Sequence record: OL744216.1
DNA: 64,000 bases
Reading direction: 5' to 3' (one strand)
Source of the DNA: Enterobacter phage vB_ExiM_F4M1E
The notes beneath the pieces are model-generated. The model had not been told where the DNA came from and made no database searches. It saw only the letters and a list, made by a program, of their open reading frames with translations. The translations under genes and the position numbers were made by a program. Of this stretch, positions 1 through 64,000 are shown in pieces (the first letter of the stretch is position 1; the number at the start of each line of letters is the position of its first letter).

Positions 1-6
1 CCAACC

Positions 7-765
7 TTGGCTTTCCCTGAGAAGGTCAAAGACATCTATTCCCAAGTCTCTGGTCCAGCGGTCCGTGTTGATTTGGATGGTACGCTGAAATACACAGGTG
101 TCAATGGTAACGCTGCCGTTGTTTCCACGTCTGCTGCACAGAATACCAACTACACTTGGGCCACTGTAGGGACCCCGGGCGTTGTTTATGAGAGAGCCAA
201 AGCTGTCAACGGACAGATTAGAGATCCAAACAGTGCGGGTGCTCTTCAGGTTGCTGCCTTGGTTGCACAAACCGCCGACGGAAAATGGTGGGGTAGTGGT
301 TCTCTCTCTATGCTGGGCGCTAGTAGTTCTGATGCTGCCGGACCTTCACTGCAACCGTTGGATAGTATCCCGGTCGGTTGTGAATTGTACGTCTCTCAGA
401 TGGTCAGTCAGAACATCCCTGGCATTAGTTGGCGTAGAGGTTTGCAGTCGTTCATTGTAGACAAACAGGCGGGAATTTACAAGTCAGCGGGAACTCAAGG
501 AGGGGCATACTCTCTGTTCAGGAATTTGGCAACCTCTTCCAGTTCTACTGTTTATACGGATGTTGACCAAGCGATCCTTGATGATGGCGGTATTGATTAC
601 GTTGTCGAGGGATATGGGGACCAATTCACTGCCTTGGTTACAAACGGCGGGCACATCTTCTGGTGTGGTCGTGGATACACAGGCACTCAGTGGCCTGTGC
701 CATTCCGTGTTGCAAGTGCATACAATGGTCGTCTGGACGATGAAAAACTCCTTCCACCGGAGTAA
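7..765 (+). CDS. tail fibre / receptor-binding protein, C-terminal fragment (gene starts upstream of window)
   Basis: ORF open to the window edge; Gly/Ser/Thr-rich sequence typical of fibre distal domains; followed by a strong terminator. Confidence 0.45.
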   Translation: MAFPEKVKDIYSQVSGPAVRVDLDGTLKYTGVNGNAAVVSTSAAQNTNYTWATVGTPGVVYERAKAVNGQIRDPNSAGALQVAALVAQTADGKWWGSGSLSMLGASSSDAAGPSLQPLDSIPVGCELYVSQMVSQNIPGISWRRGLQSFIVDKQAGIYKSAGTQGGAYSLFRNLATSSSSTVYTDVDQAILDDGGIDYVVEGYGDQFTALVTNGGHIFWCGRGYTGTQWPVPFRVASAYNGRLDDEKLLPPE

Positions 766-766
766 T

Positions 767-800
767 AAAAAAGGCACCCGATTGGGTGCCTTTTCTTTTA
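767..800. terminator. bidirectional rho-independent terminator between late (+) and replication (-) blocks
   Basis: AAGGCACCC-gatt-GGGTGCCTT stem flanked by an A-run and TTTTCTTTT. Confidence 0.7.
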
Positions 801-807
801 TCACAAC

Positions 808-2034
808 TTAAAACGGAATATCGTCATCGAAATCAACGTCCGGAGGGGTCATGTCAATGTGACCATTGTTGACCACCGGAGCCTGCGGGGTTTCAACTTT
901 AGGTTGCGGATCAGGTGCAGTCTGAGACTGAGTCGTCTGAACCGTGTTATTACCAGAAGGTTGTTCGCCCTTGACGTATGCGGATACCCCGGGAACAACT
1001 TCACTCATCAGTCCACGGGCATAAGCCAGCAGCTTACCAGTAATCTCTTCTGGGTTGTCATTCTCGCCAACCTGAATATCACGAGTGGCGTTCAGAACCG
1101 CATGGCCTACCATCGCACCCAGATCGTAATCAGACATACCTTTGTTAGCCGGATCATTCGCAGCATCCAGTTTCAGATGCTTGGTAACATCATGAACAAC
1201 CTTGGCTACTTCCACAACCGGAGGGATAGTCAGACCGCTACGGCGCAGGTTCAGGGCACCGTTCAGTGCATGGCCCGTTTCCATACCGGAGTTGTCCTTC
1301 TTGAAACCCCCTTTGGAACCACCCGCGCCTGAACCCGCAGAACCTTTTGGCCCGTAGGCTTTGAAACCGGACAGCGTACCGTCTTCAGCACGTTGGCCCG
1401 CCAAGCGACCACCGACCTGAACCTGAGCAATCTGCTCTTTGTTCAGAACAACAGAGACTTCATTACCGTTCTCATCCTTCACCACAGCGCCTGTATCGCC
1501 CAGGGAGAGGATTTCTCCGTAAACCTTAGTGGTTTTGCCACCTGAAGCGTTGGACGTCGCAGAGGACGTCTGAGAGCCTCCTGCATTGCCTGCCGGGGCA
1601 GCATCACGGGCACCGGACTTGTCGGTAATAACGATCTTGGATTTCTTACCTTCTGGTGCAGATCGCTCGTTTCCGTCAGCGTCGGTCCACTTACGGATCT
1701 GAACAGGAACACGAATAGCCATACCCGGCTTCAGATCAATCCACACGTCACCTTCTTTCACCTGATACTGATTTTCGTACTTCGGATTCTTAACTTCGTG
1801 GGTTCCGAAGCTGATCCACACTTGATCTTCCCCGTTTTTAACGAGCAGGGACGCCTTGTGTGTTGCCACGATAGTTTTACCCTTGTTAGGACCCTTGTTG
1901 ATAGGGGTAATTTTAGGGCTACCGTCCTCGTTCAGGCGTTTAATGTTGATACGCTCAATAGTACCAACAGCCAGGCTTACCGTAGAGTTGTCGATCGGGT
2001 TAACTACTTCGGTAATTACTTTAACATCAGACAT
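808..2034 (-). CDS. ssb: single-stranded DNA-binding protein with acidic C-terminal tail
   Basis: Gly-rich linkers; C-terminus DVDFDDDIPF, the last six residues identical to the E. coli SSB tail tip DDDIPF. Confidence 0.6.
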   Translation of the reverse strand: MSDVKVITEVVNPIDNSTVSLAVGTIERINIKRLNEDGSPKITPINKGPNKGKTIVATHKASLLVKNGEDQVWISFGTHEVKNPKYENQYQVKEGDVWIDLKPGMAIRVPVQIRKWTDADGNERSAPEGKKSKIVITDKSGARDAAPAGNAGGSQTSSATSNASGGKTTKVYGEILSLGDTGAVVKDENGNEVSVVLNKEQIAQVQVGGRLAGQRAEDGTLSGFKAYGPKGSAGSGAGGSKGGFKKDNSGMETGHALNGALNLRRSGLTIPPVVEVAKVVHDVTKHLKLDAANDPANKGMSDYDLGAMVGHAVLNATRDIQVGENDNPEEITGKLLAYARGLMSEVVPGVSAYVKGEQPSGNNTVQTTQSQTAPDPQPKVETPQAPVVNNGHIDMTPPDVDFDDDIPF

Positions 2035-2119
2035 TCACTTCTCCTTCGAGGATAAACAAGGCCCCAGAATTGAGGCCAGAACAACAGGTTACCACATTTA
2101 CTCAGAGTTGCAAGGTGCC

Positions 2120-2305
2120 TTACCAGACACCGAACCAAACACCAATGCCGTGGACAACACCGATCGGGGCGAAGATAGCGCCAGCAATCAGGAACAGCCA
2201 AGATGCAGTTTTGATACACACCACAACGTGGGTGAACCATGCAACGATGGATGCGATTACCAGTGCCAGCCAACCCAGACCTAAACCTGCCAGTAGCTTG
2301 TTCAT
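2120..2305 (-). CDS. small membrane protein (2 TM helices)
   Basis: hydrophobic 61 aa; AGGAGAGG RBS 6 nt upstream. Confidence 0.5.
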   Translation of the reverse strand: MNKLLAGLGLGWLALVIASIVAWFTHVVVCIKTASWLFLIAGAIFAPIGVVHGIGVWFGVW

Positions 2306-2317
2306 TTCCTCTCCTTT

Positions 2318-2695
2318 TTACAAATAAACGCGCTGCACCTCTTTGTCTGCTTGATCAAACATCAAGTTTGCAGCATTAATGTCCTTAATCATCTCCTCCG
2401 TCATCTGATCCGGGCGGAAGGCCCGCAGTGAACGTTTGAAGAGGACTTTCGGATCTTCAGTTACATCTCCCGACACATCGAACATCTTGATGATCATCTT
2501 CACCGGAACCTCACGAGAAATCTGCCCGCCGACGTTGATGGCATATGTCGCCCCTACTTCAACTTGACGGTGGTCCAGTTCGTACATCAGGTTCAGGTTA
2601 ACGTATTTGTATTCGTCGCAGCGAGTAATGTTCTTCTGTGCCTGAACACAAACCCAGCCCGGCTCAACAAAAGTGTTATCGAAAATGCTCATCAT
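2318..2695 (-). CDS. hypothetical protein
   Basis: 125 aa ORF with GAGGAAG RBS. Confidence 0.5.
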   Translation of the reverse strand: MMSIFDNTFVEPGWVCVQAQKNITRCDEYKYVNLNLMYELDHRQVEVGATYAINVGGQISREVPVKMIIKMFDVSGDVTEDPKVLFKRSLRAFRPDQMTEEMIKDINAANLMFDQADKEVQRVYL

Positions 2696-2747
2696 GTCTT
2701 CCTCATCAGTTAATGTTGTGACCAGTATACCTACATTCCCGCAGAAG

Positions 2748-3401
2748 TCAACTTACTTTTGAAATTACCAGTTTTTGAACGTAGCCCTGCAACAGGGCGT
2801 AAGTTACACCACCTACATAACTACCGCCGACAGAGAGTCTCTCCCCGGCACCGAACCAATTGGGCACAGAAAAGTTCTGAACTTCCCCGCTCACCATATT
2901 TCTCACACGGATCTGCCGAGAGTCCGGGTAAGTTTCGATTCGCAGATTAAAAACTTGGCCCTGATTACCATTGATCGAGCAACGAACATAATTTCCGCTG
3001 TTGTCTGTTGGGAACAATTGGTGCCCTCCAACCCCGACCATTCCATAATGCGCCAGTCCGGCGACGATCCTTGTGGCGTAGTCGCCAGAACACCACACCA
3101 TCTGGGTTGCAGAAGGACTAAGGCTTTGGAAAACAACCTCAATCACCATAGGATCTGTGGACAGATCCACTGAAGACTGAGTTTGGAAATACCCTTGGCC
3201 TTGGGCAGGTATGAACTGCATGACCCTTCCAATCCCTGCAACATCGACTATCCTTGGGCCTGTGCCGACCAAAGAGAAGGTGTGGTTTTCAGACCAGTCC
3301 TTCAAGACAGTCTCGCCGAGAGATTGCCGTGTGGCATCCACATAGAGAATGGCGTCCTCTTTGCGAGATGACTTCCCTATAATCATTATCTCGTTCATCA
3401 A
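2748..3401 (-). CDS. hypothetical protein
   Basis: 217 aa ORF, GGAGAAA RBS, stop overlaps next start. Confidence 0.5.
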   Translation of the reverse strand: MMNEIMIIGKSSRKEDAILYVDATRQSLGETVLKDWSENHTFSLVGTGPRIVDVAGIGRVMQFIPAQGQGYFQTQSSVDLSTDPMVIEVVFQSLSPSATQMVWCSGDYATRIVAGLAHYGMVGVGGHQLFPTDNSGNYVRCSINGNQGQVFNLRIETYPDSRQIRVRNMVSGEVQNFSVPNWFGAGERLSVGGSYVGGVTYALLQGYVQKLVISKVS

Positions 3402-3769
3402 TTTCTCCGAGGTTTTAAAACACCTGATTTTGAAAGAGGAATCTCATCGGCATCTCTGCCTTTCTCTCCATCTTTCCCATCCTTTCCGGCCTTTCCTGGT
3501 TTGCCCTCCGGGCCTGCCGGACCCGCTGGACCTGGCACATAAACATACTGCGGTTCAGTCAACGCTGCAATAAACAGTAGTATTGCCCAAGCAACACCAT
3601 TGACCCACAATGCAGGCCACATCGAAAAGAATACAGACAGGGCCAAGATCAATGTCGCATTGCGATGATCTCTTCGCCGAGCGATCAAGTACGGGGCCAT
3701 CCAGAACAACACGAACAGCCATGCAGAACCTGTGAACAAAGACCACATCAGATCAACAAACTCTGTCAT
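3398..3769 (-). CDS. membrane protein with collagen-like G-X-Y repeat (GPAGPAGPEGKPGKAGKDGKDGEKG)
   Basis: 3 hydrophobic helices N-terminal, collagen-like tract C-terminal. Confidence 0.5.
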   Translation of the reverse strand: MTEFVDLMWSLFTGSAWLFVLFWMAPYLIARRRDHRNATLILALSVFFSMWPALWVNGVAWAILLFIAALTEPQYVYVPGPAGPAGPEGKPGKAGKDGKDGEKGRDADEIPLSKSGVLKPRRN

Positions 3770-4062
3770 TTCAGACCCTCCTGAATCTTAATGCGGAGTA
3801 CCTCTGCGTCAACAGCGTATGTGTTCTTTACCACTGCGTCCGAATCCCGGTATCGGCACATAACGCCCTTGGCCTCTCCGTTACGAGAAATAACCCAACT
3901 CATGTCATAATTGGGTTGGCTCCTGCATACCTTGTGCAACTCAACAACCTCTGTGGGAAAGAGGGACTTCTTCATACTGTAATGGTCAGGCTTTCCGTCA
4001 TCGAACAGGTCACAACCGCTAACCAAAAGCGCTGCCAGTAGAATTAATTTCTTCACATCCAC
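3766..4062 (-). CDS. lipoprotein
   Basis: signal peptide ending in lipobox LVSGC. Confidence 0.55.
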   Translation of the reverse strand: MDVKKLILLAALLVSGCDLFDDGKPDHYSMKKSLFPTEVVELHKVCRSQPNYDMSWVISRNGEAKGVMCRYRDSDAVVKNTYAVDAEVLRIKIQEGLK

Positions 4063-4198
4063 CCCGCAAATTTAGAAATTTCTGTGGAGATCATGATCCC
4101 CAAGATATACGTCATAGAGAAGGCGACAGTCCAGTACATAAATCGGGTTCCCGCCATCGCTACCAGAATGAACAATATAACAAAAGTTTCAGGCGATA

Positions 4199-4621
4199 TC
4201 AACATTTTGTTGCCCCCATGCGGAGTTTCTCCTCTTCCTCATCAACCTCATCCTCTGCCCGGGCCATGATTTGATAAATCGTCTCGGGATTGTCGAGAAA
4301 CTCGGTATACTTCTTGATCCTGACTGCCAGTTTGCCGCGAACCTTACGCTCTCGCATCTGCTGGTTTTGCATGAAGCCTTTTTGGAACAGGATGAAGTAG
4401 TAGACCTGTTTTGCCCTGTTACGATCACAACCGAGTGCGATGGCGAAGTCATTGAAGCAGTCACTCTCGTGTTTGACCATAAAAATGTCCCAGAACACCT
4501 CACGAGCCTTCGCAAGCTCTTCCGGGGTAACTCGGGGCCACTCAGGACTACCGTACTTAACACCTTTTGACACCCCGGTGCGGTTCGGCGCTTTAGGGTA
4601 AACTTTTCTTGTATTGCTCAT
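4199..4621 (-). CDS. hypothetical protein (start reassigned to MSNTRKVY)
   Basis: GAGGAGTGA RBS before internal ATG; upstream part of track ORF lacks RBS. Confidence 0.45.
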   Translation of the reverse strand: MSNTRKVYPKAPNRTGVSKGVKYGSPEWPRVTPEELAKAREVFWDIFMVKHESDCFNDFAIALGCDRNRAKQVYYFILFQKGFMQNQQMRERKVRGKLAVRIKKYTEFLDNPETIYQIMARAEDEVDEEEEKLRMGATKC

Positions 4622-4649
4622 TTCATCACTCCTCAAGGTAAAACGTTAT

Positions 4650-4682
4650 TCCACTGGATGGGGGCCGAAGCCCCCGGATATT
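4650..4682. repeat. intergenic GGGGGC-cgaa-GCCCCC hairpin (palindrome family, no -35/-10)
   Basis: 6-bp GC stem with tetraloop between two minus-strand genes. Confidence 0.4.
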
Positions 4683-4684
4683 AC

Positions 4685-5353
4685 TTAGTCGCAGGACGAG
4701 GAACTTGAACCACTGTCATACGAACTGGAGTCGTAAGAACTGCTGGAAGAAGAACCATAGCTCGAACTGCTGTAGCTGTCGTCAGAAGACGAGTAGCTTG
4801 AACTGTACGTTGAGGTCGCAGCGGAACTGCGGCACTCTTCCACCGGGGCAGGCTGCGCCGCCGGGGTGTCATCACTCAGGATCGCTCCGGCTGCATAGCC
4901 ATACAGCGCTGCGTTTACCGGATCAATACCGTGAGAAACGACATGACCACCTGTGCTGTGCGGAGTATCGTCCAGTCGGCGGGCAGGTGCCGGAGAACCG
5001 GACACTTTAGCCTGCTTAATGAACTGACGCTTCGCTTTTGGCGGCAAGGTTTTACCCTTCGCATAGCTTGGAAGTTCCACACCTTTAAGCTGCTCGTTCA
5101 GAGGCTTAGGTGGGGTCTTTTCCACCGGGACTTTTACCCCAGCGGCCTTCAGGTCTGCTTCAACCTGCGCCACGCTCTCCTGAGTAGACGGCTCAACGGT
5201 CACATTAACAACGGGACGTTCATAGCTGCGAGACTCCACAGTCACAACACGTTTAGTCTGTGATTGCTTGGCGATGTATTCGTCAACCTTCACGTCATCA
5301 ATCTTCGCCGGGGCGAACAGGGCTTTTACCCACGCTACAAACCTCTTGATCAT
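4685..5353 (-). CDS. protein with Ser/Tyr/Asp low-complexity C-terminal tail
   Basis: 222 aa; C-terminal about 45 residues almost exclusively S/Y/D. Confidence 0.5.
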   Translation of the reverse strand: MIKRFVAWVKALFAPAKIDDVKVDEYIAKQSQTKRVVTVESRSYERPVVNVTVEPSTQESVAQVEADLKAAGVKVPVEKTPPKPLNEQLKGVELPSYAKGKTLPPKAKRQFIKQAKVSGSPAPARRLDDTPHSTGGHVVSHGIDPVNAALYGYAAGAILSDDTPAAQPAPVEECRSSAATSTYSSSYSSSDDSYSSSSYGSSSSSSYDSSSYDSGSSSSSCD

Positions 5354-5565
5354 ACTTCCTCTCCTTCTTCGTTGAGAACAGTCAGCAAATTGGTGCCCAG
5401 CAGGCCAGCGGAGATCAGATCATCAATACCTGCCTGCCCGGTGAGTCCATCTTCAAAACAGTCAGCCAGATTTTCGTTCTCCAGCATCCAGTTATTAGCG
5501 GCCTTTTCGGAGGTGAACAACAAGCCTTCATGACCGATGTCCCACTCACAGAAAATCTCAAACAT
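5350..5565 (-). CDS. acidic hypothetical protein
   Basis: 71 aa ORF, ATGA-type overlap with neighbours. Confidence 0.45.
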   Translation of the reverse strand: MFEIFCEWDIGHEGLLFTSEKAANNWMLENENLADCFEDGLTGQAGIDDLISAGLLGTNLLTVLNEEGEEV

Positions 5566-5894
5566 TATCCTCTCCTCTTATTGTAAACTTCCCTCGCCCA
5601 TTTCACAGCCGCTTCAAGTACGTCTCCGTGACATGGATGGGGATGACAGAAGCATACCAGATCTTTACCTTCCAAAGCAAGAAGATCTTCAATGGTAATT
5701 TTCCCGGACCTGATCTGTTCCCACAACCAAACACGGTATCGTTCAATTGTGGCCCCTCTCGGCTCTTCTTTCGACAGCTTAAAGGGGTTGGCGAACTTAG
5801 ACTGCTTTAGCCCGAAGTGGGGCATGGCGCGGCCTATGTACACAGCATTATCCGGGATTACTTTACTCAGGTGGTAAAAGTTAAGGACCGCCAT
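5565..5894 (-). CDS. DUF4326-like protein
   Basis: VYIGR...NPF...C.C.P.PCHGDVL pattern reminiscent of DUF4326. Confidence 0.4.
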   Translation of the reverse strand: MAVLNFYHLSKVIPDNAVYIGRAMPHFGLKQSKFANPFKLSKEEPRGATIERYRVWLWEQIRSGKITIEDLLALEGKDLVCFCHPHPCHGDVLEAAVKWAREVYNKRRG

Positions 5895-6184
5895 TATCGG
5901 TCGGCCTTTAACTTCTTGTCAACCTCCGCCACCATACGGTTCAGTTCAGCCATTTCTTCGTCCAGCTTCTTGTTGATAGGTTTCCCAAACAACCAGAATT
6001 TATCCTTCGCAAAGTCCACCTTGTCGGCTGTCCACTGGCAAAGGTCTTCCAACTTTCCCGCCAGGAAACTGCCAAAGGCAGCGAGCAGGCTGAACGGGAT
6101 CAGTACGGCACGATGTGGGTTAAGCACAATGAGCACTGTCAGCAGAAGAATGACTTTACCAAACTTCGTTAGCACCTTCAACAT
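5894..6184 (-). CDS. membrane protein
   Basis: two hydrophobic helices. Confidence 0.5.
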   Translation of the reverse strand: MLKVLTKFGKVILLLTVLIVLNPHRAVLIPFSLLAAFGSFLAGKLEDLCQWTADKVDFAKDKFWLFGKPINKKLDEEMAELNRMVAEVDKKLKADR

Positions 6185-6586
6185 TTAATTCCCCTCCAAA
6201 CGAACATGTGGGTCAGCAAGATCATCCAACCCGTAATCCCAGAGGTCCATCCCAAAGTGACGAACACCATCCTCTGGCTCGTAGCCCGGTCGGGTGCATG
6301 GAGACACCCAAATACCTTCGACATTTGCTTCGACAAGCCCCTCTACACCAATACGGCTGTATGTCAGATAAGGGACCAACACCGGATCTTTTTCGCCGCA
6401 ACCGCAGTCACAGACCCATGCTTTTCCTTCCCCGACATACGGAAGTTTCTCTGCCGGGATGAAATTTAACTGCGCCAGAGGGAATCTTTGGATCATCGCC
6501 GCTTGGTAGTCCGGGCCTACCAACCCGGATACGAAAGCATTGACTTCTTCAGATTGCTTCTCAACGAGTTCGCCGTTATTTAGCAT
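6185..6586 (-). CDS. hypothetical protein
   Basis: 133 aa ORF with CDCGCGE Cys cluster. Confidence 0.5.
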   Translation of the reverse strand: MLNNGELVEKQSEEVNAFVSGLVGPDYQAAMIQRFPLAQLNFIPAEKLPYVGEGKAWVCDCGCGEKDPVLVPYLTYSRIGVEGLVEANVEGIWVSPCTRPGYEPEDGVRHFGMDLWDYGLDDLADPHVRLEGN

Positions 6587-6923
6587 CCAAAAGCTCCTTC
6601 TTGGTTTTGATTTCCTGATTAACTTTCACGTAAACATCCTTGGCGATCGGCTTGTAACAACGATCGTCAGAGAAGATGTACCCGGCCTGCTTGGCTTCAT
6701 ACTTCTCGCATGTCGCATAGTGGCGCTTATAGTCGCCGTAGTCCATACGGATAATCAGCGGAGACAAAATGAATCCCCAGAAGATAACACCGACCCCAAC
6801 ACCCGCCAGTTTATACTTCCATGACTCACCAAGACCCTGTACAAACCCAAAAAGCGCGCCCGCAATCACAAACACCAGAACCATGTCTGCATTTTTAAAC
6901 AAAAACTCAAAGAAACCGATCAT
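6576..6923 (-). CDS. membrane protein
   Basis: hydrophobic N-terminal half. Confidence 0.5.
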   Translation of the reverse strand: MIGFFEFLFKNADMVLVFVIAGALFGFVQGLGESWKYKLAGVGVGVIFWGFILSPLIIRMDYGDYKRHYATCEKYEAKQAGYIFSDDRCYKPIAKDVYVKVNQEIKTKKELLDAK

Positions 6924-6934
6924 ATGTACTTCCC

Positions 6935-7120
6935 CTATTTTAAATTTTTCTGAAGGTTGTCAACTTGATTTTCAAGTTCCTTGGCAAGGGCCAGTGCCTT
7001 GTTGTGGTACTTGTCTTTGAACGCCTGCTTGGTCGTCCATTTCAGCCCGGGAGTTGTGATAATCGCCATCATCAGCGAAATACCAAATAACTTAACGGCT
7101 TTTGAAAATAAACCTTTCAT
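6935..7120 (-). CDS. small membrane/secreted protein
   Basis: 61 aa with hydrophobic core. Confidence 0.35.
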   Translation of the reverse strand: MKGLFSKAVKLFGISLMMAIITTPGLKWTTKQAFKDKYHNKALALAKELENQVDNLQKNLK

Positions 7121-7128
7121 GATCCTCC

Positions 7129-7350
7129 TTAAAAATCAAACTGTTTAGTTAACTTTTTCATCGTGCCTTGATATGACGGGTGCAGTTTGTAATTGCACCC
7201 CTTCTCAACACACCAATCCGAAGCCGGGTTACGAAGCGCCACCAAACCACACCAGGCACAGACTTGCTTGCCTGCGTGTTTGTCCAGATAGAAGTGGTGA
7301 CGCTCATAATGATACTCTTCTTTCTGCCCCTTGTCTACCTTTTTCACCAT
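7129..7350 (-). CDS. Cys/His-rich putative zinc-binding protein
   Basis: CAWCG...C..C/H pattern. Confidence 0.45.
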   Translation of the reverse strand: MVKKVDKGQKEEYHYERHHFYLDKHAGKQVCAWCGLVALRNPASDWCVEKGCNYKLHPSYQGTMKKLTKQFDF

Positions 7351-8018
7351 CCGAATTTCTCCGTTGGAAGATAAACTTGCTGCTGGTTACGAAGTACCAG
7401 TCGCAGATCTTTTTGTGGCTCAAGATAGTCAGTCTCGGTCACACGAATAAGGTATCGCCAGCCCGGCGCACGGGCCTGTTGTGCGGTGTGCAGTTCCCAC
7501 CAGTCCCATTCAACCACCTGACCGTCCGGCGCGTCGTAGGTGTCAAGGAGGCCCTTGTTATCCATCTCACAAACCTGGCTGGAGATCCCGGCGTACAGAT
7601 TCGGGAGGTTCTCCGTGACCAAGTTGATATTGCGTGAGGCAATGAACTTCGTCGGGCAATCCCCACCGACAACCAGCAGATGGTAGCGAGGGGACTCAGT
7701 GCCTTCCTGCATGTGGATGTGCGGAGCGCCAGAGGCTGGGGACAGAGACTTCCCACCACGAGGAACGCCATCCGTGTGCCAACCAGGGATCGCAGGGATC
7801 ATGCCCGACATCAGCATGTGGGTTTTCACATCAACCACGATATGCTTTTTATCGCCACGCAGGTTAATAGCCTGGAGGGCCGCACGGGTTACGTCCCCGC
7901 CGAAGCGGAAAGCATCATCGAACGATGCGTTCCACAGACCCTGTGTGTTCTTGATGTCGTCCTGAGACGGCTTCTCGATCTTATTGCCAAACTGTACTTC
8001 GCCACGGTTAAATTTCAT
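7344..8018 (-). CDS. 2OG-Fe(II) oxygenase superfamily protein (PhyH-like)
   Basis: PGWHTDG (WHxD) facial-triad motif plus downstream HIHM histidine. Confidence 0.45.
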   Translation of the reverse strand: MKFNRGEVQFGNKIEKPSQDDIKNTQGLWNASFDDAFRFGGDVTRAALQAINLRGDKKHIVVDVKTHMLMSGMIPAIPGWHTDGVPRGGKSLSPASGAPHIHMQEGTESPRYHLLVVGGDCPTKFIASRNINLVTENLPNLYAGISSQVCEMDNKGLLDTYDAPDGQVVEWDWWELHTAQQARAPGWRYLIRVTETDYLEPQKDLRLVLRNQQQVYLPTEKFGW

Positions 8019-8027
8019 TTCGTCACC

Positions 8028-8273
8028 TCATTGATATTGGGCTTTCCAGGTAATTCGTCCGGTCTTGCACACAAACTTATCTTCAACCACCAATCCGCTG
8101 AACGCCCCGTCCGGGGCATTGACAACGGAGTTGACCATTCTCTGCTCCCCGGTCTTTACGCAACCGTCTTGGTAGTCCTGATACTCTTGCATTCCGTAAC
8201 TGACAAGAGAGATTATAATCAAACAGCCGATTAAAGTAAACCACAATTTGAACCAAATGCTGCTGTTTTTCAT
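8028..8273 (-). CDS. secreted/membrane-anchored protein
   Basis: N-terminal signal/TM (LIGCLIIISLVSYG). Confidence 0.45.
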   Translation of the reverse strand: MKNSSIWFKLWFTLIGCLIIISLVSYGMQEYQDYQDGCVKTGEQRMVNSVVNAPDGAFSGLVVEDKFVCKTGRITWKAQYQ

Positions 8274-8536
8274 GATAATACCCCTGCATAAATGTCGATA
8301 GCTTCCTCTTTCGAGATGTGCCCATTTACCGTGTGTACTTCCTGTTTCAGGCAGTATTTACACACCCTCGACACCTGAGTTTCATGGCTCTGTGGGACCA
8401 CATATGTCGGGGTGTCGTGATGCCGGGTGATCTGAAGGGCCTCTGTTACTCTCCAGTTGTGCATGACACATTCGTCTTTCTTTTTTGTCGTGAACCAACC
8501 CATGTTACACCTCCGGTGGTAAGGTAACGCCGCCAA
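8270..8536 (-). CDS. hypothetical Cys-containing protein
   Basis: 88 aa ORF. Confidence 0.45.
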   Translation of the reverse strand: MAALPYHRRCNMGWFTTKKKDECVMHNWRVTEALQITRHHDTPTYVVPQSHETQVSRVCKYCLKQEVHTVNGHISKEEAIDIYAGVLS

Positions 8537-8720
8537 CGCTGCGGCAACGTGACAGGTATGCGGTGTTGGCCCGAGTAGCCTGATCCCTAAGCTCGTCGTT
8601 CTCTTTGGCCTGGTATTCGATGAACTTTAGCATTTCCCACAACTTGTCAATAAGTACATCCTTCTTCAAGGATTTCCAGTGTTTACGGAAGGCGATCTCG
8701 TCTTCACTCATCAGCCTTTT
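8505..8720 (-). CDS. hypothetical protein (start at MKRLMSEDE)
   Basis: GAGGAAA RBS before internal ATG. Confidence 0.4.
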   Translation of the reverse strand, partial: KRLMSEDEIAFRKHWKSLKKDVLIDKLWEMLKFIEYQAKENDELRDQATRANTAYLSRCRSVGGVTLPPEV

Positions 8721-8722
8721 CA

Positions 8723-9091
8723 TTACAGTTTCCTCATTTTCTTGATGTTTTTTGGGGACACGTAAGAGATATTGTTGAAAATCTTCATCTCTTCTGTGGT
8801 TACGCATACATTATCTGTTTCTGCACAGAACGTGCTGCCAAGCCATACGTACATGCAGCGTACATCACCGATGCCGAAGCATGGCTTATCCCGGAGGTCA
8901 CCGAAGATAAAGTTTTCATCCTTGCCCATCGGTTTTCCGTCGATAAAGATAATATACCCCTCGTCCTTGAGTTGCTGAATCTCAAAGGCCCGGTCAAAAC
9001 CCTTCATGAAGCGACGGTATGAAGACTTATTCATGAAATCACTTTCGTGAATGATTGCAGAACTTACCTGCGTGATTTTGGTGTTGTTCAT
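8723..9091 (-). CDS. hypothetical protein
   Basis: 122 aa ORF. Confidence 0.5.
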   Translation of the reverse strand: MNNTKITQVSSAIIHESDFMNKSSYRRFMKGFDRAFEIQQLKDEGYIIFIDGKPMGKDENFIFGDLRDKPCFGIGDVRCMYVWLGSTFCAETDNVCVTTEEMKIFNNISYVSPKNIKKMRKL

Positions 9092-9160
9092 GTCTTTTCC
9101 TCTTTGTTGTCGATGAGAGGATTATGCGGGAAATCAGGAGGGAAGTCAACAATTTTGTGC

Positions 9161-9187
9161 AAATAAAAAGGCCACCCGAAGGTGGCC
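9161..9187 (-). terminator. rho-independent terminator
   Basis: GGCCACC-cgaa-GGTGGCC stem followed by a T-run on the minus strand. Confidence 0.65.
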
Positions 9188-9193
9188 TCAATC

Positions 9194-9592
9194 TTATTCA
9201 GCGTCCAGCGCCGCCAGTTCCGCACGAAGCTCTTCTGGGGTCTTGGACTGAACTTCACGCTGCTCGGCTTCCGCCAGAGCGTTGATCAGTTTCTGACGCT
9301 GCGCCGCCTTGGTCTGTGCAGCCACGCGCTCTGCCGCTTCGGTCTCTTTCACGCCGATCACGTGCTTAACGATCTCCAGCTTCAGTTCCAGATCTTTACG
9401 CACAGCGTTTTTGTTCTGGGACAGGAAGGACTCTTCCTTCTCTGCATTGATCTGGCGGTTGATACCCTTCGCCACTTCGTCCAGTTGGGTCAGAGACAGA
9501 TCGAACAGGTCTTCAGTCGCCAGTGACGCGAAGCGTGGGGAAGCGAAACGGATTTTGGAACGTGCTGCGATTTCAAAAATGTTGGTAGACAT
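9194..9592 (-). CDS. Ala/Glu/Lys-rich coiled-coil protein (start MSTNIFEIA), monocistronic unit
   Basis: GAGGAGAA RBS; flanked by its own family promoter and a terminator. Confidence 0.55.
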   Translation of the reverse strand: MSTNIFEIAARSKIRFASPRFASLATEDLFDLSLTQLDEVAKGINRQINAEKEESFLSQNKNAVRKDLELKLEIVKHVIGVKETEAAERVAAQTKAAQRQKLINALAEAEQREVQSKTPEELRAELAALDAE

Positions 9593-9623
9593 TGTATTCT
9601 CCTCAGTAATTAAGTTCGGGTTC

Positions 9624-9652
9624 ATTATGGGGCCTTCCGGCCCCGTTGTCAA
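9624..9652 (-). promoter_or_regulatory. sigma70-type promoter of the palindromic-spacer family
   Basis: minus strand reads TTGACA-acGGGGCCggaaGGCCCC-ATAAT with a 17-nt spacer. Confidence 0.6.
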
Positions 9653-11656
9653 TCAGAAAATCACTTTCAGTGTGCGGGTGAATGCACCAGTCACTTTCAC
9701 CGTCAGTTCGTTGCGCTGGGTATCAGAGAAGCCCAGGCCAGACAGTTGTTCGTCAGAGGCCGGAACCTTCATCTTACCTGCCAGATGCTCGAACACTTTA
9801 CGGTGCTCGTTCAGTTCGTTACGCAGATACTCGTTGTAGAAACCGCGAGTAGTGCCCGGCTGTTTTGCGCCTTCCAGCATGAAGAAGTAATGCTTGTTAC
9901 CAATCGCCTGACCGTCCCAGTGGTTCGGAGAGTTCATGATCACAGACACCTTCTGGAACTGCTCAGTCGCAACACCCCACACATCTTTGGACTGCTTGGT
10001 GTGCGGCAGTGATTCGATGACTTCCACGCCACCTTTACGGGTGTAACGGAAGGTGATCACATCCACATTGCTACCACGAGCCATCGCCTGTGGGCGGTTG
10101 AACTCCAGCGTTGTATTGCCATGTTCCAGTTGCAGGGTAAAGCCGATACGGTCACGAGATCGGACATTGTACTGATTCACCCACACCTTGTAAATACCTT
10201 CCTGAATCTGATCTTCACGTTCGAAGATGATGTTCTCAACCGGGTTCAGATCGTCATGTTTGTCCATGCCGTTCATATCCAGGTCCAGATACGCACCTGA
10301 CCCGCGACGGTTTCCGTAGTACAGATGGTCACCACGAGGTGTACGCATGTGGAGGTCGAGATCATCACCGTTGCTCCACGCAAGAGAGATACGCAGCGCA
10401 CCCTCCACCTTACCACCTGCCGCTTTCACACGCTCTTTGATGGAGTCAGTAACTTCACCGTTGTAAGACCAAGAGAAGTTGTTGTCCCACTTCAGCATGT
10501 TCGGAGCGTCCGGATATACCGGGGCCACCAGAGAAACCAGGTTACCAGTGTGGCGGTTTTCAACCATCGCTTCGATGCTTGTCGCCGTCGGCAGAACTTC
10601 ACGGATGAATTTCTCGATGGAGATCTCTTCCACGTTAGCCGGGCCTTTGACAGGTTTCTTCGCGCCTTTCAGCAGGTCACCGAACACATCTGTGGCCTTC
10701 TGGGTGTTACGGTCAGCAAACAGCACGTTGTTAACGGTCAGGTCTTCCAGTACAGCGTAGCGGCGAGGCAGAGAGTCCATCAGACCCAGTTCCTGAACCT
10801 TCTCCTGTGCCTTCTTGATCATCGCTTCGGTAACCAGCGCGGTTGGGCGCTTGTAGTTTGCCGGGGCCATAACCTTTTCCCAACGCTTAACCGCAGATTC
10901 AATATCCATACCACCGGACAGATCTTCCAGCAGGGTGCCGATCGCAGTATTACGGAACTTACCGCGCTCACCCAGCTTCAGGCCGTTTGTCCACACGAAC
11001 GCTTCTTTACCTGCGGCATCCAGAGCATCGTATTTGTTCTTCAGATCGAGGAACAGGTTGACGCTGGCGATCTGCTCGTTCCCACGGTACAGGGAACCCT
11101 GTGCGTTCAGTTCGATGATCGTTTCTGCTGCGTCGGCAGTCAGTTCGATCAGGCTGCGCTCCAGAACCTGCACGTTGCTACGAGAGCGGCTCAGGGCAGT
11201 TGCGATGTCTGAGTTTGGCTTCACGAAGTTCTGTGGCAGAACGGCGTGGAAGTGGTTATACGTCACGACCTGATCGTTTTCCAGAACGTTGCTTTGCGCC
11301 GTACCCACCTTAGTGGTGAAGTGCAGGAACTCGTCAGCGATCGGTGCTGCATGGATCATTTTGGACAGTGCGTCAACAACGGTCTGGTAGTAACCCGGCA
11401 CTTTGATGTCCCAGATAGAGACACGTTTACCATCCACAAAGGTCACCACACGACCCACATCACGGATGAACTGCTTGCAGCAGTTGCAGTCGTACTCACG
11501 GCGCTCACGGAACACGAGGTTGGTGCCCGCCGGGAATGAATCCAGATAGTGGTTCCACACCGCATCTTTGTCAGCAGCCACTTCAAACAGGCCAGTTTTA
11601 GCCATTTTGGTCAGTTGTTTCTGGATAGCCAGTACGAAGTTATGATAGTTGTTCAT
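9653..11656 (-). CDS. large protein of unknown function (667 aa)
   Basis: long ORF with good RBS; no catalytic motif recognised; C-terminal SLAWSNGDDLDLH...YYGN...LDLDMNG region. Confidence 0.6.
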   Translation of the reverse strand: MNNYHNFVLAIQKQLTKMAKTGLFEVAADKDAVWNHYLDSFPAGTNLVFRERREYDCNCCKQFIRDVGRVVTFVDGKRVSIWDIKVPGYYQTVVDALSKMIHAAPIADEFLHFTTKVGTAQSNVLENDQVVTYNHFHAVLPQNFVKPNSDIATALSRSRSNVQVLERSLIELTADAAETIIELNAQGSLYRGNEQIASVNLFLDLKNKYDALDAAGKEAFVWTNGLKLGERGKFRNTAIGTLLEDLSGGMDIESAVKRWEKVMAPANYKRPTALVTEAMIKKAQEKVQELGLMDSLPRRYAVLEDLTVNNVLFADRNTQKATDVFGDLLKGAKKPVKGPANVEEISIEKFIREVLPTATSIEAMVENRHTGNLVSLVAPVYPDAPNMLKWDNNFSWSYNGEVTDSIKERVKAAGGKVEGALRISLAWSNGDDLDLHMRTPRGDHLYYGNRRGSGAYLDLDMNGMDKHDDLNPVENIIFEREDQIQEGIYKVWVNQYNVRSRDRIGFTLQLEHGNTTLEFNRPQAMARGSNVDVITFRYTRKGGVEVIESLPHTKQSKDVWGVATEQFQKVSVIMNSPNHWDGQAIGNKHYFFMLEGAKQPGTTRGFYNEYLRNELNEHRKVFEHLAGKMKVPASDEQLSGLGFSDTQRNELTVKVTGAFTRTLKVIF

Positions 11657-11665
11657 TTAAATCTC

Positions 11666-12352
11666 CTATTTGGAATTAATCAGGTTAGTTAAACATTTTT
11701 TAACAGAATGCGGCAGTTGTTGATGAACCTTGGGTATATCACTATCCTTTACTACCCTGATGGTTTTCACGTCAGCGCCGGATGACATAAGAGTATCCTC
11801 TATAATACTTTCAGTCAACTCCTTTATTACATTGTCCGTAGGATTTATACCCATAGAGGAGAAAACTTTCAAAATGTCTTCTTTCTTTATCACCAAGGAG
11901 AGGTCCCTCCGTCTTTCTGCGGCAGGTGTAACCTCCAAGACGGGCTTTTGAGGTGAAGTGAAAACCTGCCCCGATTGCCCCCTTATCATATCCTTGGCAA
12001 GATCGTCAAAATGTTTTGCAGACCGCAAGAGAAAATCTGAAACACCTTTTGAGTTCAGGAAGGTTTTATCTCTCTGAGCAAAAGACCGTATATCATCAAC
12101 CTTTGAAAACAAAGAGTTGGTTGGGATGTTCTTCCAGACAATATTAAAATAACTTGCCTTCCGACAGATCATCGCTGATCTGAACCCAAGCCCGGAGAAT
12201 AGGTTAGCCGCGCAACTCTTACCTCGGCTCTTGAGGGCAGAAAATACATCTGCATTCCTAACCCACACCTTACCACCACTCACAACAAATGTGAAAATAA
12301 CCCCGTTGAAATCCTTCTTGAAACAAAGGTCTCTTCCGATATTGTCATTCAT
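11666..12352 (-). CDS. KilA-N/Bro-N-like DNA-binding domain protein, in an AT-rich island
   Basis: N-terminal FTFVVSGGKVWVRNADVFSAL pattern resembling KilA-N/Bro-N; local AT-rich composition. Confidence 0.35.
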   Translation of the reverse strand: MNDNIGRDLCFKKDFNGVIFTFVVSGGKVWVRNADVFSALKSRGKSCAANLFSGLGFRSAMICRKASYFNIVWKNIPTNSLFSKVDDIRSFAQRDKTFLNSKGVSDFLLRSAKHFDDLAKDMIRGQSGQVFTSPQKPVLEVTPAAERRRDLSLVIKKEDILKVFSSMGINPTDNVIKELTESIIEDTLMSSGADVKTIRVVKDSDIPKVHQQLPHSVKKCLTNLINSK

Positions 12353-12368
12353 TTTTCAGCCTCATTGC

Positions 12369-12680
12369 TTAGTTAACTGTTACGAAGTCTACACCAGCTT
12401 GCTCAAGGATGTCAATACGTAATTGACGCTCTTTTTTACGGTAGTCGTTTTTCAGAGACTCCCGCTGTCTGTTAAGGGTATTGTACTGATCATCCGGGAA
12501 AATACGGATTACCGACTCGGCGGAGAAAATGCCAAGACCTTCAGCCCGGACCCCTCCATTATTGAGCAGTTTGCCCTTGGCGACAACATAGTATGGGAAT
12601 ACATCATACTTCACAATTGCCGTCACTGACGGCAGCAGGTCATCAGGATTCATCAGACTTGCCCTCCACTTTTCCAACAT
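12369..12680 (-). CDS. hypothetical protein
   Basis: 103 aa ORF in AT-rich island. Confidence 0.45.
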   Translation of the reverse strand: MLEKWRASLMNPDDLLPSVTAIVKYDVFPYYVVAKGKLLNNGGVRAEGLGIFSAESVIRIFPDDQYNTLNRQRESLKNDYRKKERQLRIDILEQAGVDFVTVN

Positions 12681-12834
12681 ATGTCATATCCAGCTTGCTG
12701 CTGAATGTTTCGAGTCCGAGTTCATAAACCCCGTTCTCAACCAGACCAACACCCGGGATTTCGTGATTAATAACTTTTCCAGTGATGGTCCCGTCAGGGT
12801 GAATAGTCACTTGGGCCAGTGCTTTAAATGACAT
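12643..12834 (-). CDS. small hypothetical protein
   Basis: 63 aa ORF. Confidence 0.35.
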   Translation of the reverse strand: MSFKALAQVTIHPDGTITGKVINHEIPGVGLVENGVYELGLETFSSKLDMTYVGKVEGKSDES

Positions 12835-13060
12835 AATCCGTCTCCTTTATCTTCGTCAGATCTTTTATCAGTTGTGCCAGCGAATAGTTCTTTGCCACCC
12901 ACGTGTTGTCTTTGCCAACTCGTTCCGGGTCACCAAGATATTGCACTATTTCTTCCAGCGTGTCAAACGATTTGTTGTCACGGGTTTTCATTTTTCCACT
13001 CCTGAAACTCTTCCCATTCATCGAACCAGCGACGGTACTTGGCAATAGCCTTGTCCGCAC
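12824..13060 (-). CDS. small hypothetical protein
   Basis: 78 aa ORF; start uncertain (overlaps upstream gene). Confidence 0.3.
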   Translation of the reverse strand: MRTRLLPSTVAGSMNGKSFRSGKMKTRDNKSFDTLEEIVQYLGDPERVGKDNTWVAKNYSLAQLIKDLTKIKETDYVI

Positions 13061-13274
13061 GGTCCTTTGACTTAATTTTTCCCTTTACAGGATAGATGTC
13101 TGTTGCCATCACAAGGCTCGGATCAATACTTCCCGGCCCGACCACCCAGATCTTGTAGTGGAGATCGTAATAGTCGTTGTAATATTCCAGGCGCAGACCT
13201 GCCGGGGAATAATTCTTCTTGGCGAAAAGATCCTTGGCCCGGTCCAAGAGGTCGAAGAAGTCTTCCTTATTCAC
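12978..13274 (-). CDS. hypothetical protein, GTG start (replaces TTG-started 133-aa track ORF)
   Basis: GAGGAG RBS 7 nt before GTG; N-terminal part of the track ORF is occupied by a better small gene in another frame. Confidence 0.4.
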   Translation of the reverse strand: MNKEDFFDLLDRAKDLFAKKNYSPAGLRLEYYNDYYDLHYKIWVVGPGSIDPSLVMATDIYPVKGKIKSKDRADKAIAKYRRWFDEWEEFQEWKNENP

Positions 13275-13434
13275 GGATGAACTCCTCAATAAGTCCCAGA
13301 AGCTGTTTAGCTTGTTCCTTGTCGAGGATGACAGAGTCTTCTCCGTGGTAAATCTCAATAGTGTCGGAGAACAGGACAACTTCTTTTTCGTCCCAGTCCT
13401 CTGTCCCCTTCAAGAATTTTTTGGTCTCTTTCAT
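13267..13434 (-). CDS. small acidic protein (55 aa), absent from ORF track
   Basis: TAAGGAG RBS; its stop overlaps the GTG start of the downstream gene. Confidence 0.4.
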   Translation of the reverse strand: MKETKKFLKGTEDWDEKEVVLFSDTIEIYHGEDSVILDKEQAKQLLGLIEEFIRE

Positions 13435-13443
13435 GATTGCTCC

Positions 13444-13665
13444 TTAATGACCGTAGTTGCAGCCGATGATGTACTTGACACCCTTGTACTCAAACTTATG
13501 GTCGAACTGACCGCAGCAGCCGCGCTGTACCAGACGGGCATACTCCGCCATTTCTTCTTCGTTATCCACACGGGCATAACGGAAGTTGTCTGCATAATCC
13601 AGACCACAACGTGCGATATGGTAGGACAACTCTTCGTGCAGGAACATTTTAATTTCAGGTATCAT
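13444..13665 (-). CDS. Cys-rich hypothetical protein (start MIPEIKMF)
   Basis: CGLDY...GCCGQFDHK...GCNYGH motif. Confidence 0.4.
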   Translation of the reverse strand: MIPEIKMFLHEELSYHIARCGLDYADNFRYARVDNEEEMAEYARLVQRGCCGQFDHKFEYKGVKYIIGCNYGH

Positions 13666-13732
13666 ATGACCTCCTTTGTTTCGATGGGTGCATATTACCA
13701 GAATGAATCTGGAAGTCAACACTTTTCTTCAG

Positions 13733-13760
13733 ATAATAAAAAACCGCCCCGAAGGGCGGT
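13733..13760 (-). terminator. rho-independent terminator after DNA polymerase gene
   Basis: ACCGCCC-cgaa-GGGCGGT stem followed by a T-run on the minus strand. Confidence 0.65.
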
Positions 13761-13765
13761 TCTGA

Positions 13766-16402
13766 TCAGTGACAATCTCCCCAACTTGTCCCTGTCAGGT
13801 ATTCACCTGTGATGTGGACTGGTGACTTCATCATCTTGGCTGCCTGCTCTACGCATTTGACCACCATCTGCCCCACCGGGCAATGAATAATCGTGTACAC
13901 GCCGTTCTCGTCCGGATCACACTTGAACTTACCTTCTTTCACACAGTGACCATCCAGAACCAGACCTTTCGCCAGGCACTGTTCAACAAAGGCTTTTGCA
14001 GTCGCCTCGTCGTTGAACTTCCATTCCTTCTTGAACTTGTGCGGCACCTCAAGCTGGTATTCATCGTGGTAGTAGATGATACGGCGGACGCCTTCATCAT
14101 ACCAGCCTCGTTTAACCAACTGCCAGTGCAACAGGATACCAACCAAGTCGAACAGTGCGGCACCGCCGTTCTGCTGGTATGCGTTCAGCAGGGAGTGTTT
14201 GGATCGGGTGTAGATCTTACGACCATCAAGACCGTAGATAAACCGTTTCCCAGTCAACTCCCAGAACTTCTCAAGGGCTTCTTTACGACCTTTCAAGCCG
14301 ATGTTGCTATCCCAGAATGCGTCGATTACCGCCTGTGCTTTGTCGAGGGAAATACCCAACATAGAGGCGATCTTCGCCGCTTGGGCACCGTACATGATGC
14401 CATATGTTACACCCTTACCTTCGCCACGGGAAACCTTCTTGCCCGCCGCCTTGGTATACGCCTCGGCGTTTCGGCTGTGGGCGTCACCAGACTCCATGAT
14501 GCGGAGATAAGCGCCACCATCGAACTCATAAGCACCCCATGCCGCGATCATACCTTCGAGGTTTGACCCGTCAATACCCACCTGATACTTCCCTTCCGAC
14601 GCCTTGAACAGCGCTCGCATTTCCTTGCCCAGCAGAACCTTCTCGTCTGGTTTAGGAACGTTAGCCACGATCGTGTGCTTACGGCGTCCGGTGTTGGTAA
14701 TACCAGAATAACGCGCCGGGAGCTTCCCGTCAATACGCAGTCGTGGATGGTTCAACCACCCCGTGTCAACCTTGTCTTCCTTGAGTGGGTCAAGTACAGA
14801 ACGGCGGTTTCGCAGGGAGAGCCATTTCACGATCTGCTTCGCCATATGACCATCAACCTTCTCAAGGTTAGGGCACAGGCCGCTCATATCCTTCAGCTGA
14901 GGCGATGTTGGCAGACCACGGGCTTTACGGCGGAGGAGTTTATACATCTTCTCCTTATCCTGCCACGCCTTCAGGGTGATCCCGAGGTACTCCAAGATCA
15001 GATCCCGGTACTCAACCTGGTCCAACTGCTCGATGTACTCACGCACAAGGCCGTCAACCTCGTTGTCAGGACGCTGTTTCTTAAACTGGTCCTTGGTAAC
15101 ATCTTTGCTGCGCCACAGCGTAGGCTTCCATCCTGCATCACGGATCAGGAACTTCTTCACGTCGTCCTGGTTACCGATTCGCATCGGGATCATGATGTCC
15201 GGCATCGTCTGATTCTTCAGGTCCAACATTGCTCGTGCCATGTCCTCTGGTGAGAGAGGGATCAGGGTCGTTTGCTTGTTGTTCTGGTCCCGGATAAACT
15301 GTGGCATCGCTGCCTCATCCTCGACACCATGCTCATTGCAATACTTGATTGCTGCCGCCGTCAGGCTACCGTCTGCCTTGAAAGACTTCGCCGGAGGGCC
15401 TTTGAAATCAAGGGCCTCCCAGTTGATGTTATATCCCAACTTCTCAAGCCACTTCCACCCGGTCCCGGACAGAGATCCGTCACCCTTGAAAGGTTTAGAT
15501 GGGAACGTGGGCTGTGCCGACTTAGCCATCTCTTTCTTGGGCAGGTGTGGTTCAACATCGCCCTCGATGTCCCGCATCATTGTGTCGATACGGTCACGAA
15601 GTTTCAGCGCCGCCTCTTCGTCGAAGGTTACGCCTTGGATCTCTTGCTCGATCATCAGGTAGTCGGTGAGCATCCCCCGGCGCAGGCCATTCTTCCAGTT
15701 GATCAGTTTGTACTTTTTGGCGTCCTTATCCTTATCTTCATCCTTGTACATGAAGCGTTTGTCATCTACCAGCTTGCCGTCGCAGGCGATCTCCTCCATG
15801 AGGGCCGTCCACACCATTTCGTTGATGATGACGTCTTCGATGATACGATCGCAATACTTCCACAGCGGCAATCCGCGCCAGTCCTCGATTGCCACCTTCT
15901 GGTTGGCAACACGCATACCCCAGGCTTCCAAACCGTGAGGGCCGACAGGTTTCATCTTCCCGGTCACCGGGTTCTTCACCATCTCAGGACAGCCACGGGG
16001 CAGCGGGCGGTCCGGGTAAAGAGTTCGAGACATTGATAAAGTGTCGAACAGGTTAACCTGTTTGCCGTTCAGGGTGCCCATGCACTTGGGATCACCGAAC
16101 ATATCATACTGAGTCCCCAGCATCTTTTTGAACAGACGCAGGTCGTAGCCGAACAGGTTGTGGATCGCAATTGAGCGAGGCTCAGTCTTGAACCAATCGT
16201 TCAACTCCTCAAAGGTGCGGATCTTGAAGTTCTTCCCCTTCGACTCGATGAATTTGATGGCCTGATCGTACCCTTCCCGATTGGGATCGAGGAAGATATT
16301 CCAGTTATCGACCTTATACTCCTTGAACAGGATCACGTGAAGCTGGTCTACCTCATCGAGCAGACCGTTGGCTTCAGCATCTCCTACAAACAACCCTTTC
16401 AT
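13766..16402 (-). CDS. DNA polymerase, family A, with 3'-5' exonuclease domain
   Basis: exo motif FVGDAEANG; pol motifs GKGVTYGIMYG (B-like) and YYHDEYQLEV (C); AAGGAGAG RBS before second ATG (MKGLF). Confidence 0.85.
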   Translation of the reverse strand: MKGLFVGDAEANGLLDEVDQLHVILFKEYKVDNWNIFLDPNREGYDQAIKFIESKGKNFKIRTFEELNDWFKTEPRSIAIHNLFGYDLRLFKKMLGTQYDMFGDPKCMGTLNGKQVNLFDTLSMSRTLYPDRPLPRGCPEMVKNPVTGKMKPVGPHGLEAWGMRVANQKVAIEDWRGLPLWKYCDRIIEDVIINEMVWTALMEEIACDGKLVDDKRFMYKDEDKDKDAKKYKLINWKNGLRRGMLTDYLMIEQEIQGVTFDEEAALKLRDRIDTMMRDIEGDVEPHLPKKEMAKSAQPTFPSKPFKGDGSLSGTGWKWLEKLGYNINWEALDFKGPPAKSFKADGSLTAAAIKYCNEHGVEDEAAMPQFIRDQNNKQTTLIPLSPEDMARAMLDLKNQTMPDIMIPMRIGNQDDVKKFLIRDAGWKPTLWRSKDVTKDQFKKQRPDNEVDGLVREYIEQLDQVEYRDLILEYLGITLKAWQDKEKMYKLLRRKARGLPTSPQLKDMSGLCPNLEKVDGHMAKQIVKWLSLRNRRSVLDPLKEDKVDTGWLNHPRLRIDGKLPARYSGITNTGRRKHTIVANVPKPDEKVLLGKEMRALFKASEGKYQVGIDGSNLEGMIAAWGAYEFDGGAYLRIMESGDAHSRNAEAYTKAAGKKVSRGEGKGVTYGIMYGAQAAKIASMLGISLDKAQAVIDAFWDSNIGLKGRKEALEKFWELTGKRFIYGLDGRKIYTRSKHSLLNAYQQNGGAALFDLVGILLHWQLVKRGWYDEGVRRIIYYHDEYQLEVPHKFKKEWKFNDEATAKAFVEQCLAKGLVLDGHCVKEGKFKCDPDENGVYTIIHCPVGQMVVKCVEQAAKMMKSPVHITGEYLTGTSWGDCH

Positions 16403-16464
16403 ACTCTCTCCTTTTTGGCATACCTCCACTCAGGATATCCCAATGCCTCGTAAAGATCAACCTA

Positions 16465-16644
16465 TCAATCCGGCAGCTTGACCATGCAATTCCCATCTTT
16501 CCACTTGCTGATGGTGCCCAAGACCTCGACCTTGGCCTTCCTGCCTTTTATTTGGCGGATAATTCCGCCCTGAAGCTCATTGTAGCCCCAATAAATAGCC
16601 ACCTTGTCGCCCTCTTTAAGAGGGGTCCCGCGATAATCAGTCAT
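16465..16644 (-). CDS. small protein (59 aa), absent from ORF track
   Basis: ORF MTDYRGTPLKEGDKVAIYW... in the gap between pol and the next gene. Confidence 0.3.
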   Translation of the reverse strand: MTDYRGTPLKEGDKVAIYWGYNELQGGIIRQIKGRKAKVEVLGTISKWKDGNCMVKLPD

Positions 16645-16728
16645 TGTGATTCCTTATGTCCAGAATGTACATGACAACACAGAGGAGGCCCACGGCCCCC
16701 AAGAACGCCAATCCAACCCAATCCGGCA

Positions 16729-17196
16729 TTAGTTCACCTCGACAGGCTCAATGAAGTAGTTCTGTCCCTTCTTAACCTGCATGAAGGTCCCCTCTACCCA
16801 AGTCCCTGAACCTTGAATACGGGTTTCAGAGATGTCATACTTCGTGTTTGGATCACGTTTTCGGTGAAGCAGTTGGAGAATCAACTCCAGACTGTTGAAG
16901 GAGATTTTATACTCAAACCCCTCTTTGTCTTCAAACACGGCTACCGCAGAACTTCTTCCTTTTTCAGTGTGCGAGAATTGGAGAGACATTTTACGAACTT
17001 CGTGCTCAATCTCCTCAACACGTTTGCTTTCCCCACCTGGCCGAAACAGATGATCAAAATCGCAGAGGGGAAATCGGGCAGCATATGCCGCCTCCGCCTT
17101 TTCTGTAAAGGCAAAACCTTCCCAGCCTGTGAACCACTTCCCGCCTGATCCGGCTTCTGCCAAGGCAGGGTATGAACGCTTTTTCAGCTTCCTCAT
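16729..17196 (-). CDS. hypothetical protein
   Basis: 155 aa ORF. Confidence 0.5.
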   Translation of the reverse strand: MRKLKKRSYPALAEAGSGGKWFTGWEGFAFTEKAEAAYAARFPLCDFDHLFRPGGESKRVEEIEHEVRKMSLQFSHTEKGRSSAVAVFEDKEGFEYKISFNSLELILQLLHRKRDPNTKYDISETRIQGSGTWVEGTFMQVKKGQNYFIEPVEVN

Positions 17197-17398
17197 TGGG
17201 GAACCTCCCGATAATCCAGTAGTGGGTATCGTTTAGGGTAAATCTCCATCCGGGCGCACACATTGCAATAGTGCGGATACTTCGGAGGGGAGGTTAAGAA
17301 AGCCTCCCCGTTGTTCATCATTTCCCCGGTGCAACCGTTAAACCCGCAATCCATGTGGACTCTGACCTGGACTACCGGAACGACACGCTCAGTCATCT
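17193..17398 (-). CDS. zinc-ribbon protein (start MTERVV)
   Basis: CGFNGC...CNVC; AAGGAGTGG RBS; ATGA overlap with upstream stop. Confidence 0.45.
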
Positions 17399-17763
17399 GT
17401 CCACTCCTTTTCATAACCCGCTTGTTGCTGGGTGATGGCAATATGCGGCGCATCGCAGCCGTCGTACCAGTTATCGACAAACATTTTCTCGGACCCTTCT
17501 ACGATGAACAGTCCCGCCAGCCGTAATTCCTCTTGCAGGTTGCCAAACATATTATCGTTCTGGTCGAAGATCACCAAGCCTGCATCATACGACGGGCCGT
17601 CCTCGTGGCGGTAAACGACCATATCACCGCCGTAAGTGATCTTCAGCTTGGAATCGATCTCGTCAAGCCTGTCGGAAACCTCTTGCCAAGAATCCGTGTG
17701 TAGATTGCCCAGTGGTGGGTCTAACAGTGCAATAACGCCTACAGTTACACGTTGTTCGCTCAT
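17389..17763 (-). CDS. hypothetical protein (start MSEQRVTV)
   Basis: GGGGAGTGGAGAA RBS. Confidence 0.5.
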   Translation of the reverse strand: MSEQRVTVGVIALLDPPLGNLHTDSWQEVSDRLDEIDSKLKITYGGDMVVYRHEDGPSYDAGLVIFDQNDNMFGNLQEELRLAGLFIVEGSEKMFVDNWYDGCDAPHIAITQQQAGYEKEWTDD

Positions 17764-18038
17764 TTCTCCACTCCCCATATCTCGTAGCTTGGCTCGAAGC
17801 ACAATGCCACTTTACATTTGAAGACGACTTCTCCGTTTGCCGGGTTGAACAGTTCAAGCTCTGCATCTCCCCGGTTCCAAGTCTCCCAGCCATCGTGATT
17901 ATCACGGAAATCCGCACATGCTTCTTCCGCTGCTATCTCAAGGTCCCATTCGTCACTTACGTCAAACAACGGATGACTTGGCTTGAAAGTGTACTCGTAA
18001 GGCCCGCAAGGCCCAATACTTATCCGATAACCGATCAT
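17760..18038 (-). CDS. hypothetical protein
   Basis: 92 aa ORF, ATGA coupling. Confidence 0.5.
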   Translation of the reverse strand: MIGYRISIGPCGPYEYTFKPSHPLFDVSDEWDLEIAAEEACADFRDNHDGWETWNRGDAELELFNPANGEVVFKCKVALCFEPSYEIWGVEK

Positions 18039-18141
18039 TCTTACTCCTTACTTGCTGCAATATACAGCATGTGAATAGTTTTCTTTAACTCACGAACGGG
18101 CCAGTGCCTTCGTAAATTGGGGGAGTGCTCCCCCGTCATAG

Positions 18142-18795
18142 TTAGTCAAGAACAAATGGTGCCGTCGGCACCGAGAAATTACCGTCGTAACGGGCTACTT
18201 TGCTGATACGGAATTGGTCAAGCCCACCAAACATCGTTTGTTCGCCGAACCCGATCCTTGCGAAACGGCTTACGTCACTCCACCCTCCAGAAACAAAGGA
18301 TGTGGTGGTTGGTGCCACTTTACCGTTAATATATAACTTCGTGACCCCTCCTTTGCTCACAATGGCGATATGTGCCCAGTTGGAAAGAGGCCAGTAGTTG
18401 GTACTAAAGCTCAAATAATTCTTCTGGTCCTGAAGATAAACCACGCTTTGGTAAACCTTGAGGCAACTCTGCGTACCTGTTCCAAAGTACATCCACCAAG
18501 AAGAGGCAACTGAAGAGTTTCTTGACCAAAATTCAATAGTGAACTCGTCCTCTGGTTTGAAGACGAGATCTGTTTTCTCTGTCGCCACCATCTCAAAATA
18601 GCTGGTAGCGGTAGTACAGTCAAAGTATTTGTTGTTGAATTTTCCGTAACTTCCGGTGCCTACTGTGGCTACCTTGGAAAATTGCCGGGTAGGCTTGGCA
18701 ACATCAATACCACCCTTGTCTGCTTGCAGGAGAAGGAGAGTCTTATCTCCCTTCACGCCGCCGCTTGCACCAGCCGCCAAAAGAATTTCCTGCAC
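18142..18795 (-). CDS. concanavalin-A-like lectin/glucanase (LamG-like) domain protein
   Basis: beta-sandwich signature ...FGGLDQFRISKVARY... at C-terminus. Confidence 0.4.
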   Translation of the reverse strand: MQEILLAAGASGGVKGDKTLLLLQADKGGIDVAKPTRQFSKVATVGTGSYGKFNNKYFDCTTATSYFEMVATEKTDLVFKPEDEFTIEFWSRNSSVASSWWMYFGTGTQSCLKVYQSVVYLQDQKNYLSFSTNYWPLSNWAHIAIVSKGGVTKLYINGKVAPTTTSFVSGGWSDVSRFARIGFGEQTMFGGLDQFRISKVARYDGNFSVPTAPFVLD

Positions 18796-18805
18796 TTTTT
18801 ACTCC

Positions 18806-19477
18806 TTAATGATTGAAGTGGTAAACAGCCCGGGCAAACCCTTCGGGGGTCAGCGATCGTAACTGTTTGGTCCTCTCCGACTTACCGCCTAAAAACTTCC
18901 ACCCCCAGAAGCAGCCTATATGAGGTACAGGCTTCTTGTCGGGCATCACAAAGCCATTCCCTACCCAGAGGCAAGTTTTCTTTGTGTAGGCGTTCCTGTA
19001 CGGCATTTTTGGGTGATACGAGCCTTCAATCTGGCTCAGGTATCCGCCATACTCGTAAGGGTCGAAGTAATGGTCCGGCTTACGCCAGAGCGTACTCATT
19101 TTCCCAACCGGATTTTCAACCATCCACGGGCAGTCGAAAACGTTGGCAACACGCTCTACCATTTTAGCATTATCTATCGACTCCATCAACTCTGATTTTG
19201 TCCGGGTGTGTTTGGCCCCGGCAACTGACAGGTTGGTGCAGCTTGGGAATGCGAAGATGATGTCCGGCTTAGGGATGCCCGCACCCATCGCAAAGGCCAA
19301 GAAATCTTCGTCGATCCAGCAATTAACATACTGGATGTTTGGATGCTCCCGGCGCAGTTCATACTGCCCATGATCGGCGGTGTCTGCATTGAAGCAGAAC
19401 ACCTTCCAACCATTGAGGGCGTACTCGTACCCCATGAAGCCGGAGCCATCAAAGAGGCTCCAGACGACTTTAGACAT
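18806..19477 (-). CDS. DNA (cytosine-5)-methyltransferase
   Basis: motif I LFDGSG, motif IV FPSCTNLSVAG (PC), motif VI WMVENP (ENV); GAGGAA RBS at MSKVVW. Confidence 0.7.
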   Translation of the reverse strand: MSKVVWSLFDGSGFMGYEYALNGWKVFCFNADTADHGQYELRREHPNIQYVNCWIDEDFLAFAMGAGIPKPDIIFAFPSCTNLSVAGAKHTRTKSELMESIDNAKMVERVANVFDCPWMVENPVGKMSTLWRKPDHYFDPYEYGGYLSQIEGSYHPKMPYRNAYTKKTCLWVGNGFVMPDKKPVPHIGCFWGWKFLGGKSERTKQLRSLTPEGFARAVYHFNH

Positions 19478-19478
19478 A

Positions 19479-19733
19479 TTATTCCTCACAAACAGGGGCG
19501 ATGATGATACACGGGGTGTATACGGATCGGCCCTGACTATCTGTCAGGTTTACCTGACTCTGCCCATGAAGGATGTCTTCTTCATCCGCTGAGAAAGTAC
19601 CTGCACCATACTGAATCAGAAAACGAAGTTGAAGGATCAGGTAGATCGAATCCATACCGGAAGAGTCCAGCAGATCTTCCATATCGAAATCCACCATGAT
19701 TCGCTCTTTGTCCAAACGTACCCAATATTTCAT
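19479..19733 (-). CDS. hypothetical protein (start MKYWVRL)
   Basis: internal ATG with GAAGGGGA RBS. Confidence 0.4.
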   Translation of the reverse strand: MKYWVRLDKERIMVDFDMEDLLDSSGMDSIYLILQLRFLIQYGAGTFSADEEDILHGQSQVNLTDSQGRSVYTPCIIIAPVCEE

Positions 19734-19963
19734 AAATTTTCCCCTTCGATGTTTACGACCCGATCGTGATGAGATACTACGTACCCTGATGCCCGGCAGT
19801 TCCACGCCTCCAGGGCAGACATCGGTTTATATGTCCCCTCTATTTCTGCGAAGCACTCAAGGCACATAACCCGATCATTCATCCGAGTCTCTTTATTCCC
19901 CTTCGTCCAAGTCGCCGGGCTGGCGCAGAACGGACAGCCTTTGAGGATCATCTTCTTAGCCAT
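19730..19963 (-). CDS. zinc-ribbon protein (start MAKKMILKGCPFC)
   Basis: CPFC...CLEC; GGAGAG RBS. Confidence 0.45.
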   Translation of the reverse strand: MAKKMILKGCPFCASPATWTKGNKETRMNDRVMCLECFAEIEGTYKPMSALEAWNCRASGYVVSHHDRVVNIEGENL

Positions 19964-20138
19964 GAAGTCTCTCCAGTACGATCCCTGCTTCTTTTGCCTC
20001 TTTGACCGGAACATAACCGCCGTACCAATCGAGGATGAACTCTTTCCCACCACGGACGAACACTTGGTATCGCCCGTTCACCGTCAGCGCCGGGACCTTG
20101 CGGGTGGTGCTTACCACCCTTACTGTACCGCCCATCAT
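19956..20138 (-). CDS. hypothetical protein
   Basis: 60 aa, GAGGGG RBS. Confidence 0.4.
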   Translation of the reverse strand: MMGGTVRVVSTTRKVPALTVNGRYQVFVRGGKEFILDWYGGYVPVKEAKEAGIVLERLHG

Positions 20139-20303
20139 AGCACACCCCTCGACACCAGTCCACCAAAAGTCATCATGACCGCGATGAAGTTGACAGTGAA
20201 CACTATCCGGCTCCAGATCCCATCCCCGAACACTTGGGGCCAGTACACTGCAATCAGCATAAAGGCACCATTGGTGACGAGGGCAAGCATATCGAAATGG
20301 TCT
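20127..20303 (-). CDS. small membrane protein (about 58 aa, GTG start), absent from ORF track
   Basis: GGAAGGAG RBS then GTG; hydrophobic; stop overlaps downstream ATG (ATGA). Confidence 0.3.
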
Positions 20304-20660
20304 TTACTCACGGTTAACTCCTTCCACAGAAATGACTACCAACACCCTCAAAGCACACAAAAGTAGTGCCAGGCCAAAGGTGGATACTACGGCAACAACC
20401 AACACAGGAAGCATGTATAAGCAGCCTGTCATTATTGCACCTGCAAGCGCGGCAATCACAAGCTCAGGACCTTCCAGTTCAAAAGCTGCATCCCCGTACT
20501 TTTTGTAGTCATTCCTCAGCATTAAGAACAGGAAAATAAACGACCAAACCACAATACTGGTAACAACCCAATTGGCGTTGCAAACTGGCTCGATAAATGC
20601 CATCCACTTATCAAAGACGACACCAAAATTGTGGGCAATCCATTCAAACATAGCGATCAT
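20304..20660 (-). CDS. membrane protein (3-4 TM)
   Basis: very hydrophobic 118 aa. Confidence 0.5.
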   Translation of the reverse strand: MIAMFEWIAHNFGVVFDKWMAFIEPVCNANWVVTSIVVWSFIFLFLMLRNDYKKYGDAAFELEGPELVIAALAGAIMTGCLYMLPVLVVAVVSTFGLALLLCALRVLVVISVEGVNRE

Positions 20661-20956
20661 GATCCGTACCTCACCTCATATAAAAACGTATCCAAGTCGG
20701 TCTTATCGTCCCAACCTTCAATTGACAGTGGCATCAGGCAGTTGGCATCAACAACCAACATGTCTCCGGCCCGGTCAATGCTCTCCCACCACCCGAACTT
20801 ATCTTTCTCGACAAGGAACACCACCTTGCCTAAGAACTCCGGCTGACCGCCGTGAATAAGGGCGTACCCACCCGAGAAGAGTTCACCTTCCGGGGGCAGG
20901 CACTTGTCCTTCCGTCCCAAATCACTCATTCTCGTCAACCTCTGTAAAAGTTCCAA
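20657..20956 (-). CDS. hypothetical protein
   Basis: 99 aa ORF. Confidence 0.45.
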   Translation of the reverse strand: MELLQRLTRMSDLGRKDKCLPPEGELFSGGYALIHGGQPEFLGKVVFLVEKDKFGWWESIDRAGDMLVVDANCLMPLSIEGWDDKTDLDTFLYEVRYGS

Positions 20957-21116
20957 AGATCGAGTGCTTCGCCCCTACGAACGTCACGTCCCCGGGGAAA
21001 CGCTCAACGTTCCAAGCCTTGCCATTTGGAGCCGTGGCGAGGATTTTGTATTTCTTACCCGAGGTAAATACTTCCTCAAACCCCTTGTTTACCCGGCAGC
21101 ACATCAGCATTTTCAT
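20922..21116 (-). CDS. hypothetical protein
   Basis: 64 aa ORF. Confidence 0.4.
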   Translation of the reverse strand: MKMLMCCRVNKGFEEVFTSGKKYKILATAPNGKAWNVERFPGDVTFVGAKHSIFGTFTEVDENE

Positions 21117-21322
21117 TTCTTTGCTTTCCTCTTTGATTGTGGCTCACATACCCGCGCCCGATAAGCATTGTACTCAACATAGCGCCAAGTCTTCTTTAAG
21201 TGCTCTACCAGTTCCTTCAGGTTCTCTTCATCCCTTGCCCAGCCGCAGACGTAATAACAGTCGCCAACTGACATTCGACACTTAACACTGTAATGGGTTT
21301 CAAAATCCTTGTCAAGCATCAT
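21113..21322 (-). CDS. hypothetical protein
   Basis: 69 aa ORF. Confidence 0.45.
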   Translation of the reverse strand: MMLDKDFETHYSVKCRMSVGDCYYVCGWARDEENLKELVEHLKKTWRYVEYNAYRARVCEPQSKRKAKK

Positions 21323-21494
21323 ATCTCCCCACTATCTCATCCCCAAGCCGGGCAGTCTGCTTAATCTCTTCGAGAATGTAAGAGGCATGTTCCTTACTGA
21401 TCGCCATAATGCTGAAGGAGAACTTCCGGCCCTCTACATCGTTCCACTCGATCGAGTATTCTTTCCACTCCCGTCCCTCCACGATAACACTCAT
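21312..21494 (-). CDS. hypothetical protein
   Basis: 60 aa ORF. Confidence 0.4.
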   Translation of the reverse strand: MSVIVEGREWKEYSIEWNDVEGRKFSFSIMAISKEHASYILEEIKQTARLGDEIVGRYDA

Positions 21495-21630
21495 TTGAGC
21501 ATCTCTCCGATCATTAGTCCTGTTATCATGATCTCTAATGCACCGAGCATCATCACAATGATCCAGATAACCTCGTCAACAGGTCGTCTTCCGAAGCAAT
21601 GGGCCATCAATGTCGTCAAGAAAGTGATCA
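21491..21630 (-). CDS. small membrane protein (46 aa), absent from ORF track
   Basis: GGCGGAGGAA RBS; hydrophobic; ATGA overlaps on both sides. Confidence 0.35.
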
Positions 21631-21924
21631 TAATCCCAGTTCCTCCGCCGAGTAGATGTCGTTTCCGGCGTAGCCTTGGAACAGTACCATCACTGGGTCA
21701 CAGCGACCCTTGGTGGACATGAAACGGGACTTCTCGGCATTCACCAGATAGACATCTTTGTTCACCGGGAAGGTCTTTGGCTGACCCATGCCGGGCGTTG
21801 ACACCGTGATACGGCTGTGCTTAGGGATCTTTTTGACGACTTCTACCTGCTTTCCGACCAGCGATTCGATCCCTTCACGTTCTGCTACCATATCCCGCAC
21901 TACAGGGACCATTAATTTTACCAT
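21628..21924 (-). CDS. hypothetical protein
   Basis: 98 aa ORF. Confidence 0.45.
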   Translation of the reverse strand: MVKLMVPVVRDMVAEREGIESLVGKQVEVVKKIPKHSRITVSTPGMGQPKTFPVNKDVYLVNAEKSRFMSTKGRCDPVMVLFQGYAGNDIYSAEELGL

Positions 21925-21984
21925 GATATCCTCCTCCTCTTGGGTAATACTTGAAGTCTACAGAAGTTATTGCGGGGTGTCAAA

Positions 21985-22012
21985 CGAAAAAAGGCCCCCG
22001 AAGGGACCTTTT
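21985..22012 (-). terminator. rho-independent terminator (possibly bidirectional)
   Basis: AAGGcCCC-cgaa-GGGaCCTT stem with T-runs on both sides. Confidence 0.55.
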
Positions 22013-22013
22013 A

Positions 22014-22538
22014 TTATTCTGCCGCTGCTTCCGGCATTGCTTCAGCAACTTCCGGCTCCGGAGTGAATACACGGAAAGAGGTTTCTGTCTCGATAGAGAA
22101 ACGGTCATTGTGCCGACGCAGGAATGCGTATACCGAACGGGCCTGCGTGTTTGCGTACATGATCATATCTGCCGGATGGAACTCCAAACAGGAGTGGCCT
22201 GACGCCTGCACACGCTGAATAACGTTATTCGCCTGCACGGTGATCACTTGGGCGATAAAGTTACGCAGTTCGGTAGATGCTGTTCCGGTACGAACAAACT
22301 CCGACAGATGCGGATAGAGATATTGTGGCACATTCCGATCCAGCGGGTAGAACTGCGAGTCGTTCGGCACAGACGTCGAGAAGGTCACCTTCACCGAGTT
22401 ACCAAGATTCTGCAAGATCGCATTCTCAAAAGCGGTTGTCACAATGTCAGTGATGTCCACAACCGCACCATTTTTCATCGGTGGGATGTCAAAATCGTTA
22501 CGTTCGCCACCACGTTGACGTTCAATAATCATAAACAC
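22014..22538 (-). CDS. hypothetical protein
   Basis: 174 aa ORF after primase-helicase. Confidence 0.55.
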   Translation of the reverse strand: MFMIIERQRGGERNDFDIPPMKNGAVVDITDIVTTAFENAILQNLGNSVKVTFSTSVPNDSQFYPLDRNVPQYLYPHLSEFVRTGTASTELRNFIAQVITVQANNVIQRVQASGHSCLEFHPADMIMYANTQARSVYAFLRRHNDRFSIETETSFRVFTPEPEVAEAMPEAAAE

Positions 22539-22540
22539 CT

Positions 22541-22566
22541 CAAGTTAAATGGGGCCGAAGCCCCGT
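22541..22566. repeat. intergenic GGGGC-cgaa-GCCCC hairpin (palindrome family)
   Basis: GC hairpin immediately after primase-helicase stop, no strong T-run. Confidence 0.4.
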
Positions 22567-22568
22567 TA

Positions 22569-24641
22569 TCAGAACGGACACTCATCATCCATGTCATCTT
22601 CAGGCATGTCCGGAACATCCGGGATGTCTGGTATTGCAGAAGTTACTGGCTGAATAGGTTCAGGGGTTTCCTCCTTTACCTCTTCAACGGGTTCGTCCAG
22701 GTTCAGGTCTTGCTGCTCAACCTGCTGTTCCTTGGCCTCTTCCTGTGCTGCCAAGAACTGCTCGTCCGCCGGAGGGATGTCATCATCCGTCAGGTCAGAT
22801 CCGGTCTTATCTTGGTTCTCCGGAGAGAGCGGTTGTGCTGCACTTCCCGTCGGCTCCTGATAAGAAGCGTTGCTCGGATCATGTTCCGGGTGGACCGCAT
22901 ACCACTCACGGAGAGTTTCGTATGGACTGTCCAAGAACCCTTCAGGCGGCTCCAGATAATCTCCCGTATCAATGTCATAAAACACCGGGAACTTACCAGC
23001 ACGACCGTGTTTACGGTCATCCAGGATAACGAACCACGACGTGTTACGCTGCTTCATCGGCAACTCTGGGTCTTTGTTACGCTCGATGCCCCACATGTAG
23101 TAGGTGTTACGCATCATTGCACGGGACCCGGCGAACTGTGCCGACTGCACCTGACCGCCGAACTCGTGCGGCTTACCCGCTTCCGGTTTGTTCAGGTGAC
23201 AGAAGCAATAATACGTGAAGCCCAGTTCTTTTGCAAGTTTGGAGATCTCATCCGAGAAACGCTCCAGTTCCTGGTTTGCCTCAGATGCCGACATACCCTG
23301 TACCAGACGGGTGATCGGGTCGATGAAGATGTCCTCACAACCTTCCACGATGACGGCATGTCGGATTGCACCTTTCAGTTCATCCCATACTGCACGACCG
23401 TAGTTGTTGTAGTAGATGACAGAATCACCAACTTCATCCGTTGCTGCGATCAGTTCTTCCTGTTTGAAGTAACCGCGCTGGCCCTCGAACACCTCGTTGC
23501 CCCAGATGTCACGATAGGTTCCATCTTCCTGCGGGATCATCACCTTCTCTGCGTTAACAAAGTCCTTGTGATAACGCTTCCCGGCAATCTTCTTACAAGT
23601 GATCTCGTTCTCTTCCTCGAACTTGAACACTGCGGCCTTGGCCTTCTCCACCCCGGTGATGTATTCGACCATCTGGTTGAGGAGTTCACTCTTACCCATC
23701 TTAACGCCTGCGCCGATGAAGTAACCTTCACCTTTACGACGGCCCAGTGTCAGGCGGGTCATAGTAGGCCACGGGAATTTCTTCCCGAGCTTAGGGATCT
23801 CGTGGGCCTTATCTCGGAACTGGCTGTACGTAGAGAACCCGTCCGGCACATATTCCTTCGGCTTCATCGCGGCCCAGAAAAGCTGCTGCGCCAGGCCCTT
23901 GTTGTACATGTCACAAGGGTCCATGTCTTCAGGGATATCGACCACTTTCATCTGCGGGATAACGGAATACACCGCTGCCACAGCGTCTTTACCCTTCATG
24001 ATCCCCTTGGCTTTCTCAGTTTCGTTCGCCCGGTCGGCGTCGAAAGCCACAATGATCTCTTCGAACTTACTCAGGAGCTTATAGTTGTTCTTCTGAGACA
24101 GGTTCTGTACTGCGTTGGATGTGCCGTTGGAGATTGACACAACCGTGAAGTTAGGCTTACGGGAATTGCCGTCCTTCGATTTGTAGTTCTCGCGGAGAAC
24201 TTGCCACAGAATCGCTGCATCGTACTCACCTTCGGTGATGAAGATCATACGCTTGGACGACTTGTTGGCACCCTCCAGGCCAAACAGATCACAGGCTACC
24301 GATTGGAAGCCGATGGTGCTGAAATGGCCCTTCTGCTGCTTAGGGATGGTCAGATCGCGCTTCTTAAAGCCAACGATCTTTCCTTCCAAAGTATATGGAA
24401 AATAATGCGCTTCCGGCGTCATACCGTCCTTAGCAGACAGTTTTGTGCGAATACCGAAGCGTTCAGCCGTCTTCTCATCAATCCCGCGCTCCGGGATCGC
24501 CTTGAAGGGATACGTCTTTACATCTTCAACTGTCTCTTCAACTCGCTGCACTCCGCCTCCAAAACCCCGTGTGGTTGACGCCTTCGGGTTGGTGTACCCC
24601 GTCTTGTAGCCACCGAACAATCCTTCACCAAATGTGCTCAC
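22569..24641 (-). CDS. bifunctional primase-helicase (TOPRIM primase + DnaB-like helicase, T7 gp4-like)
   Basis: TOPRIM ITEGEYDA and AFDADRANE; Walker A GAGVKMGKSELLN; C-terminal acidic tail. Confidence 0.85.
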   Translation of the reverse strand: MSTFGEGLFGGYKTGYTNPKASTTRGFGGGVQRVEETVEDVKTYPFKAIPERGIDEKTAERFGIRTKLSAKDGMTPEAHYFPYTLEGKIVGFKKRDLTIPKQQKGHFSTIGFQSVACDLFGLEGANKSSKRMIFITEGEYDAAILWQVLRENYKSKDGNSRKPNFTVVSISNGTSNAVQNLSQKNNYKLLSKFEEIIVAFDADRANETEKAKGIMKGKDAVAAVYSVIPQMKVVDIPEDMDPCDMYNKGLAQQLFWAAMKPKEYVPDGFSTYSQFRDKAHEIPKLGKKFPWPTMTRLTLGRRKGEGYFIGAGVKMGKSELLNQMVEYITGVEKAKAAVFKFEEENEITCKKIAGKRYHKDFVNAEKVMIPQEDGTYRDIWGNEVFEGQRGYFKQEELIAATDEVGDSVIYYNNYGRAVWDELKGAIRHAVIVEGCEDIFIDPITRLVQGMSASEANQELERFSDEISKLAKELGFTYYCFCHLNKPEAGKPHEFGGQVQSAQFAGSRAMMRNTYYMWGIERNKDPELPMKQRNTSWFVILDDRKHGRAGKFPVFYDIDTGDYLEPPEGFLDSPYETLREWYAVHPEHDPSNASYQEPTGSAAQPLSPENQDKTGSDLTDDDIPPADEQFLAAQEEAKEQQVEQQDLNLDEPVEEVKEETPEPIQPVTSAIPDIPDVPDMPEDDMDDECPF

Positions 24642-24651
24642 ACTTCCCCCT

Positions 24652-24805
24652 TAGTCAACGTTGCAACGTAAATCGTATTGCCGTGCATGTTGACACCAAC
24701 AGTGACCGGGCCTTTGAGTGAATAATCAAACTCATTGACCCACTTCTTGATGTTGGTTTGCAACTCAATCGGGTTTGTGTAAACCAGAATCTTAACTTCC
24801 ATCAA
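24652..24805 (-). CDS. small protein (50 aa), absent from ORF track
   Basis: MEVKILVYTNPIELQ... ORF between primase gene and next gene; weak G-run RBS. Confidence 0.3.
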
Positions 24806-25077
24806 AAACCCCCGTCTTCTTCCAAAAACGCACGTGACATTTCGGCATCACGAATTTGAGCCGAGATCTCAGCATAAATCACTTGACGGGGAATGTCAAT
24901 GTCCAGCACATCACCTTCGAAGTAGACGGCAACCGAAATGATGTCGAGGTAATCCTCAGCATCCCAGTCGCTTGCGGCATTAGGAATGCCCTTATACAGC
25001 ATCACTTCGGCTTCGACTACAACTTCCTGACCGAAATCCTTGTGAAAATATGGGAACTCTACAGTTGTGCTACGCAT
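24802..25077 (-). CDS. hypothetical acidic protein
   Basis: 91 aa ORF. Confidence 0.45.
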   Translation of the reverse strand: MRSTTVEFPYFHKDFGQEVVVEAEVMLYKGIPNAASDWDAEDYLDIISVAVYFEGDVLDIDIPRQVIYAEISAQIRDAEMSRAFLEEDGGF

Positions 25078-25112
25078 GATAACTCCTTATTGATGATTTC
25101 TTAACTGATCTG

Positions 25113-25304
25113 TTACTTCTTGCCGGAAATTTGGTCTTCTCTGACCTGTGTTTTAACTCCATCCGGCATTTCGACCAGATAAGCATTGCAGGTCAGGTAT
25201 TCCTGTTGAAGCAGGACCTTACCTTCCCCGCGATAATCCCAGCGCTGATTGCCCTGGTCAAAGAGAACAACGTCGTTGATCTCATACGCAAAAACAGGTT
25301 TCAC
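25113..25304 (-). CDS. hypothetical protein (GTG start MKPVFAYE)
   Basis: TGGGAGC RBS then GTG. Confidence 0.4.
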   Translation of the reverse strand: MKPVFAYEINDVVLFDQGNQRWDYRGEGKVLLQQEYLTCNAYLVEMPDGVKTQVREDQISGKK

Positions 25305-25480
25305 CAGATATGCTCCCAATACCTACCATCGTTAGTAACGATGTGTGAATAACCAACCCGGACACACACCACCCGGCGAGCGTCGATATTCTTGGCAGTG
25401 ATCACCCTGATGTACGGCAAACCGACAATAAGAATGAACAAGGATACCATGAATATTGCCAAAGGAATAAGCATAATCAT
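25301..25480 (-). CDS. small membrane protein (59 aa), absent from ORF track
   Basis: GGTGGAG RBS; MIMLIPLAIFMVSLFILIVGLPYI... TM helix; stop overlaps downstream GTG. Confidence 0.3.
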   Translation of the reverse strand: MIMLIPLAIFMVSLFILIVGLPYIRVITAKNIDARRVVCVRVGYSHIVTNDGRYWEHIW

Positions 25481-25692
25481 CGGAACTCCACCGCAGATAC
25501 CTTTTCGAAACCATCCTCTGCGAGGTGCTTTTCGAACAGCTTCAGTAAACGTTCAGGGGTCGTACAGGCGCTCCCCGGGTAAATCAACCACATATAACCC
25601 TCAGCACAGTTCAGGTTGATGGCGTACCCAAGGCCAGCGGCCCGATCAAAATCCCCTTCACCCTTCTTCACCAAACAACGGACATCTTTCAT
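25477..25692 (-). CDS. hypothetical protein
   Basis: 71 aa ORF. Confidence 0.4.
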   Translation of the reverse strand: MKDVRCLVKKGEGDFDRAAGLGYAINLNCAEGYMWLIYPGSACTTPERLLKLFEKHLAEDGFEKVSAVEFR

Positions 25693-25988
25693 GTTGGCCT
25701 CGTGTGTGGATGATCAGGGGCAACATACCCGGAGATAATCTGCACGAGGTGGGTACGCATCTGTTGCGTGGCCCCGTACTTATTCATCGCCGACATGATG
25801 TCGATGATCATTTGGTTGAACAAATGAGGCTTCAGTCGAGGAGTTTCACGCTCACGCTGTAAAAGCTCCTCAATCGCGCTCTCAGCGATTTCTGCCATTT
25901 GCTGGGCGTTTCCATGACATGCCTCGTCAAAACGCTCCCAGTGGCGATCTGCGGTCATTCTGACCCTATTCTGCTGCTCGCTTCCCAC
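25689..25988 (-). CDS. hypothetical protein
   Basis: 99 aa ORF. Confidence 0.45.
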   Translation of the reverse strand: MGSEQQNRVRMTADRHWERFDEACHGNAQQMAEIAESAIEELLQRERETPRLKPHLFNQMIIDIMSAMNKYGATQQMRTHLVQIISGYVAPDHPHTRPT

Positions 25989-26130
25989 GGATCTCGATCT
26001 CCAGCTTAATGTTGATCAACATCTGTTCCAAGTCTGCCTTTTGCTTCTCTACACGGCGAAGATCATCACGGCCCAGATCACGCAGGGCCAGAAGGTGACT
26101 CATGGACAGATTGCTCAGGTCTTTAGTCAT
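25966..26130 (-). CDS. small coiled-coil protein (start MTKDLSNLS)
   Basis: TGAGGAG RBS; ATGACTAA overlap with upstream stop. Confidence 0.4.
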   Translation of the reverse strand: MTKDLSNLSMSHLLALRDLGRDDLRRVEKQKADLEQMLINIKLEIEIRGKRAAE

Positions 26131-26551
26131 TGAGAGACTCCTCATATTTTTCCACCAAAGCATCAACAAAGTGGGCATGGTGAATACATGCAGATGCACA
26201 TCCGTCTTTGTGAAGCTCTTCAGAGATTTCTCTACGAAGTTCTGCCGCAGGACCAACAATATTGCGGACGTGTTTGTCAAACGACTCCCAAGCGTTGGCC
26301 CGGCCCTCTTTGCCGGGGTCTCGTTTCGCCGTGTCGATTACGAAACAACCCTCGCCCCGGCGAAGCTCGTCGGAAGAAGAACGGTACATGGACCCGGTTT
26401 TACCGGAGAAGAAAACGGATTTCTCCGTCATCTTCGTAATCACCGCCATCTCGAACGGCTTGGCTCCGGCGTTACCCCGGGAAAAGGCGATGTGGTCACC
26501 CACACGCGCCTCAATTCCGAAACAGTCCTTAATCACCACACACCTCGACAT
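26123..26551 (-). CDS. hypothetical protein (start MSRCVVIKD)
   Basis: 143 aa ORF. Confidence 0.45.
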   Translation of the reverse strand: MSRCVVIKDCFGIEARVGDHIAFSRGNAGAKPFEMAVITKMTEKSVFFSGKTGSMYRSSSDELRRGEGCFVIDTAKRDPGKEGRANAWESFDKHVRNIVGPAAELRREISEELHKDGCASACIHHAHFVDALVEKYEESLND

Positions 26552-26747
26552 CAGTTTCGAAACAGAAGAAGCCCTCGCATACCGTGCCGTCTTGGCGGGT
26601 AAAGTTGACGATGACCTCATCGTCGTCGGCGTCAATAGAGACTACGACGCCCTTATCCCCCGGATTAACCCCGTCGAGGCTGTAATCTTGCAGGTTTTCC
26701 GGATTGAAGATAACCTTTTCGCCTACCGCTACCAGTTTGTTGCTCAT
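26529..26747 (-). CDS. hypothetical acidic protein
   Basis: 72 aa ORF. Confidence 0.4.
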   Translation of the reverse strand: MSNKLVAVGEKVIFNPENLQDYSLDGVNPGDKGVVVSIDADDDEVIVNFTRQDGTVCEGFFCFETDVEVCGD

Positions 26748-28105
26748 ACCTCACCTCCAAAAATTTCAGGGAACGTTTCATGATAGAACTTACGGACACC
26801 CTGGTCAACAATAATGTCCTTCACACGCAGGCGCTTCATCAGGCGAAGACCTTCAGTGCTCGTTGCTCGGGACAGCATAACATAGGCTTGGCCCGGCGTG
26901 AAGGTGCCGAAACCTAAATCAATGTTCACTTTGCCCAGCGTCAGGCCCTGTGCTTTGTGTCCGGTGATAGCATAGCCCAATTTGAACGGGAATTGCAAGT
27001 ATTTCCCGATCTCTTTGTCAACCAGAACGGTTTGCTTCTCCATCACCTTGACAGTCTGCTTGGTGCCGTCTTCCAGTTCGATCTCTTTTTCAACCTGAAC
27101 CATCTTTTCTTCCGGGACCTGTGTCACGTTGGTCCACTCGTACTTGCCGATATGGATCGGCTTGCCGTCAATGTCCACGATGACGAAGGTCTTGGCGATT
27201 TTCTTGATGATCCCTACCGTACCGTTAACGTAATCTGGCTCCTTTTTCTTCTGGTCATTGTCGTTCACAACGATCATGACCTTCAGACCTTCTTTCAGGT
27301 TCAGAACTTCGTTGACCGGGCGCTCCGGGAACTCACCTGAGATCTTGGCTTCGAAAACATGAGGCTCGGCCTTGATCTTCTCAAACTCGCGCTGATTGAT
27401 TTGCTCTGCCAGTTTGTTGGTGGTTGTCAGAGTGACAGCACCTGGCAACGCCGGGCCGAAGCACTTCTCGTTGAAGTAATCAACTGCCGCACCAACATTA
27501 TTACCCACACGAATGTTGTTCAGGTGTTCAGCAAACACCGGGTCGGTCTGTCGGTGGACCTTCGGCAGATACGCATTCGTGAAATTCAGTTCGTTCCAGA
27601 TATCGCAGCCGAACGGGATTTCATTACCATGCAATTCACGGAACATCGCCGTTTCTTCACGCTTCAGCACAGGCTTGATCTGGAAGCCGTCGCCAAACAT
27701 GATGACCTGAAGACCACCAAAAGGCTTATTTACCTTACGATGATAGCGCAGTTTCATGTCGATCTCACGCAGCTTGTCACTACGGGTCATAGAGATCTCG
27801 TCAAAGACGATAGCATCTAACGCATCTGACGCCATCAGCATCGCAGGCTTCTTAGACTTCGCTTTGTAGTCTTCCTTGGTTGTAACACCAAAGGTAAGGC
27901 CAAATGCCTTATGGGTGGTAATGCCGTTAATATTCAGCGCCGCAATCCCGGTTGGTGCAACAAACAGGAAGCTGTCGGCAAAGAACTCACGCAGAGTGGC
28001 GATCATCAAACTCTTGCCCGAACCACCCGGGCCTGTGATGAACACGTTTTCACCTGCCATGATGGCTCGCATTGCTTCTTCGTTACCAATTACTGTCTTA
28101 CCCAT
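26744..28105 (-). CDS. SF1B DNA helicase (Dda/RecD/Pif1-like)
   Basis: Walker A GPGGSGKS, Walker B IVFDEISM, motif III FGDGFQIKPV. Confidence 0.8.
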   Translation of the reverse strand: MGKTVIGNEEAMRAIMAGENVFITGPGGSGKSLMIATLREFFADSFLFVAPTGIAALNINGITTHKAFGLTFGVTTKEDYKAKSKKPAMLMASDALDAIVFDEISMTRSDKLREIDMKLRYHRKVNKPFGGLQVIMFGDGFQIKPVLKREETAMFRELHGNEIPFGCDIWNELNFTNAYLPKVHRQTDPVFAEHLNNIRVGNNVGAAVDYFNEKCFGPALPGAVTLTTTNKLAEQINQREFEKIKAEPHVFEAKISGEFPERPVNEVLNLKEGLKVMIVVNDNDQKKKEPDYVNGTVGIIKKIAKTFVIVDIDGKPIHIGKYEWTNVTQVPEEKMVQVEKEIELEDGTKQTVKVMEKQTVLVDKEIGKYLQFPFKLGYAITGHKAQGLTLGKVNIDLGFGTFTPGQAYVMLSRATSTEGLRLMKRLRVKDIIVDQGVRKFYHETFPEIFGGEV

Positions 28106-28290
28106 TACGCCTCTGCCTCAAATTTTGTGGTACTGATGATTTTGGCCTCACTGATTTCAATATTCGTGTGACCTTTCTTCGCCAAACGGCTGGCCTTCAG
28201 TGTTGCCGCCTGCGGATCGTCAACCTTGGCGCGAACGCTTTGACCATAGCCCGCATCGGATGATACCAGAAAAACAGACTTCTCTTCCAT
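28105..28290 (-). CDS. hypothetical protein
   Basis: 61 aa ORF. Confidence 0.4.
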   Translation of the reverse strand: MEEKSVFLVSSDAGYGQSVRAKVDDPQAATLKASRLAKKGHTNIEISEAKIISTTKFEAEA

Positions 28291-28299
28291 AAAACCCCC

Positions 28300-28497
28300 T
28301 TATTCGTTACCCACGGTATGGATAAATAGGTTTAAAACTATTGCCACGCCAGTTAACAGCCCGCCGAAGAACATGACCAGCGGAACCTCATTGGCAAAAG
28401 GAGAGGCCATGAGTTCAGGGAACATCTTTTCAACACCCCATTTTCCCAAGCCGATCCAAATCAAGGCATTTACCACCACTGCAATAAGAAATCTCAT
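28300..28497 (-). CDS. small membrane protein
   Basis: two TM helices. Confidence 0.45.
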   Translation of the reverse strand: MRFLIAVVVNALIWIGLGKWGVEKMFPELMASPFANEVPLVMFFGGLLTGVAIVLNLFIHTVGNE

Positions 28498-29024
28498 GCT
28501 TTCATCTCCTTGGGTTTATAAAATACATGGTAGCCGATAGTGGCTGTCTTCGTAAAGAACTTTCTCCAGTATGGTTTGACCTTCTTCGTGTGGAAGTGAG
28601 TTGCGCCATGTGTTGGGTCCAGCTTGTTATACAATACATCATTGTTCCGGATCTTGTAAAGGAATTTCGCAATATCCTGTGCAACCATCCAAGACTCTTT
28701 ATCACGAACGGCGTACCCGCTACGGATCATCGTCCAAGAGAATTGAGAGGATTGATATACGACTTTCCTCACTGACTCCGGATAACCGTCATGTTTCAGC
28801 CTGTTCAGAGTAACAAATCCAACCGCCATCTGTCCACTGATATTTTCCCCACGCGACTCGAAATAAATATTGCAGGCCAAGGCATTGACCGACGAGTCAT
28901 TCTTTTTGCACACATGAACAACCGGGGCGAGCTTTTTCTTCGGTGTATTCTCTTTAGCTAAGGCGGATGCCGGGGCTAAAGAAAGTACGCTGGCTGCAAT
29001 GAGGGCAGCGGTGCTCTTTCTCAT
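28494..29024 (-). CDS. secreted cell-wall hydrolase, SleB/CwlJ (Hydrolase_2)-like
   Basis: signal peptide MRKSTAALIAASVLSLAPASALA; NIYFESRGE...GQMAVGFVTLNR motif; TAGGAG RBS. Confidence 0.55.
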   Translation of the reverse strand: MRKSTAALIAASVLSLAPASALAKENTPKKKLAPVVHVCKKNDSSVNALACNIYFESRGENISGQMAVGFVTLNRLKHDGYPESVRKVVYQSSQFSWTMIRSGYAVRDKESWMVAQDIAKFLYKIRNNDVLYNKLDPTHGATHFHTKKVKPYWRKFFTKTATIGYHVFYKPKEMKA

Positions 29025-29073
29025 ACAAACTCCTAAATAAGAAAGGCCCAGTTTATCACTGAGCCTTTGGAAG

Positions 29074-29475
29074 TCAAGCCTTTTTGGAGGCTTGAGCGAG
29101 GACGCCCTTCTTAACATCTTCCCAAAGGGAATTGAGGAAAGGGTCGTTCTTGATCACATCCGGATACCAAGGCCCGTAGATACGGTATACGGAATCCACA
29201 GTGATCGCATACAACTGCCCGCCATTAACTGCGAGGCCAGTTACGTAGCCCGTTCGGACTTGGGTGCCATCTTTGCCAGTCTTCCGGCGCTTCGCCTCAT
29301 TGAACTCGATATAGCCCGTCAATGTAACGATCTTCTCGGGGACTTGCAGGTCGGGCAGCTTTTCATGATTGATTAGCTGATTACCGGACTTGCTGCCCTC
29401 CAGGCAAAGATTACCCCCGTACTTCTTGCCGTACTTCCTGGCAAACTCAGCCATTTTAGTCGTGGACAATTTCAC
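29074..29475 (-). CDS. hypothetical protein
   Basis: 133 aa ORF. Confidence 0.5.
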   Translation of the reverse strand: MKLSTTKMAEFARKYGKKYGGNLCLEGSKSGNQLINHEKLPDLQVPEKIVTLTGYIEFNEAKRRKTGKDGTQVRTGYVTGLAVNGGQLYAITVDSVYRIYGPWYPDVIKNDPFLNSLWEDVKKGVLAQASKKA

Positions 29476-29977
29476 TCTCCTTCAGAACATAGATGGTCAC
29501 ATCGAAGTCTCGCAGGCGACCCTCGATCATCCGGGAGATGATACCCCAATCACCCCCGGCAAGTCCAGCCCCGATTTTAGGCAGACCGATCTTCAGATCG
29601 TGGGTTGGCATGTCAAGAATACGACACTTGGCATGAAGAGACACCGCCATCGCTGACAGCGCCGAACGCAGTGCCCAGTAATCGAGGTCCATCTTACCCT
29701 CTTTGCGACCCGTGAAGGTGTACTGGCTGTACAGGTTGTACACCAGCAGACCATTCTCGGAGAACGCGCAGGATAATGTCCCCAACTTTGCCTTATCTCC
29801 CCGTACTGTCATCTGGTCCGCCGTCCATGCCTCTGGGAACGCCTCGGCTATCTTCGGGGCAATACCAGACTTCATTGTATTCATGCAGTTGCAGCCGTGG
29901 GCGATGACATTCACCTCCCCGGCCTTTGCAGCCGTGATCAGGTTGCCTACCTTGTACCGTATTTTACCACATGGCAT
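29456..29977 (-). CDS. macro-domain (ADP-ribose binding/processing) protein
   Basis: VNVIAHGCNCMNTMKSGIAPKI and LPKIGAGLAGGDWGI segments matching macro-domain motifs; GAGGTGAA RBS at MPCGKIRY. Confidence 0.5.
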   Translation of the reverse strand: MPCGKIRYKVGNLITAAKAGEVNVIAHGCNCMNTMKSGIAPKIAEAFPEAWTADQMTVRGDKAKLGTLSCAFSENGLLVYNLYSQYTFTGRKEGKMDLDYWALRSALSAMAVSLHAKCRILDMPTHDLKIGLPKIGAGLAGGDWGIISRMIEGRLRDFDVTIYVLKESEIVHD

Positions 29978-29978
29978 C

Positions 29979-30191
29979 TTAAAGTTCACCTCGCTTCGCT
30001 CTCTGGCAGATCTGGAGAACATCGTAGCACGACTGCTTCACAATCCAAGGCTCCCCACGATACAGGGTGATGAGGGTCCCTTTACGATCTGTCCCCTCGA
30101 TCTGTGTCACTTGTGGGTGAAACTCCCGGATATTTGCAACATCGAGGCAGATCGATTCCTCAGAAGCCAGTTGATTGAGATATACAAACAT
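29979..30191 (-). CDS. hypothetical protein
   Basis: 70 aa ORF. Confidence 0.4.
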   Translation of the reverse strand: MFVYLNQLASEESICLDVANIREFHPQVTQIEGTDRKGTLITLYRGEPWIVKQSCYDVLQICQRAKRGEL

Positions 30192-30199
30192 GAACCCTC

Positions 30200-30466
30200 C
30201 TACAGGTATTGGCTTTCAAGCCACTGCGCCGCCTCGTCAGGTGACTTACAGTCTCGCTTTTCGTTGATGGTAAACCAGCCGTCGATGCAATTACACGCCC
30301 AGTCTTCCTCGTCCTCTTCCTCCGCACGTTCTTGAACCTCAACATGCCAAGTGCCGTCCCAGCTCTGGTCGATAATTACCTGAACCTCATTGTGGAGTTC
30401 TTTTTCCACACGGTCAGCAACCTCATTGAACTGGTCCATAATATCAATTTCATTTTCCACTTTCAA
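30200..30466 (-). CDS. acidic hypothetical protein
   Basis: 88 aa, EEEDEED tract. Confidence 0.45.
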   Translation of the reverse strand: MKVENEIDIMDQFNEVADRVEKELHNEVQVIIDQSWDGTWHVEVQERAEEEDEEDWACNCIDGWFTINEKRDCKSPDEAAQWLESQYL

Positions 30467-30827
30467 TCTCCTTCAGTTTGAGAGACAGAGCCTCAACCTC
30501 ACGCTTGAGGTCTTCAGCCTTCAACACTGTTCGGGACCACTCTTGGGCTTTATCCATGAGTTGCCTACCAATAGCGATCGCCTCTGTAGCGCACACAATT
30601 TCGCCTTTACTATAGCGAACCTTGACAGTCCTGTTGTATGGCACAGCACACCAACCCACCGCACCAAGGTTAGTGTAGTGGCTGAATTTGTACGGCCCCC
30701 AAACTTTACCCGTCTTTTGGTTGAAGACCCAAAAGTCATCACCCCATTTCAGTTGTGGGTTCCAACTTTTATCGATCTCGTCCTGATATCGGTAGTCACT
30801 CGGTTTGTATTCCGGTCGTCTGCTCAT
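30450..30827 (-). CDS. hypothetical protein
   Basis: 125 aa ORF. Confidence 0.5.
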   Translation of the reverse strand: MSRRPEYKPSDYRYQDEIDKSWNPQLKWGDDFWVFNQKTGKVWGPYKFSHYTNLGAVGWCAVPYNRTVKVRYSKGEIVCATEAIAIGRQLMDKAQEWSRTVLKAEDLKREVEALSLKLKEIESGK

Positions 30828-31270
30828 TCTTCAGACCCCATCATGTTGAGTTTACGGCCCGCCCGCATCTCTAAAAATGCTTTCAGGTCCCCAAACTTCC
30901 CTGTCGCCACCGCTCCCGCTGGCGCTCGGTTGTAGTCCCAGGCTTCCTTCGCCTCCTCGATATCACCAACACGGGCTTCGATCTGCTTTCTCAGAGAATA
31001 CGCAGAATAGCCAGAACGGATGACTCTGGGCGGAACATAGCGAATAATACCTGCATCAATTGCACGTTGGGACATTGCGACCTTGTTCCTGTGCATCTTG
31101 ATACATTTCACTACGTACTCCTCGAACTCTTTCTTGAACGCCGGATGGATCAGTGCCTCCGGGGCATAGAAATGCACCACACGATATTGACCATCCTCAC
31201 CTTTGAGGTACTGAATCTCTGGACGACCAAATTGCACTGTCACATCAAAATCTTCAATCGTAAATTTCAT
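30824..31270 (-). CDS. hypothetical protein
   Basis: 148 aa ORF. Confidence 0.5.
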   Translation of the reverse strand: MKFTIEDFDVTVQFGRPEIQYLKGEDGQYRVVHFYAPEALIHPAFKKEFEEYVVKCIKMHRNKVAMSQRAIDAGIIRYVPPRVIRSGYSAYSLRKQIEARVGDIEEAKEAWDYNRAPAGAVATGKFGDLKAFLEMRAGRKLNMMGSEE

Positions 31271-31313
31271 CTAAAAAGCCCTCTCTGTTTCCAATGAGGG
31301 CAGATTACATGAC

Positions 31314-31505
31314 TTACTCTTCGGTGTCAACCTTTTCGACGAACACAATGTCGCCATATTTCAGCTTACGACGAGAGTCATCGTCATTTTCAACACGGTT
31401 CACGTTGAAAGAACCCTTGGCATTAGAGCGTCGCCAGCCGGACGCGCCGCCAAACTGAGTGCATAAAGCACGAAAGTCTTCGCTGGACACTTCGATCTTG
31501 TGCAT
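31314..31505 (-). CDS. hypothetical protein
   Basis: 63 aa ORF. Confidence 0.4.
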   Translation of the reverse strand: MHKIEVSSEDFRALCTQFGGASGWRRSNAKGSFNVNRVENDDDSRRKLKYGDIVFVEKVDTEE

Positions 31506-31828
31506 TACAGGCTCCCCGGCAGTACCAGTTTAGGACCTTCACCTTTCTTCGACTCACGGATACGTTCACGGACGTAAACCTCGATGTCGGTAGGACGCCA
31601 CAGTTCAACCGCAACAACCTGGAAGCGACCAATGTGGGCACCCGGCTGCTTGTCCATGTGACTCGCCATCAGCTTCGCACTGTCTTCATCAGCGAAGACT
31701 GCCTTGACCGTGATCGCATGACCGTCATCCGTCTGACCGAGGCTCATGGAGGGCACATTGTGCCCGGCGGCAGTATCATCAATCGCAAACATGAGGGTAG
31801 TCCCGCAAACGGTATTAGTCAGTTCCAT
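31505..31828 (-). CDS. hypothetical protein (start MELTNTV)
   Basis: GGAGAAAA RBS. Confidence 0.45.
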   Translation of the reverse strand: MELTNTVCGTTLMFAIDDTAAGHNVPSMSLGQTDDGHAITVKAVFADEDSAKLMASHMDKQPGAHIGRFQVVAVELWRPTDIEVYVRERIRESKKGEGPKLVLPGSL

Positions 31829-32075
31829 CAATTTTCTCCACTTTGTCGCCAAAACAGGCCATGAAAGTACGGCCTTCATCACCACCGAACGGGATCATTA
31901 CCTGAGTCCCGATCACAATTGCATCATCGCTTGCCAAAATAGGCTGGCTCATGATGGCTTTTCCGAGTATATCCCAGTCACATGCGTACCGGAAAGTGTC
32001 TCCACACTTTATATCATGTGCATATACAAACATAATCACCCCACGCAGACTTCGTACCAGCCGCATTTTGTGCAT
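31815..32075 (-). CDS. hypothetical protein
   Basis: 86 aa ORF. Confidence 0.4.
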   Translation of the reverse strand: MHKMRLVRSLRGVIMFVYAHDIKCGDTFRYACDWDILGKAIMSQPILASDDAIVIGTQVMIPFGGDEGRTFMACFGDKVEKIDGTD

Positions 32076-32155
32076 TCACGAACGAAAGCGTGAACGCTAC
32101 CAGTGGTTACGAACTTGTGTTGACAATTCTGTTGTTTCACGGACTTTACTGTCAT
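32036..32155 (-). CDS. small zinc-ribbon protein (39 aa, start MTVKSVKQQNC)
   Basis: CQHK...CTKCGWYEVC; AAGGGGTG RBS; ATGA overlap. Confidence 0.35.
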   Translation of the reverse strand: MTVKSVKQQNCQHKFVTTGSVHAFVRECTKCGWYEVCVG

Positions 32156-32496
32156 ACCACACCCCTTGGTTTTACCAGTTCCAGATCCGACTGCGGGATG
32201 AAATAGAACCCGCTGCGATAGAACCACTCGTACCCATCGCTGCCTTCCTGCACCTCGGCATCGCTCACATAAAACGACTTCCCGTTGAACTTATCACGTA
32301 CAAAGTCCCCACGGGTAAAGCCCGGGATACCGCATTTACGGACGTGATAAAGCTCATGACGAACTCCCTCAAACGCCCCACGGAGATCCATAACCTCACG
32401 AAGTTCGAACTCCACGTCCTCTTCGTCGTTACCGATCCCGTGGATCTTGGCATCAATCCGGGTCAGCAGGTCCTCTACTGTATCCCAATCTGTCAT
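32152..32496 (-). CDS. hypothetical protein
   Basis: 114 aa ORF. Confidence 0.45.
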   Translation of the reverse strand: MTDWDTVEDLLTRIDAKIHGIGNDEEDVEFELREVMDLRGAFEGVRHELYHVRKCGIPGFTRGDFVRDKFNGKSFYVSDAEVQEGSDGYEWFYRSGFYFIPQSDLELVKPRGVV

Positions 32497-33224
32497 CCTT
32501 TGTCCTCCAACTCCAGAGGCTTCATACCCAGAGCCTTGATCCCGGTACGCTGGATCAGGCTGTTCAGGGACGCTTCAATCTCTGCGTTGGCACGAGCCAT
32601 CACCGTCTCTGAATGCTCAGTGAAGGTATGGAGTGCATAGGCCGTTACTTCTGGCAGCTTGGCATGAATGGTCTGGAACTTCTCCATCGCCGCCTGCAAC
32701 TCACCCTTATTGGCTTTACCTTTGGCAATCAACGCCGACAGGGCTTCAAGGCCCTCTGCATGGCGTTTCATCATGATTTTGAGGGATGCCTCAATCTCAC
32801 GATTAGCCTGCTCGGTACTGGTGTTCTGCCCATCGATCAGAGGAAGGTTGCCCTGCCCATGAGGGGTAATGTAACGCAAGGTACACGGTACACCATTCCC
32901 GCTGTGGGATGCAACCAAACCTGCCCACTGGTAAGCTGTCAGTTCCAGTTCCAGCACACGCCCTCCACGGCTCTGTGGCTGGCTGCGGTAATTAGGAATA
33001 CCGTAGGCCGTCTCTTCATACGCCAGGTCAATACGAAGCGCTATGCGCTCATTATGGACGATGTCTGAACCAAACATCTCAGTATTGCCACCTGACGGAT
33101 GGGTCAGTGTGATTCGACCATATGCCGGGTGTTCCTGAATAATACGATCACAACCTGAACCCGTCATTTCGGAACGGATCGTTGGTCGCTCCTTCGGATA
33201 CGGTTTGCCTTCTTCTCTGCTCAT
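32493..33224 (-). CDS. hypothetical protein
   Basis: 243 aa ORF. Confidence 0.5.
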   Translation of the reverse strand: MSREEGKPYPKERPTIRSEMTGSGCDRIIQEHPAYGRITLTHPSGGNTEMFGSDIVHNERIALRIDLAYEETAYGIPNYRSQPQSRGGRVLELELTAYQWAGLVASHSGNGVPCTLRYITPHGQGNLPLIDGQNTSTEQANREIEASLKIMMKRHAEGLEALSALIAKGKANKGELQAAMEKFQTIHAKLPEVTAYALHTFTEHSETVMARANAEIEASLNSLIQRTGIKALGMKPLELEDKG

Positions 33225-33445
33225 TTCACCACCTTCACTACATAGCCCGAAGTTTTCTTTGTCTTGCGAACAGAACCACCATCTGTGGTGTACTCAATGC
33301 TCGCCATATTCAAAGCCTTCGAGAAGCCAATAATCTTGCCACGAGACATCCCGTGACGGTTGTACTCAGTAAACACCACTTCATCACCGATTGCAAGTGC
33401 GTTTCCGACAAAATCATTCATTTCCATTCGCTCGCTGCTCCTCAA
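33221..33445 (-). CDS. hypothetical protein
   Basis: 74 aa ORF. Confidence 0.45.
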   Translation of the reverse strand: MRSSERMEMNDFVGNALAIGDEVVFTEYNRHGMSRGKIIGFSKALNMASIEYTTDGGSVRKTKKTSGYVVKVVK

Positions 33446-33650
33446 AAAACAGTTCGTCTGCCATGTCGTTTAAGACTTGGGCCAGTTCCCGTGCCTTCTC
33501 CCGAGAAAGGTACATAAACTCCTCTCCGAGGCAACAAGGCCCACCAGTCCGGCGGACAGCCAAAACTATTTGGCGATACCCTCGTGGTTCAACCACCGCC
33601 GTGGTCGAAGAGTATTTATCCTCACGATCACCATCAATATACTTTCTCAT
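33414..33650 (-). CDS. hypothetical protein
   Basis: 78 aa ORF. Confidence 0.4.
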   Translation of the reverse strand: MRKYIDGDREDKYSSTTAVVEPRGYRQIVLAVRRTGGPCCLGEEFMYLSREKARELAQVLNDMADELFFEEQRANGNE

Positions 33651-34681
33651 TTCTTCCCCTTACGCTTAAATTTGTTGTGACCCTTACCACGGCGGAGCTT
33701 AGTGTGCTCCCAATCACGTGCTGGTTTCTCGACCTTAGCGATAGCTGCAAGCTCGTTAAGGTTCCACGTATCGAAAGAATGACCAATTACAGCCAACTCT
33801 TCTTTTCGGAACCCGGTAAGTGCAGCGGCGAGAGAAGCACCAATCCCAGTGCCGCCAACTATAGCTACTTTACGCTGCTTGTCAAGAAATTCTTTGGCCT
33901 TTTCCACAGAGATCTCTTCCACCTCTGAAAGGTCGAGATCCTTTTTACGTGCGCCGTACATCCACGCCCACATAACAGGTTTCAAAGCCTGCTTGGTGCC
34001 AAAGTAAACATCCACATTGAACTCCCGGCAGAGCTTCATCAGTTCCCTCATGGTTTCATCGGCAGTGCGGACCAAGATGTTTGCATCTGGGATGGCCTCC
34101 ACAAAGATCGGATGTTTACGAACACCCATGAACTGATAAACCTCGTCAGATCGTTCCAATCGGGCGCGGAGTCGCTTGAACTCTTCCGGGTCCTCCACCA
34201 AGTCCGTGATTTTGAACATCAGCGGATGCTTCGGTTTCGGAACGTCCTGTAAACACATCTCCTCCAGCTTGGCAAAGTCCCCTTCCAATTGGAGGGTGAA
34301 CTCAGTATTCTTGTCGATGGGGCGCATCTTTCCTCCCGGCATCTGCCATTCCATAACCAGACGGGCTGGAATACGGCGTCCTGTTGGGCTGGTCACAACC
34401 TTCAAATCGTGTTTACGGACGAGTTCACGAACCTCTTCCACGACCTTGGCGATTGCCGGATCGTCACCGGAGAAATTAATATCCGGGCGAGCCGCCAGAA
34501 ATTGATCCATATCTACCATTACCGTGCGGGCCTTTTCCATGTCGATTTCAAATCCCTCTGCACGTTGCTTTCTGAGGTTTTTCAAGTGGTCCTTGAAGAA
34601 CGGGTCTTCGATAAAAATACCTTCGTCCAAAGTTACACGGGCTTCTTCGAAAGTCTGACCTTGGGATTTGAAATTGTTCAT
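33647..34681 (-). CDS. hypothetical protein (344 aa, basic C-terminus)
   Basis: long ORF; Gly-rich IVGGTGIGASLAAALTG segment; function not recognised. Confidence 0.55.
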   Translation of the reverse strand: MNNFKSQGQTFEEARVTLDEGIFIEDPFFKDHLKNLRKQRAEGFEIDMEKARTVMVDMDQFLAARPDINFSGDDPAIAKVVEEVRELVRKHDLKVVTSPTGRRIPARLVMEWQMPGGKMRPIDKNTEFTLQLEGDFAKLEEMCLQDVPKPKHPLMFKITDLVEDPEEFKRLRARLERSDEVYQFMGVRKHPIFVEAIPDANILVRTADETMRELMKLCREFNVDVYFGTKQALKPVMWAWMYGARKKDLDLSEVEEISVEKAKEFLDKQRKVAIVGGTGIGASLAAALTGFRKEELAVIGHSFDTWNLNELAAIAKVEKPARDWEHTKLRRGKGHNKFKRKGKK

Positions 34682-34738
34682 GTTTACTTCCTCATTTGTG
34701 TTGGTATGGGGCCATATTACAGGCCCCGATCTCTACTG

Positions 34739-35002
34739 TCAACCGAATTTTAATACTTCAGTGAAAAACTGGAAGAGAACCTGCGGAAGGATGATGATGA
34801 CGAACAGGCGCACAGGCATCCAGACCGCAGTGTGCCAGGTGAACAGGCCACGGGTAGCCGGGCTGAACAGGTAGCGAATACGACGAGCGGTCGCAAACAC
34901 TTCGTTAACCCAACCATAGATGATCCAGAACACACCAAAGAACAGCACAAAAATCAGAGCTTCCGGTGGGGTTACGGTGAAGAAATTAATTAGCGCTTGC
35001 AT
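34739..35002 (-). CDS. membrane protein
   Basis: two TM helices. Confidence 0.45.
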   Translation of the reverse strand: MQALINFFTVTPPEALIFVLFFGVFWIIYGWVNEVFATARRIRYLFSPATRGLFTWHTAVWMPVRLFVIIILPQVLFQFFTEVLKFG

Positions 35003-35267
35003 AAGTCTCCCTTAAATCAGATTCACATTGATAGAAATTATATGTCGGGACATAGTACACCCAAGAGTGCAATAAATCCGACCAGAACATCCCTTGCACT
35101 ACAAACTCATGACCCTCTGTCGAAGAGTCCCCGCCACAGATAGCCACTGGCGTACCGCAACGGTATTTCGGCATCCCGAAATTCTTTATCGCCCAACGGT
35201 CATGCTGGCACAAATCTTTACCGAAGTAAAGTCCCAGTGTGTCCAGTTCAACTTCATTAGTACCCAT
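34986..35267 (-). CDS. hypothetical protein (start MGTNEVELD)
   Basis: GAGGGGG RBS. Confidence 0.4.
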   Translation of the reverse strand: MGTNEVELDTLGLYFGKDLCQHDRWAIKNFGMPKYRCGTPVAICGGDSSTEGHEFVVQGMFWSDLLHSWVYYVPTYNFYQCESDLRETYASAN

Positions 35268-35529
35268 AATCAACCCCCTCGTCAATCGTGGTGACTGTTC
35301 TCGACTGTTTCCCACTTCTATATTCTGAGGTGACGGTCGCCCCTGGGCAGTAAACCACGTTCAAAGTGCTGGCGTTTTTCCCCTCCATGTAATAGATTTT
35401 ACAACCCTTTTCTGCCAACTCTTTCGGCAGAATGTAGCTGTCTGTGGATTCAGTTGTACTGGCATCACAACCAACCAAGACCCCGGCGGTAAGAACTGCC
35501 GCCACCAACATCCAAATTTTAGCCTTCAT
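35257..35529 (-). CDS. lipoprotein
   Basis: signal peptide with lipobox LVGC; GGAGAGC RBS. Confidence 0.5.
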   Translation of the reverse strand: MKAKIWMLVAAVLTAGVLVGCDASTTESTDSYILPKELAEKGCKIYYMEGKNASTLNVVYCPGATVTSEYRSGKQSRTVTTIDEGVDYGY

Positions 35530-35758
35530 ATTTGCTCTCCAAAGTTAAACGATCGTTCACTTCTTTCTTTTCGACCTTGTAGCCACGGGACTGTAGCAGC
35601 AACACACAGTATTGCTCCAATGTTTCAGAGAACCACCCCATACTTGGGAGTTCGTCCTTGTCAATCACAAAGCCGATAAGGCGTTTGTCCGGCTCGTTGG
35701 TTTTTGGCGCATTGGACAGGCGCAGATTGATACGTTCTGGCTCGTTAATTTTCATCAT
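35519..35758 (-). CDS. hypothetical protein
   Basis: 79 aa ORF. Confidence 0.4.
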   Translation of the reverse strand: MMKINEPERINLRLSNAPKTNEPDKRLIGFVIDKDELPSMGWFSETLEQYCVLLLQSRGYKVEKKEVNDRLTLESKYEG

Positions 35759-36081
35759 ACCTCCGAGTATGAATAAAAGGCCCTTATAATCACGATCTCC
35801 AGTTTAAGACCGGGATTATCTCTTGTCAATGAATTTTTCTTTCTCTGTGCATTCTCCAAATCACAAAAGACTTGAAATTTTTTATTAATGTCGGGAAGAG
35901 TATCGCACCCTTTTATTTTTACAGCATAGTAAACGTCACCGCCCTTCAGTTGCTGCCCCAGCTTATGCTGGAACCAAGCGTTAAAGTGGTCGGGTGTTGT
36001 GTCAATTGGTTCCGGGAACAGCCTCAGCCACCAACCTTTTAGCATCTTCTTCATCCGTGGCACTCCACGCGATAGTGCCAT
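35755..36081 (-). CDS. hypothetical protein (AT-rich local composition)
   Basis: 108 aa ORF. Confidence 0.4.
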   Translation of the reverse strand: MALSRGVPRMKKMLKGWWLRLFPEPIDTTPDHFNAWFQHKLGQQLKGGDVYYAVKIKGCDTLPDINKKFQVFCDLENAQRKKNSLTRDNPGLKLEIVIIRAFYSYSEV

Positions 36082-36281
36082 TCTTCAGACCAATGGCGTG
36101 TCTCGTCCGAAGAGTACACATACAAAACCGAATTTTTGCTCGTCGAAAAGAACTTCTGGATCGATTTTTCATTTACCGGGGTCCCATCTTCAAGAAAGAA
36201 ACCATCCAGAAGAATTGCCAAGCCTTTTCTGGTCTTGGATACAGAAACGTTGTAACCTTCATCAACGGTGGTGTAGATCAT
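36051..36281 (-). CDS. hypothetical protein
   Basis: 76 aa ORF. Confidence 0.4.
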   Translation of the reverse strand: MIYTTVDEGYNVSVSKTRKGLAILLDGFFLEDGTPVNEKSIQKFFSTSKNSVLYVYSSDETRHWSEEWHYRVECHG

Positions 36282-36808
36282 TATTCGTCATCCTCATTTT
36301 TGTATCGGCTTCCCTTGACATTAAAACCAACATCAGCCAAGGCATGAGCAGGCAGTCTGCCATCATCTGTCCAGAAACTCAAGGACTTTTTCTTCTCTTC
36401 CAATTCCTTATCCATCAGGGCCAATAAGACTGCCGGATTAGTCTTCGGCATAGCCTGCTGGCATTTAGAAAGCGCGGCATTGAACTGGCGGGTAATGATA
36501 TCGATCTGGTCCACCATGTCAAGTTCATCCATCGCTTCTTTACACACACAGCAGTGACCAATGTTTTTGTATTCATCCTGCCCGGTGCGGTGGCTGTACT
36601 GCTTCTTCTGGATAGGGAGCGCCCGGCGACCACAGTAAGCACACGCCCGCATTCGATCACCCTTGCCGAGGGTGGCTGTTGGGCGGAGACCTTCTTTGGT
36701 GCTGTCCCAACCTTTATGGTTTCCATTACGCCCGTACATCCAAGAGAAGAACTTTTGTGCTCTCTCATCGACATGATCTTCGCCTGCGTGTTCTGTGTGT
36801 TCAAACAT
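36281..36808 (-). CDS. HNH-type endonuclease-like protein
   Basis: CAYCG...H...N.GHCCVC arrangement consistent with HNH/zinc-finger nuclease fold. Confidence 0.4.
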   Translation of the reverse strand: MFEHTEHAGEDHVDERAQKFFSWMYGRNGNHKGWDSTKEGLRPTATLGKGDRMRACAYCGRRALPIQKKQYSHRTGQDEYKNIGHCCVCKEAMDELDMVDQIDIITRQFNAALSKCQQAMPKTNPAVLLALMDKELEEKKKSLSFWTDDGRLPAHALADVGFNVKGSRYKNEDDE

Positions 36809-37007
36809 TCCCCTCTCCTTTCATAAATTGAGCGAATGCCAACAAGTCCGCCGGAGACATGTGCTTTACATACGCCCCGTACTCACCATACAAGTTCTCC
36901 AAGACTTCCGGGCATTTGCCGGGGTGGAAGCCGAGGTTCTGGAGATTCTCGATAGTGGTGGCGATCAGCAGTAATTTTTTGAAGTCTTCTTCTTTCATTC
37001 TTAACAT
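36801..37007 (-). CDS. hypothetical protein, first gene of the leftward block
   Basis: 68 aa ORF directly downstream of leftward promoter. Confidence 0.45.
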   Translation of the reverse strand: MLRMKEEDFKKLLLIATTIENLQNLGFHPGKCPEVLENLYGEYGAYVKHMSPADLLAFAQFMKGEGNV

Positions 37008-37038
37008 TTATCGTTCCTCGTCTGTGTTTGATGAGAGT

Positions 37039-37067
37039 AATATACAGGGTCTCGATCGAGAAATCAA
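37039..37067 (-). promoter_or_regulatory. leftward sigma70-type promoter TTGATT-N17-TATATT with operator-like palindrome in spacer
   Basis: perfect 12-bp palindrome TCTCGATCGAGA (37050-37061) sits in the spacer; it shares the GGTCTCGATCG word with iterons at 48.4 kb. Confidence 0.5.
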
Positions 37068-37130
37068 TACTTGAATCGTATTTTTGTTCATGCTACCTTA
37101 TTGTTCACTAAACATGAACAGGAGAGCACC

Positions 37131-37694
37131 ATGAACAAAGTCTTATCCCCGGCAGAGCAGCTTGCCATGATGATCAAGCTGGCAGCAACCCACCATATGA
37201 AGCAATTCGATAAGGGTGGTCGCCCTTACGTCCTGCACGTCCTGAAGGTGATGCATTACCTTAAAGACAAGGATGATGACGAACTAAACTGTATCGCAGT
37301 TGGTCACGATCTGATCGAAGACACTCCGGTTCAACAGTGCGACCTGGAACGCTTAGGTATCTCCGATCGTGTCATCGACGGGATCACCCGCTTAACCAAG
37401 GTCCAGTTCCAGTCTCATGATGAATATCTGAAGGATATTCTGAAGAGCCATGACGCCTGCCGTGTTAAGCTGGCTGACCTGCGCCACAACACAGATATCC
37501 GCCGTCTGAAAGGTTTGCGTCAAAAAGACTTGCAGAGAATCCAAAAGTACCATAAAATGCACATGCAGATTAAGGACATGATTGCATGGTACGAAGACAA
37601 CCATTTGAGCATGTTCTCTTTCCCGGGTGATTACTTTGATGCCCGCAACGAGCAGGTAAAATCAATCATGGAGAAAGAATACGATGCGAATTAA
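37131..37694 (+). CDS. small alarmone hydrolase ((p)ppGpp/(p)ppApp hydrolase, HD domain, Mesh1/SpoT-hydrolase-like)
   Basis: HD-domain motif GGRPYVLHVLKVM...AVGHDLIEDT; AGGAGAG RBS; first gene of rightward block. Confidence 0.65.
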   Translation: MNKVLSPAEQLAMMIKLAATHHMKQFDKGGRPYVLHVLKVMHYLKDKDDDELNCIAVGHDLIEDTPVQQCDLERLGISDRVIDGITRLTKVQFQSHDEYLKDILKSHDACRVKLADLRHNTDIRRLKGLRQKDLQRIQKYHKMHMQIKDMIAWYEDNHLSMFSFPGDYFDARNEQVKSIMEKEYDAN

Positions 37695-37851
37695 AGTTTT
37701 AGATGCCCCGCTGGGGCATAAGTTTGACCCGGACACTCACTATCGGGTGTTCCGTCCGACAGAACCGGGCAAGGCTTTCGTTGTTGATGATGACTGCGAG
37801 GCTTGCTTCTTGAATGATATGGAGTGGGAGGAGGTGACAAGTGAAATTTGA
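37684..37851 (+). CDS. small protein (55 aa), absent from ORF track
   Basis: MRIKVLDAPLGHKFDPDTHYRV...; ATG overlaps upstream stop. Confidence 0.3.
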   Translation: MRIKVLDAPLGHKFDPDTHYRVFRPTEPGKAFVVDDDCEACFLNDMEWEEVTSEI

Positions 37852-38029
37852 GATCGTAAAAGGTATTAATGAAATCCAGCTATACACTGGGCGAGTCAAT
37901 GCAACCTTCGTATGCCCTCGCAAAAATGAAACGGTTGTGGTCAATGGAAAACGACACTTTGTCAGGGAAGTTGTTCACCAGTACGATCGTATTGAGGATG
38001 TCCTGAAGATTTTTGTGGAGGAAGAATGA
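37841..38029 (+). CDS. hypothetical protein (GTG start)
   Basis: GGAGGAGG RBS then GTG. Confidence 0.4.
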   Translation: MKFEIVKGINEIQLYTGRVNATFVCPRKNETVVVNGKRHFVREVVHQYDRIEDVLKIFVEEE

Positions 38030-38556
38030 AAAAGACCCTGAGCATTGAACCAGTTGTTTCTACGTACCTCGGTCGCCCCTATGGTATGGGTGACGATTCT
38101 GTACTTGACGATGGTGACTGGCTGGATCTGGAGGATGACAAGCAGTATACGATCACCCGACTCGGATGCCGGATCAACAAGGTGGAACCGTCGGAAACGT
38201 ACTGCATGTATTACTTCCTTCACGCCATGAAGCCTGGCTGGAAGGGTGATTACCAGAAAGGTTGGACGTGGGATTCTTTCTTCACCTGTTCCTGTGGACA
38301 CGGCGGCTGTGCCGGGTATCACGAGAACGTCCGTATCCATCGCAAGAAGGCCACTGTCCGGGTAATGGGTAAGGTATCAGACGGGTACAAGGACGGAGTT
38401 GTCGGGACCGGGCAGGATGTTGTATACTTCGACAAGAAGCAGTGGGACGGTGTACGGGAATATTATCTCGACCTGTTCCGCAAGAACCCGGAAGGTATCT
38501 TCCAGGATAACGAAATGTTCTTCACCGGGCGATTTGGCCTGGCAACATGGGGTTGA
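38026..38556 (+). CDS. hypothetical protein
   Basis: 176 aa ORF, ATGA overlap. Confidence 0.5.
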   Translation: MKKTLSIEPVVSTYLGRPYGMGDDSVLDDGDWLDLEDDKQYTITRLGCRINKVEPSETYCMYYFLHAMKPGWKGDYQKGWTWDSFFTCSCGHGGCAGYHENVRIHRKKATVRVMGKVSDGYKDGVVGTGQDVVYFDKKQWDGVREYYLDLFRKNPEGIFQDNEMFFTGRFGLATWG

Positions 38557-38558
38557 GA

Positions 38559-39173
38559 ATGAAGCGTACCAAAGTAATGAACAAAGCGCGATTCCGCAAA
38601 TCCTTTTTGGGCTTTGCTGTCGCGGCTGTTGTAACCTTCACCCTGTCCGGCTGTGAGCAGGCTGACGAAACGGTGAAGCTGTACATGAACTCTGAGCAGT
38701 GTGCCAAAGAAAGTGGCAATACTCTCGAACAGTGCCAAACTGCGGAGAAAGAAGCCCAAAAGGTTGCCGCAGAAACGGCACCGAAGTTTGGGACGTATGC
38801 GGAGTGCTACGAAGAGTTTGGCAGTATGTGTCAGCACAACACAGCGGCTGCTGCCAGCACGGGCGGAGAATCGCCTTGGATGCCCCTGATGATGGGCTAC
38901 ATGCTGGGCAATATGATGGGGTCAAGTAACTCTTATCATGCGGCACCGATGTATCAGAGCCGTTCTGGTAAGTGGGTGGATAACAAGGCCCGGTCTTACG
39001 ATGTGAAGCCGGGCAAATCGTTCAAAGTAACGAAGTCTGCCATTAAGCCAAAGGTTGAGGCACCGCGATCCACTTGGTCCGGTTCCAAATCCAGCTTCTC
39101 CTCGTCAAAGACAACCACCCGTGGCGGGTTCGGTTCCTCTGTGGGGCGTAGTAGCAGTTCTTTTGGTGGATAA
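38559..39173 (+). CDS. lipoprotein with Gly/Ser-rich C-terminus
   Basis: signal peptide with lipobox LSGC. Confidence 0.5.
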   Translation: MKRTKVMNKARFRKSFLGFAVAAVVTFTLSGCEQADETVKLYMNSEQCAKESGNTLEQCQTAEKEAQKVAAETAPKFGTYAECYEEFGSMCQHNTAAAASTGGESPWMPLMMGYMLGNMMGSSNSYHAAPMYQSRSGKWVDNKARSYDVKPGKSFKVTKSAIKPKVEAPRSTWSGSKSSFSSSKTTTRGGFGSSVGRSSSSFGG

Positions 39174-39178
39174 AAGTA

Positions 39179-39206
39179 TTGACTTATCAGATGGCCCATA
39201 TATAAT
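39179..39206 (+). promoter_or_regulatory. sigma70-type promoter TTGACT-N16-TATAAT with -10 embedded in GGCCC...GGGCC palindrome
   Basis: GGCCCATATATAATGGGCC spans the -10 element upstream of the MoxR gene. Confidence 0.5.
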
Positions 39207-39238
39207 GGGCCTTATTGACAACAAAGAGGAGAAATTCA

Positions 39239-40477
39239 ATGCAGCAGACTTACAAACGTACTGACCAGACGATGTTCAAGAAACGTATTTCCATTCGTCA
39301 AATGGAAGATCTGATCCGTCTCGGTGCCCGTATCGGTAAAACCACCTTCTTCTTCGGCGGCGCGGGCCTCGGTAAGTCCCAGAAAGTGTTGCAGATTGCA
39401 AATAGTATGTTCCCCCATCGTGTTGGGGACAATCTTTGTGACGTGCGTCTGTCTGACAAAGAACCACAGGATATCGCAGGTATCCCGGTCCCGGTAACCT
39501 ATTTCGATCCGGTTCAAGGCAAAGAAGTTACCCGTACTGTGTACGCATGTCCGAGTTTCTGGCCTACTGACCCAAACTGGGAAGGTATCGTGTTCTTGGA
39601 TGAACTGCCGAACGCAATGCTGGGCACTCAGCACTCTGCGTATCAGGTCATTCTGGATCACGTTGCAGGTGACCACCGATTCCCGAAAGGCTGTGTGTTC
39701 GTTGGCGCAGGCAACCGTGACACAGACAACGCAGGCACTACCGAGATGCCGGGGCCGCTGGTTAACCGTATGATCATGGCGGAGGTTGAGTACAACTTGG
39801 ATGTTTGGATCGAGGACTATGCTGTTCCGTTCAAACTTCACCCGCACGTGATCGGTTTCCTGAAACAGTTCCCTGAGCATTTTTACACAGGTGACGTAGA
39901 GAAGCGCTCTACCCCTGTGTTTGCATCACCTCGCCAGTGGAAAACTGTTTCTGATATCCTGTACGATTACGAAGTAGAGAAGAACGAGTACATCACTGAG
40001 ATCGCGATCGCGGGTTCTGTCGGTGAAGGTCTGGAAACCGCTGTTCTGGCGTACCATTTACGTGCCGCCGAACTGCCGAAAGTAGAAGACATCTTCTCCG
40101 GTAAAGTTAAGAAGCACGAACTATCTCGTGAGAAGAACGACCTGGTTTACGTACTGGCGCAGACCTGCTTACGTCAACTGGAAAAAGAAGTGATGGATAA
40201 TAACATGAACGATGAAGATTTCATCGAACGTGCCAGCAATTTCCTGAACTTCATGTTCAATAACTACTACAAGGCGAATAAAGATACCATGATCGCACTC
40301 ATGATTGGCATCTTCCGTGCATCCAATACGGATCAGCAGGCGATTCTGAGCATGAACCCGAAACGTACCAAGATGATCCCGGCCCTGCGTAAAAATTGCG
40401 AAGCAGTCATGACTATCGTAATGGAATACCAGACCCGTTACGGTAAAATCATGGAAGATTTCAACGCGAAGGCTTGA
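39239..40477 (+). CDS. MoxR-family AAA+ ATPase
   Basis: Walker A GGAGLGKS, Walker B VFLDELPNA; AGAGGAGAAA RBS at MQQTYKRT. Confidence 0.75.
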   Translation: MQQTYKRTDQTMFKKRISIRQMEDLIRLGARIGKTTFFFGGAGLGKSQKVLQIANSMFPHRVGDNLCDVRLSDKEPQDIAGIPVPVTYFDPVQGKEVTRTVYACPSFWPTDPNWEGIVFLDELPNAMLGTQHSAYQVILDHVAGDHRFPKGCVFVGAGNRDTDNAGTTEMPGPLVNRMIMAEVEYNLDVWIEDYAVPFKLHPHVIGFLKQFPEHFYTGDVEKRSTPVFASPRQWKTVSDILYDYEVEKNEYITEIAIAGSVGEGLETAVLAYHLRAAELPKVEDIFSGKVKKHELSREKNDLVYVLAQTCLRQLEKEVMDNNMNDEDFIERASNFLNFMFNNYYKANKDTMIALMIGIFRASNTDQQAILSMNPKRTKMIPALRKNCEAVMTIVMEYQTRYGKIMEDFNAKA

Positions 40478-40543
40478 CATCACAACCTGAACTGATAAAA
40501 TTGGGTCATCTTTCGAGATGGCCCTTTTTCTTTTGGAGGAAAT

Positions 40544-42100
40544 ATGTTCGACAATATTATGAGTGCCGAGGAGCTTGAACTTGCCAACGCAAATACCGAA
40601 GAGGCAGAGAAACTCCTTGAGGCGGCAAGTCTTCAATTGATGCGCTACAAGCCCTTCTATGGGGTAATGCTGGCATCAATGCCGATCACCCGTGCCACAG
40701 AGACCATCAATACGATGGCTACCAACGGGCGTGACCTGTTTTATTCTCCGGAGTTCGTCGCCGGGATGTGTGACAAGCGCAAGGCGCTGGTAAAACAGCG
40801 TATTGACCAGCAGATCACGGACAAGAAAAAGAACGCAGAGATGAAGTTGATGATCGATGTGTTTTATCGTCGCAAGACTGCCCGTGAGGTGGCCTTGGTG
40901 CTGGAGCACGAATGCGATCACGTCGTTTCTGAGCACATGTACCGTGGGAAAGGATACAACTTCGCGCTGTTCAACATTGCAGCCGACCACCGTATCAATA
41001 CGAACGCTGTTCTCAACCACACGACGAATAATGAGATGGGTACAGCTTGGTTCCCTATGGGTGCCAAAACGGTGTTCGACCCAGACAAAGAATTTGGCTT
41101 CATGAAGTGGGCATACTGTGATTTCCAGTACGCAGATATGTATGCGGAACAGATCTATGAGCTTCTCGTTAAGCAGACCCCTCCCCCTCCGCCGAGCGGT
41201 GGTGGCGGTGGTGCATCGGGAAGCGGAGAGGAAGGTCAAGGTGATTCCGGTGGTCAGGGTAATGGCCCGATGGGTACTGACCAACACCCAAATGCAGACG
41301 GGACCTTCAGTGAGCAGGATGGGGAAGACGATCTGTCCAAAGCAATGGGCACTGACCCGGGGGCTATGAAGCCGCTGACCCAGGATCAAAAGAACTATAA
41401 CGACACGGTAATGCGCCGGGCCATCGAAAACGCTGTTCAGGCAGCGGGCAAGGGAGCGCCAGCAGATGCCCGTAAGTTTGTGGAAGAGGCCGGAAAGCCG
41501 AAGGTTAACTACCTGCGCCTGTTACGTCGGACAATTGAGCGTCTGTTCAAAGACAACGTTTCATACCGCCGTTTAAACCGCCGCAGTTACTCCCTGACGC
41601 GATCTTTACGCCAGGCGGGGTATCTGACCTCTCGACAGACGATCGGCCTTCCTTCGTACACCAAGGCCAAGACAATCCGTGCCCACGTGTTCTTCGACGT
41701 GTCTGGATCGTTCACCGATGATCTTCTGGGGCCGACCAAACGGGAAATCAAGGGGCTGTGCAATCAGTATGAGGACTTTGAGGTCACAATGGCGGCTTGG
41801 TCCACAAAGGTTGGTAACATTTGCACGTACACGAAGAAGAACCTGAAGGAGATTGATAACTATAAGATCAAGACGACTTACGGGACGGATGTGAAGTGCG
41901 TGTTCGAATGTCTTGATGAACTTGACAAAGAGCCGGACCAGATTGTAATCTATACAGATGGTTACTTCTCCGATGTATCTCAGACCAAAAACTGGGCAGA
42001 GAAGTATGGCAAGAAGACTCTGTGGATCATTTTGGGCCGTCATGGGCCGGAATGGACGCCACCGTTTGGAACTGCAATTGACTTTGACAAATACCTGTAA
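40544..42100 (+). CDS. VWA-domain protein with N-terminal HExxH putative metallopeptidase module (DUF2201-like partner of MoxR)
   Basis: MIDAS-like FDVSGSF...YTDGYF; HECDH zinc-peptidase-type motif; immediately downstream of the MoxR ATPase. Confidence 0.6.
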   Translation: MFDNIMSAEELELANANTEEAEKLLEAASLQLMRYKPFYGVMLASMPITRATETINTMATNGRDLFYSPEFVAGMCDKRKALVKQRIDQQITDKKKNAEMKLMIDVFYRRKTAREVALVLEHECDHVVSEHMYRGKGYNFALFNIAADHRINTNAVLNHTTNNEMGTAWFPMGAKTVFDPDKEFGFMKWAYCDFQYADMYAEQIYELLVKQTPPPPPSGGGGGASGSGEEGQGDSGGQGNGPMGTDQHPNADGTFSEQDGEDDLSKAMGTDPGAMKPLTQDQKNYNDTVMRRAIENAVQAAGKGAPADARKFVEEAGKPKVNYLRLLRRTIERLFKDNVSYRRLNRRSYSLTRSLRQAGYLTSRQTIGLPSYTKAKTIRAHVFFDVSGSFTDDLLGPTKREIKGLCNQYEDFEVTMAAWSTKVGNICTYTKKNLKEIDNYKIKTTYGTDVKCVFECLDELDKEPDQIVIYTDGYFSDVSQTKNWAEKYGKKTLWIILGRHGPEWTPPFGTAIDFDKYL

Positions 42101-42108
42101 GGAGAATT

Positions 42109-42486
42109 ATGTCACAGTACGGTTATCAATTGGAGTGTGGTCGCCGGGGGGCGACTCTCTCTGTCTTCCGCCTGGATGCATCCGGCGGCGTGGAGTACAC
42201 TTGGAAAGCGATTTTTAACAGCCGGGGCATGGAAGTGGTAAGGTCCACAGGGGAGGGTATTGAAACTCAACTGGCGCACTTTGAGACATTCCTGTACCCA
42301 GATCGTGTTGAAGAGGATGAACTGGCATTCGTGGATCTTCTTTCGATGTCTCCTGTGGAGGAGGATCATGATTTTATCCGGTTGTGTTCCTTCTTGGTTG
42401 CCAAGTGGGCAGCGGGCCACAATGAAGAGATGTTGCACGATGTGATCCGATCCACAATCAAAAGGTGGTCAGAAAAGACAACATGA
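42109..42486 (+). CDS. hypothetical protein, third gene of MoxR operon
   Basis: 125 aa ORF, GGAGAA RBS. Confidence 0.5.
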   Translation: MSQYGYQLECGRRGATLSVFRLDASGGVEYTWKAIFNSRGMEVVRSTGEGIETQLAHFETFLYPDRVEEDELAFVDLLSMSPVEEDHDFIRLCSFLVAKWAAGHNEEMLHDVIRSTIKRWSEKTT

Positions 42487-42492
42487 CCCTAT

Positions 42493-42521
42493 GTGCCCCG
42501 GAAGGCACACAAAACAATAAT
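42493..42521 (+). terminator. weak terminator-like hairpin
   Basis: TGTGCC-ccggaa-GGCACA followed by an A/T-rich stretch. Confidence 0.3.
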
Positions 42522-42645
42522 AGATCTAACACCTTCGCTACGCTCACCCATCCGGGCCTACGGGGTGTTGATCTGATCTTATAATAAAACTTCCCCACTC
42601 ACATTCGTTCGGGGTCAGTTTTATTAAATTTCTTCGAAATTGTCA

Positions 42646-42674
42646 TTGACAACAACATTCCCTTCATGTATCTT
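42646..42674 (+). promoter_or_regulatory. candidate sigma70 promoter TTGACA-N17-TATCTT
   Basis: consensus -35 with weak -10 upstream of the 42728 gene. Confidence 0.3.
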
Positions 42675-42727
42675 TATGTTTAAGGGAGATTACTCCCACA
42701 CAACAAATAACATGAAGGAGAGACAAT

Positions 42728-42970
42728 ATGAGAGTACGTCAGCATCGTGGTTCATTGGTGGAAAGCCTGAAGACAGTTAAGCAGATCCCTGCCACCAAAG
42801 AAGCATTGGCAGATCACATCAACATGGTGATGGATTTCCCTGTTAAGTTTGGACCTGGCTCCATCAGTCTGATTCATCAGGGTATGGATGATCGAATCGG
42901 TTGGGATACTTATCTCATCACGGTTTCAGGTTTGGGTGTGTTTGGTTATTGTGATGAGGAGGTCAAATGA
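42728..42970 (+). CDS. hypothetical protein
   Basis: 80 aa, AAGGAGAGA RBS. Confidence 0.45.
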   Translation: MRVRQHRGSLVESLKTVKQIPATKEALADHINMVMDFPVKFGPGSISLIHQGMDDRIGWDTYLITVSGLGVFGYCDEEVK

Positions 42971-43059
42971 ACATCCTGTTTGCAGGTATTGTATTGATCC
43001 TCGTTGTGGATTTCTTCTATTCAAAATATCGAAGGAATCCGTATGGAACTTGGGGATAA
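42967..43059 (+). CDS. micro membrane peptide (30 aa)
   Basis: ATGA overlap; single TM helix. Confidence 0.25.
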   Translation: MNILFAGIVLILVVDFFYSKYRRNPYGTWG

Positions 43060-43165
43060 GATCTCAATAGGTCTTGTGCTCCTTGGTGGATCTATGCTAC
43101 TGTTTGGACTGATCGGAAAGATCATTATGTTCTTCATAACACTCTGTGGAGGTTTCAGTGGGTAA
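43043..43165 (+). CDS. micro membrane peptide (40 aa)
   Basis: single TM helix; overlaps previous peptide. Confidence 0.25.
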   Translation: MELGDKISIGLVLLGGSMLLFGLIGKIIMFFITLCGGFSG

Positions 43166-43279
43166 TATCAAATGGTGGGCACTAATGCCTGCGGCAAATG
43201 AGAACGAAGGTGGCGACGGGAAACGTGCTGTGGCACAACAGTATTTTTGGTGGCCTTCTAACATTAATCCGGGGGCGTA

Positions 43280-43630
43280 ATGGAAAACATCGTATTTTAT
43301 TCCCTTTGGGCACTGTCCTCAGTTGTCGGGGTATGGCGTATGATCAACCTGATGTCCATGTCAGGTCGCGTGGGTAACGACGATCGTGTGATGGTCCTCT
43401 TCATCCTCACGCCAGCCAGTTTACTGATGACTCCGGTCATACTGGTTGTGGAACTTCTGTTCTGGGCGGGGAAGAAGATTGACAATTTCCGAGAATCTCC
43501 CGGCTACGTGACTTGGAAGATCCAACGTCAGATCCGTAAACGTCGCCGGGGGCCTCTGGTTCGTGTTGTTGAGCATTTGTACAATAAGCGTAAGGAGAGG
43601 GCACGTGAAAAAGACGTATCTGAAGTATAA
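43280..43630 (+). CDS. membrane protein
   Basis: three TM helices, basic C-terminus. Confidence 0.5.
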   Translation: MENIVFYSLWALSSVVGVWRMINLMSMSGRVGNDDRVMVLFILTPASLLMTPVILVVELLFWAGKKIDNFRESPGYVTWKIQRQIRKRRRGPLVRVVEHLYNKRKERAREKDVSEV

Positions 43631-43763
43631 ATGGCGCTTCTGGGAGCATACTCTGGTCTTTACTGGGTGGCTCTTCGGATACGGTCATGATGTCTACTAC
43701 GGCGTCAAGGATAGCCGCAACAAGGCATACTTCGCCTATACTTTCCACAAGGAGCGAGTATGA
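43605..43763 (+). CDS. small hypothetical protein (GTG start)
   Basis: GGAGAGGG RBS then GTG. Confidence 0.3.
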   Translation: MKKTYLKYKWRFWEHTLVFTGWLFGYGHDVYYGVKDSRNKAYFAYTFHKERV

Positions 43764-44017
43764 AGCTCGGAAGTGTTCAAATCAGTGTGTTGCATGTCTT
43801 GGCAACCCGGGATCGTGGGTGGGTTGACCACCCCTACGGACCAGGGTGGGTTTGGGATAGTGTTGGCGGGACCCGGAGAACCTTGGAAGCCTTGGTTAAA
43901 CGCGGACTGGTTGACAAAGGGGAGTATGTTTCACCAGACACCGGGCATAAGTGTCCCCAGTATAGAATCTCACAGGCCGGAAAGGTATTCCTTCTGGGGC
44001 GTCCCTACGGGAAATAG
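43760..44017 (+). CDS. hypothetical protein
   Basis: 85 aa ORF. Confidence 0.45.
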   Translation: MKLGSVQISVLHVLATRDRGWVDHPYGPGWVWDSVGGTRRTLEALVKRGLVDKGEYVSPDTGHKCPQYRISQAGKVFLLGRPYGK

Positions 44018-44059
44018 TGGGAAGACCCTCCGAGAATCCTATTGATAAAGAGGTAAATA

Positions 44060-44257
44060 ATGGCTAAACTAACTAAACCCCAGCAAAAGTTTCTGCTGGC
44101 TGCACTGGGCGGCGACCACAACCGTGACCTAAAGGGCAAAGTTCAGGACAACCTTGCTTCGCAAGGGCTGATTCGTTATCTTCCGCCGTTTGGCTGGGTT
44201 CTCACTTCAGAAGGTGGGGAAATTGCCCGTGAACTGGAGGCCCGCCGTGCAGATTAA
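44060..44257 (+). CDS. hypothetical protein
   Basis: 65 aa, AGAGGTAAATA RBS. Confidence 0.45.
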   Translation: MAKLTKPQQKFLLAALGGDHNRDLKGKVQDNLASQGLIRYLPPFGWVLTSEGGEIARELEARRAD

Positions 44258-44786
44258 GCGTTCCACAATCGAAAAGATCCGTATCGAAGACATTCAGGAT
44301 TCACATCGCCTTGACCCGGTTGAGGTTATTGTGGAGAACTTTGAACCCGGCGCAGGCAAGATTACCATCTCTTGCTACGGTCAGGTCTGGACAGGCTTCT
44401 GGGGAAGCATGGGCGGCACAGTGGAGGAGTTCTTCCAGCGTGTCTCTAATGACTACCTGATCGATAAGATGTCTGACTACCGGGCAACGGAGCCGGACCC
44501 AGATAAGGACCCGGAGTATCTGAAGTCTTTGATCCTGAAACACCGCCGTTCCCGAGACATCACCAAAGACCAAGCGAAGCAGGCGTGGTACTACGTTGAT
44601 AGCTACGGGCCGGATCGTAACTCTCTTTGTTACGGCTACGTTCCGGAGGAGTTGCAGGTTATCGAGGGTATGTGTGAACCTTGGTACTTTGACTGGCCTC
44701 AAATTCCAAGCACTAACTACGCATATCTGGAGCGTATTCTTGATCTCGTTCGTGAAGTTATAAAACCCGGAGGAAACAATGAATAA
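44247..44786 (+). CDS. hypothetical protein (GTG start VQIKRSTIEK)
   Basis: GGAGG RBS then GTG. Confidence 0.5.
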   Translation: MQIKRSTIEKIRIEDIQDSHRLDPVEVIVENFEPGAGKITISCYGQVWTGFWGSMGGTVEEFFQRVSNDYLIDKMSDYRATEPDPDKDPEYLKSLILKHRRSRDITKDQAKQAWYYVDSYGPDRNSLCYGYVPEELQVIEGMCEPWYFDWPQIPSTNYAYLERILDLVREVIKPGGNNE

Positions 44787-44988
44787 GGTACGCTGTACGT
44801 ATGTCGAAGAGGATATGGAATGCCACTTCACCGTTGGTAAAGAATATGCCTGCAAGGTTGACGAATCGGCAGCAGATCCTAACTCGATGATTGTCATTGG
44901 GGAGGATAAGGAGCCGTGGTACGCCGAACGCTTAGATGACAATAACGTATCTCTGTTGGGCATTTTCGTAAAATTTGAATTTATTTAA
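44779..44988 (+). CDS. hypothetical protein
   Basis: 69 aa, GGAGGAAAC RBS. Confidence 0.4.
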   Translation: MNKVRCTYVEEDMECHFTVGKEYACKVDESAADPNSMIVIGEDKEPWYAERLDDNNVSLLGIFVKFEFI

Positions 44989-44994
44989 TGAAAA

Positions 44995-45024
44995 GGGGTT
45001 GACTTCGGTCAGCCCCTTTTGCTA
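44995..45024 (+). terminator. rho-independent terminator (with possible overlapping TTGACT promoter)
   Basis: GGGGTTGAC-ttcg-GTCAGCCCC stem followed by TTTTGCTATTCTT. Confidence 0.6.
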
Positions 45025-45066
45025 TTCTTACCTAATCGAAACGAAACAGACGAAAGGAACAACAAA

Positions 45067-45297
45067 ATGAGCATGAAGAAAAAAGCAAACGACCTGGCAC
45101 GTGTAGCAGTACAGAAAGGCCACATCGAAGCAGTTCGTCGCTTGCAGCAGGCTTTCGAACTTGAACTCCGCGCCGCTGGCGTGAAGGGAGAGGAAGTGAA
45201 CAAGGCTCTCGCAGTTATCAATGCCAACATCGGTTTCTACGAAGACAAGATTGGCGGTGAGTATGACAACGCACTGTTCGAGATGGAGGACCTGTAA
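45067..45297 (+). CDS. hypothetical protein
   Basis: 76 aa. Confidence 0.5.
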   Translation: MSMKKKANDLARVAVQKGHIEAVRRLQQAFELELRAAGVKGEEVNKALAVINANIGFYEDKIGGEYDNALFEMEDL

Positions 45298-45491
45298 TGG
45301 CTAAAGCAACTGTACGCCTGAGCCAAGGTGCTGAATGGGTGGTTGACAGGATGCCAAACGTTCTGTACCCTCAGTTTCAGAAAGACCTCGAAGAGGCCAT
45401 TACTGCAATAATGCACCAGTATGGCTACGACAACGGGATCGCAATGGCGTTCCATGAATCTACCCCGGTATACGTGGAGAGAAGCAAATGA
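45297..45491 (+). CDS. hypothetical protein
   Basis: 64 aa, ATGA coupling. Confidence 0.45.
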   Translation: MAKATVRLSQGAEWVVDRMPNVLYPQFQKDLEEAITAIMHQYGYDNGIAMAFHESTPVYVERSK

Positions 45492-45850
45492 ATATCAAAA
45501 CAATCGTCCCACAATACATGGTTCGCCAGGGTCTTGGTGACTGTGAGTGCCACATCAACGACTCCTGCGACTGTATGCCGGAGTTAGTCCTGACCAAAAA
45601 CGGTCTTGGCGGTCAGGGTGTGGCGTACTGGACATACACCGACGATACTTGCCCGGCGGATATCGACGATGCAGGAAAGGCGTATTGGTGTGAGTTCCTT
45701 GGTCTGCCGGGTTTCTGGGCAATGGGTGAGGACGATGCAGCAGAAACTTTGCTGGCACGTCTTGACTCTATGGGTCAGTGTGCTACAGTTAACTTCCGAA
45801 ACACGAAACAGGCGAGCGAAGTCATCGCCGAACTGGAGAAAAATAAATGA
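45488..45850 (+). CDS. Cys-rich hypothetical protein
   Basis: GDCECHINDSCDCMPE motif. Confidence 0.5.
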   Translation: MNIKTIVPQYMVRQGLGDCECHINDSCDCMPELVLTKNGLGGQGVAYWTYTDDTCPADIDDAGKAYWCEFLGLPGFWAMGEDDAAETLLARLDSMGQCATVNFRNTKQASEVIAELEKNK

Positions 45851-46188
45851 GCATCTTTGAAAATATCCGCACACTCGAAGCATCAGCAGAAATTTGCGTG
45901 AAAGACACCCGTCAGTACATCGCTATGCGAGAAGGTGACGCTGAACGTTGGGAACTGGACGCTTTCATCCCACGCATGGATGACAACTGCTTCCACTTTA
46001 CTGAAGCGGTGGAGAAGCTGAACCTGGACAACCCAGTCAATATGCTTCGTTTCATCAAGGCTATCAAGGCGCTGGGTGCGGTTGAGACACTGGAACGTAT
46101 GCAGGAGAGCGAAGAGTTCTCCACCTTCGTAAACATCCGCCTTGAAGGCTGGGTAAACCGTATCACCTCGGAGGCCACAGATGACTAA
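45847..46188 (+). CDS. hypothetical protein
   Basis: 113 aa. Confidence 0.5.
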   Translation: MSIFENIRTLEASAEICVKDTRQYIAMREGDAERWELDAFIPRMDDNCFHFTEAVEKLNLDNPVNMLRFIKAIKALGAVETLERMQESEEFSTFVNIRLEGWVNRITSEATDD

Positions 46189-46408
46189 GTTGATCAGTCA
46201 CAAAGAAGCTGGTAAACTCATCAACCGTGCATATGAGTTGACCCGGGCGCACCCTCAGTTACGTGTGGGCCAGAATCTCTGGAACTACGTTAACGAGGAT
46301 TACCCGGACGTGGCAGCGTTGTTTCATGGTGGGGAGCATGACTTCTTCTATCAGCCAAATGCGGCAGTAGCCGTTGAAACATTCCTTATCTATTACGTGG
46401 AGAAATAA
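46181..46408 (+). CDS. hypothetical protein
   Basis: 75 aa. Confidence 0.45.
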   Translation: MTKLISHKEAGKLINRAYELTRAHPQLRVGQNLWNYVNEDYPDVAALFHGGEHDFFYQPNAAVAVETFLIYYVEK

Positions 46409-46409
46409 A

Positions 46410-46685
46410 ATGAGCATCGACCTGAAAATCACACGCACTATCAGTACCGGGGTAATGTTCTTCGTCCCCCATGACGAAGACCGTTATGACGAAATTGAAA
46501 CCACGATCCTGAATGAGTTTATCGATCTGGATTGCGGGTCTGTCGCGCTTCACGCCGATGATGCTGAGTTCTGTCAGTATTACCTAACTGCCGACATCGA
46601 GGATGAGGAAGAGTTCCACAAGGTGTGCCAGTGGCTCCTGAAGCGCATGGAAGAACTGGGCACCACACTGGATTTCGTATCATGA
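46410..46685 (+). CDS. hypothetical acidic protein
   Basis: start MSIDLKI. Confidence 0.45.
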   Translation: MSIDLKITRTISTGVMFFVPHDEDRYDEIETTILNEFIDLDCGSVALHADDAEFCQYYLTADIEDEEEFHKVCQWLLKRMEELGTTLDFVS

Positions 46686-46909
46686 CAAAGTACGTTTTCT
46701 TGTCCAACATCATGTACAACAGCATGGCTATCCGCCGGGTTCGTTGGTGGCATAAGCTGTTCGGTCATGCAGGAGAGGTTGTCCTTGATTACGTATATGT
46801 AAATCAGGTTGACAATGAGGACGGGTTCCGCAAGGCGGTCATCTACTTCCGTAATCGGGGCCTGGAGGCCCAAGTTATGGGTATGAAAATGCACGAGGGT
46901 ATCGTATGA
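46682..46909 (+). CDS. hypothetical protein
   Basis: start MTKYVFLSN; ATGA coupling. Confidence 0.45.
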   Translation: MTKYVFLSNIMYNSMAIRRVRWWHKLFGHAGEVVLDYVYVNQVDNEDGFRKAVIYFRNRGLEAQVMGMKMHEGIV

Positions 46910-47178
46910 TCTGCTACGACAAATATGGTAAGATGACGCCAGAGTTTCAGGCTTACCAACAAGAGGCTTGGGACAAGCTGCGGGCCATTGCCGGGCAACT
47001 GACGAAGCAAGCCATTGCCAGTGGTGTTTGTCCCAATGCAATGCGGGATACAATGGTCAAGGCTATCGAGTGCGGATGTGTTGTTGCCTGTGCAGAGGTC
47101 TTCGTTGAAGAGAACAAGAAGGATGTGCCCCAGAAAGGCTCTCCTGAGTGGCACATGGGGTTCGTGAACGGACTTTGA
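46906..47178 (+). CDS. hypothetical protein
   Basis: 90 aa. Confidence 0.45.
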   Translation: MICYDKYGKMTPEFQAYQQEAWDKLRAIAGQLTKQAIASGVCPNAMRDTMVKAIECGCVVACAEVFVEENKKDVPQKGSPEWHMGFVNGL

Positions 47179-47236
47179 TAAATCATACCGGGAGAGGCTT
47201 GCGCCTCTCCTGATGCGTTACAGGAGCAAATAGAGC

Positions 47237-48097
47237 ATGTCCTCATTTGATGCGGTTTTCTTACACGGTGTTGCTGACTATTCCAAAGGCACCAGCCCAA
47301 CACCCGAGATCCCGGACTGGAAAAATTTACAGCGCCGCCTGTCCGACGTGGAGAGCACCGCCAGGTCAGAGTGGCAGAATAATGATTCAATAGCATCTGA
47401 CATTAAAGATATCGCCAGCGACTTTGATTTCGACTCCTCGCTTGAGGATTTCGTAATCAGGGCAAATGACAAGATAGATCATCTCCACCAAGGTATCCGC
47501 GATGCCAGCTATGATCTCGATACCAACTGGGACCCTGACGCGATGACCCGTGATCAAATGGTGATTTTTGTCGAGAACCTTAAAGATCACCTCCAAGAAT
47601 ACCTTCCCAACTCCCGGCAAATGAAAGAGGTGGCTATGGGTTGGTATGGTTACAACGTTGCCCGGTTTGTTGAGGAGTATCATCCACTGGGCCAAGTGTG
47701 GCTCTGCTACACCCATGATGACACATACATGGGGGATTTGCACGACTCCAAGTTGGGCGACCTTACCATAAAGGCTTGTGCCAATGGTATCTTGAGATTC
47801 ACGACTCAGTGGGTCCCTGGGTATCTTCACTTTACCAGCGACAATAAGATTGTCATGGGTGAACGTGAAGGTAAAGGCAATATCGTCATTAAGGTGGATG
47901 AGTTCAAGACATACTTCGAAGACTGGAGGCGTCCAACAGAAGAGGAGATAGGCTTGTTTGATGTCCTCCACCCGGGGGCGAACTGGTCCGTATTCCGATA
48001 CTTGCGAGACTACGAAGGGAAGAACTACATCTCAAACAAGAAGGTCATCACCACCATACCGACCAGCAGTTTGATATCGGTGAGCACAGCACTGTGA
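47237..48097 (+). CDS. hypothetical protein (286 aa), last gene before non-coding region
   Basis: preceded by GGAGAGGC-ttgc-GCCTCTCC hairpin and CAGGAGCAAA RBS. Confidence 0.55.
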   Translation: MSSFDAVFLHGVADYSKGTSPTPEIPDWKNLQRRLSDVESTARSEWQNNDSIASDIKDIASDFDFDSSLEDFVIRANDKIDHLHQGIRDASYDLDTNWDPDAMTRDQMVIFVENLKDHLQEYLPNSRQMKEVAMGWYGYNVARFVEEYHPLGQVWLCYTHDDTYMGDLHDSKLGDLTIKACANGILRFTTQWVPGYLHFTSDNKIVMGEREGKGNIVIKVDEFKTYFEDWRRPTEEEIGLFDVLHPGANWSVFRYLRDYEGKNYISNKKVITTIPTSSLISVSTAL

Positions 48098-48127
48098 TAT
48101 TTGTGAGCTAAGGACGGCTCAGATTTC

Positions 48128-48290
48128 AGATCGGTTTTCGATTTGATATTTTCGCCTGATATTTGCGTAGATATTTGAAATCAGATTTCAATTCGAAATT
48201 CAATTTGAGATTTGATTTGGGATGGGGCTGCTGACCGGAACCCAGATCTGATTTCTTTTTCAGATTTACTGACCAGTGTATCAAACCGTC
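48128..48290. repeat. AT-rich degenerate short repeats (AGATTTCA / GATTTGA / GATATTT) - candidate DNA-unwinding element
   Basis: more than 10 copies of GATTT-based words in 160 bp, no ORF. Confidence 0.4.
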
Positions 48291-48402
48291 TGACCTGTGG
48301 TCAATACCTAATGCATCATAAATGTTACATTAAGGGACTTATGCACCACTAATGGTACATATATGTTACAATGCTGGAGTTATCCTCTATCAGAAAATTT
48401 GA

Positions 48403-48582
48403 GGGTCTCGATCGACTTTTCACTTTGCCAATCGTATTCTCTGCCCGGCGGGCGGGGCCGGAGTCTCGGTACAAAAACCGGGGTCTCGATCGGTTTTTCG
48501 ATTTCCAGATCGTATTCTCGATACAGGTACAGGTCTCGCGCCGGGGTCTCGATCGAAAATTCATTTTCGAAAACGTATTCTC
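48403..48582. repeat. iteron array: 3-4 units of GGGTCTCGATCG ... CGTATTCTC
   Basis: GGGTCTCGATCG at 48403, 48481, 48545 (variants 48460, 48531); CGTATTCTC at 48433, 48511, 48574. Confidence 0.5.
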
Positions 48583-48618
48583 AAAATCTATACAGAGGTT
48601 CAAATCGAAATGCAAATC

Positions 48619-48720
48619 GTTATCATTCTCACCTCTACCGGGTCGGAGTGAGAATCGTTCTCATTTGCAAATGCAACTAATAATCATTCGCATTCAGCTT
48701 GTTGAATGATAATCATTTTC
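48619..48720. promoter_or_regulatory. cluster of ATTCTCAT-core operator-like boxes including an exact Fur-box core
   Basis: TTGAATGATAATCATTTTC (48702-48720) contains AATGATAATCATT, the central 13-mer of the Fur consensus; also GAGAATCGTTCTCATT and ATAATCATTCGCAT. Confidence 0.4.
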
Positions 48721-48758
48721 ATCTCCAGAATAGCGGGCAGGTCCGGTGATTGTCTCCG

Positions 48759-48786
48759 GGTCAATTCTCCCCGCTATGTGTATAAT
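48759..48786 (+). promoter_or_regulatory. candidate promoter (GGTCAA-N-TGTGTATAAT) with no ORF downstream
   Basis: consensus TATAAT preceded by TGTG; -35 weak. Confidence 0.3.
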
Positions 48787-48792
48787 ATAACC

Positions 48793-48995
48793 CAAGCCCG
48801 GCCCGGTTGCAAGCGTCTTTACAGTTCTTTACAAAACTATTTTAGGCGAACTACCGGCGATCCACCTTCCGACCTGGCCCCGGTGCCCGGTACGTTAGCC
48901 CCGCCTTTTCGCCGTGGGGTGGCGTCTCCTCTCCTGTATGTGTACATTATGCACCAGGCCCGGCGGGCCGTCAATACAAAAATCAAAATAAATTT
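48793..48995 (+). ncRNA. candidate non-coding RNA between orphan promoter and GGCCCGgcGGGCC hairpin + A/T-rich end
   Basis: 200 nt GC-rich structured segment without ORF, bounded by promoter-like and terminator-like elements. Confidence 0.2.
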
Positions 48996-48998
48996 TTC

Positions 48999-49027
48999 TT
49001 GACCTGCCAGGCAAGCCGGGCCACAAT
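48999..49027 (+). promoter_or_regulatory. promoter of array gene 1: TTGACC-N17-CACAAT
   Basis: spacer contains GGCAAGCCGGGCC. Confidence 0.45.
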
Positions 49028-49057
49028 GCAGGCACACCAACAAAAGGAGATCGACCC

Positions 49058-49390
49058 ATGCAACAGACGAAATATTTTATTGAAGGAACAGCCGCCGCCC
49101 ACGCCGGGCAGATCCGCGCCTGCCGCTACAATAAAGAAGAGAACCGCCGCGAATGGTTCGCCGGGTTCGATAGTGTGGATCGTGGTTTCGCCGTGTTTAA
49201 GATCCTCCCTGGCCCCGGCGCTGTTAAGCTGGCTGACCTGGACCCCGTTTATATTGGTGGCGTTAAACAATGCCAGGATCGCGCCGTTACCCTGCAACAG
49301 ACAGACCGCGCCGGGCGCTATGTCATTTATGATATGGCAACGGGCAAGCCGTACCAGGAAAGCACAAAATTAAATTACAAAAATATTTAA
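49058..49390 (+). CDS. array gene 1, hypothetical (110 aa)
   Basis: AAAAGGAGA RBS; GC-rich codons. Confidence 0.55.
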   Translation: MQQTKYFIEGTAAAHAGQIRACRYNKEENRREWFAGFDSVDRGFAVFKILPGPGAVKLADLDPVYIGGVKQCQDRAVTLQQTDRAGRYVIYDMATGKPYQESTKLNYKNI

Positions 49391-49417
49391 AATAATGCTT
49401 GACGGGGCCGACGATAG
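49389..49417 (+). promoter_or_regulatory. family promoter TTGACG-GGGCCgacgataGGCCC-CATAAT
   Basis: 17-nt spacer with GGGGCC/GGCCCC inverted repeat; CACATAGCGACGCAC motif follows. Confidence 0.6.
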
Positions 49418-49479
49418 GCCCCATAATTCACCACATAGCGACGCACACCGCGCCGCACTAACAAAGAGAGACCGTCATC

Positions 49480-49917
49480 ATGTTACATTCAATCAATAAA
49501 GAGCAAAAACTGTACGTCCTGAAGTGTGGCAACGGCTTTACCTGCTATGGGTTCGAAGTGCTGGACACAAACGCCCGCAAGGTTAAGCAGTGGTTAGAAT
49601 CTGAAGGTGCAACAGTTGAGGATCTGCCATATCGCAAGGGCACAAAGAAGCATTATAAAGCCTGTCAAGATATGATCGCCGCTGGTTGTGCTTATCATGC
49701 CAGAACGGGCAAACGCTGCCTTGCTGGACTCACCAAACAATTAAAGGGCCTGGAGGGTCGCCGGGTAGAAGTGATCACAATGTACGGCGAAAAGCGCCGC
49801 TTTATTGTGGGTCGCTCTACTGGCTGGATGCCTGCCCACCTGGAGATCGCCCGCGCTAACAGTAGCGGCGGCATGAGTGCAGAGCAGCAATATAAATCTG
49901 TAACCATCGTAAAATAA
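49480..49917 (+). CDS. array gene 2, hypothetical (145 aa, Cys-containing)
   Basis: CA-rich leader CTAACAAAGAGAGACCGTCATC-ATG. Confidence 0.55.
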   Translation: MLHSINKEQKLYVLKCGNGFTCYGFEVLDTNARKVKQWLESEGATVEDLPYRKGTKKHYKACQDMIAAGCAYHARTGKRCLAGLTKQLKGLEGRRVEVITMYGEKRRFIVGRSTGWMPAHLEIARANSSGGMSAEQQYKSVTIVK

Positions 49918-49930
49918 TTTAAAAAGAGTA

Positions 49931-49959
49931 TTGACACCGGGGCCACCTGGCCCCATAAT
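49931..49959 (+). promoter_or_regulatory. family promoter TTGACA-ccGGGGCCAccTGGCCCC-ATAAT
   Basis: consensus -35/-10, palindromic spacer; GCCCGGCAAA direct repeat follows. Confidence 0.6.
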
Positions 49960-50007
49960 ACAAACAAGCCCGGCAAATGGTGCCCGGCAAAATCAGAGAG
50001 TAAAGAA

Positions 50008-50230
50008 AATGGCTAAAGTAACCTATAAAAAATCACGTGGCGTCTCCTCTGTTAACCTGGCGGCGGTTGTAACCCTGCCCGCATACCGTACCCGTGACGA
50101 GGCGCGCGCCGTTGCCAGTAAGATCCGCGCCGCTGGCGTGACTCCGACAACGCCAACCAAAACGGCGGACGGCTGGCGCGTTACCGCAAAGCATAACGGC
50201 GGCACACTTTCCCGCAACACTCACCGCTAA
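50008..50230 (+). CDS. array gene 3, hypothetical (73 aa, start MAKVTYKK)
   Basis: AGAGAGTAAAGAAA RBS. Confidence 0.5.
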
Positions 50231-50239
50231 CCAATTGCA

Positions 50240-50262
50240 GGCCCCGCCGGGGGCCTTTTGTG
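50240..50262 (+). terminator. terminator-like hairpin GGCCCC-gccg-GGGGCC + TTTTGTGT
   Basis: same palindrome as promoter spacers, here followed by a T-run. Confidence 0.45.
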
Positions 50263-50275
50263 TGGAGTCAGTACC

Positions 50276-50620
50276 ATGACCAAACAGATCTACCATGTAC
50301 CGATCACGCCGCTTTTCCGTTGTCATATCTTTTATGACTGTAATGATCTTGCGGGGCAATGGATCGGCGATACCGATCAACAATATGATTTCCCGGAATG
50401 GGACGAACTAAACCGCCGTGTAAGCAACGCCGCACACAATGCCGATCCTGATAGCCTGGCGGACGTGGAACACTTCCCCGGCGGGGCCGCTTGCTTTCCT
50501 TATATTGAGATCACCGCGCCAACGTGGGCGCTATGTAAAGCGATGGGCGACGCCGTGATCCGTTGCATCCTGGACAATGGCGGGATCGTCGAACCAAAAG
50601 ACAACGGAATAAATATTTAA
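50276..50620 (+). CDS. array gene 4, hypothetical (114 aa, start MTKQIYHV)
   Basis: GGAGTCAGTACC RBS. Confidence 0.5.
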   Translation: MTKQIYHVPITPLFRCHIFYDCNDLAGQWIGDTDQQYDFPEWDELNRRVSNAAHNADPDSLADVEHFPGGAACFPYIEITAPTWALCKAMGDAVIRCILDNGGIVEPKDNGINI

Positions 50621-50639
50621 ATTATTTTCGTTTTAGGGG

Positions 50640-50668
50640 TTGACGCCGCCCGGGGTTACCCTCATAAT
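50640..50668 (+). promoter_or_regulatory. family promoter TTGACG-N17-CATAAT
   Basis: followed by CACATAGGGCGACGG motif. Confidence 0.55.
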
Positions 50669-50720
50669 GTACCACATAGGGCGACGGAATAACCCGCCGC
50701 CAAAACCAAAAGGTAACAGT

Positions 50721-50960
50721 ATGCAAACCGTAATGATTAGCCACCCGGATCACGCTTCAGACTTCTACGCCCCGATCTACGCCCCGCTTGATTGGCAACG
50801 CCAGGGCCTGCAAAAAACCGCCACGGGCTATGGCACAAAGATCCCAACGTCCTATATGTTGGACTATCAAGGCAAGCGCCGTCGGATCTACGTTGACCAG
50901 TACAGCAACAGCGGCCACACTTACATCATGATCAAAGGCGAAAAAATTACGGTCTGCTAA
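50721..50960 (+). CDS. array gene 5, hypothetical (79 aa, start MQTVMISH)
   Basis: CA-rich leader + AAAAGGTAACAGT. Confidence 0.5.
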   Translation: MQTVMISHPDHASDFYAPIYAPLDWQRQGLQKTATGYGTKIPTSYMLDYQGKRRRIYVDQYSNSGHTYIMIKGEKITVC

Positions 50961-50969
50961 AAATAATTG

Positions 50970-50998
50970 TTGACCGGGGGCCGGAAAGGCCCCATAAT
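50970..50998 (+). promoter_or_regulatory. family promoter TTGACC-GGGGGCCggaaaGGCCCC-ATAAT
   Basis: 17-nt palindromic spacer. Confidence 0.6.
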
Positions 50999-51030
50999 AC
51001 CAGACATACCAAACAAACGAGGCTTTACAA

Positions 51031-51261
51031 ATGAATCTGACTACTATCGGCGCTAACCAAACTATGATCACCCTGGCAAATGGCGCACAGGTTTTCTTTT
51101 CCTACAATACCCCGGTTGCGGCATACCTGCCCGGAGAGGGCTACTTGGTGACCGCCACAAAGCACAGCGCCACCACCTCAAAGCATGTTAATGCTTGGGC
51201 TGGCAAAGGTTGCGAGACCCGCCCACAGGAATTTTTTGATAATCTTATCAAATCCGCTTGA
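51031..51261 (+). CDS. array gene 6, hypothetical (76 aa)
   Basis: leader ACCAAACAAACGAGGC. Confidence 0.5.
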   Translation: MNLTTIGANQTMITLANGAQVFFSYNTPVAAYLPGEGYLVTATKHSATTSKHVNAWAGKGCETRPQEFFDNLIKSA

Positions 51262-51287
51262 CGCTGGTTTCTGCCGGGGTATATAAT
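51258..51287 (+). promoter_or_regulatory. family promoter TTGACG-N18-TATAAT with CCGGGG-tatataat-CCCCGG palindrome spanning -10
   Basis: palindrome arms flank the -10 hexamer. Confidence 0.55.
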
Positions 51288-51339
51288 CCCCGGCATAGGC
51301 AAGCGAAAGCAAACAACCAAACCGAAAGGATACCAAACG

Positions 51340-51720
51340 ATGAATATTTTCAACACTGTAAACGCCGCCGACATCAAAGAAATTTCCGTAACTGGCAAAC
51401 GTTGGTTTCAGCGTAGCTATGGCAACACGTATCACAGCGTAAGCGTCGCCGCCGTGGTATCACGTGAGACAGCCGAAAACTTGGGGGCTAATCCATCCCC
51501 GGCGGGATCTGGCGACGTGTGGATCGACCTGGGTTATGTTGGGTTCGCTTATGGTTATGATCGCGGGTTCGAACAAACCGCCCTGGCTATCCTGATCGAG
51601 GCTGTAAGCGATGCGCCGCAGGACTGGAAACAAAATTCATACGCTTGCCAGGTGGCAACGGCTTTAAATGTGCCTTACTCCGAAAACGTTTATGATGTTA
51701 GCCGCAAAAAGGATTTATAA
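51340..51720 (+). CDS. array gene 7, hypothetical (126 aa)
   Basis: leader CAAACAACCAAACCGAAAGGATACC. Confidence 0.55.
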   Translation: MNIFNTVNAADIKEISVTGKRWFQRSYGNTYHSVSVAAVVSRETAENLGANPSPAGSGDVWIDLGYVGFAYGYDRGFEQTALAILIEAVSDAPQDWKQNSYACQVATALNVPYSENVYDVSRKKDL

Positions 51721-51726
51721 TTTAGG

Positions 51727-51756
51727 TTGACACGGGGCCGGGTTAGGCCCCATAAT
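51727..51756 (+). promoter_or_regulatory. family promoter TTGACA-cGGGGCCgggttaGGCCCC-ATAAT
   Basis: palindromic spacer. Confidence 0.6.
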
Positions 51757-51788
51757 ACCCACAGACCCAAACAAAAGAGTAAAACGCG

Positions 51789-51998
51789 ATGATTAACGAG
51801 CAGCAAGTAAACGACGTAAAACATGAGGCTTATCAGGTGGCGATCCGTAGTGGTTCCCGCGCCGCCTTCAATCTGGTTGTTGAGTTGTACCCTGAACAGG
51901 CGGAAAATATTTTAATGCAGGTTTCCGTATTACTGGAAGCAACAAAGCACACCAAATTAAGCGCCGGGATCGATAAGCTGGCAAAAAGTTTAAAATAG
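51789..51998 (+). CDS. array gene 8, hypothetical (69 aa)
   Basis: leader CCCAAACAAAAGAGTAAAACGCG. Confidence 0.5.
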   Translation: MINEQQVNDVKHEAYQVAIRSGSRAAFNLVVELYPEQAENILMQVSVLLEATKHTKLSAGIDKLAKSLK

Positions 51999-52002
51999 TT
52001 GT

Positions 52003-52031
52003 TGACTCTTACCCCGTCCCGCTGGCATAAT
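52003..52031 (+). promoter_or_regulatory. family promoter TTGACT-N17-CATAAT with GTCCCGCT...AGCGGGAC palindrome spanning -10
   Basis: 8-bp arms flank the -10. Confidence 0.55.
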
Positions 52032-52086
52032 AGCGGGACTGATTAAGAGAAACACCACACAAACCAAACTAAAGAGAGTAAACATT

Positions 52087-52476
52087 ATGAACGCTAATTA
52101 TGACTTTTCCCAAATGGTTGTCGCATCCTCTACCGATCTGCGTAACTTCCGCAAAGAAAATAACTTTTACAAGGCCGTTCACCTGGTCGGGCTGGTAGAC
52201 GGGGAGATCAAAGATCTGGCGGAGGTTTCATTCTACGGCACCGGGAAAACCAACACGGCTATTTTGTGGATTCACTCCCCGATCCTGTCTCTCTATGGTT
52301 CAAGCGCTGGCAAGGCTGGCGGCTACGGTTACAACCGTGAGGACGCCGCTTTTCAAAGCGCCTTGCGGGGAATGGGGATCAAAAGTACAGGTTACGAATT
52401 GCCACGTGATTTTTTCCCGGCGCTTGCAAAGCATTTAGGGGTTGATGTATACTCAATCATCGAATCACACGGTTAA
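52087..52476 (+). CDS. array gene 9, hypothetical (129 aa)
   Basis: leader ACCACACAAACCAAACTAAAGAGAGTAAAC. Confidence 0.55.
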   Translation: MNANYDFSQMVVASSTDLRNFRKENNFYKAVHLVGLVDGEIKDLAEVSFYGTGKTNTAILWIHSPILSLYGSSAGKAGGYGYNREDAAFQSALRGMGIKSTGYELPRDFFPALAKHLGVDVYSIIESHG

Positions 52477-52481
52477 TATGA

Positions 52482-52796
52482 ATGATAACTATTCTCACAA
52501 TGCTGGGACTTGCGGCGGCGGCGATTTACTGCGTCGCTACTTATAAAGCGTCTGTATGGCGAAAGGGTCAAAAAATGTACGGCTATTTTGAATATGAGTA
52601 CAAAGGGGAGAAGGGATCAAGCCGGGACTATGGCGCGATGTTAGAGATCGATATGGTTGGCGCGATGAACTACCGCCAGGAGTTGGGCGCGGTGATCACG
52701 TATGAAGTTTACAAGTCATCTGAGGATGAGATCGGGCAGATAATTGATCAACGTTACTATATGGAACAGCAACAAAACAAACGCCGGAGAAAATGA
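52482..52796 (+). CDS. array gene 10, membrane-anchored protein (104 aa)
   Basis: N-terminal TM helix ILTMLGLAAAAIYCVATY. Confidence 0.5.
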   Translation: MITILTMLGLAAAAIYCVATYKASVWRKGQKMYGYFEYEYKGEKGSSRDYGAMLEIDMVGAMNYRQELGAVITYEVYKSSEDEIGQIIDQRYYMEQQQNKRRRK

Positions 52797-52933
52797 GAAT
52801 GATTCACACTAACGAGAACCGCCAAAAGGCACGACCCCGCGCCCGCCTGTCATATGCTGAAGCCGAGGACCGCCTACAGCGTGAAAAGAGCAACAAACAA
52901 CAGCGCCGCAAAACGCGCTATAACTGGGAGTAA
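52793..52933 (+). CDS. array gene 11, basic micro-protein (46 aa, MRMIHTNEN...)
   Basis: ATGA overlap; its start codon context AAATGAGAATGATT is itself a Fur-like/ATTCTCAT box. Confidence 0.3.
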   Translation: MRMIHTNENRQKARPRARLSYAEAEDRLQREKSNKQQRRKTRYNWE

Positions 52934-52977
52934 GCGCCCCGGCAGGGAAACACTAGGCCAAACCGTTTAAACCGCAC

Positions 52978-53005
52978 AGGGGGCCTTACAGGCCCCTTAT
53001 TTTTG
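52978..53005 (+). terminator. rho-independent terminator GGGGCC-ttaca-GGCCCC + TTATTTTT
   Basis: family palindrome used as terminator stem with a T-run. Confidence 0.6.
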
Positions 53006-53009
53006 ATCT

Positions 53010-53249
53010 ATGGGGTACACAATGCAAAACCTTTACAGCATGACAGAATTTATCCGCCTCCTGGCGGGCCGTCCGATGGGCTTTACCTGCCTTTACTTGG
53101 TAAACGACGGCAAAGGCTACCGGATAACCTCAAAGTCATTAGCCGCCATTGCAGCGCGGGAAGGGGTGAAGATCTCCACCTCTCAGGCGCTCATTGTTGA
53201 CCCGGCGACCGTGGCGACGATTGAGGCGATCCGAGTCACCGTAAAATAA
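53010..53249 (+). CDS. array gene 12, hypothetical (79 aa; alternative start 53022)
   Basis: no dedicated promoter, may be read through. Confidence 0.4.
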   Translation: MGYTMQNLYSMTEFIRLLAGRPMGFTCLYLVNDGKGYRITSKSLAAIAAREGVKISTSQALIVDPATVATIEAIRVTVK

Positions 53250-53273
53250 TTCAAATATTTTCATTCCGGGGCT

Positions 53274-53301
53274 TGACGCCCGGCCCCGGTTCCCCCATAA
53301 T
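53274..53301 (+). promoter_or_regulatory. family promoter TTGACG-N16-CATAAT
   Basis: followed by CACATAGCGACGCACACCGCGACGCAC direct repeat. Confidence 0.55.
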
Positions 53302-53352
53302 ACACCACATAGCGACGCACACCGCGACGCACCAAACAAAAGAGAGTCCGTA

Positions 53353-53772
53353 ATGTCTACTAAAAATCCTTTCCGCATCAAATCAGGTTTATCCGTTTAC
53401 GCACTGGCTTGCGGCTACGTTCAGCAAATCGACACCGAAGTAACCGGGGAAAGTATCCGGGTACAATTGAGAATGGAACACGGCGCGTTTCACGTGCAGG
53501 CGTACAACTTCACCGAACACGGGCGGATCGAATGGGTAGTAGAGGACATGATCGGCGACGCTCGCACACAATGGCAACGCCTTGTAAATCAGATTTTTGG
53601 CGACACCATAAAGGCGACCAAAAAGGATCGCCGCTATACGGTAAATCGTGAGTATCGCGGGGAGAGTGACCCGGCGTATGTGACCCGCTTTTGTGGGGAG
53701 TATGTAGACTACAGCGACACCGCCGCCGCTGGCTGGATTAAGGCCGCAGAACACAAGGCCGGAAAACTTTAA
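53353..53772 (+). CDS. array gene 13, hypothetical (139 aa)
   Basis: leader CACCAAACAAAAGAGAGTCCGTA. Confidence 0.55.
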   Translation: MSTKNPFRIKSGLSVYALACGYVQQIDTEVTGESIRVQLRMEHGAFHVQAYNFTEHGRIEWVVEDMIGDARTQWQRLVNQIFGDTIKATKKDRRYTVNREYRGESDPAYVTRFCGEYVDYSDTAAAGWIKAAEHKAGKL

Positions 53773-53780
53773 AATAGTTG

Positions 53781-53810
53781 TTGACGCCGGGCACCGTCCC
53801 GGCTTACAAT
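53781..53810 (+). promoter_or_regulatory. family promoter TTGACG-CCGGGcaccgtCCCGG-cttACAAT
   Basis: variant palindrome CCGGG/CCCGG. Confidence 0.55.
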
Positions 53811-53841
53811 ACCCAAACACAAACAAAAGAGAGTCAACACC

Positions 53842-53994
53842 ATGAAACATTATTTAGTAAACATCCCTGGCGTGGCTGGCCCGCTGAAAGTTTACGGCTA
53901 CGACGAACAGGACGCAAGAAAGCGCCTACGTGATCGGGAAGGGTACGGATCACGCCTCCCACGTGGCACAAAACTTTATTTGCAAAACGCTTGA
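53842..53994 (+). CDS. array gene 14, micro-protein (50 aa)
   Basis: leader CACAAACAAAAGAGAGTCAACACC; 3' end overlaps the next promoter. Confidence 0.4.
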   Translation: MKHYLVNIPGVAGPLKVYGYDEQDARKRLRDREGYGSRLPRGTKLYLQNA

Positions 53995-54020
53995 CGTGTG
54001 GTTATGCCGTCGCCTACAAT
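53991..54020 (+). promoter_or_regulatory. family promoter TTGACG-N18-TACAAT with TATGCCGT...ACGGCATA palindrome spanning -10
   Basis: 8-bp arms flank the -10. Confidence 0.5.
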
Positions 54021-54066
54021 TACGGCATAGACAAACGAAAGCAGACAACCAAACGAGGGTTAAATT

Positions 54067-54360
54067 ATGTTTGAAGTATTCGCCGGAATGTGCTTTTATG
54101 CCGCCGCCGCTTTAAAGCAGTGTGATGATTTTGTTGTGGAGTCCTACGACGATCCGCTGACGTGTGAGATCGTGGCGACCGATTACCGCCAGGACACCCG
54201 CTGGATTAACCCGGCTTGTATTCCATCGCCAGAAGTCGAACCGATGCCAGAAGGCGAAGAGATTCAAGATCCTGCCGTGGCTGTTACCTCGTTTTTTGTG
54301 GATAATCTGGACGCCGCCGCGCTGGTCCAAATGTACGCAAGCCAGGAGGCCGCACAATGA
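54067..54360 (+). CDS. array gene 15, acidic hypothetical (97 aa)
   Basis: leader CAAACGAAAGCAGACAACCAAACGAGGG. Confidence 0.5.
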   Translation: MFEVFAGMCFYAAAALKQCDDFVVESYDDPLTCEIVATDYRQDTRWINPACIPSPEVEPMPEGEEIQDPAVAVTSFFVDNLDAAALVQMYASQEAAQ

Positions 54361-54500
54361 ACCACAGCCGCAACATTGCAAAGCGCCGCCGCCCTAATTC
54401 CAGCGCCGCCAATGATGAGCGCCGGATCGCTGGTTTCATCGCTTGCGGCTACACCGTACAGCAGGCCCGGCAAATGGTAAAAGCAAAAGGCAGAAAATAA
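54357..54500 (+). CDS. array gene 16, basic micro-protein (47 aa)
   Basis: ATGA overlap with gene 15. Confidence 0.35.
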   Translation: MNHSRNIAKRRRPNSSAANDERRIAGFIACGYTVQQARQMVKAKGRK

Positions 54501-54503
54501 TTG

Positions 54504-54533
54504 TTGACACCGGGCACCGTCCCGGCTTATAAT
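54504..54533 (+). promoter_or_regulatory. family promoter TTGACA-CCGGGcaccgtCCCGG-cttATAAT
   Basis: near-duplicate of promoters at 53781 and 54755. Confidence 0.55.
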
Positions 54534-54571
54534 TCAGCTACACCAAACAAAACAGGCAAACGAGGCCACAA

Positions 54572-54751
54572 ATGAAATCATCCTTACTTTTCGCCCTGGT
54601 AGACATAGTGATCGGCAATGGTTGCGGTCAACATACCTTCATTGCAAACCGTCCCTATCCGCTCAAATCGTTGCAGGCCGACGCCCGCCTAACCGCCGGG
54701 CAGATCCGCCGCTACTTTCGTGAACCACACCCGGCAAAAACTGCAAAATAA
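54572..54751 (+). CDS. array gene 17, micro-protein (59 aa)
   Basis: leader ACACCAAACAAAACAGGCAAACGAGGCC. Confidence 0.4.
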   Translation: MKSSLLFALVDIVIGNGCGQHTFIANRPYPLKSLQADARLTAGQIRRYFREPHPAKTAK

Positions 54752-54754
54752 TTG

Positions 54755-54784
54755 TTGACGCCGGGCACCGCCCCGGCTTATAAT
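54755..54784 (+). promoter_or_regulatory. family promoter TTGACG-CCGGGcaccgcCCCGG-cttATAAT
   Basis: near-duplicate. Confidence 0.55.
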
Positions 54785-54814
54785 TACCGAACACAAACAA
54801 ACGAGGCTACAAAA

Positions 54815-55114
54815 ATGCAACAGGCAAACACTCTTTTCATTCTGGCAAACGTAGCGGATCACGTTGTGGCGTCACTGTCCAACGTGGCGGGCACCGTGCA
54901 GATCATTTGCCGCCATATGGATGACACCGCGCCGAACCGCCTACAAATCAACGTAGACCGTAAAGGGGCCGACTTTGTGATCTCTTATGATGCCATTTAC
55001 AACGGGCGGCGCTTTATGCAGGCCAAAAGCGACCCGATCCCGGCTAACTACATTCAGGAGGCGATCGCCGTCCTGGTAAACGACACTATCCCGGCGGGGG
55101 CTATGTTACCATGA
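54815..55114 (+). CDS. array gene 18, hypothetical (99 aa, start MQQANTLF)
   Basis: leader ACACAAACAAACGAGGCTAC. Confidence 0.5.
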   Translation: MQQANTLFILANVADHVVASLSNVAGTVQIICRHMDDTAPNRLQINVDRKGADFVISYDAIYNGRRFMQAKSDPIPANYIQEAIAVLVNDTIPAGAMLP

Positions 55115-55266
55115 ATCCGCATAAACTTTTAATCACCGCCTACCCAAACAAGGCGGATCGCCGTGAAACTTTGGACCGCTTAACCCTGTATTATCAGGAG
55201 GCCGGGCACAGTAAAGCGACGGCCCGCGCCTTGGCTAAAAAACGTTTACGTTTTGGTAAAAATTAG
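55111..55266 (+). CDS. array gene 19, basic micro-protein (51 aa)
   Basis: ATGA overlap. Confidence 0.35.
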   Translation: MNPHKLLITAYPNKADRRETLDRLTLYYQEAGHSKATARALAKKRLRFGKN

Positions 55267-55267
55267 C

Positions 55268-55296
55268 TTGACGCCCGGCCCGAAAGGGCCGATAAT
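55268..55296 (+). promoter_or_regulatory. family promoter TTGACG-cCGGCCCgaaaGGGCCG-ATAAT
   Basis: followed by CACATAGGGCG + GCGGGGA-atggt-TCCCCGC hairpin. Confidence 0.6.
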
Positions 55297-55342
55297 CTCT
55301 CACATAGGGCGGGGAATGGTTCCCCGCATTATCTAAGAGGTT

Positions 55343-55501
55343 ATGAATATGTTTACTTTGATGACTTGGGAACACGAATCAAGCGCCCCTGTCCGCCGGA
55401 CCTTTGAAAACTTATGCGCCGCTTATCGCCTGGCGCAAGGCGGTTACTATAAAGCCCAAATCATCGACGAAAATAATATTGTAATGTACGAATTTAAATG
55501 A
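55343..55501 (+). CDS. array gene 20, micro-protein (about 51 aa)
   Basis: TAAGAGG RBS; two in-frame ATGs. Confidence 0.4.
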   Translation: MNMFTLMTWEHESSAPVRRTFENLCAAYRLAQGGYYKAQIIDENNIVMYEFK

Positions 55502-55530
55502 TTGACATCCGGCCCGAAAGGGCCGATAAT
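55502..55530 (+). promoter_or_regulatory. family promoter TTGACA-tCCGGCCCgaaaGGGCCG-ATAAT
   Basis: duplicate of 55268 promoter. Confidence 0.6.
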
Positions 55531-55566
55531 GACCCCACACCAAACAAAAGAGAGAGAGACCGTAAA

Positions 55567-55773
55567 ATGATTACTATGATTCTTCAAAAGTCCCGCCTGA
55601 TTGATGTTACCGTTACCCTGTCCGCTTGCGGTGACACGTCCCGCCGGGCCGATCATTACCAGGTGACCGCTGTTAGTGATCGCGGCGCTGTCCTGCTGTC
55701 TGAAGTAACAGAGCATTTGCACGAGGCTTTTAAAACCTATTCAAAGTGGAAAGGCGACGAAGAAATAAAATAA
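55567..55773 (+). CDS. array gene 21, hypothetical (68 aa, start MITMILQK)
   Basis: leader CACCAAACAAAAGAGAGAGAGACCG. Confidence 0.45.
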   Translation: MITMILQKSRLIDVTVTLSACGDTSRRADHYQVTAVSDRGAVLLSEVTEHLHEAFKTYSKWKGDEEIK

Positions 55774-55781
55774 AAATCCGC

Positions 55782-55811
55782 TTGACGCCGGGGCCACGTT
55801 GGCCCCATAAT
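55782..55811 (+). promoter_or_regulatory. family promoter TTGACG-ccGGGGCCAcgtTGGCCCC-ATAAT
   Basis: palindromic spacer. Confidence 0.6.
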
Positions 55812-55845
55812 GCCACCACACCAAACGAATAAAGAGAATCACAAA

Positions 55846-56100
55846 ATGTTAAAATTCATCAAATCACTTTTCACCCGCACCACCCCGGCTTGCAAGTTGC
55901 CACCCCTGGAGGCTAAAGGCGTGATCGCTCGCAAAGTCTCAGAATTGTTTATCATTTCATTGGTTCACAACGGCGGAGACTGTTACGAAATCATCGAAAT
56001 GGGCCGCTACACTAAAACAGGGTCAAGCCGTGTCCGTTACGGTGAACACCGCGCCCGGAATCATTTTGATTCTGTATGCTGTATGGTGGGTGCAAAATAA
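55846..56100 (+). CDS. array gene 22, hypothetical (84 aa, start MLKFIKSL)
   Basis: leader CACCAAACGAATAAAGAGAATCAC. Confidence 0.5.
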   Translation: MLKFIKSLFTRTTPACKLPPLEAKGVIARKVSELFIISLVHNGGDCYEIIEMGRYTKTGSSRVRYGEHRARNHFDSVCCMVGAK

Positions 56101-56103
56101 ACC

Positions 56104-56132
56104 TTGACGGGGCCAACGTTAGGCCCCATAAT
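56104..56132 (+). promoter_or_regulatory. family promoter TTGACG-GGGCCaacgttaGGCCC-CATAAT
   Basis: followed by CACATAGGGCGACAC motif. Confidence 0.6.
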
Positions 56133-56184
56133 GTAACACATAGGGCGACACAACGCCGCCCACAAACAGAAAAGAGATCGTAAA

Positions 56185-56544
56185 ATGAGCAAATACACCC
56201 CGTGGGAACCAATGTACAAAATCACCCTGTCCGAGTGCAGCAAAAACGAACTGGATGGAATTGTCCGCGCCGCTACTGCCGTGATCCGTGGGCTTAACTT
56301 CAAACGTTTAACCTTCAAAGAAGTAAAACAAATTTTTGAAATGCCGGATCACAAGGCCGCTTCCCGCTTGGGGCTTACTGTAACATCGCAAGGGCTTTAC
56401 AAAGATCACGACCTTAAAGGGCCGCACGTGTGGCTTTTAGCTTGCGCCGTGGGCCGCACCATTGCCGACACTATCAAAGAGATGAAAGCGCTACGCGATG
56501 ACGCAAAAGCCCGCCGGGCCGCGCTGGAAGTGGCACAAAAATAA
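56185..56544 (+). CDS. array gene 23, hypothetical (119 aa)
   Basis: leader CACAAACAGAAAAGAGATCG. Confidence 0.55.
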   Translation: MSKYTPWEPMYKITLSECSKNELDGIVRAATAVIRGLNFKRLTFKEVKQIFEMPDHKAASRLGLTVTSQGLYKDHDLKGPHVWLLACAVGRTIADTIKEMKALRDDAKARRAALEVAQK

Positions 56545-56557
56545 TTTAAAAATAAAG

Positions 56558-56587
56558 TTGACGCCGGGAAGCGTTACGGGCTATACT
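56558..56587 (+). promoter_or_regulatory. family promoter TTGACG-N18-TATACT
   Basis: degenerate palindrome CCGGGaagcgttaCGGG. Confidence 0.45.
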
Positions 56588-56635
56588 CTTTTCATCGGGT
56601 CACAACAGACCAAAACAAACAAAGAGAGAAACAAA

Positions 56636-56713
56636 ATGAGCGTAATCTTCCTGGTATCTGTTTTCGTAGCTATCGCATCTTCTACCGCAATTTGTATCAA
56701 ACTGGGATACTAA
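56636..56713 (+). CDS. array gene 24, 25-aa hydrophobic peptide (MSVIFLVSVFVAIASSTAICIKLGY)
   Basis: own promoter and leader ACCAAAACAAACAAAGAGAGAAAC; single TM helix. Confidence 0.4.
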   Translation: MSVIFLVSVFVAIASSTAICIKLGY

Positions 56714-56717
56714 TAAA

Positions 56718-57110
56718 ATGACTACTTTCAACGTTTTAAACTTAAACGCTTTTATCGCGGGTTACATTGAGGCAATGTTTTTTGCAGAGTCCGCCACCGA
56801 TAGCGACGGCGAAGAAATCGAAAGTTTAGCCGGGTATGAGTTAAGCGCTGAAGCCCTGGACGCTGCCCGCATGGATTGCGCCCGCTTTATGGATGTTGCG
56901 CCGCTGTTACTCAAAGGGGCAATGTTGGCAGGGGTTGACTACGACCACACCCAGGCAGGCCGGGATCTATGGTTTAGCCGTCAAGGTCACGGCGTAGGAT
57001 TCTGGGATCGCGGACTTGGGACGATCGGTGATAAACTTCACGACGTGGCGCAGACTTTCGGATCAAAAAATCTGTTTATCAATGATGCTGGATTTATTGA
57101 GGTAGAATAA
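56718..57110 (+). CDS. array gene 25, acidic hypothetical (130 aa)
   Basis: follows peptide gene. Confidence 0.5.
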   Translation: MTTFNVLNLNAFIAGYIEAMFFAESATDSDGEEIESLAGYELSAEALDAARMDCARFMDVAPLLLKGAMLAGVDYDHTQAGRDLWFSRQGHGVGFWDRGLGTIGDKLHDVAQTFGSKNLFINDAGFIEVE

Positions 57111-57571
57111 TGAACCTTACAGATCTGAAGTATTACGATGAATTAACCCCAGCGGCGCAAGCTGAAGCCCGGCGCAACGTTGCCGCCAGTGTGCAGACTC
57201 ACCACGGGCGGGAAATCGGAAAGGCGTTTTTTAAATTCCAGCGGGACCCAAACAAGGCGATCAATGACCCGCTACACATCCGCCGGATCGTCAACGGCGG
57301 CGAAGCGTGGCGCAAGATCCGCCAGGAGGGCGACGCCTATCTAATCCGCTTTATCCGGTCCAATAAAGTGATCTTTACTGATTGCGGTGCGTATGTGGCG
57401 TATGTGGACGCCTTCACAATGTTTATTGATGGGTTGGAATACATACCCACAGCCGAACAGCAAAAGACGCTTAGAACGCCTTACATCGACGTTAACGGGC
57501 GCGGCCCGGCGTTTCATAATTGGCTATACCGTATGCACCACAAAATAAAGTTTTTCATGATCCGGGGTTGA
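57110..57571 (+). CDS. array gene 26, hypothetical (153 aa)
   Basis: ATGA coupling. Confidence 0.5.
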   Translation: MNLTDLKYYDELTPAAQAEARRNVAASVQTHHGREIGKAFFKFQRDPNKAINDPLHIRRIVNGGEAWRKIRQEGDAYLIRFIRSNKVIFTDCGAYVAYVDAFTMFIDGLEYIPTAEQQKTLRTPYIDVNGRGPAFHNWLYRMHHKIKFFMIRG

Positions 57572-57596
57572 CACCCGGCGGAATAGGGCCGATAAT
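57568..57596 (+). promoter_or_regulatory. family promoter TTGACA-N17-GATAAT
   Basis: followed by CTCATAGGGCG + CGGGGA-atgg-TCCCCG hairpin; overlaps the end of gene 26. Confidence 0.55.
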
Positions 57597-57649
57597 GTCT
57601 CTCATAGGGCGGGGAATGGTCCCCGGCCCAATGACCTGGAGTCAGTACA

Positions 57650-57901
57650 ATGGAAATCAAACACGTAATTTCTGCAAACGTCGCCGTTTTAGGTTCTGTA
57701 AGTGAAACCCGTGTGAGTCTCGCTAAATGGTGCGCCGCTCAAACTTTCGGGAGTTACGGCGAAAAGGTAACAGAGGTTAAGCGCTTGCTTTCCTTTGGTA
57801 ACGTGGGCCGCAAGTTGTTAACAGAGGATATCGCCCGCCGGGTTGAGATCCATTATTCACTTGCTCAAATCATCGTAAAAGAGATCGAAAGCGTAATTTA
57901 A
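57650..57901 (+). CDS. array gene 27, hypothetical (83 aa)
   Basis: GGAGTCAGTACA RBS. Confidence 0.5.
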   Translation: MEIKHVISANVAVLGSVSETRVSLAKWCAAQTFGSYGEKVTEVKRLLSFGNVGRKLLTEDIARRVEIHYSLAQIIVKEIESVI

Positions 57902-57909
57902 CCCGGCCC

Positions 57910-57925
57910 GGCCCCGCAAGGGGCC
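57910..57925. repeat. promoterless GGCCCC-gcaa-GGGGCC hairpin
   Basis: family palindrome without -35/-10 or T-run. Confidence 0.35.
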
Positions 57926-57937
57926 AACAGAGGACAA

Positions 57938-58162
57938 ATGAGAATGATTATCAAAAACACTTTGGGCAAAACTGATTTTCTGCGCTCGCTGGAGATCGGC
58001 AAGCCGCAAGCCTGGTATTGTAAAAAGCTGGCGCATGATGAAATGAAAGATTTTACAGCCACGTTAACCCGCGTTAAAATCAGCATTACCCAAAAGAAAG
58101 CGCTTTTAGTGATTGAGGGGCAGATCCCGCAAACCGTGATCATTGTTGAGAGGACCGCATAA
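57938..58162 (+). CDS. array gene 28, hypothetical (74 aa, MRMIIKN)
   Basis: AGAGGACAA RBS; start context AAATGAGAATGATTATCA is a Fur-like box. Confidence 0.45.
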   Translation: MRMIIKNTLGKTDFLRSLEIGKPQAWYCKKLAHDEMKDFTATLTRVKISITQKKALLVIEGQIPQTVIIVERTA

Positions 58163-58163
58163 A

Positions 58164-58388
58164 ATGGGGGCCAATACTCGCAACCGCTACGGCATAACGC
58201 GCCGTTTCGGGGTCTGCTATATGCTGGCAGATGATCCACAATATCGGGCCTTGCTGGAGGCTTACCAGGTCACCAAACTGGACGCCCAAAAGGGCCGGGC
58301 CGAACACGACGCCCACACCGCCAACATTAAAGCGCTTCACGACTTTTTAGCCGTCGCGGAAAAGCGTCACGACATCCGCCACAATTGA
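58164..58388 (+). CDS. array gene 29, hypothetical (74 aa, start MGANTRNRYG)
   Basis: GAGAGGACC RBS. Confidence 0.45.
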   Translation: MGANTRNRYGITRRFGVCYMLADDPQYRALLEAYQVTKLDAQKGRAEHDAHTANIKALHDFLAVAEKRHDIRHN

Positions 58389-58398
58389 GGGCCGAACC

Positions 58399-58593
58399 AT
58401 GATCACAGCTTCAGAGATCCGCCAAACGTTAGCCGCCTTGCGTTACCTCCACGCCTTACGCCGGGAAAGTGATCCGACTTATGCCGGGTCATGCCTGGCT
58501 AACGATGCCGAAAACGGGATCGCCACACTGAAAGAATTAAATGATCGCATGAGCGACAGCGACCGATCCGACTTTATCGGGGGCGAAATATGA
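58399..58593 (+). CDS. array gene 30, hypothetical (64 aa)
   Basis: ORF. Confidence 0.45.
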   Translation: MITASEIRQTLAALRYLHALRRESDPTYAGSCLANDAENGIATLKELNDRMSDSDRSDFIGGEI

Positions 58594-58898
58594 TCGCCAT
58601 TACGCCAACCGTTTTAGATTGGTATCGCCAGCAGATCGCGCCGCCGCTGGCTATCTTCAAACAGGCCGAAAGCAAACAGCGCCGGATCTCCATTCATGAG
58701 ATCATTACGCTTAACGCTGGGCAGAAAATGAATGTTTCCCGGTCCCATATGGGCAACACGTTAGCGCTTTTAAGTTTACGCCGCAAGCGTCAACGGTTAA
58801 CCCTGGAATCACTCCGCATGATGGGACAGCCGCACCAGGTCACCGGGGACAGGATCGCCAGGGCATGGAACCGGGCAAACAGTCGAAAGGCTGGATGA
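58590..58898 (+). CDS. array gene 31, hypothetical (102 aa)
   Basis: ATGA coupling. Confidence 0.45.
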   Translation: MIAITPTVLDWYRQQIAPPLAIFKQAESKQRRISIHEIITLNAGQKMNVSRSHMGNTLALLSLRRKRQRLTLESLRMMGQPHQVTGDRIARAWNRANSRKAG

Positions 58899-59041
58899 AT
58901 TAACAGTGTTCACAGGGGTTGACTTGTTCGCCCCTTTTTTGTTATCCTTTTGTCATGCGATGGCACCTGATGCAGGGGGAGACAAACACCGGACCTGCCC
59001 GCTATTCAGGGAGGCGGACCGGACCTGGGCCGCGCCGGGCA

Positions 59042-59063
59042 AATGAGAATGGTTATCATTCCC
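59042..59063. promoter_or_regulatory. Fur-like / ATTCTCAT box AATGAGAATGGTTATCATTCCC in intergenic region
   Basis: 14/19 match to Fur consensus. Confidence 0.35.
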
Positions 59064-59317
59064 AACAAAATCAAATACATACTTTAAAACCGTTGTCAAA
59101 TTTATTTCTTACCCCTGTATAAATGTACATGCCCGCCAAACGCTCTAAAACGCGTTTTAAGCCGTTTTGCCCTTCCCCGGTATCCTACACCATAAAAATA
59201 TAGATCGCCCGAAATCGGACTTTCGCACTTTTTGTCCTTGCAAACGTGAAATTTTTATGTTAGGCCTGAAGGGCTGAAAGCCGGGTGTACGTTGACAAAA
59301 CTTTACAAAACTCCCTA

Positions 59318-59346
59318 TTGACGCCCGGCCCGTTATCCCTGATAAT
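59318..59346 (+). promoter_or_regulatory. family promoter TTGACG-N17-GATAAT (second TTGACA 26 nt upstream)
   Basis: followed by CTCGTAGGGCGGC motif. Confidence 0.55.
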
Positions 59347-59398
59347 GTATCTCGTAGGGCGGCAATGATGCGACGGCCCACAAAGAGGGGACAGTAAA

Positions 59399-59638
59399 AT
59401 GAAAGAAATCATGACCTTGGTAAAATCCCGTATGTTACGTGGCGGATTCAACGCATACGCCGACGGCAATATCATTGCCACGGTCGCAAAAGTTACAAAA
59501 AATGATAATGATTCTCAGTTCGCCGGGCAGTATCGGATCTGTTTTACCCGTGGAAAGTTGCAAGGTAAAACGGCATACGCACCAGATTTTCAAGAGCTTA
59601 ATGATCGTATTTGCGCCGTTTTAGATTTTGCAAAATAA
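59399..59638 (+). CDS. array gene 32, hypothetical (79 aa)
   Basis: AAAGAGGGGACAGTAAA RBS. Confidence 0.5.
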   Translation: MKEIMTLVKSRMLRGGFNAYADGNIIATVAKVTKNDNDSQFAGQYRICFTRGKLQGKTAYAPDFQELNDRICAVLDFAK

Positions 59639-59641
59639 ATG

Positions 59642-59670
59642 TTGACGCTGGGGCCGAAAGGCCCCATAAT
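59642..59670 (+). promoter_or_regulatory. family promoter TTGACG-ctGGGGCCgaaaGGCCCC-ATAAT
   Basis: palindromic spacer. Confidence 0.6.
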
Positions 59671-59715
59671 ACCCACTCAAGCAACAAACCACTAAAAACA
59701 CTGGAGACCGTAAAA

Positions 59716-60030
59716 ATGACCAAATCTAAATTTTTCGAAATGCTGGATCGCTACCTGTCAAGCCATAACGAGTGGGCCAAACTGGGCAACGGGTACGACT
59801 CATACAAGGCCGAACAGTTAAAACCTTATGTTTTCCATGAGGACCCGGCGAACCTGGAGAAGTGGAAAGCGAAAGATCCGTCCTATCCTTGGACCGCTCA
59901 CGCTTCAGGCTTTACCCTGGCTGATTGTTGGCATGTTGAGGTAATGCAACATAAAACCGCTGAAGCCGCCGAAAAACAGCACGTAATTTTCACCCGCTGG
60001 ATCGCAGACTATCAAAAGGCCCGCGCTTAA
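59716..60030 (+). CDS. array gene 33, hypothetical (104 aa, start MTKSKFFEML)
   Basis: CTGGAGACCGTAAAA RBS. Confidence 0.5.
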   Translation: MTKSKFFEMLDRYLSSHNEWAKLGNGYDSYKAEQLKPYVFHEDPANLEKWKAKDPSYPWTAHASGFTLADCWHVEVMQHKTAEAAEKQHVIFTRWIADYQKARA

Positions 60031-60275
60031 TGTCCCGGCTTTTTAAAATCAATCTTCCATTGTGGGCCGCTTTAGCGGTCCTCATTGCCTTTTCTGGCGA
60101 TACGGTCAACAATTGGATTTTGTCCGCTGTACTTGGACCCGATCAAATGGTCACAACATTTTTAAACGCTTTCGGCGCTACACTGGCAACGGCCCGCCTT
60201 GCCTATCGTGGCAAATCAATAAACCGTTATGATCTGGCGCTATCACTGCCCGCCCTGGTTACCTGCCTAAACTGA
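60030..60275 (+). CDS. array gene 34, membrane protein (81 aa)
   Basis: two TM helices; ATGA overlap. Confidence 0.5.
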   Translation: MSRLFKINLPLWAALAVLIAFSGDTVNNWILSAVLGPDQMVTTFLNAFGATLATARLAYRGKSINRYDLALSLPALVTCLN

Positions 60276-60279
60276 AGAG

Positions 60280-60308
60280 GCCCGCCACCCCGGCGGGCTT
60301 TTCTTTTG
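60280..60308 (+). terminator. rho-independent terminator ending the plus-strand block
   Basis: GCCCGCC-acccc-GGCGGGC + TTTTCTTTT. Confidence 0.7.
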
Positions 60309-60547
60309 TCCCAAACGTGGCAAGCCTGGAGGCCCGGCCCGGTATCGGTCCGACTCCCCCAGTCAATCCCCTTATCACTTCCATTTGTGGAAATCAACAC
60401 TTAATTTTATTCACTTTAAAGCGCATAATTGAATAAACGAGGAGCTAACCCACTAACCAGGGTTGAGAGTAGCGGCCCGCATAGGGCCTTACAGCGCGTT
60501 TTAGCCCCTATTGACTTCTATCTGCAAACGTGTATCAAGCCGGATCG

Positions 60548-60623
60548 GTGAATCATCCATTTTCTTTACATAACTTGACACTATTTATTCATTTATCTGC
60601 ATAATGCTAGAATGATTCTCATT
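60548..60623. promoter_or_regulatory. promoter-like TTGACA...CATAAT overlapped by ATTCTCAT/Fur-like box GAATGATTCTCATT
   Basis: TTGACA 60575, CATAAT 60596, box 60610-60623: classic repressor-over-promoter layout. Confidence 0.3.
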
Positions 60624-60672
60624 TACTATCAATAACTTAACTTTTTATTGACTTCTGACAAAACACGGTTTT

Positions 60673-60818
60673 ACGTTCCCACGGATCAAGGGAGGGCGCG
60701 CCGTAGGCGCGACCAATAGAAAACAGGTAACGGATCACCCCCTTTGCTAACTCGCAAAGGATTGTGCTCACGTTCCCACGGTCAAGGGATGACCGCTATC
60801 ACCTGTTTTCTATTGGTC
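60673..60818. repeat. composite repeat: 21-bp direct repeat ACGTTCCCACGG(A)TCAAGGGA x2, perfect 18-bp inverted repeat GACCAATAGAAAACAGGT, two internal hairpins
   Basis: DR 60673/60770; IR 60711-60728 vs 60801-60818; hairpins CCTTTGC-taactc-GCAAAGG (60741-60760) and GCGCGCC-gta-GGCGCG (60696-60711). Confidence 0.5.
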
Positions 60819-61082
60819 ATTACGTAGTAATAAAACCGCTATTGTCAAGGGCTTTTTAGTGCCTACAGGCACAAATACGAATTATTCTCATCTGCATAAA
60901 GATTGGTTTTATCTGCATAAGTACGTAAACAGGCGGACCCGTACAGCGTAGCGGGGGCCGCATAGGCCCTACCGGGCAAGGGCCTTTATTGCTCACAAAA
61001 CAGCCGAAAGCGTAGTATTTGCCTGGCAAAATTCGCTCTTCGTGTCAAGCGAAAAATAATTTTTTTTTCTTTTTGCGTAAAC

Positions 61083-61226
61083 GATAATGATTCTCATCCG
61101 AGAACCATTCTCAAAGGGCTAATGCGAATCATTCTCATTATCATGCCACAAGGTGAGTGAGACTCATTCTCATCCAGGCCAGTGCTGGCGGGCCTCTCCA
61201 CGTGTTGGGAATGATTATCATTCACG
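61083..61226. promoter_or_regulatory. dense cluster of six ATTCTCAT / Fur-like boxes
   Basis: GATAATGATTCTCATC, GAGAACCATTCTCA, AATGCGAATCATTCTCATTATCATG, GAGACTCATTCTCATC, GGAATGATTATCATTCACG (AATGATTATCATT is 12/13 to the Fur core). Confidence 0.4.
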
Positions 61227-61589
61227 TCAGTGCGTATAAGGTGTATTATGTTAAATGGGGAAATGTTGGGGGAGGCACACCACGGCCCGGCTGTCAATAA
61301 GAGAAGTGTAAAGATGGGCAAGATGGTAGACATTTTGTGACTTTGATCGCGTAAAGTTAGGGGCTACCGATCTGGATTCAAGATTGAGAGGGAGAGGCTA
61401 AGTGATTGATTATTAAGGATATTTGGGAAAAATAACAGGTGCCCCTCCCCACCCCTGTTCGCCATGCCTGGCAGCTATATCCACACACTGAGATATTTTT
61501 CTGGTTTCTGGGCAAGAAGGGCCACCCCTGATCGCGTTCTAAAAATTTTGGCGGGAGGGTATTTTGACATAAAAAGAGGGCACAGCGCC

Positions 61590-61800
61590 TTACAGGTGAG
61601 CCTCTTCAGGCGTCCCTTGATATTTGGGCAATGTGGGAATACAGACGGGTACGTCTCTGTGGGAACAGGTATACCCGGCGGGAGAGGGCCTCCCGGACGG
61701 GGTATGGCGCTCGCAGAGTTATCAACAGGTCTGCCTCTTTAGGCAGTGGGTACAAGACAGGTTAGGCTCTTCAGGTCTACCAGTGTGGGAAACAAAATTG
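61590..61800. repeat. direct repeats CTCTTCAGG...GTGGGAA(C/T)A x3-4
   Basis: 61591, 61650, 61731, 61762; GTGGGAA at 61632, 61654, 61783. Confidence 0.35.
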
Positions 61801-61810
61801 TGGAGGGAGA

Positions 61811-61835
61811 TACAAAAATACCGCCCGAAGGCGGT
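61811..61835 (-). terminator. rho-independent terminator ending the right minus-strand block
   Basis: ACCGCC-cgaa-GGCGGT stem, T-run on minus strand. Confidence 0.7.
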
Positions 61836-62207
61836 TTATGGTTGGTATGGATCGTGGTAGTAATCCAGGTGGGACAGAGAGTTTCTGAGCACGGTCATAT
61901 GGATACCTGTCCATTCCGACTGTGTGGTGGGGTAATTGGCAACCCAATCCTGAAGACGTGCTTTCAGGACCGGATACTCAACACCGACCTTACCGTGTTT
62001 GGTTCGACACATCACAATACTGTGGCACAGTTGTCGATAGGCGGTCTCCCGCTCCAACCTGGCGACATACTCCTCGTTGCCTCTCTTCATACGGGCAATC
62101 TCCGCATTGAGTTTACGGCGCTCCCGGAGGTCAGCGCTCCACAGGTGAGCCACGGTAGGCGCAGTTTGGATGTAAGTGATGTGCCTCTTTGGCGTGGGTC
62201 CGTACAT
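61836..62207 (-). CDS. hypothetical protein (start MYGPTPKR)
   Basis: AGAGGAACACC RBS. Confidence 0.5.
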   Translation of the reverse strand: MYGPTPKRHITYIQTAPTVAHLWSADLRERRKLNAEIARMKRGNEEYVARLERETAYRQLCHSIVMCRTKHGKVGVEYPVLKARLQDWVANYPTTQSEWTGIHMTVLRNSLSHLDYYHDPYQP

Positions 62208-62289
62208 AGGTGTTCCTCTTTGGTATGTTTTGGAATATGTGGGGAGTATACGGGAGTTTTGGGAAGAGGTCAAGGGCCTTTCGGCCCTT

Positions 62290-62595
62290 TTATACGATTT
62301 CGAAGGATTTTCGGAACAGGTTCATGTGGTCATTGAGGAATACCCATGTGGCACTGTCTCCCTGCTCATAATCGTCGTTGTACACAACCACGACATCATA
62401 TGGTGGGAATTTCTCAGCGTATGTGGTGGTCCGGAACCTGTAGACCTGCCCAACCTGGAATCCATGCCCGTTGTGCTCAAGGCACCGGGCAACCCCGAAC
62501 TCCGGCACCGGGAAGTAGAGTTGCCTCCACTCGGGCCTCCTGGGCCGGGCCTTCAGGTTCCACCGGGTAGCAAGTTTGCACGGGATTCGACTCAT
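62290..62595 (-). CDS. hypothetical protein (start MSRIPCKL)
   Basis: GAGGACTACC RBS. Confidence 0.45.
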   Translation of the reverse strand: MSRIPCKLATRWNLKARPRRPEWRQLYFPVPEFGVARCLEHNGHGFQVGQVYRFRTTTYAEKFPPYDVVVVYNDDYEQGDSATWVFLNDHMNLFRKSFEIV

Positions 62596-62849
62596 AGGTA
62601 GTCCTCTAAAATTTGGAGATACCATCCAGACAGGTCCGGGCGTAACGGGTTTATTGGGCCATCATCGTGGATAAGGTAGATGACACCATCTGTGCCCTCG
62701 AAGATACGTAGGCCACAGTCTACCGCCAGATAGCGGATCTCCTTTTGGGTGTACCCATATTGTGGATAGAGCACACCAGTTTTTGGGCAGACCTCCTTAC
62801 TCATTGGATTCGGCCCCCGCCTGATAAGCGTCCCACAAATCCTCGACAT
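62592..62849 (-). CDS. hypothetical protein
   Basis: 85 aa, ATGA coupling. Confidence 0.45.
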   Translation of the reverse strand: MSRICGTLIRRGPNPMSKEVCPKTGVLYPQYGYTQKEIRYLAVDCGLRIFEGTDGVIYLIHDDGPINPLRPDLSGWYLQILEDYL

Positions 62850-62973
62850 ACTGCTTGTCCGGGTGGTCAGACGGCTCGTACCCGGTAAGGTCCTCGAAGA
62901 AGTCGTTGAACTTGTCTCGCAGGGTCCGGGGCGACCAATCAGGAACCCCGGTATAGTCTAAATCATAAGACAT
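62797..62973 (-). CDS. hypothetical acidic protein (start MSYDLDYT)
   Basis: TAGGAG RBS. Confidence 0.4.
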   Translation of the reverse strand: MSYDLDYTGVPDWSPRTLRDKFNDFFEDLTGYEPSDHPDKQYVEDLWDAYQAGAESNE

Positions 62974-62981
62974 AAAAACTC

Positions 62982-63302
62982 CTATAGGTTTCGGAAACCG
63001 TTGATGACGTGATCTCCCAATGCCCCGCCAACCCACAGTCGATAGAGGTTGTGCTCTCGACGCAGGACCTTTCCGTACACCGACATTCCCGGTTTGAACT
63101 CGTCGTACTTGTAGCCGTCCTCATCCTGATACCAGACACGGATAGTCAGACCCTTTTCCCAGCAGCGGTCCAAGAGGGCCATCTGGTAGGTATGAACATC
63201 ATTGAGGCCCTCCTTGAAGATGAGGTAATCGGTATACGAAAACGACGAATGCACGTTGAACCGGGTCGGCGCATCCGACGGATGAAAGTTTACAATATTC
63301 AC
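62982..63302 (-). CDS. hypothetical protein (GTG start)
   Basis: AAGGAG RBS then GTG. Confidence 0.45.
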   Translation of the reverse strand: MNIVNFHPSDAPTRFNVHSSFSYTDYLIFKEGLNDVHTYQMALLDRCWEKGLTIRVWYQDEDGYKYDEFKPGMSVYGKVLRREHNLYRLWVGGALGDHVINGFRNL

Positions 63303-63338
63303 AGGAACTCCTTAGTTATCAACAGGTTCGCCACATTT

Positions 63339-63530
63339 CTACAACACCGACGGGGGTGTGTAGTCGCATTCCAGCAAGGCCAAAAGCTGGTTCAGCTTCA
63401 GGTGCCCAGTGATTACGTGTTTCTCTTCCGACAAATCTTCTTTTGAAGTCAGGAAGACAACGGTGATCGGCAGCGAACGCTCACAGGACTGATAGAAGTG
63501 AGTCAGCACTTTGTCATTTCTCATCAGCAA
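63339..63530 (-). CDS. hypothetical protein
   Basis: 63 aa. Confidence 0.4.
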   Translation of the reverse strand: MLMRNDKVLTHFYQSCERSLPITVVFLTSKEDLSEEKHVITGHLKLNQLLALLECDYTPPSVL

Positions 63531-63730
63531 TCCCCCAGACGACGCATGAAGCTGGCTACATCATCTTCGTCCGCCGGGCGGACCGTGCAGGTCACCGGAA
63601 GGCTGCGGTTCCAGAAGCGAGCCGCCAGTGCCGCCGTGCGGTGGTTAAATGACAGCAACATAACGTCGCCATTACTGTCAACAACCACGTGGGGTAAGTT
63701 GAAAGTTTCTTCGCTTGGTGTGTAACTCAT
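63524..63730 (-). CDS. hypothetical protein
   Basis: 68 aa. Confidence 0.4.
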   Translation of the reverse strand: MSYTPSEETFNLPHVVVDSNGDVMLLSFNHRTAALAARFWNRSLPVTCTVRPADEDDVASFMRRLGDC

Positions 63731-63999
63731 TGTTTATCCTCCAATTCCGCCAATCGGGCGGTGTCTCGTGCGATACGTTCTTTGAGCAGGGCAATCTCCC
63801 GATCGCGGTGCTCCTCGTCTGTTGCCAGAGGGTACTCCACAACCAGTCCGGTAGACAGGATCTTCAGTTCGGTACGGTGCCCGTTAGCGTAGTGAATGAT
63901 GCGGGTCCCAGCCTTGTACATCTTCTCTAAATCCTTCATAGACCCTCCACAATGGTGCAGTACCCGGCGAAGATGAAGATCGACGCCAGCAGTGCCCAA
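63727..63999 (-). CDS. hypothetical protein, 5' end beyond window
   Basis: ORF open to window edge, coiled-coil-like. Confidence 0.4.
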   Translation of the reverse strand: MGTAGVDLHLRRVLHHCGGSMKDLEKMYKAGTRIIHYANGHRTELKILSTGLVVEYPLATDEEHRDREIALLKERIARDTARLAELEDKQ

Positions 64000-64000
64000 G

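Follow-up and report, generated by a model that had tools for sequence, protein, structure and literature searches.

GC-rich palindromes at the early promoters of a Certrevirus phage as probable stem-loops of PeSL-type cassettes

The stretch of DNA analysed here, referred to as the window, comprises 64,000 nucleotides of Enterobacter phage vB_ExiM_F4M1E (OL744216.1). Phages of the genus Certrevirus are 89-97% identical to it, and by its sequence the window belongs to Certrevirus (Vequintavirinae), a group of rV5-like phages. Promoter-like sites number 45, against 16.4 +/- 3.4 in shuffles, and 21 of the 22 that score at least 10 out of 12 lie on the plus strand. An early array of 11 kb holds about 20 promoters and three canonical terminators; all eight of the array ORFs sampled fall into PHROGs of unknown function, and hairpin promoters precede almost every small early gene of the phage.

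Within about 100 bp, each cassette joins the 3' end of a small early gene to the beginning of the following one. The upstream reading frame stops inside, or a little ahead of, an AT-rich UP element and the -35 hexamer TTGAC(N); its stop codon ends -4 to +23 nt from TTGAC. Next comes a G/C stem-loop of 5-8 bp, which in class I occupies the spacer of 17-18 bp and in class II surrounds the -10. Downstream of (C/G/T)ATAAT lie a CA-rich leader, which contains a Shine-Dalgarno sequence, and the start codon, 30-55 nt after the -10. The hairpin begins only 2-30 nt past the upstream stop codon, so that a terminating ribosome could melt it. The class I cassettes, together with one divergent promoter that has a spacer hairpin (48946-48974), are the following.

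9624-9652, minus: TTGACAAC-GGGGCC-GGAA-GGCCCC-ATAAT; the stop codon of an upstream 667-aa ORF directly precedes TTGAC, and the one gene driven ends at terminator 9161-9187
48946-48974, minus: divergent promoter, spacer hairpin GGCCC-GCC-GGGCC (48957-48969)
49399-49427, plus: TTGAC-GGGGCC-GACGATA-GGCCCC-ATAAT, hairpin 49404-49422, then leader hairpin CACATAGCGACG
49931-49959, plus: GGGGCC-ACCT-GGCCCC, hairpin 49939-49954
50970-50998, plus: GGGGCC-GGAAA-GGCCCC, hairpin 50977-50993, RNA -14.6 kcal/mol
51727-51756, plus: GGGGCC-GGGTTA-GGCCCC, hairpin 51734-51751
53781-53810, plus: other house stem, GCCGGG-CACCGT-CCCGGC, hairpin 53786-53803, -10 TACAAT
54504-54533, plus: CCGGG-CACCGT-CCCGG, hairpin 54510-54525, then CTTATAATT; flagged terminator-like, the -10 being also the U-rich tail
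54755-54784, plus: GCCGGG-CACCGC-CCCGGC, hairpin 54760-54777, then TTATAATT; flagged terminator-like
55268-55296, plus: CGGCCC-GAAA-GGGCCG, hairpin 55276-55291; orthologous site in CR3, CR9, POP15 and POP17 has GCCGGGA-NNNN-TCCCGGC instead
55502-55530, plus: CGGCCC-GAAA-GGGCCG, hairpin 55510-55525; shares 22 identical bases with the 55268 cassette
55782-55811, plus: GGGGCCA-CGT-TGGCCCC, hairpin 55790-55806
56104-56132, plus: GGGGCC-AACGTTA-GGCCCC, hairpin 56109-56127
59642-59670, plus: (T)GGGGCC-GAAA-GGCCCC(A), hairpin 59649-59666; site conserved as far as the genus Mydovirus (KPP-1)

In the class II cassettes, the hairpin surrounds the -10.

34708-34742, minus: TTGACA (34742-34737), N17, TAATAT in the loop of GGGGCC-TGTAATAT-GGCCCC (34708-34727); TTGACA includes the upstream ORF's stop codon, TGA
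39179-39211, plus: ATPase operon promoter, GGCCCA-TATATAA-TGGGCC (39193-39211) around the -10
51258-51308, plus: long hairpin whose loop holds the -10 TATAAT; core TGCCGGGG-TATATAAT-CCCCGGCA at 51272-51295, G·U pairs in the outer helix, RNA -26.7 kcal/mol, z -5.2
52002-52039, plus: -10 enclosed by GTCCCGCT-GGCATAAT-AGCGGGAC (52016-52039); KaOmega synteny breakpoint at 52006
53991-54029, plus: -10 TACAAT enclosed by TATGCCGT-N11-ACGGCATA (54003-54029); a paralogous cassette of relatives (KaOmega, IMG/VR Certrevirus contig) has TATAGGTC.../...GACCTATA in the same position

Roughly one array promoter in four lacks a perfect hairpin, and those listed next are each followed by a leader hairpin, CACATAGGGCG....

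50640-50668, plus: no perfect spacer hairpin
53273-53301 and 59318-59346: no perfect spacer hairpin
57568-57596: 4 bp spacer hairpin only

GC-rich hairpins are also found as terminator stems and as free intergenic elements.

9161-9187, minus: terminator GGCCACC-UUCG-GGUGGCC + UUUUUAUUU, UUCG on the sense strand
50239-50262, plus: canonical intrinsic terminator AGGCCCC-GCCG-GGGGCCT (50239-50256) + TTTGTGTGG
52978-53005, plus: canonical intrinsic terminator AGGGGGCC-TTACA-GGCCCCTT + ATTTTTG
60276-60312, plus: canonical terminator closing the early array
61813-61835, minus: terminator ACCGCC-UUCG-GGCGGU + AUUUUUG
4660-4675, minus: free hairpin, sense strand GGGGGC-UUCG-GCCCCC, without T-run or promoter
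22551-22564, minus: free hairpin 3' of the primase/helicase gene, reading GGGGC-UUCG-GCCCC on the sense strand; KaOmega has an identical one
57910-57925, plus: free hairpin GGCCCC-GCAA-GGGGCC, its sense strand with a GNRA loop; synteny breakpoints against KaOmega, POP15 and POP17 lie beside it at 57930-57932

The exact palindrome GGGGCC-N3-8-GGCCCC occurs 10 times in the window, whereas 0.05 +/- 0.22 copies are expected from dinucleotide shuffles. Eight copies form the spacer of TTGAC-N18/19-ATAAT promoters, seven on the plus strand (49404, 49939, 50977, 51734, 55790, 56109, 59650) and one on the minus strand (9629-9644). Another forms a true terminator's stem (52980-52996, then TTATTTTTG), and the last, absent from the list of an earlier sequence-only reading, encloses the -10 TAATAT on the minus strand (34708-34727). 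More broadly, GC-rich perfect hairpins with stems of 6 bp or more number 40, whereas shuffles give about 10. Of 26 strong sigma70-like promoters, 19 (73%) have a perfect hairpin of 5 bp or more, either within the spacer or surrounding the -10, compared with 8.9% in composition-matched shuffles. The hairpins measure 16-19 nt overall, with stems of 5-7 bp and loops of 3 to 8 nt. Spacer stems belong to at least three interchangeable "house" types, GGGGCC, GCCGGG(A) and CGGCCC; six spacer hairpins are built on stems other than GGGGCC, namely GCCGGG/CCGGG (53786, 54510, 54760), CGGCCC (55276, 55510) and GGCCC (48957).

The sequence-only reading had described a single palindrome reused on both strands as promoter spacer, terminator stem and free hairpin. 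A GC-rich hairpin in the role it assigned is present at every position it cited, and the use of such hairpins in these settings is far above chance; that they are all the same palindrome does not hold. The free hairpins GGGGGC-CGAA-GCCCCC (4660-4675) and GGGGC-CGAA-GCCCC (22551-22564) differ from it, the one at 57910-57925 has its arms in the opposite order, and the terminator at 50239-50256 reads (A)GGCCCC-GCCG-GGGGCC(T). Around the -10, the arms belong to inverted repeats unrelated to it (TGCCGGGG/CCCCGGCA, GTCCCGCT/AGCGGGAC, TATGCCGT/ACGGCATA and GGCCCA/TGGGCC).

Across 103 hairpins, Watson-Crick pairs number 660 and mismatches 9. Pairing is perfect in 38 distinct class I hairpins while their loops differ, and the stem sequence stays unchanged as the loops drift. 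The stems flanking the -10 covary, with compensatory changes among orthologous and paralogous cassettes (CCGGGG/CCCCGG to CCGGGT/ACCCGG, GCCGTC/GACGGC to AGGTC/GACCT). On the sense strand, stem wobbles comprise eight G·T and one A·C, distinct loops are of the G...A form in 16 cases and T...C in none, and each of the four TTCG hairpins reads C(UUCG)G. In class II, the sense fold beats the antisense fold in 14 of 14 variants (mean -5.1 kcal/mol), with 24 G·U pairs against 2. The class I hairpin alone is more stable on the sense strand in 21 cases and on the antisense strand in 9, and folding energies of whole class I cassettes show no difference between strands; the asymmetry there is small. Since the counted variants are related by descent, p-values overstate their independence. 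These patterns argue strongly for selection on a folded sense strand in the hairpins around the -10 and weakly suggest it for the spacer hairpins; the folded strand would most likely be read-through RNA, acting as an attenuator or a 3' stabiliser.

The cassettes are also modular. They have identical stretches of 15-24 bp in common, and of 28 breakpoint clusters 16 fall in the cassettes, which make up 19% of the region (p about 1e-5). Some breakpoints at gene boundaries are expected under any mechanism. House stems are swapped in 7 of about 22 orthologous clusters, moving as whole modules, and upstream of one and the same orthologous gene three unrelated stems replace one another. The composite pattern has 31 matches in 21 viral stretches and 2 in 185,579 bacterial and archaeal species genomes; it was also found in Mydovirus and Pakpunavirus. 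The hairpin-promoter design appears in three phage groups, each with different stems, the house stem being GGGGCC in this phage, GGGGATC in RB49 and GGGCCATTC in PaP1.

This architecture, as the sequence-only reading missed, is already described as the promoter-early stem-loop (PeSL) of the T4-type phages RB49/phi1, T4/PST and KVP40/nt-1 (Arbiol et al., 2010, PMC2839356; Comeau et al., 2014, PMC4122927). Like PeSLs, the Certrevirus cassettes combine a near-consensus sigma70 promoter, an AT-rich upstream region with an upstream stop codon, a G/C stem-loop with G-T pairs between the -35 and -10 or overlapping the -10, and, immediately following, the Shine-Dalgarno sequence and start codon of a small gene whose function is unknown; they cluster in a variable region, and the replacement breakpoints of close relatives fall at them. 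A direct scan of RB49 returned TTGAC-AGGGGATC-N3-GATCCCCT-ATAAT, equal in geometry to the cassettes here. Unlike the PeSL phages, which are T4-like Straboviridae, this phage belongs to the Vequintavirinae; its house stems are GGGGCC, GCCGGG and CGGCCC rather than GGGGATC, it has three stem types side by side that are exchanged as modules, and many cassettes add a second conserved leader hairpin (CACATAGGGCG...). Attenuator activity, promoter activity and mini-circles were demonstrated experimentally only for the RB49/phi1 PeSLs (PMC2839356). The same promoters have been reported in Certrevirus as the "putative early promoter" AAAA(N3-4)TGTTGAC(N17-19)TATAAT, with 13 sites in CB7, 21 in CR3, 21 in CR8 and 13 in CR9, concentrated among short hypothetical ORFs (Buttimer et al., 2020, PMC7344957). 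The spacer is given there as N17-19, and the words stem-loop, hairpin and palindrome occur 0 times in the text.

The palindrome is therefore real, yet it is a new example of a known design and not a new kind of element. That the palindromes are the stem-loop part of PeSL-type cassettes with the proposed role in read-through is given a probability of about 0.65; promoter activity and attenuation would follow by analogy with the RB49/phi1 experiments (PMC2839356). The cassettes share with intrinsic terminators a GC stem of the same kind and a preference for GNRA/UUCG loops on the sense strand, but the true terminators of the window (50239, 52978, 60276, 9161-9187, 61813-61835) have T-runs, unlike most spacer hairpins. 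Most class I hairpins are not canonical terminators, because AUAAUAC (2 U in 8) and not a U-tract comes next; GCCGGG-type spacer hairpins, followed by UUAUAAUU, pass a simple terminator scan.

Three readings put forward earlier, a cruciform switch, a dimeric protein site and a REP-like element, are not favoured. A DNA switch would require negative supercoiling to extrude the inverted repeat as a cruciform or hairpin, collapsing the -35/-10 spacing in class I or presenting the -10 as a single-stranded loop in class II, with promoter strength set by the topology of the injected DNA. The exact placement of hairpins between or around the hexamers at 19 of 26 promoters would suit it, as would the GGGGCC and CGGCCC types, in which the 3' arm abuts the -10 and C or G replaces the -12 T. 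So would the divergent promoter 48946-48974, an exception to the read-through model because no co-oriented gene lies upstream. Short stems can extrude, since the virion RNA polymerase promoters of phage N4, which lack sigma70 hexamers, require extruded hairpins of 5-7 bp, and engineered promoters with a cruciform in the spacer likewise carry a short inverted repeat. Unlike in N4, the hexamers here are near-consensus, and a cruciform is symmetric, at odds with the 8:1 wobble ratio, the advantage of 5 kcal/mol for the sense strand in all class II variants and the sense-strand C(UUCG)G loops. Class I hairpins as DNA reach only -7 to -8 kcal/mol, their place in the spacer is not fixed (the GCCGGG type is flush with the -35, the GGGGCC type with the -10), and the same hairpins occur away from promoters, which makes a switch unlikely.

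A site for a dimeric phage or host protein, such as an early-promoter shut-off factor or a recombinase, is comparably improbable. The authors of the PeSL studies speculated on a recombinase for GGGG...CCCC, stems are invariant while loops drift, and small, lineage-specific sets of house stems could reflect co-evolution with a lineage-specific protein. Against this, half-site spacing and helical phase vary because the loop runs from 3 to 8 nt, three unrelated stems are interchangeable upstream of the same gene, other phage lineages place other stems at the same spot, and class II stems change through G·U intermediates, keeping pairing and not sequence. It is more doubtful still that the palindromes are functionless passengers of cassette duplication or gene conversion (concerted evolution). 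The long identities between cassettes, the swapping of stems as whole modules and the promoters that work without a perfect hairpin would fit, but loops that differ over perfect stems, the compensatory changes in class II, the recurrence of the design with different stems in three phage groups and an occurrence of 73% against 9% in shuffles do not.

REP/BIME elements of enterobacterial chromosomes are intergenic GC-rich palindromes that, as RNA, can shield upstream mRNA from 3' exonucleases. The likeness noted earlier is reasonable as a functional analogy (an intergenic RNA hairpin, GC-rich, in many copies on both strands), but a mobile repeat common to the host genome is scarcely credible: the phage hairpins are shorter, 8 spacer copies and 1 enclosing the -10 are fused to promoter hexamers with none free-standing, bacterial and archaeal genomes (185,579 species) hold only two matches, and there is neither an independent repeat family here nor evidence for independent mobility of the palindrome.

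For the phage, a PeSL-type cassette would serve twice. As double-stranded DNA, it would be a near-consensus sigma70 early promoter; as RNA, it would fold into a stable hairpin (-12 to -27 kcal/mol) just past the 3' end of the upstream ORF, formed only in transcripts begun at an upstream cassette and run through. Such transcripts should be common, because about 20 promoters share three canonical terminators. The hairpin may attenuate or terminate read-through, or block 3' exonucleases, so that each small gene would be shielded from its neighbours and its dose set chiefly by the promoter it carries. The repeated cassettes may also be sites of recombination where genes and promoter modules change places.

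The GC-rich palindromes of Enterobacter phage vB_ExiM_F4M1E (OL744216.1) belong to promoter-early stem-loops (PeSLs), cassettes known so far from T4-like phages, of which the Vequintavirinae and Pakpunavirus provide a new instance. A PeSL couples a strong sigma70-like promoter, preceded by AT-rich DNA in which the stop codon of the previous gene lies, to a stable G/C stem-loop between -35 and -10, overlapping either hexamer or just behind them; such cassettes cluster in hyperplastic ORFan regions and mediate modular shuffling (PMC2839356; PMC4122927). In lacZ assays on the phages RB49 and phi1, the stem-loop lowered expression like rrnB T1, and an entire PeSL yielded about 13,000 Miller units (PMC2839356). 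Attenuation and strong expression (by lacZ fusions) and the formation of mini-circles (by PCR) were all demonstrated for these two phages (PMC2839356). T4-likes are the only phages covered in the PeSL papers (PMC2839356; PMC4122927), whereas the window belongs to Vequintavirinae/Certrevirus, a difference in taxonomic range that leaves the mechanism untouched. A scan of RB49 (100-149 kb) by the method used for the window finds TTGAC-AGGGGATC-N3-GATCCCCT-ATAAT cassettes of identical geometry before small hypothetical genes. The exact RB49 leader motif, CATACC[AG]AAAC, was not found in the window, and therefore no DNA homology is claimed between the RB49 and Certrevirus cassettes. Certrevirus promoters are on record as AAAA(N3-4)TGTTGAC(N17-19)TATAAT (PMC7344957); a hairpin is not mentioned for them there, nor in the rV5 or phiTE papers.

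The window shares 96.7% identity with Enterobacter phage SS-2025, 89% with Klebsiella phage KaOmega and 77-88% with Cronobacter phages CR3, CR8, CR9 and PBES02 and Pectobacterium phages phiTE and CB7, and all of its annotated relatives belong to the Vequintavirinae, genus Certrevirus. Small + strand genes fill 49-60 kb, the early gene array, where the relatives' annotation consists only of hypothetical proteins; all eight array ORFs sampled fall into PHROGs of unknown function, and just 58-89% of the region can be aligned between members of the genus. About 20 cassettes lie here among the small ORFans (49.0-59.7 kb), in a hyperplastic region of the kind typical of PeSLs. Rfam and tRNA scans across the entire window gave no matches.

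The palindromes are real and striking, and they were rightly spotted by the sequence-only reading, whose coordinates were all confirmed. Within the 64 kb, exact GGGGCC-N3-8-GGCCCC was counted 10 times; shuffles that preserve dinucleotide frequencies give 0.05 ± 0.22. Eight of these copies form the spacer of TTGAC-N18/19-ATAAT promoters, seven on the + strand (49.4-59.7 kb) and one on the - strand (9624-9652), and two stand elsewhere:

52980-52996, + strand: exact copy as the stem of a genuine terminator, with a T-run directly after it
34708-34727, - strand: exact copy enclosing a -10 hexamer

There are 40 perfect GC-rich hairpins with a stem of 6 bp or more, where shuffled sequence has about 10. 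A consensus scan of 47.5-61.5 kb finds 45 promoter-like sites (16.4 ± 3.4 in shuffles), of which 22, all but one on the + strand, match at least 10 of 12 positions at a spacer length of 17-18 bp and are sigma70-like, as PeSL promoters are. A perfect hairpin of at least 5 bp lies in the spacer or -10 region of 19 of 26 strong promoters, compared with 8.9% in composition-matched shuffles. These hairpin cassettes comprise 14 of class I, in which a GC hairpin fills the spacer between -35 and -10, and 5 of class II, in which the hairpin encloses the -10 hexamer. Their RNA energies, -12 to -27 kcal/mol, are those of stable stem-loops, a further PeSL property. What does not hold is that one and the same palindrome is reused throughout: the arms are different or inverted at the free hairpins 4660, 22551 and 57910 and at the terminator 50239, the repeats around the -10 hexamer at 39193, 51272, 52016 and 54003 are unrelated sequences, and six more spacers carry GCCGGG-, CGGCCC- or GGCCC-type stems.

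The cassettes have a constant order, in which an upstream stop codon in an AT-rich stretch is followed by TTGAC(N), the hairpin, (C/G/T)ATAAT, a leader and a start codon. In 19 of the 22 promoters scanned, the end of the upstream ORF falls anywhere from 23 nt in front of TTGAC (+23) to 4 nt inside it (-4), where the TGA is part of TTGAC itself, as it is at 48999, 51258, 53991, 57568 and 34742 (-). The 25 nt upstream are at least 60% A+T, and here too the stop codon lies in an AT-rich region. In class I, a GC hairpin of 16-19 nt occupies the 17-18 bp spacer, and in class II the hairpin is longer and its loop is the -10 hexamer. The place of the hairpin in the promoter is not fixed, because it abuts the -10 in the GGGGCC and CGGCCC types, where its last stem base is the -12 base, whereas in the GCCGGG type it is flush with the -35 and leaves TTATAAT. 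Behind the -10 comes a CA-rich leader that includes a Shine-Dalgarno sequence, with the start codon at 30-55 nt and downstream ORFs of 50-145 aa, as in PeSLs.

Some of the array promoters have a conserved leader, CACATAG(G/C)GCG..., that starts at about +1 and gives the mRNA another GC hairpin at its 5' end. It is present at all four array promoters that are without a good spacer hairpin, and is possibly a 5' stabiliser or a processing signal. Its sites are:

49428-49460: leader hairpin
50669-50700: leader hairpin
53302-53335: leader hairpin
55297-55330: leader hairpin
56133-56165: leader hairpin
57597-57630: leader hairpin
59347-59380: leader hairpin

Pairing was followed in 153 unique promoter cores from the window and its relatives, 103 of them with a hairpin. 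These 103 hairpins contain 660 Watson-Crick pairs and 9 internal transition mismatches, which read on the sense strand as 8 G·T and 1 A·C. In class I, 38 distinct hairpins have widely different loops and perfect stems. Class II shows compensatory steps, from CCGGGG/CCCCGG to CCGGGT/ACCCGG and from GCCGTC/GACGGC to AGGTC/GACCT, with G·U intermediates, and the sense RNA folds better than the antisense in 14 of 14 variants (mean -5.1 kcal/mol; 24 G·U pairs against 2), the variants compared for pairing and strand bias being related by descent. The hairpin of the window at 51258 reaches -26.7 kcal/mol (z -5.2). For the class I hairpin alone the effect is small, the sense strand being more stable in 21 cases and the antisense in 9 (mean -0.3 kcal/mol). 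Loops of the form G...A on the sense strand occur in 16 distinct sequences and the complementary T...C form in none, and all four TTCG-loop hairpins of the window (4660, 22551, 9170, 61820) have the form C(UUCG)G on the strand on which the neighbouring genes lie. Strand bias is informative only in such hairpin-restricted tests: over entire segments or cassettes, sense and antisense folding energies do not discriminate (mean difference -0.1 kcal/mol, p = 0.44), the antisense energy of whole cassettes is lower in 15 of 21, and 67% of coding control windows fold at -10 kcal/mol or below.

The strand asymmetries therefore point to a structure of the sense strand alone, most simply a read-through RNA, over a symmetric cruciform, and selection appears to act on the cassette hairpin in its folded single-stranded form, most likely as RNA. 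The supercoil-driven cruciform switch that had been proposed from the palindromes is disfavoured by this asymmetry. The second proposal, a site for a dimeric protein, takes the palindrome as an operator with a fixed half-site and spacing; the loops vary from 3 to 8 nt and three or more unrelated stems substitute for one another at orthologous sites, so that this too is disfavoured. Neutral hitch-hiking of the palindromes is likewise disfavoured, since the compensatory changes and the shuffle controls speak against it.

Comparison with six Certrevirus genomes gives 28 unique synteny-breakpoint clusters between 49.0 and 60.3 kb, of which 16 lie inside cassettes (19% of the region; p ~1e-5), an excess qualified by the fact that breakpoints at gene boundaries are in part expected whatever happens. 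Ten of the 28 fall within the 50-bp core (8.9% of the region; p ~9e-5). Sorting promoters by the coding sequence that follows them gives about 22 orthologous groups, and in 7 of these the genomes differ in their stem module: GGGGCC, GCCGGG(A) and CGGCCC stand in for each other, often together with the -10 variant and part of the leader. Cassette pairs in the window have 15-24 identical bases in common, for example 22 bp at 55268/55502 and 20 bp at 53781/54504. Swapped stems and breakpoints at cassettes are the PeSL shuffling pattern.

The composite TTGAC-N0-3-GGGGCC-N3-8-GGCCCC-ATAAT has 31 matches in 21 IMG/VR stretches, which comprise Certrevirus genomes, a Mydovirus-like contig, PaP1-like Pakpunavirus contigs and two unrelated or unknown contigs. 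Among bacteria and archaea it has only two matches in 185,579 species (one genome each) and is a phage design and not a host repeat; the REP-like element of the sequence-only reading, a host-chromosome repeat independent of promoters (REP/BIME), is disfavoured by this near-absence of the composite from bacterial genomes. Of 11 promoters examined in Pseudomonas phage PaP1, 6 have a hairpin of 8-9 bp, GGGCCATTC-N5-GAATGGCCC, overlapping the -10 TAGAAT; the architecture is shared and the stem is another, so that each lineage has its own "house" stem. Mydovirus promoters (Klebsiella phage KPP-1) were also seen to have embedded hairpins with house stems of their own. The presence of such hairpins in Pakpunavirus and Mydovirus suggests that the design is ancestral to, or spreading among, this group of myoviruses.

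The cassettes thus combine near-consensus hexamers, hairpins selected for pairing, a sense-strand bias and an association with gene replacement. By analogy with RB49/phi1, the DNA of a cassette would act as a strong early promoter, and in read-through RNA the same bases would form a hairpin right behind the upstream stop codon. Such a hairpin may attenuate or terminate transcription or block 3' exonucleases, and either action would insulate each small gene. The 11-kb array has only three canonical terminators (50239, 52978 and 60276), so transcripts of one cassette should usually cross the next; one hairpin promoter, 48946-48974 (-), is without a co-oriented upstream gene. GC hairpins with a U-tract directly after them, as in intrinsic terminators, lie at:

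50239, + strand: intrinsic terminator
52978, + strand: intrinsic terminator
60276, + strand: intrinsic terminator
9161-9187, - strand: intrinsic terminator
61813-61835, - strand: intrinsic terminator

GCCGGG-type spacers are followed by UUAUAAUU, and therefore the -10 itself gives the U-rich tail; a simple terminator scan flags them, with a borderline U-tract. The GGGGCC and CGGCCC spacer hairpins are followed by AUAAUAC, which lacks the U-tract of an intrinsic terminator, and the GGGGCC type would be at best a weak terminator. In a bolder form, which seems improbable, promoter and terminator would be one and the same 30 bp, with a hairpin that stops the upstream RNA polymerase and a tail that is the next -10 (clearest in GCCGGG-N6-CCCGGC-UUAUAAUU); this would be an ancient, recombination-prone module common to unrelated large myoviruses (Straboviridae, Vequintavirinae, Pakpunavirus) by descent or exchange, with a possible extra DNA-level or protein role in early-promoter shut-off.

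Other repeats surround the array. The motif AATGATTCTCAT has 29 matches (at most 2 mismatches), against 6.7 ± 2.6 expected, and is part of a Fur-box-like palindrome of the form ATGAGAAT-N-ATTCTCAT; the full Fur consensus has no match in the window at up to 3 mismatches. Its matches are concentrated in two non-coding regions of about 1 kb that flank the array (48648-48722; 60611-61222), and it may serve as the operator of a dimeric regulator or be a repeat associated with an origin. Several spaced copies of GGTCTCGATCG, with a T-rich stretch after them, lie in non-coding DNA at 48360-48560, upstream of the divergent promoters 48974 (-) and 48999 (+); by eye they resemble iterons, and they were not reported by TRF. 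In the 1.2-kb non-coding stretch behind the array, the hairpins GGCCC-GCATA-GGGCC (60474-60488) and GGGCC-GCATA-GGCCC (60955-60969) have the loop in common and the arms swapped. Part of this stretch (60291-60797) aligns with a CDS-free gap in phiTE; a ToxI-like repeat as in that relative was not found there with an approximate query sequence.

In composition, CTAG occurs three times in the window (320, 52953, 60607) against 46 expected, CGCG has an observed/expected ratio of 0.5, and GGGCCC (the ApaI site) is absent despite 28 GGGGCC and 23 GGCCCC. A restriction or methylation link of the stems was considered and dropped, as GGCC (0.75) and CCGG (1.18) have unremarkable ratios; for the phage methyltransferase (18806-19489, phrog_757), a relation to the stems is not evident. 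Pfam gave no match for this methyltransferase, nor for the gene downstream of the 9652 promoter. The "MoxR" gene at 39215-40477 (+) matches PHROG 1297 "ATPase" (1e-108) and is annotated in relatives as putative ATPase or MoxR, and Pfam has no match for it at E <= 0.001.

The palindromes of the window do not reveal a new type of element; they extend PeSL cassettes from T4-likes to the Vequintavirinae (Certrevirus, Mydovirus) and Pakpunavirus, and correct the Certrevirus promoter consensus, whose spacer had been given as N17-19. The G·U bias, the compensatory changes and the sense-oriented tetraloops lend sequence-level support to selection for a folded strand. In addition to offering compact strong promoter/insulator parts for synthetic biology, the cassettes explain the mosaic early region of phages that are candidates for therapy and biocontrol.

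Follow-up and report, generated by a model that had tools for sequence, protein, structure and literature searches.

Gene Organization at the Locus

The window, a 64,000-nucleotide stretch of DNA from Enterobacter phage vB_ExiM_F4M1E (OL744216.1), contains a macro-domain gene on the minus strand at positions 29456–29977 (ATG start at 29977, TGA stop at 29456–29458). Translation of this strand gives 173 residues followed by the stop codon; the plus strand of the same interval is interrupted by stops. An initial annotation had described an open reading frame with two glycine-rich macro-domain segments, without mention of the strand. Both motifs are present on the minus strand: HGCNCMNTMKSGIAPKI corresponds to residues 27–43 and IGAGLAGGDWG to residues 135–145 of what we call the macro protein.

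The Shine-Dalgarno sequence of this gene, GAGGT (29988–29992, minus strand), was read directly from the DNA 10 nt 5′ of the ATG. It sits within the 3′ end of the upstream gene, the TAA of which (29979–29981) is separated from the macro ATG by a single nucleotide, an arrangement that implies translational coupling. Alignments of homologues to the macro protein begin at about residue 6. The start of the macro gene is soundly placed at the ATG of 29977; the longest open reading frame (188 aa, extending to 30022) and the GTG start annotated in the Certrevirus KaOmega (177 aa) are both less likely.

The macro gene lies in a cassette of six small genes with a terminator-like hairpin at each end, separate from the downstream SleB/helicase unit. 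Four minus-strand genes precede it (30824–31270, 30450–30827, 30200–30466, and 29979–30191; phrogs 12513, 16224, 11018, and 12235, together spanning 29979–31270), all of them confined to Certrevirus. The last cassette gene (29074–29454, minus strand, phrog_12555) is a homologue of KaOmega gp96, encodes 126 aa from an ATG at 29454, which starts 1 nt past the macro stop codon, and is likewise confined to Certrevirus (present only in loci L010–L013). Its PHROG alignment starts at residue 8 of the open reading frame. For the other five genes of the cassette, Pfam and PADLOC returned no match.

At the 5′ boundary, a hairpin with the stem GCCCTC...GAGGGC followed by TTTTT (31273–31301, minus strand; ΔG = −20.8 kcal/mol, z = −4.3) is found just 5′ of the first cassette gene, and phage phiTE has an annotated terminator upstream of phiTE_042, the homologue of that gene. 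At the 3′ end, an 11-bp stem followed by CTTATTT (29042–29068, minus strand; ΔG = −18.8 kcal/mol, z = −3.3, with 0 of 200 shuffled sequences as good) lies directly 3′ of the stop codon of the gp96 homologue, and the phiTE record has a terminator annotated at the homologous position. The motif AGGAG-N5-ATG follows this second hairpin, and its ATG at 29024 is likely the true start of the SleB-like gene. A consensus scan for sigma-70 promoters and terminators gave counts no higher than the shuffled expectation, and we retained only these two hairpins, which combine significant folding with coincidence with terminators annotated in phiTE. The initial annotation had placed the macro gene among replication genes. 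What surrounds it is a terminator-bounded accessory cassette that stands apart from the SleB/helicase unit, and the argument drawn from that placement is not supported.

Fold and Family of the Macro Protein

The macro protein matches PHROG 335 with E = 2e-61. Searched against PDB sequences, the family profile finds BT1257 (1e-18), SCO6735 (4e-16), TARG1 (1e-12), Poa1p (1.5e-10), and DarG (1e-7). An AlphaFold2 model (pLDDT 92.8, pTM 0.89) was assigned by Foldseek with probability 1.0 to TARG1, BT1257, DarG, Poa1p, and SCO6735, with target-normalized TM-scores of 0.72–0.85 to these five structures and E values of 3e-11 for TARG1 and 2e-9 for Poa1p. The fold predicted by AlphaFold2 and Foldseek is the three-layer α/β/α arrangement of the macro superfamily. 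The generic Pfam Macro model scored 17.7 bits, under its threshold of 22, and was therefore not relied on; the fold is settled by the profile and structure evidence. In alignment and in model, the likeness of this product to macro domains far exceeds chance. The proposal of a macro-domain protein in the initial annotation is thus borne out, and the structure prediction suggested there as a check did return a macro-like fold. The product is a stand-alone macrodomain and probably an active ADP-ribose-processing enzyme.

Macro proteins of this family are very common in phages (approximately 2,900 phage records), and the gene is in itself ordinary: a widespread phage gene that has for a long time carried the labels "phosphatase" or "macro domain protein". 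[quoted passage not shown] By its sequence, the macro protein is a member of this Tk.4/AdfM–Adpp phage family, a group of the ALC1/TARG1-like class with an SCO6735-type active site. T4 AdfM (directed against DarT2) and Adpp (directed against aRES) fall into one single Gln-type macro family.

Within this family, the closest characterized relatives by sequence identity are the macro proteins encoded in NARP1 operons (Table S1 of the Adpp preprint), with 48% identity for the protein from JG004 (E = 1e-49), 48% for that from VCM, and 49% for that from PPSC2. Gary Adpp is 42–43% identical (E = 5e-30). These proteins are nearer than T4 Tk.4/AdfM, which belongs to a more distant branch (30% over 161 residues, E = 7e-20 by BLASTP). 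A Tk.4-like protein of phage UPEC07 shares 36–39% identity with the macro protein and the EF1-1 family member shares 51%, and PhiKZ AdfM gave no significant match in the same comparison. In a neighbor-joining tree, the clade of the macro protein adjoins a NARP1-embedded relative with a bootstrap value of only 21%, and approximately 10% of the replicates were probably invalid (numerical warning). Because of this value, we used the ranking by distance and identity and set the topology aside; assignment to an Adpp or an AdfM clade by phylogeny was dropped for the same reason. Membership in phrog_335 does not discriminate between the two types either, since this group also includes the DarG-type AdfM from PhiKZ.

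Active Site and Comparison with Characterized Macro Domains

H27, N30, and Q85, three residues of catalytic type, do not vary among 57 homologues. H27 aligns with H24 of both Gary Adpp and SCO6735, and N30 aligns with SCO6735 N27. Q85 is aligned to Q85 of SCO6735, to a Gln of BT1257, to K84 of TARG1, and to K80 of DarG, so that the position held by the catalytic Lys in TARG1 and DarG is taken by Gln, as in SCO6735. Mutation of Q85 abolishes the activity of SCO6735 (PMC9411070). An H24A construct of Gary Adpp is listed in Table S4 of the corresponding preprint, and Adpp mutations are reported there to abolish anti-defence against aRES (bioRxiv 10.64898/2026.01.28.702374). The two glycine-rich loops of the macro protein (G38-I39-A40 and G136-A-G-L-A-G-G142) align with their counterparts in TARG1, SCO6735, and DarG; across the 57 homologues they show little or no variation. 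A mobile loop of the SCO6735/BT1257 type is about 5 residues longer than that of TARG1 or DarG and carries basic residues. The macro protein aligns with SCO6735 and BT1257 without a gap in this region, whereas TARG1, DarG, and T4 Tk.4 are gapped by 4–7 residues; its basic loop residues are R91 (nearly invariant), K92, and K95.

Adpp shares with the macro protein the A-H-x-C-N-C motif, including the His targeted by the H24A construct, as well as N-x-Y-x-Q, the long mobile loop, and the G-x-G-L-A-G-G-D-W loop. T4 AdfM is also a stand-alone macro protein of similar size with Gln instead of the catalytic Lys, and its motifs read H-G-C-N-C and N-L-Y-x-Q. It differs in the shorter mobile loop of its clade and in the sequence GIGKGNW where the macro protein has GLAGGDW. 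SCO6735 from Streptomyces coelicolor (PDB 5E3B) and BT1257 (2FG1) represent the same Gln-type ALC1-like subclass (PMC9411070) and have in common with the macro protein the His and Asn of the first loop, the basic long mobile loop, and a GLAGGxW loop. These proteins are cellular rather than phage-encoded, share just 28% identity with the macro protein, and contain H-x-C-N-D where the phage family and Poa1p contain H-x-C-N-C. Lysines K34 and K89 of SCO6735 have no exact match; K36 and R91/K92 of the macro protein lie one or two positions off.

Likeness to Poa1p, the ADP-ribose 1″-phosphate phosphatase from yeast (PDB 6LFQ), extends to the fold and to H-x-C-N-C, and Poa1p is the origin of the "phosphatase" annotation of phage homologues. 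Poa1p S30 and F152 correspond to T34 and A140, and at position 85 Poa1p has Ser rather than Gln. Poa1p and human TARG1 are eukaryotic housekeeping enzymes, unlike the phage protein discussed here. An enzyme of the TARG1 type was rejected, since the Lys84/Asp125 dyad is missing and the aligned positions are Q85 and A140.

DarG and the chimallivirus AdfM (PhiKZ gp104; PMC13309987) belong to the same ALC1-like macro class and the same broad PHROG 335, and the anti-defence logic is alike in that an eraser is carried by the phage. However, DarG-type proteins are only 15–20% identical to the macro protein, which has Y-S-Q85 in place of the F-P-T-K catalytic Lys (K80 in the Taq protein). The NCBIfam DarG model NF048014 scored 26.9 bits against a cutoff of 250 and aligned over profile positions 1–146 of 338. 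The PADLOC match to DarG likewise covers the macro part alone. A bona fide DarG antitoxin was rejected, because the macro protein lacks the Lys and the C-terminal DarT-binding domain and has no adjacent darT.

Relation to NARP1 Genes

Among the 80 nearest viral relatives in IMG/VR, 40 loci from several lineages have NARP1-like genes at most 10 kb away. Both Adps-like and Namat-like genes occur in 34 of these loci and one of the two in the remaining 6, although some "Namat-like" neighbors share only 25–30% identity and may instead be NadV or PRS. In the nearest relative outside Certrevirus (L016, 56% identity), the macro gene lies between an Adps-like and a Namat-like gene on the same strand, with one intervening open reading frame on either side. 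The linkage to replication genes implied by the initial annotation is confined to 14 of the 80 loci, in which a helicase is nearby and which all come from a single lineage, that of the phage considered here.

A search for Adps and Namat within the 64-kb window found none. KaOmega encodes a macro protein with 100% identity to that of the window. KaOmega gp285 is Adps-like (34% identity to Gary Adps, E = 2e-39) and adjoins gp286, a Namat that matches the phage Namat structures 9W5W/9W5X with E = 8e-123 and canonical NAMPT with about 1e-45. A PDB search with gp285 matched classical PRPP synthetases only and no Adps structure; the Adps call is hence based on homology to the validated Adps of Gary and on adjacency to a clear Namat. 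The pair lies at 139.9–142.7 kb and the macro gene at 60.9 kb, some 80 kb apart, on opposite strands and in different transcription units. The macro gene and an unlinked Namat co-occur in all eight complete Certrevirus genomes among the matches listed (KaOmega and seven others), with Adps examined in KaOmega alone.

At least in KaOmega, the phage lineage of the macro protein carries Adps as well as Namat, as does that of Adpp. In contrast to Adpp, which is encoded within a NARP1 operon, the macro gene occupies a separate terminator-bounded cassette, and so lacks the genomic feature by which Adpp is defined. This position is also beyond the definition in the preprint (at most two genes from NARP1), and Certreviruses do not appear in Table S1. 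T4 AdfM resembles the macro gene in having no NARP1 linkage and in being located among small accessory genes, but Namat is undetected in T4-like phages. Namat is similarly undetected in other phages that keep the macro family, namely, the rV5-like "nom", Kutterviruses, and EF1-1, which indicates that a NARP1-independent use of this family exists.

Proposed Function

It is very likely that the macro protein counters host defence by way of ADP-ribose chemistry, as the initial annotation had proposed. From the fold, the family, the conserved catalytic-type residues, and the NARP1 co-occurrence and linkage observed here, we infer its substrate and in vivo role. Adpp is an ADPR-1″-phosphate phosphatase that lets the NAD+-rebuilding NARP1 pathway overcome aRES (bioRxiv 10.64898/2026.01.28.702374). 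Since the macro protein is nearer to the NARP1-operon proteins than to T4 AdfM, since NARP1 genes occur in its lineage, and since half of its nearest relatives are linked to them, we tentatively favor an Adpp-type ADP-ribose-1″-phosphate phosphatase as its most likely role. The enzyme would bind ADP-ribose and take off whatever C1″ of the distal ribose carries. Specifically, a host RES-domain defence protein (aRES) would phosphorolyse NAD+ to nicotinamide and ADPR-1″-P; the macro protein would convert ADPR-1″-P to ADPR; and the unlinked NARP1 enzymes Adps and Namat, placed in this scheme from KaOmega, would remake NAD+ from ADPR and nicotinamide. The initial annotation had also raised interference with "NAD-derived signalling", but the closest characterized relatives, Adpp among them, point to NAD+ depletion and reconstitution instead.

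Alternatively, and quite conceivably, the macro protein could be an AdfM-type factor against DarT2, which would cleave the N-glycosidic bond of thymidine N3-ADP-ribose on phage ssDNA and so allow replication and transcription to resume, the role put forward for T4 Tk.4/AdfM. The idea of the initial annotation is in essence the same. Homology to tk.4 and the shared A-H-G-C-N-C and N-L-Y-x-Q motifs argue for this role, given that knockout of tk.4 renders T4 sensitive to DarTG2 (bioRxiv 10.1101/2025.11.20.689424). SCO6735 and BT1257 are the top PDB sequence matches, and SCO6735, the nearest relative of solved structure with a matching Gln active site (Gln85), clears DarT-made T-ADPr from ssDNA faster than DarG or TARG1 (PMC9411070). 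The long mobile loop of SCO6735, proposed to be an ssDNA clamp, is kept with R91, K92, and K95, and the family endures in phages without NARP1. On the other hand, the T4-clade loop is 5–6 residues shorter, the NARP1-operon proteins are more similar to the macro protein than T4 AdfM is, and the recurrent partner of the subfamily is NARP1 (40/80) rather than DNA-metabolism genes (14/80 for helicase, from one lineage). The supposed replication block is a separate terminator-bounded cassette. PhiKZ AdfM, for which anti-DarT2 activity is biochemically proven, is of the DarG type with the FPTK lysine and only about 15% identical, whereas the support for T4 Tk.4 is genetic.

The Adpp-type and AdfM-type roles are compatible. 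DarT2 reversal is a strong rival to the former and might also exist beside it, with one active site that may in addition release the ADP-ribose placed by DarT2 on ssDNA thymidine. A dual-use enzyme that serves as a general eraser of C1″ substituents, both feeding unlinked NARP1 against aRES and clearing DarT2 marks, is a rather doubtful extension. If true, it would explain why some phages retain the family within a NARP1 operon and others retain it without any NARP1. T4 AdfM and Vibrio phage Adpp, which were described independently, would then be one enzyme family with two uses.

An eraser of other ADP-ribose conjugates is unlikely, whether these are Glu/Asp-linked mono-ADPr on proteins, CmdT-type ADPr on RNA, or O-acetyl-ADP-ribose to be deacetylated. 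The fold is near TARG1 (Foldseek E = 3e-11), SCO6735 also handles protein substrates (PMC9411070), and ADP-ribosylation of mRNA is known to serve in defence against phages (PMC11618068). Yet the macro protein has Q85 and A140 in place of the TARG1 dyad, and SCO6735 is inactive on ADP-ribosylation at the RNA 2′-OH and, according to the results section of the same study, on the 5′-phosphate-linked form (PMC11833690). Some source databases do name relatives "O-acetyl-ADP-ribose deacetylase", but these names are automatic transfers, and none of the phage members of this family has been tied to such substrates.

Macro domains that are pure readers exist, and phage sponges are used against Thoeris, so that a non-catalytic sponge for ADPR-derived immune signals such as Thoeris cADPR isomers would fit the NAD-derived signalling mentioned above; we regard it as highly improbable and rejected it, because the invariant H27, N30, and Q85 correspond to residues on which catalysis by Adpp and SCO6735 depends, both characterized family members are enzymes or inferred to be, and no link to Thoeris was found.

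Implications for Phage Anti-Defence

The macro gene belongs to a known enzyme family and does not define a new system; what it adds is the case of a close, NARP1-unlinked homologue in a Klebsiella/Enterobacter phage. Close homologues of Adpp are unlinked from NARP1 in whole genera, namely, Certrevirus and, it appears, Felixounavirus and further ones. A count made from operons, like the figure of 15% for NARP1 phages with Adpp, may on this account be too low an estimate of the phages able to cope with RES-type phosphorolysis of NAD+. The presence of AdfM and Adpp in one Gln-type family also raises the question as to whether one active site serves against both defences. Homologues of aRES are on record in Klebsiella, Enterobacter, and Pectobacterium, which are among the host genera of this phage group, and the aRES genes that have been tested are from K. 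pneumoniae, Enterobacter chengduensis, and E. coli. Where Klebsiella or Enterobacter is the target of phage therapy, the macro gene is a candidate factor in host range among strains that carry aRES or DarTG2.

Identity and active site of the macro protein

The reading frame at 29456–29977 on the minus strand is open for 173 residues, and the plus strand of this interval is interrupted by stops. Both Gly-rich segments quoted in the initial annotation are present (HGCNCMNTMKSGIAPKI at residues 27–43, IGAGLAGGDWG at residues 135–145). The coordinates proposed there likely delimit the coding sequence, because a GAGGT motif lies 10 nt 5′ of the ATG at 29977, the TAA of the upstream gene stands one base before this ATG, and homologues align from residue ~6. 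The window is a segment of a Certrevirus (Vequintavirinae) genome. Klebsiella phage vB_KaeM_KaOmega (KaOmega) is 97.7% identical to it across the macro region, and KaOmega gp97 ("putative hydrolase") matches the window protein at 100% amino-acid identity. In the Cronobacter CR3/CR8/CR9 and Pectobacterium phiTE group (~84% identity), the gene is labelled "putative phosphatase".

The assignment as a macro domain was borne out by sequence profiles and structure. The generic Pfam Macro model stays below threshold (17.7 bits vs 22), and PHROG 335 matches with E = 2e-61. A profile of 57 homologues retrieves, among PDB sequences, BT1257 (1e-18), SCO6735 (4e-16), TARG1 (1e-12), Poa1p (1.5e-10) and DarG (1e-7). 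Structure prediction, suggested earlier as a check, yielded a confident AlphaFold2 model (pLDDT 92.8, pTM 0.89), for which TARG1, BT1257, DarG, Poa1p and SCO6735 are the top Foldseek matches (probability 1.0 each). The family comprises 931 proteins at E ≤ 1e-5 in a word-indexed search, or 5,343 representatives of 50% identity clusters at E ≤ 1e-3; of 50,697 phage records, 2,930 contain a match. PHROG 335 mixes Gln-type proteins (T4 Tk.4, Gary Adpp, the window protein) with the Lys-type, DarG-like PhiKZ gp104; its label "phosphatase" traces to yeast Poa1p, and annotation based on it does not tell substrates apart.

Aligned with solved relatives, Gln85 occupies the position of the catalytic lysine (TARG1 K84, DarG K80) and Ala140 that of TARG1 D125. 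The same arrangement is described for SCO6735, in which Gln85 is indispensable and the site is lined by His24 and Asn27; its mobile loop exceeds that of TARG1/DarG by five residues and carries lysines that are proposed to clamp ssDNA (PMC9411070). The window protein likewise has the His, Asn and Gln of this site (H27, N30 and Q85, invariant among the 57 homologues) and a long, basic mobile loop (R91, K92, K95). From its sequence, it looks like an enzyme rather than a reader. Its fold, family and probable catalytic competence are established; its substrate we infer. Identity with DarG was rejected: the NCBIfam DarG model scores 26.9 bits, below its cut-off of 250, and the C-terminal DarT-binding domain is absent. 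No darT gene was found near the macro gene.

Candidate functions

Among the proteins compared by BLASTP, the window protein best matches macro proteins from operons of NARP1, the phage NAD+-rebuilding pathway of the enzymes Adps and Namat, listed in Table S1 of the Adpp preprint: JG004 (48% identity, E = 1e-49), VCM (48%, 2e-47) and PPSC2 (49%, 2e-46). Adpp of Vibrio phage Gary (42%, 5e-30), a Tk.4-like protein of UPEC07 (36%, 5e-27), T4 AdfM (30%, 7e-20), and SCO6735 and BT1257 (28%; 1e-10 and 1e-12) follow. In a neighbor-joining tree, the window clade adjoins L016, the closest relative outside Certrevirus (56% identity), and is distant from the T4 clade; since bootstrap support for the deep nodes is low (21%), we relied on the identity/distance ranking alone.

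Among the 80 nearest IMG/VR loci (40–89% identity, 10-kb flanks), Adps-like and Namat-like genes both lie within 10 kb of the macro gene in 34, and one of the two in 6 more. In L016, the macro gene is flanked by an Adps-like and a Namat-like gene, a single ORF intervening on either side; in Pakpunaviruses, the gene order is Adps, small ORF, Namat, small ORF, macro. Uncultivated viral contigs of up to ~360 kb, several of 200–360 kb (L047, L048, L052–L058, L061, L067, L068, L072, L078, L080), encode a shorter homologue (~127–145 aa) between a Namat/NadV-like gene (25–28% identity) and an Adps/PRS-like gene (26–30%), an arrangement that may be a diverged NARP-type operon in which the macro gene is included.

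Gary Adpp, encoded between Adps and Namat, converts ADPR-1″-phosphate, the product of the host RES-domain defence aRES, to ADPR, from which NARP1 can rebuild NAD+; the anti-defence effect required all three genes, and Adpp mutations reportedly abolish it (construct H24A, Table S4; bioRxiv 10.64898/2026.01.28.702374). H24 aligns with H27 of the window protein. Homologues of aRES are on record in Klebsiella, Enterobacter and Pectobacterium.

Neither Adps nor Namat was found within the 64-kb window. In KaOmega, gp285 and gp286 are adjacent at 139.9–142.7 kb: gp285 combines a PRPP-synthetase fold with 34% identity to Gary Adps (E = 2e-39), and gp286 matches phage Namat crystal structures 9W5W/9W5X with E = 8e-123 (canonical NAMPT, ~1e-45). 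This pair (MN013077, 139942–142674; L005, 39942–42674) adjoins a tRNA gene cluster outside the window. Among Certreviruses, Namat is 97.6–99.4% identical over its C-terminal 167 residues, whereas the macro protein is much less conserved (84–89%). A chimeric macro+Namat query hit each of the eight complete Certrevirus genomes listed at two distinct places, and did likewise in Felixounaviruses, some Ackermannviridae and others.

Given the similarity ranking, the recurrent NARP1 linkage of the subfamily and the conserved co-occurrence in the genus, we tentatively favor an Adpp-like role: the window protein would convert ADPR-1″-phosphate to ADPR, which would feed an unlinked NARP1 pathway.

A strong rival, which we regard as possible, is an AdfM-like role, in which the protein would remove DarT2-made thymidine-ADPr from ssDNA. 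In T4, HIDEN-SEQ on a DarTG2 host returned tk.4 (a second name is AdfM) as its sole hit, and knocking out tk.4 renders the phage DarTG2-sensitive (bioRxiv 10.1101/2025.11.20.689424). T4 ΔadfA ΔadfN remained resistant to DarTG2 (PMC11825919), which we ascribe to continued protection by Tk.4. The A-H-G-C-N-C and N-L-Y-x-Q motifs of the window protein recur in Tk.4, but identity between the two is just 30% and the loop of Tk.4 is shorter. The second AdfM, PhiKZ gp104, strips DarT2-made ADP-ribose off DNA (PMC13309987); this macrodomain is genuinely of the DarG type (E = 9e-25 vs Mtb DarG, FPTK lysine present) and has just ~15% identity to the window protein. Two of these three key precedents (PhiKZ AdfM, T4 AdfM, Gary Adpp) are preprints. 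Besides the T4 precedent, the SCO6735-type site and loop speak for this role, as does retention of the family by phages without NARP1: with the chimeric query, T4-likes, rV5-like phages, Kutterviruses and Escherichia phage EF1-1 gave a macro match and no detectable Namat. The EF1-1 protein (PQ571289, 124682–125155; H157) is 51% identical and encoded by a 148-kb phage, so a fairly close relative appears to be retained without NARP1. A rough record count that ignores kinship suggests that ~40% of macro-bearing records also hold a Namat/NadV-like gene, a figure that presumes no more than one Namat-like site in each record and is inflated by duplicate records and NARP2-type NadV genes.

The two roles are compatible. 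Each reaction splits off a group attached to C1″ of the distal ribose, which makes a dual-use enzyme plausible, if rather unlikely. In either role, the window protein would be of a kind already known.

Genomic setting

The macro gene sits on a long minus-strand array that farther downstream encodes a SleB-like hydrolase, a Dda-like helicase (26744–28105), a primase/helicase, a DNA methyltransferase and a DNA polymerase. It belongs to a six-gene cassette (31270 to 29074) bounded by hairpin and T-tract terminators at 31273–31301 (ΔG −20.8 kcal/mol, z = −4.3) and 29042–29068 (−18.8 kcal/mol, z = −3.3), both matching terminators annotated in the phiTE record. The other five proteins are small and Certrevirus-restricted, and no domain was detected in them. 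Helicase linkage occurs in just 14 of the 80 related loci, all of Vequintavirinae-like lineage. Because the gene lies in a separate bracketed cassette and this linkage is limited to one lineage, its placement in a "replication block" does not support the DNA-protecting role initially drawn from it.

The gene 3′ of macro (29074–29475, minus strand; phrog_12555) is Certrevirus-restricted and translationally coupled to it by TGA-1nt-ATG; its similarity to a methyltransferase-labelled PHROG is weak (E = 3.5e-6), and Pfam and PADLOC gave no match. Just downstream of the cassette, the SleB-like cell-wall hydrolase ORF (28494–29117, minus strand) probably starts at ATG 29024 rather than at the longest-ORF start; this ATG lies in the context AGGAG-N5-ATG and is followed by the signal-peptide-like MRKSTAALIAASVLSLAPASALA, and the phiTE record annotates the short form. 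The linkage recurs: 29 of the 80 loci, Pakpunaviruses included, have a SleB-like gene no more than 10 kb from the macro homologue.

Gene orientation changes from the minus to the plus strand at ~36.8 kb; the switch at ~36808–36859 implies a divergent control region, just past which lies an HD-type "metal-dependent phosphohydrolase" (KaOmega gp118; ~37071–37694, plus strand). Between the primase/helicase and DNA polymerase genes, 18142–19489 (minus strand) holds genes for a DNA methyltransferase (phrog_757) and for a product that resembles large virion structural proteins.
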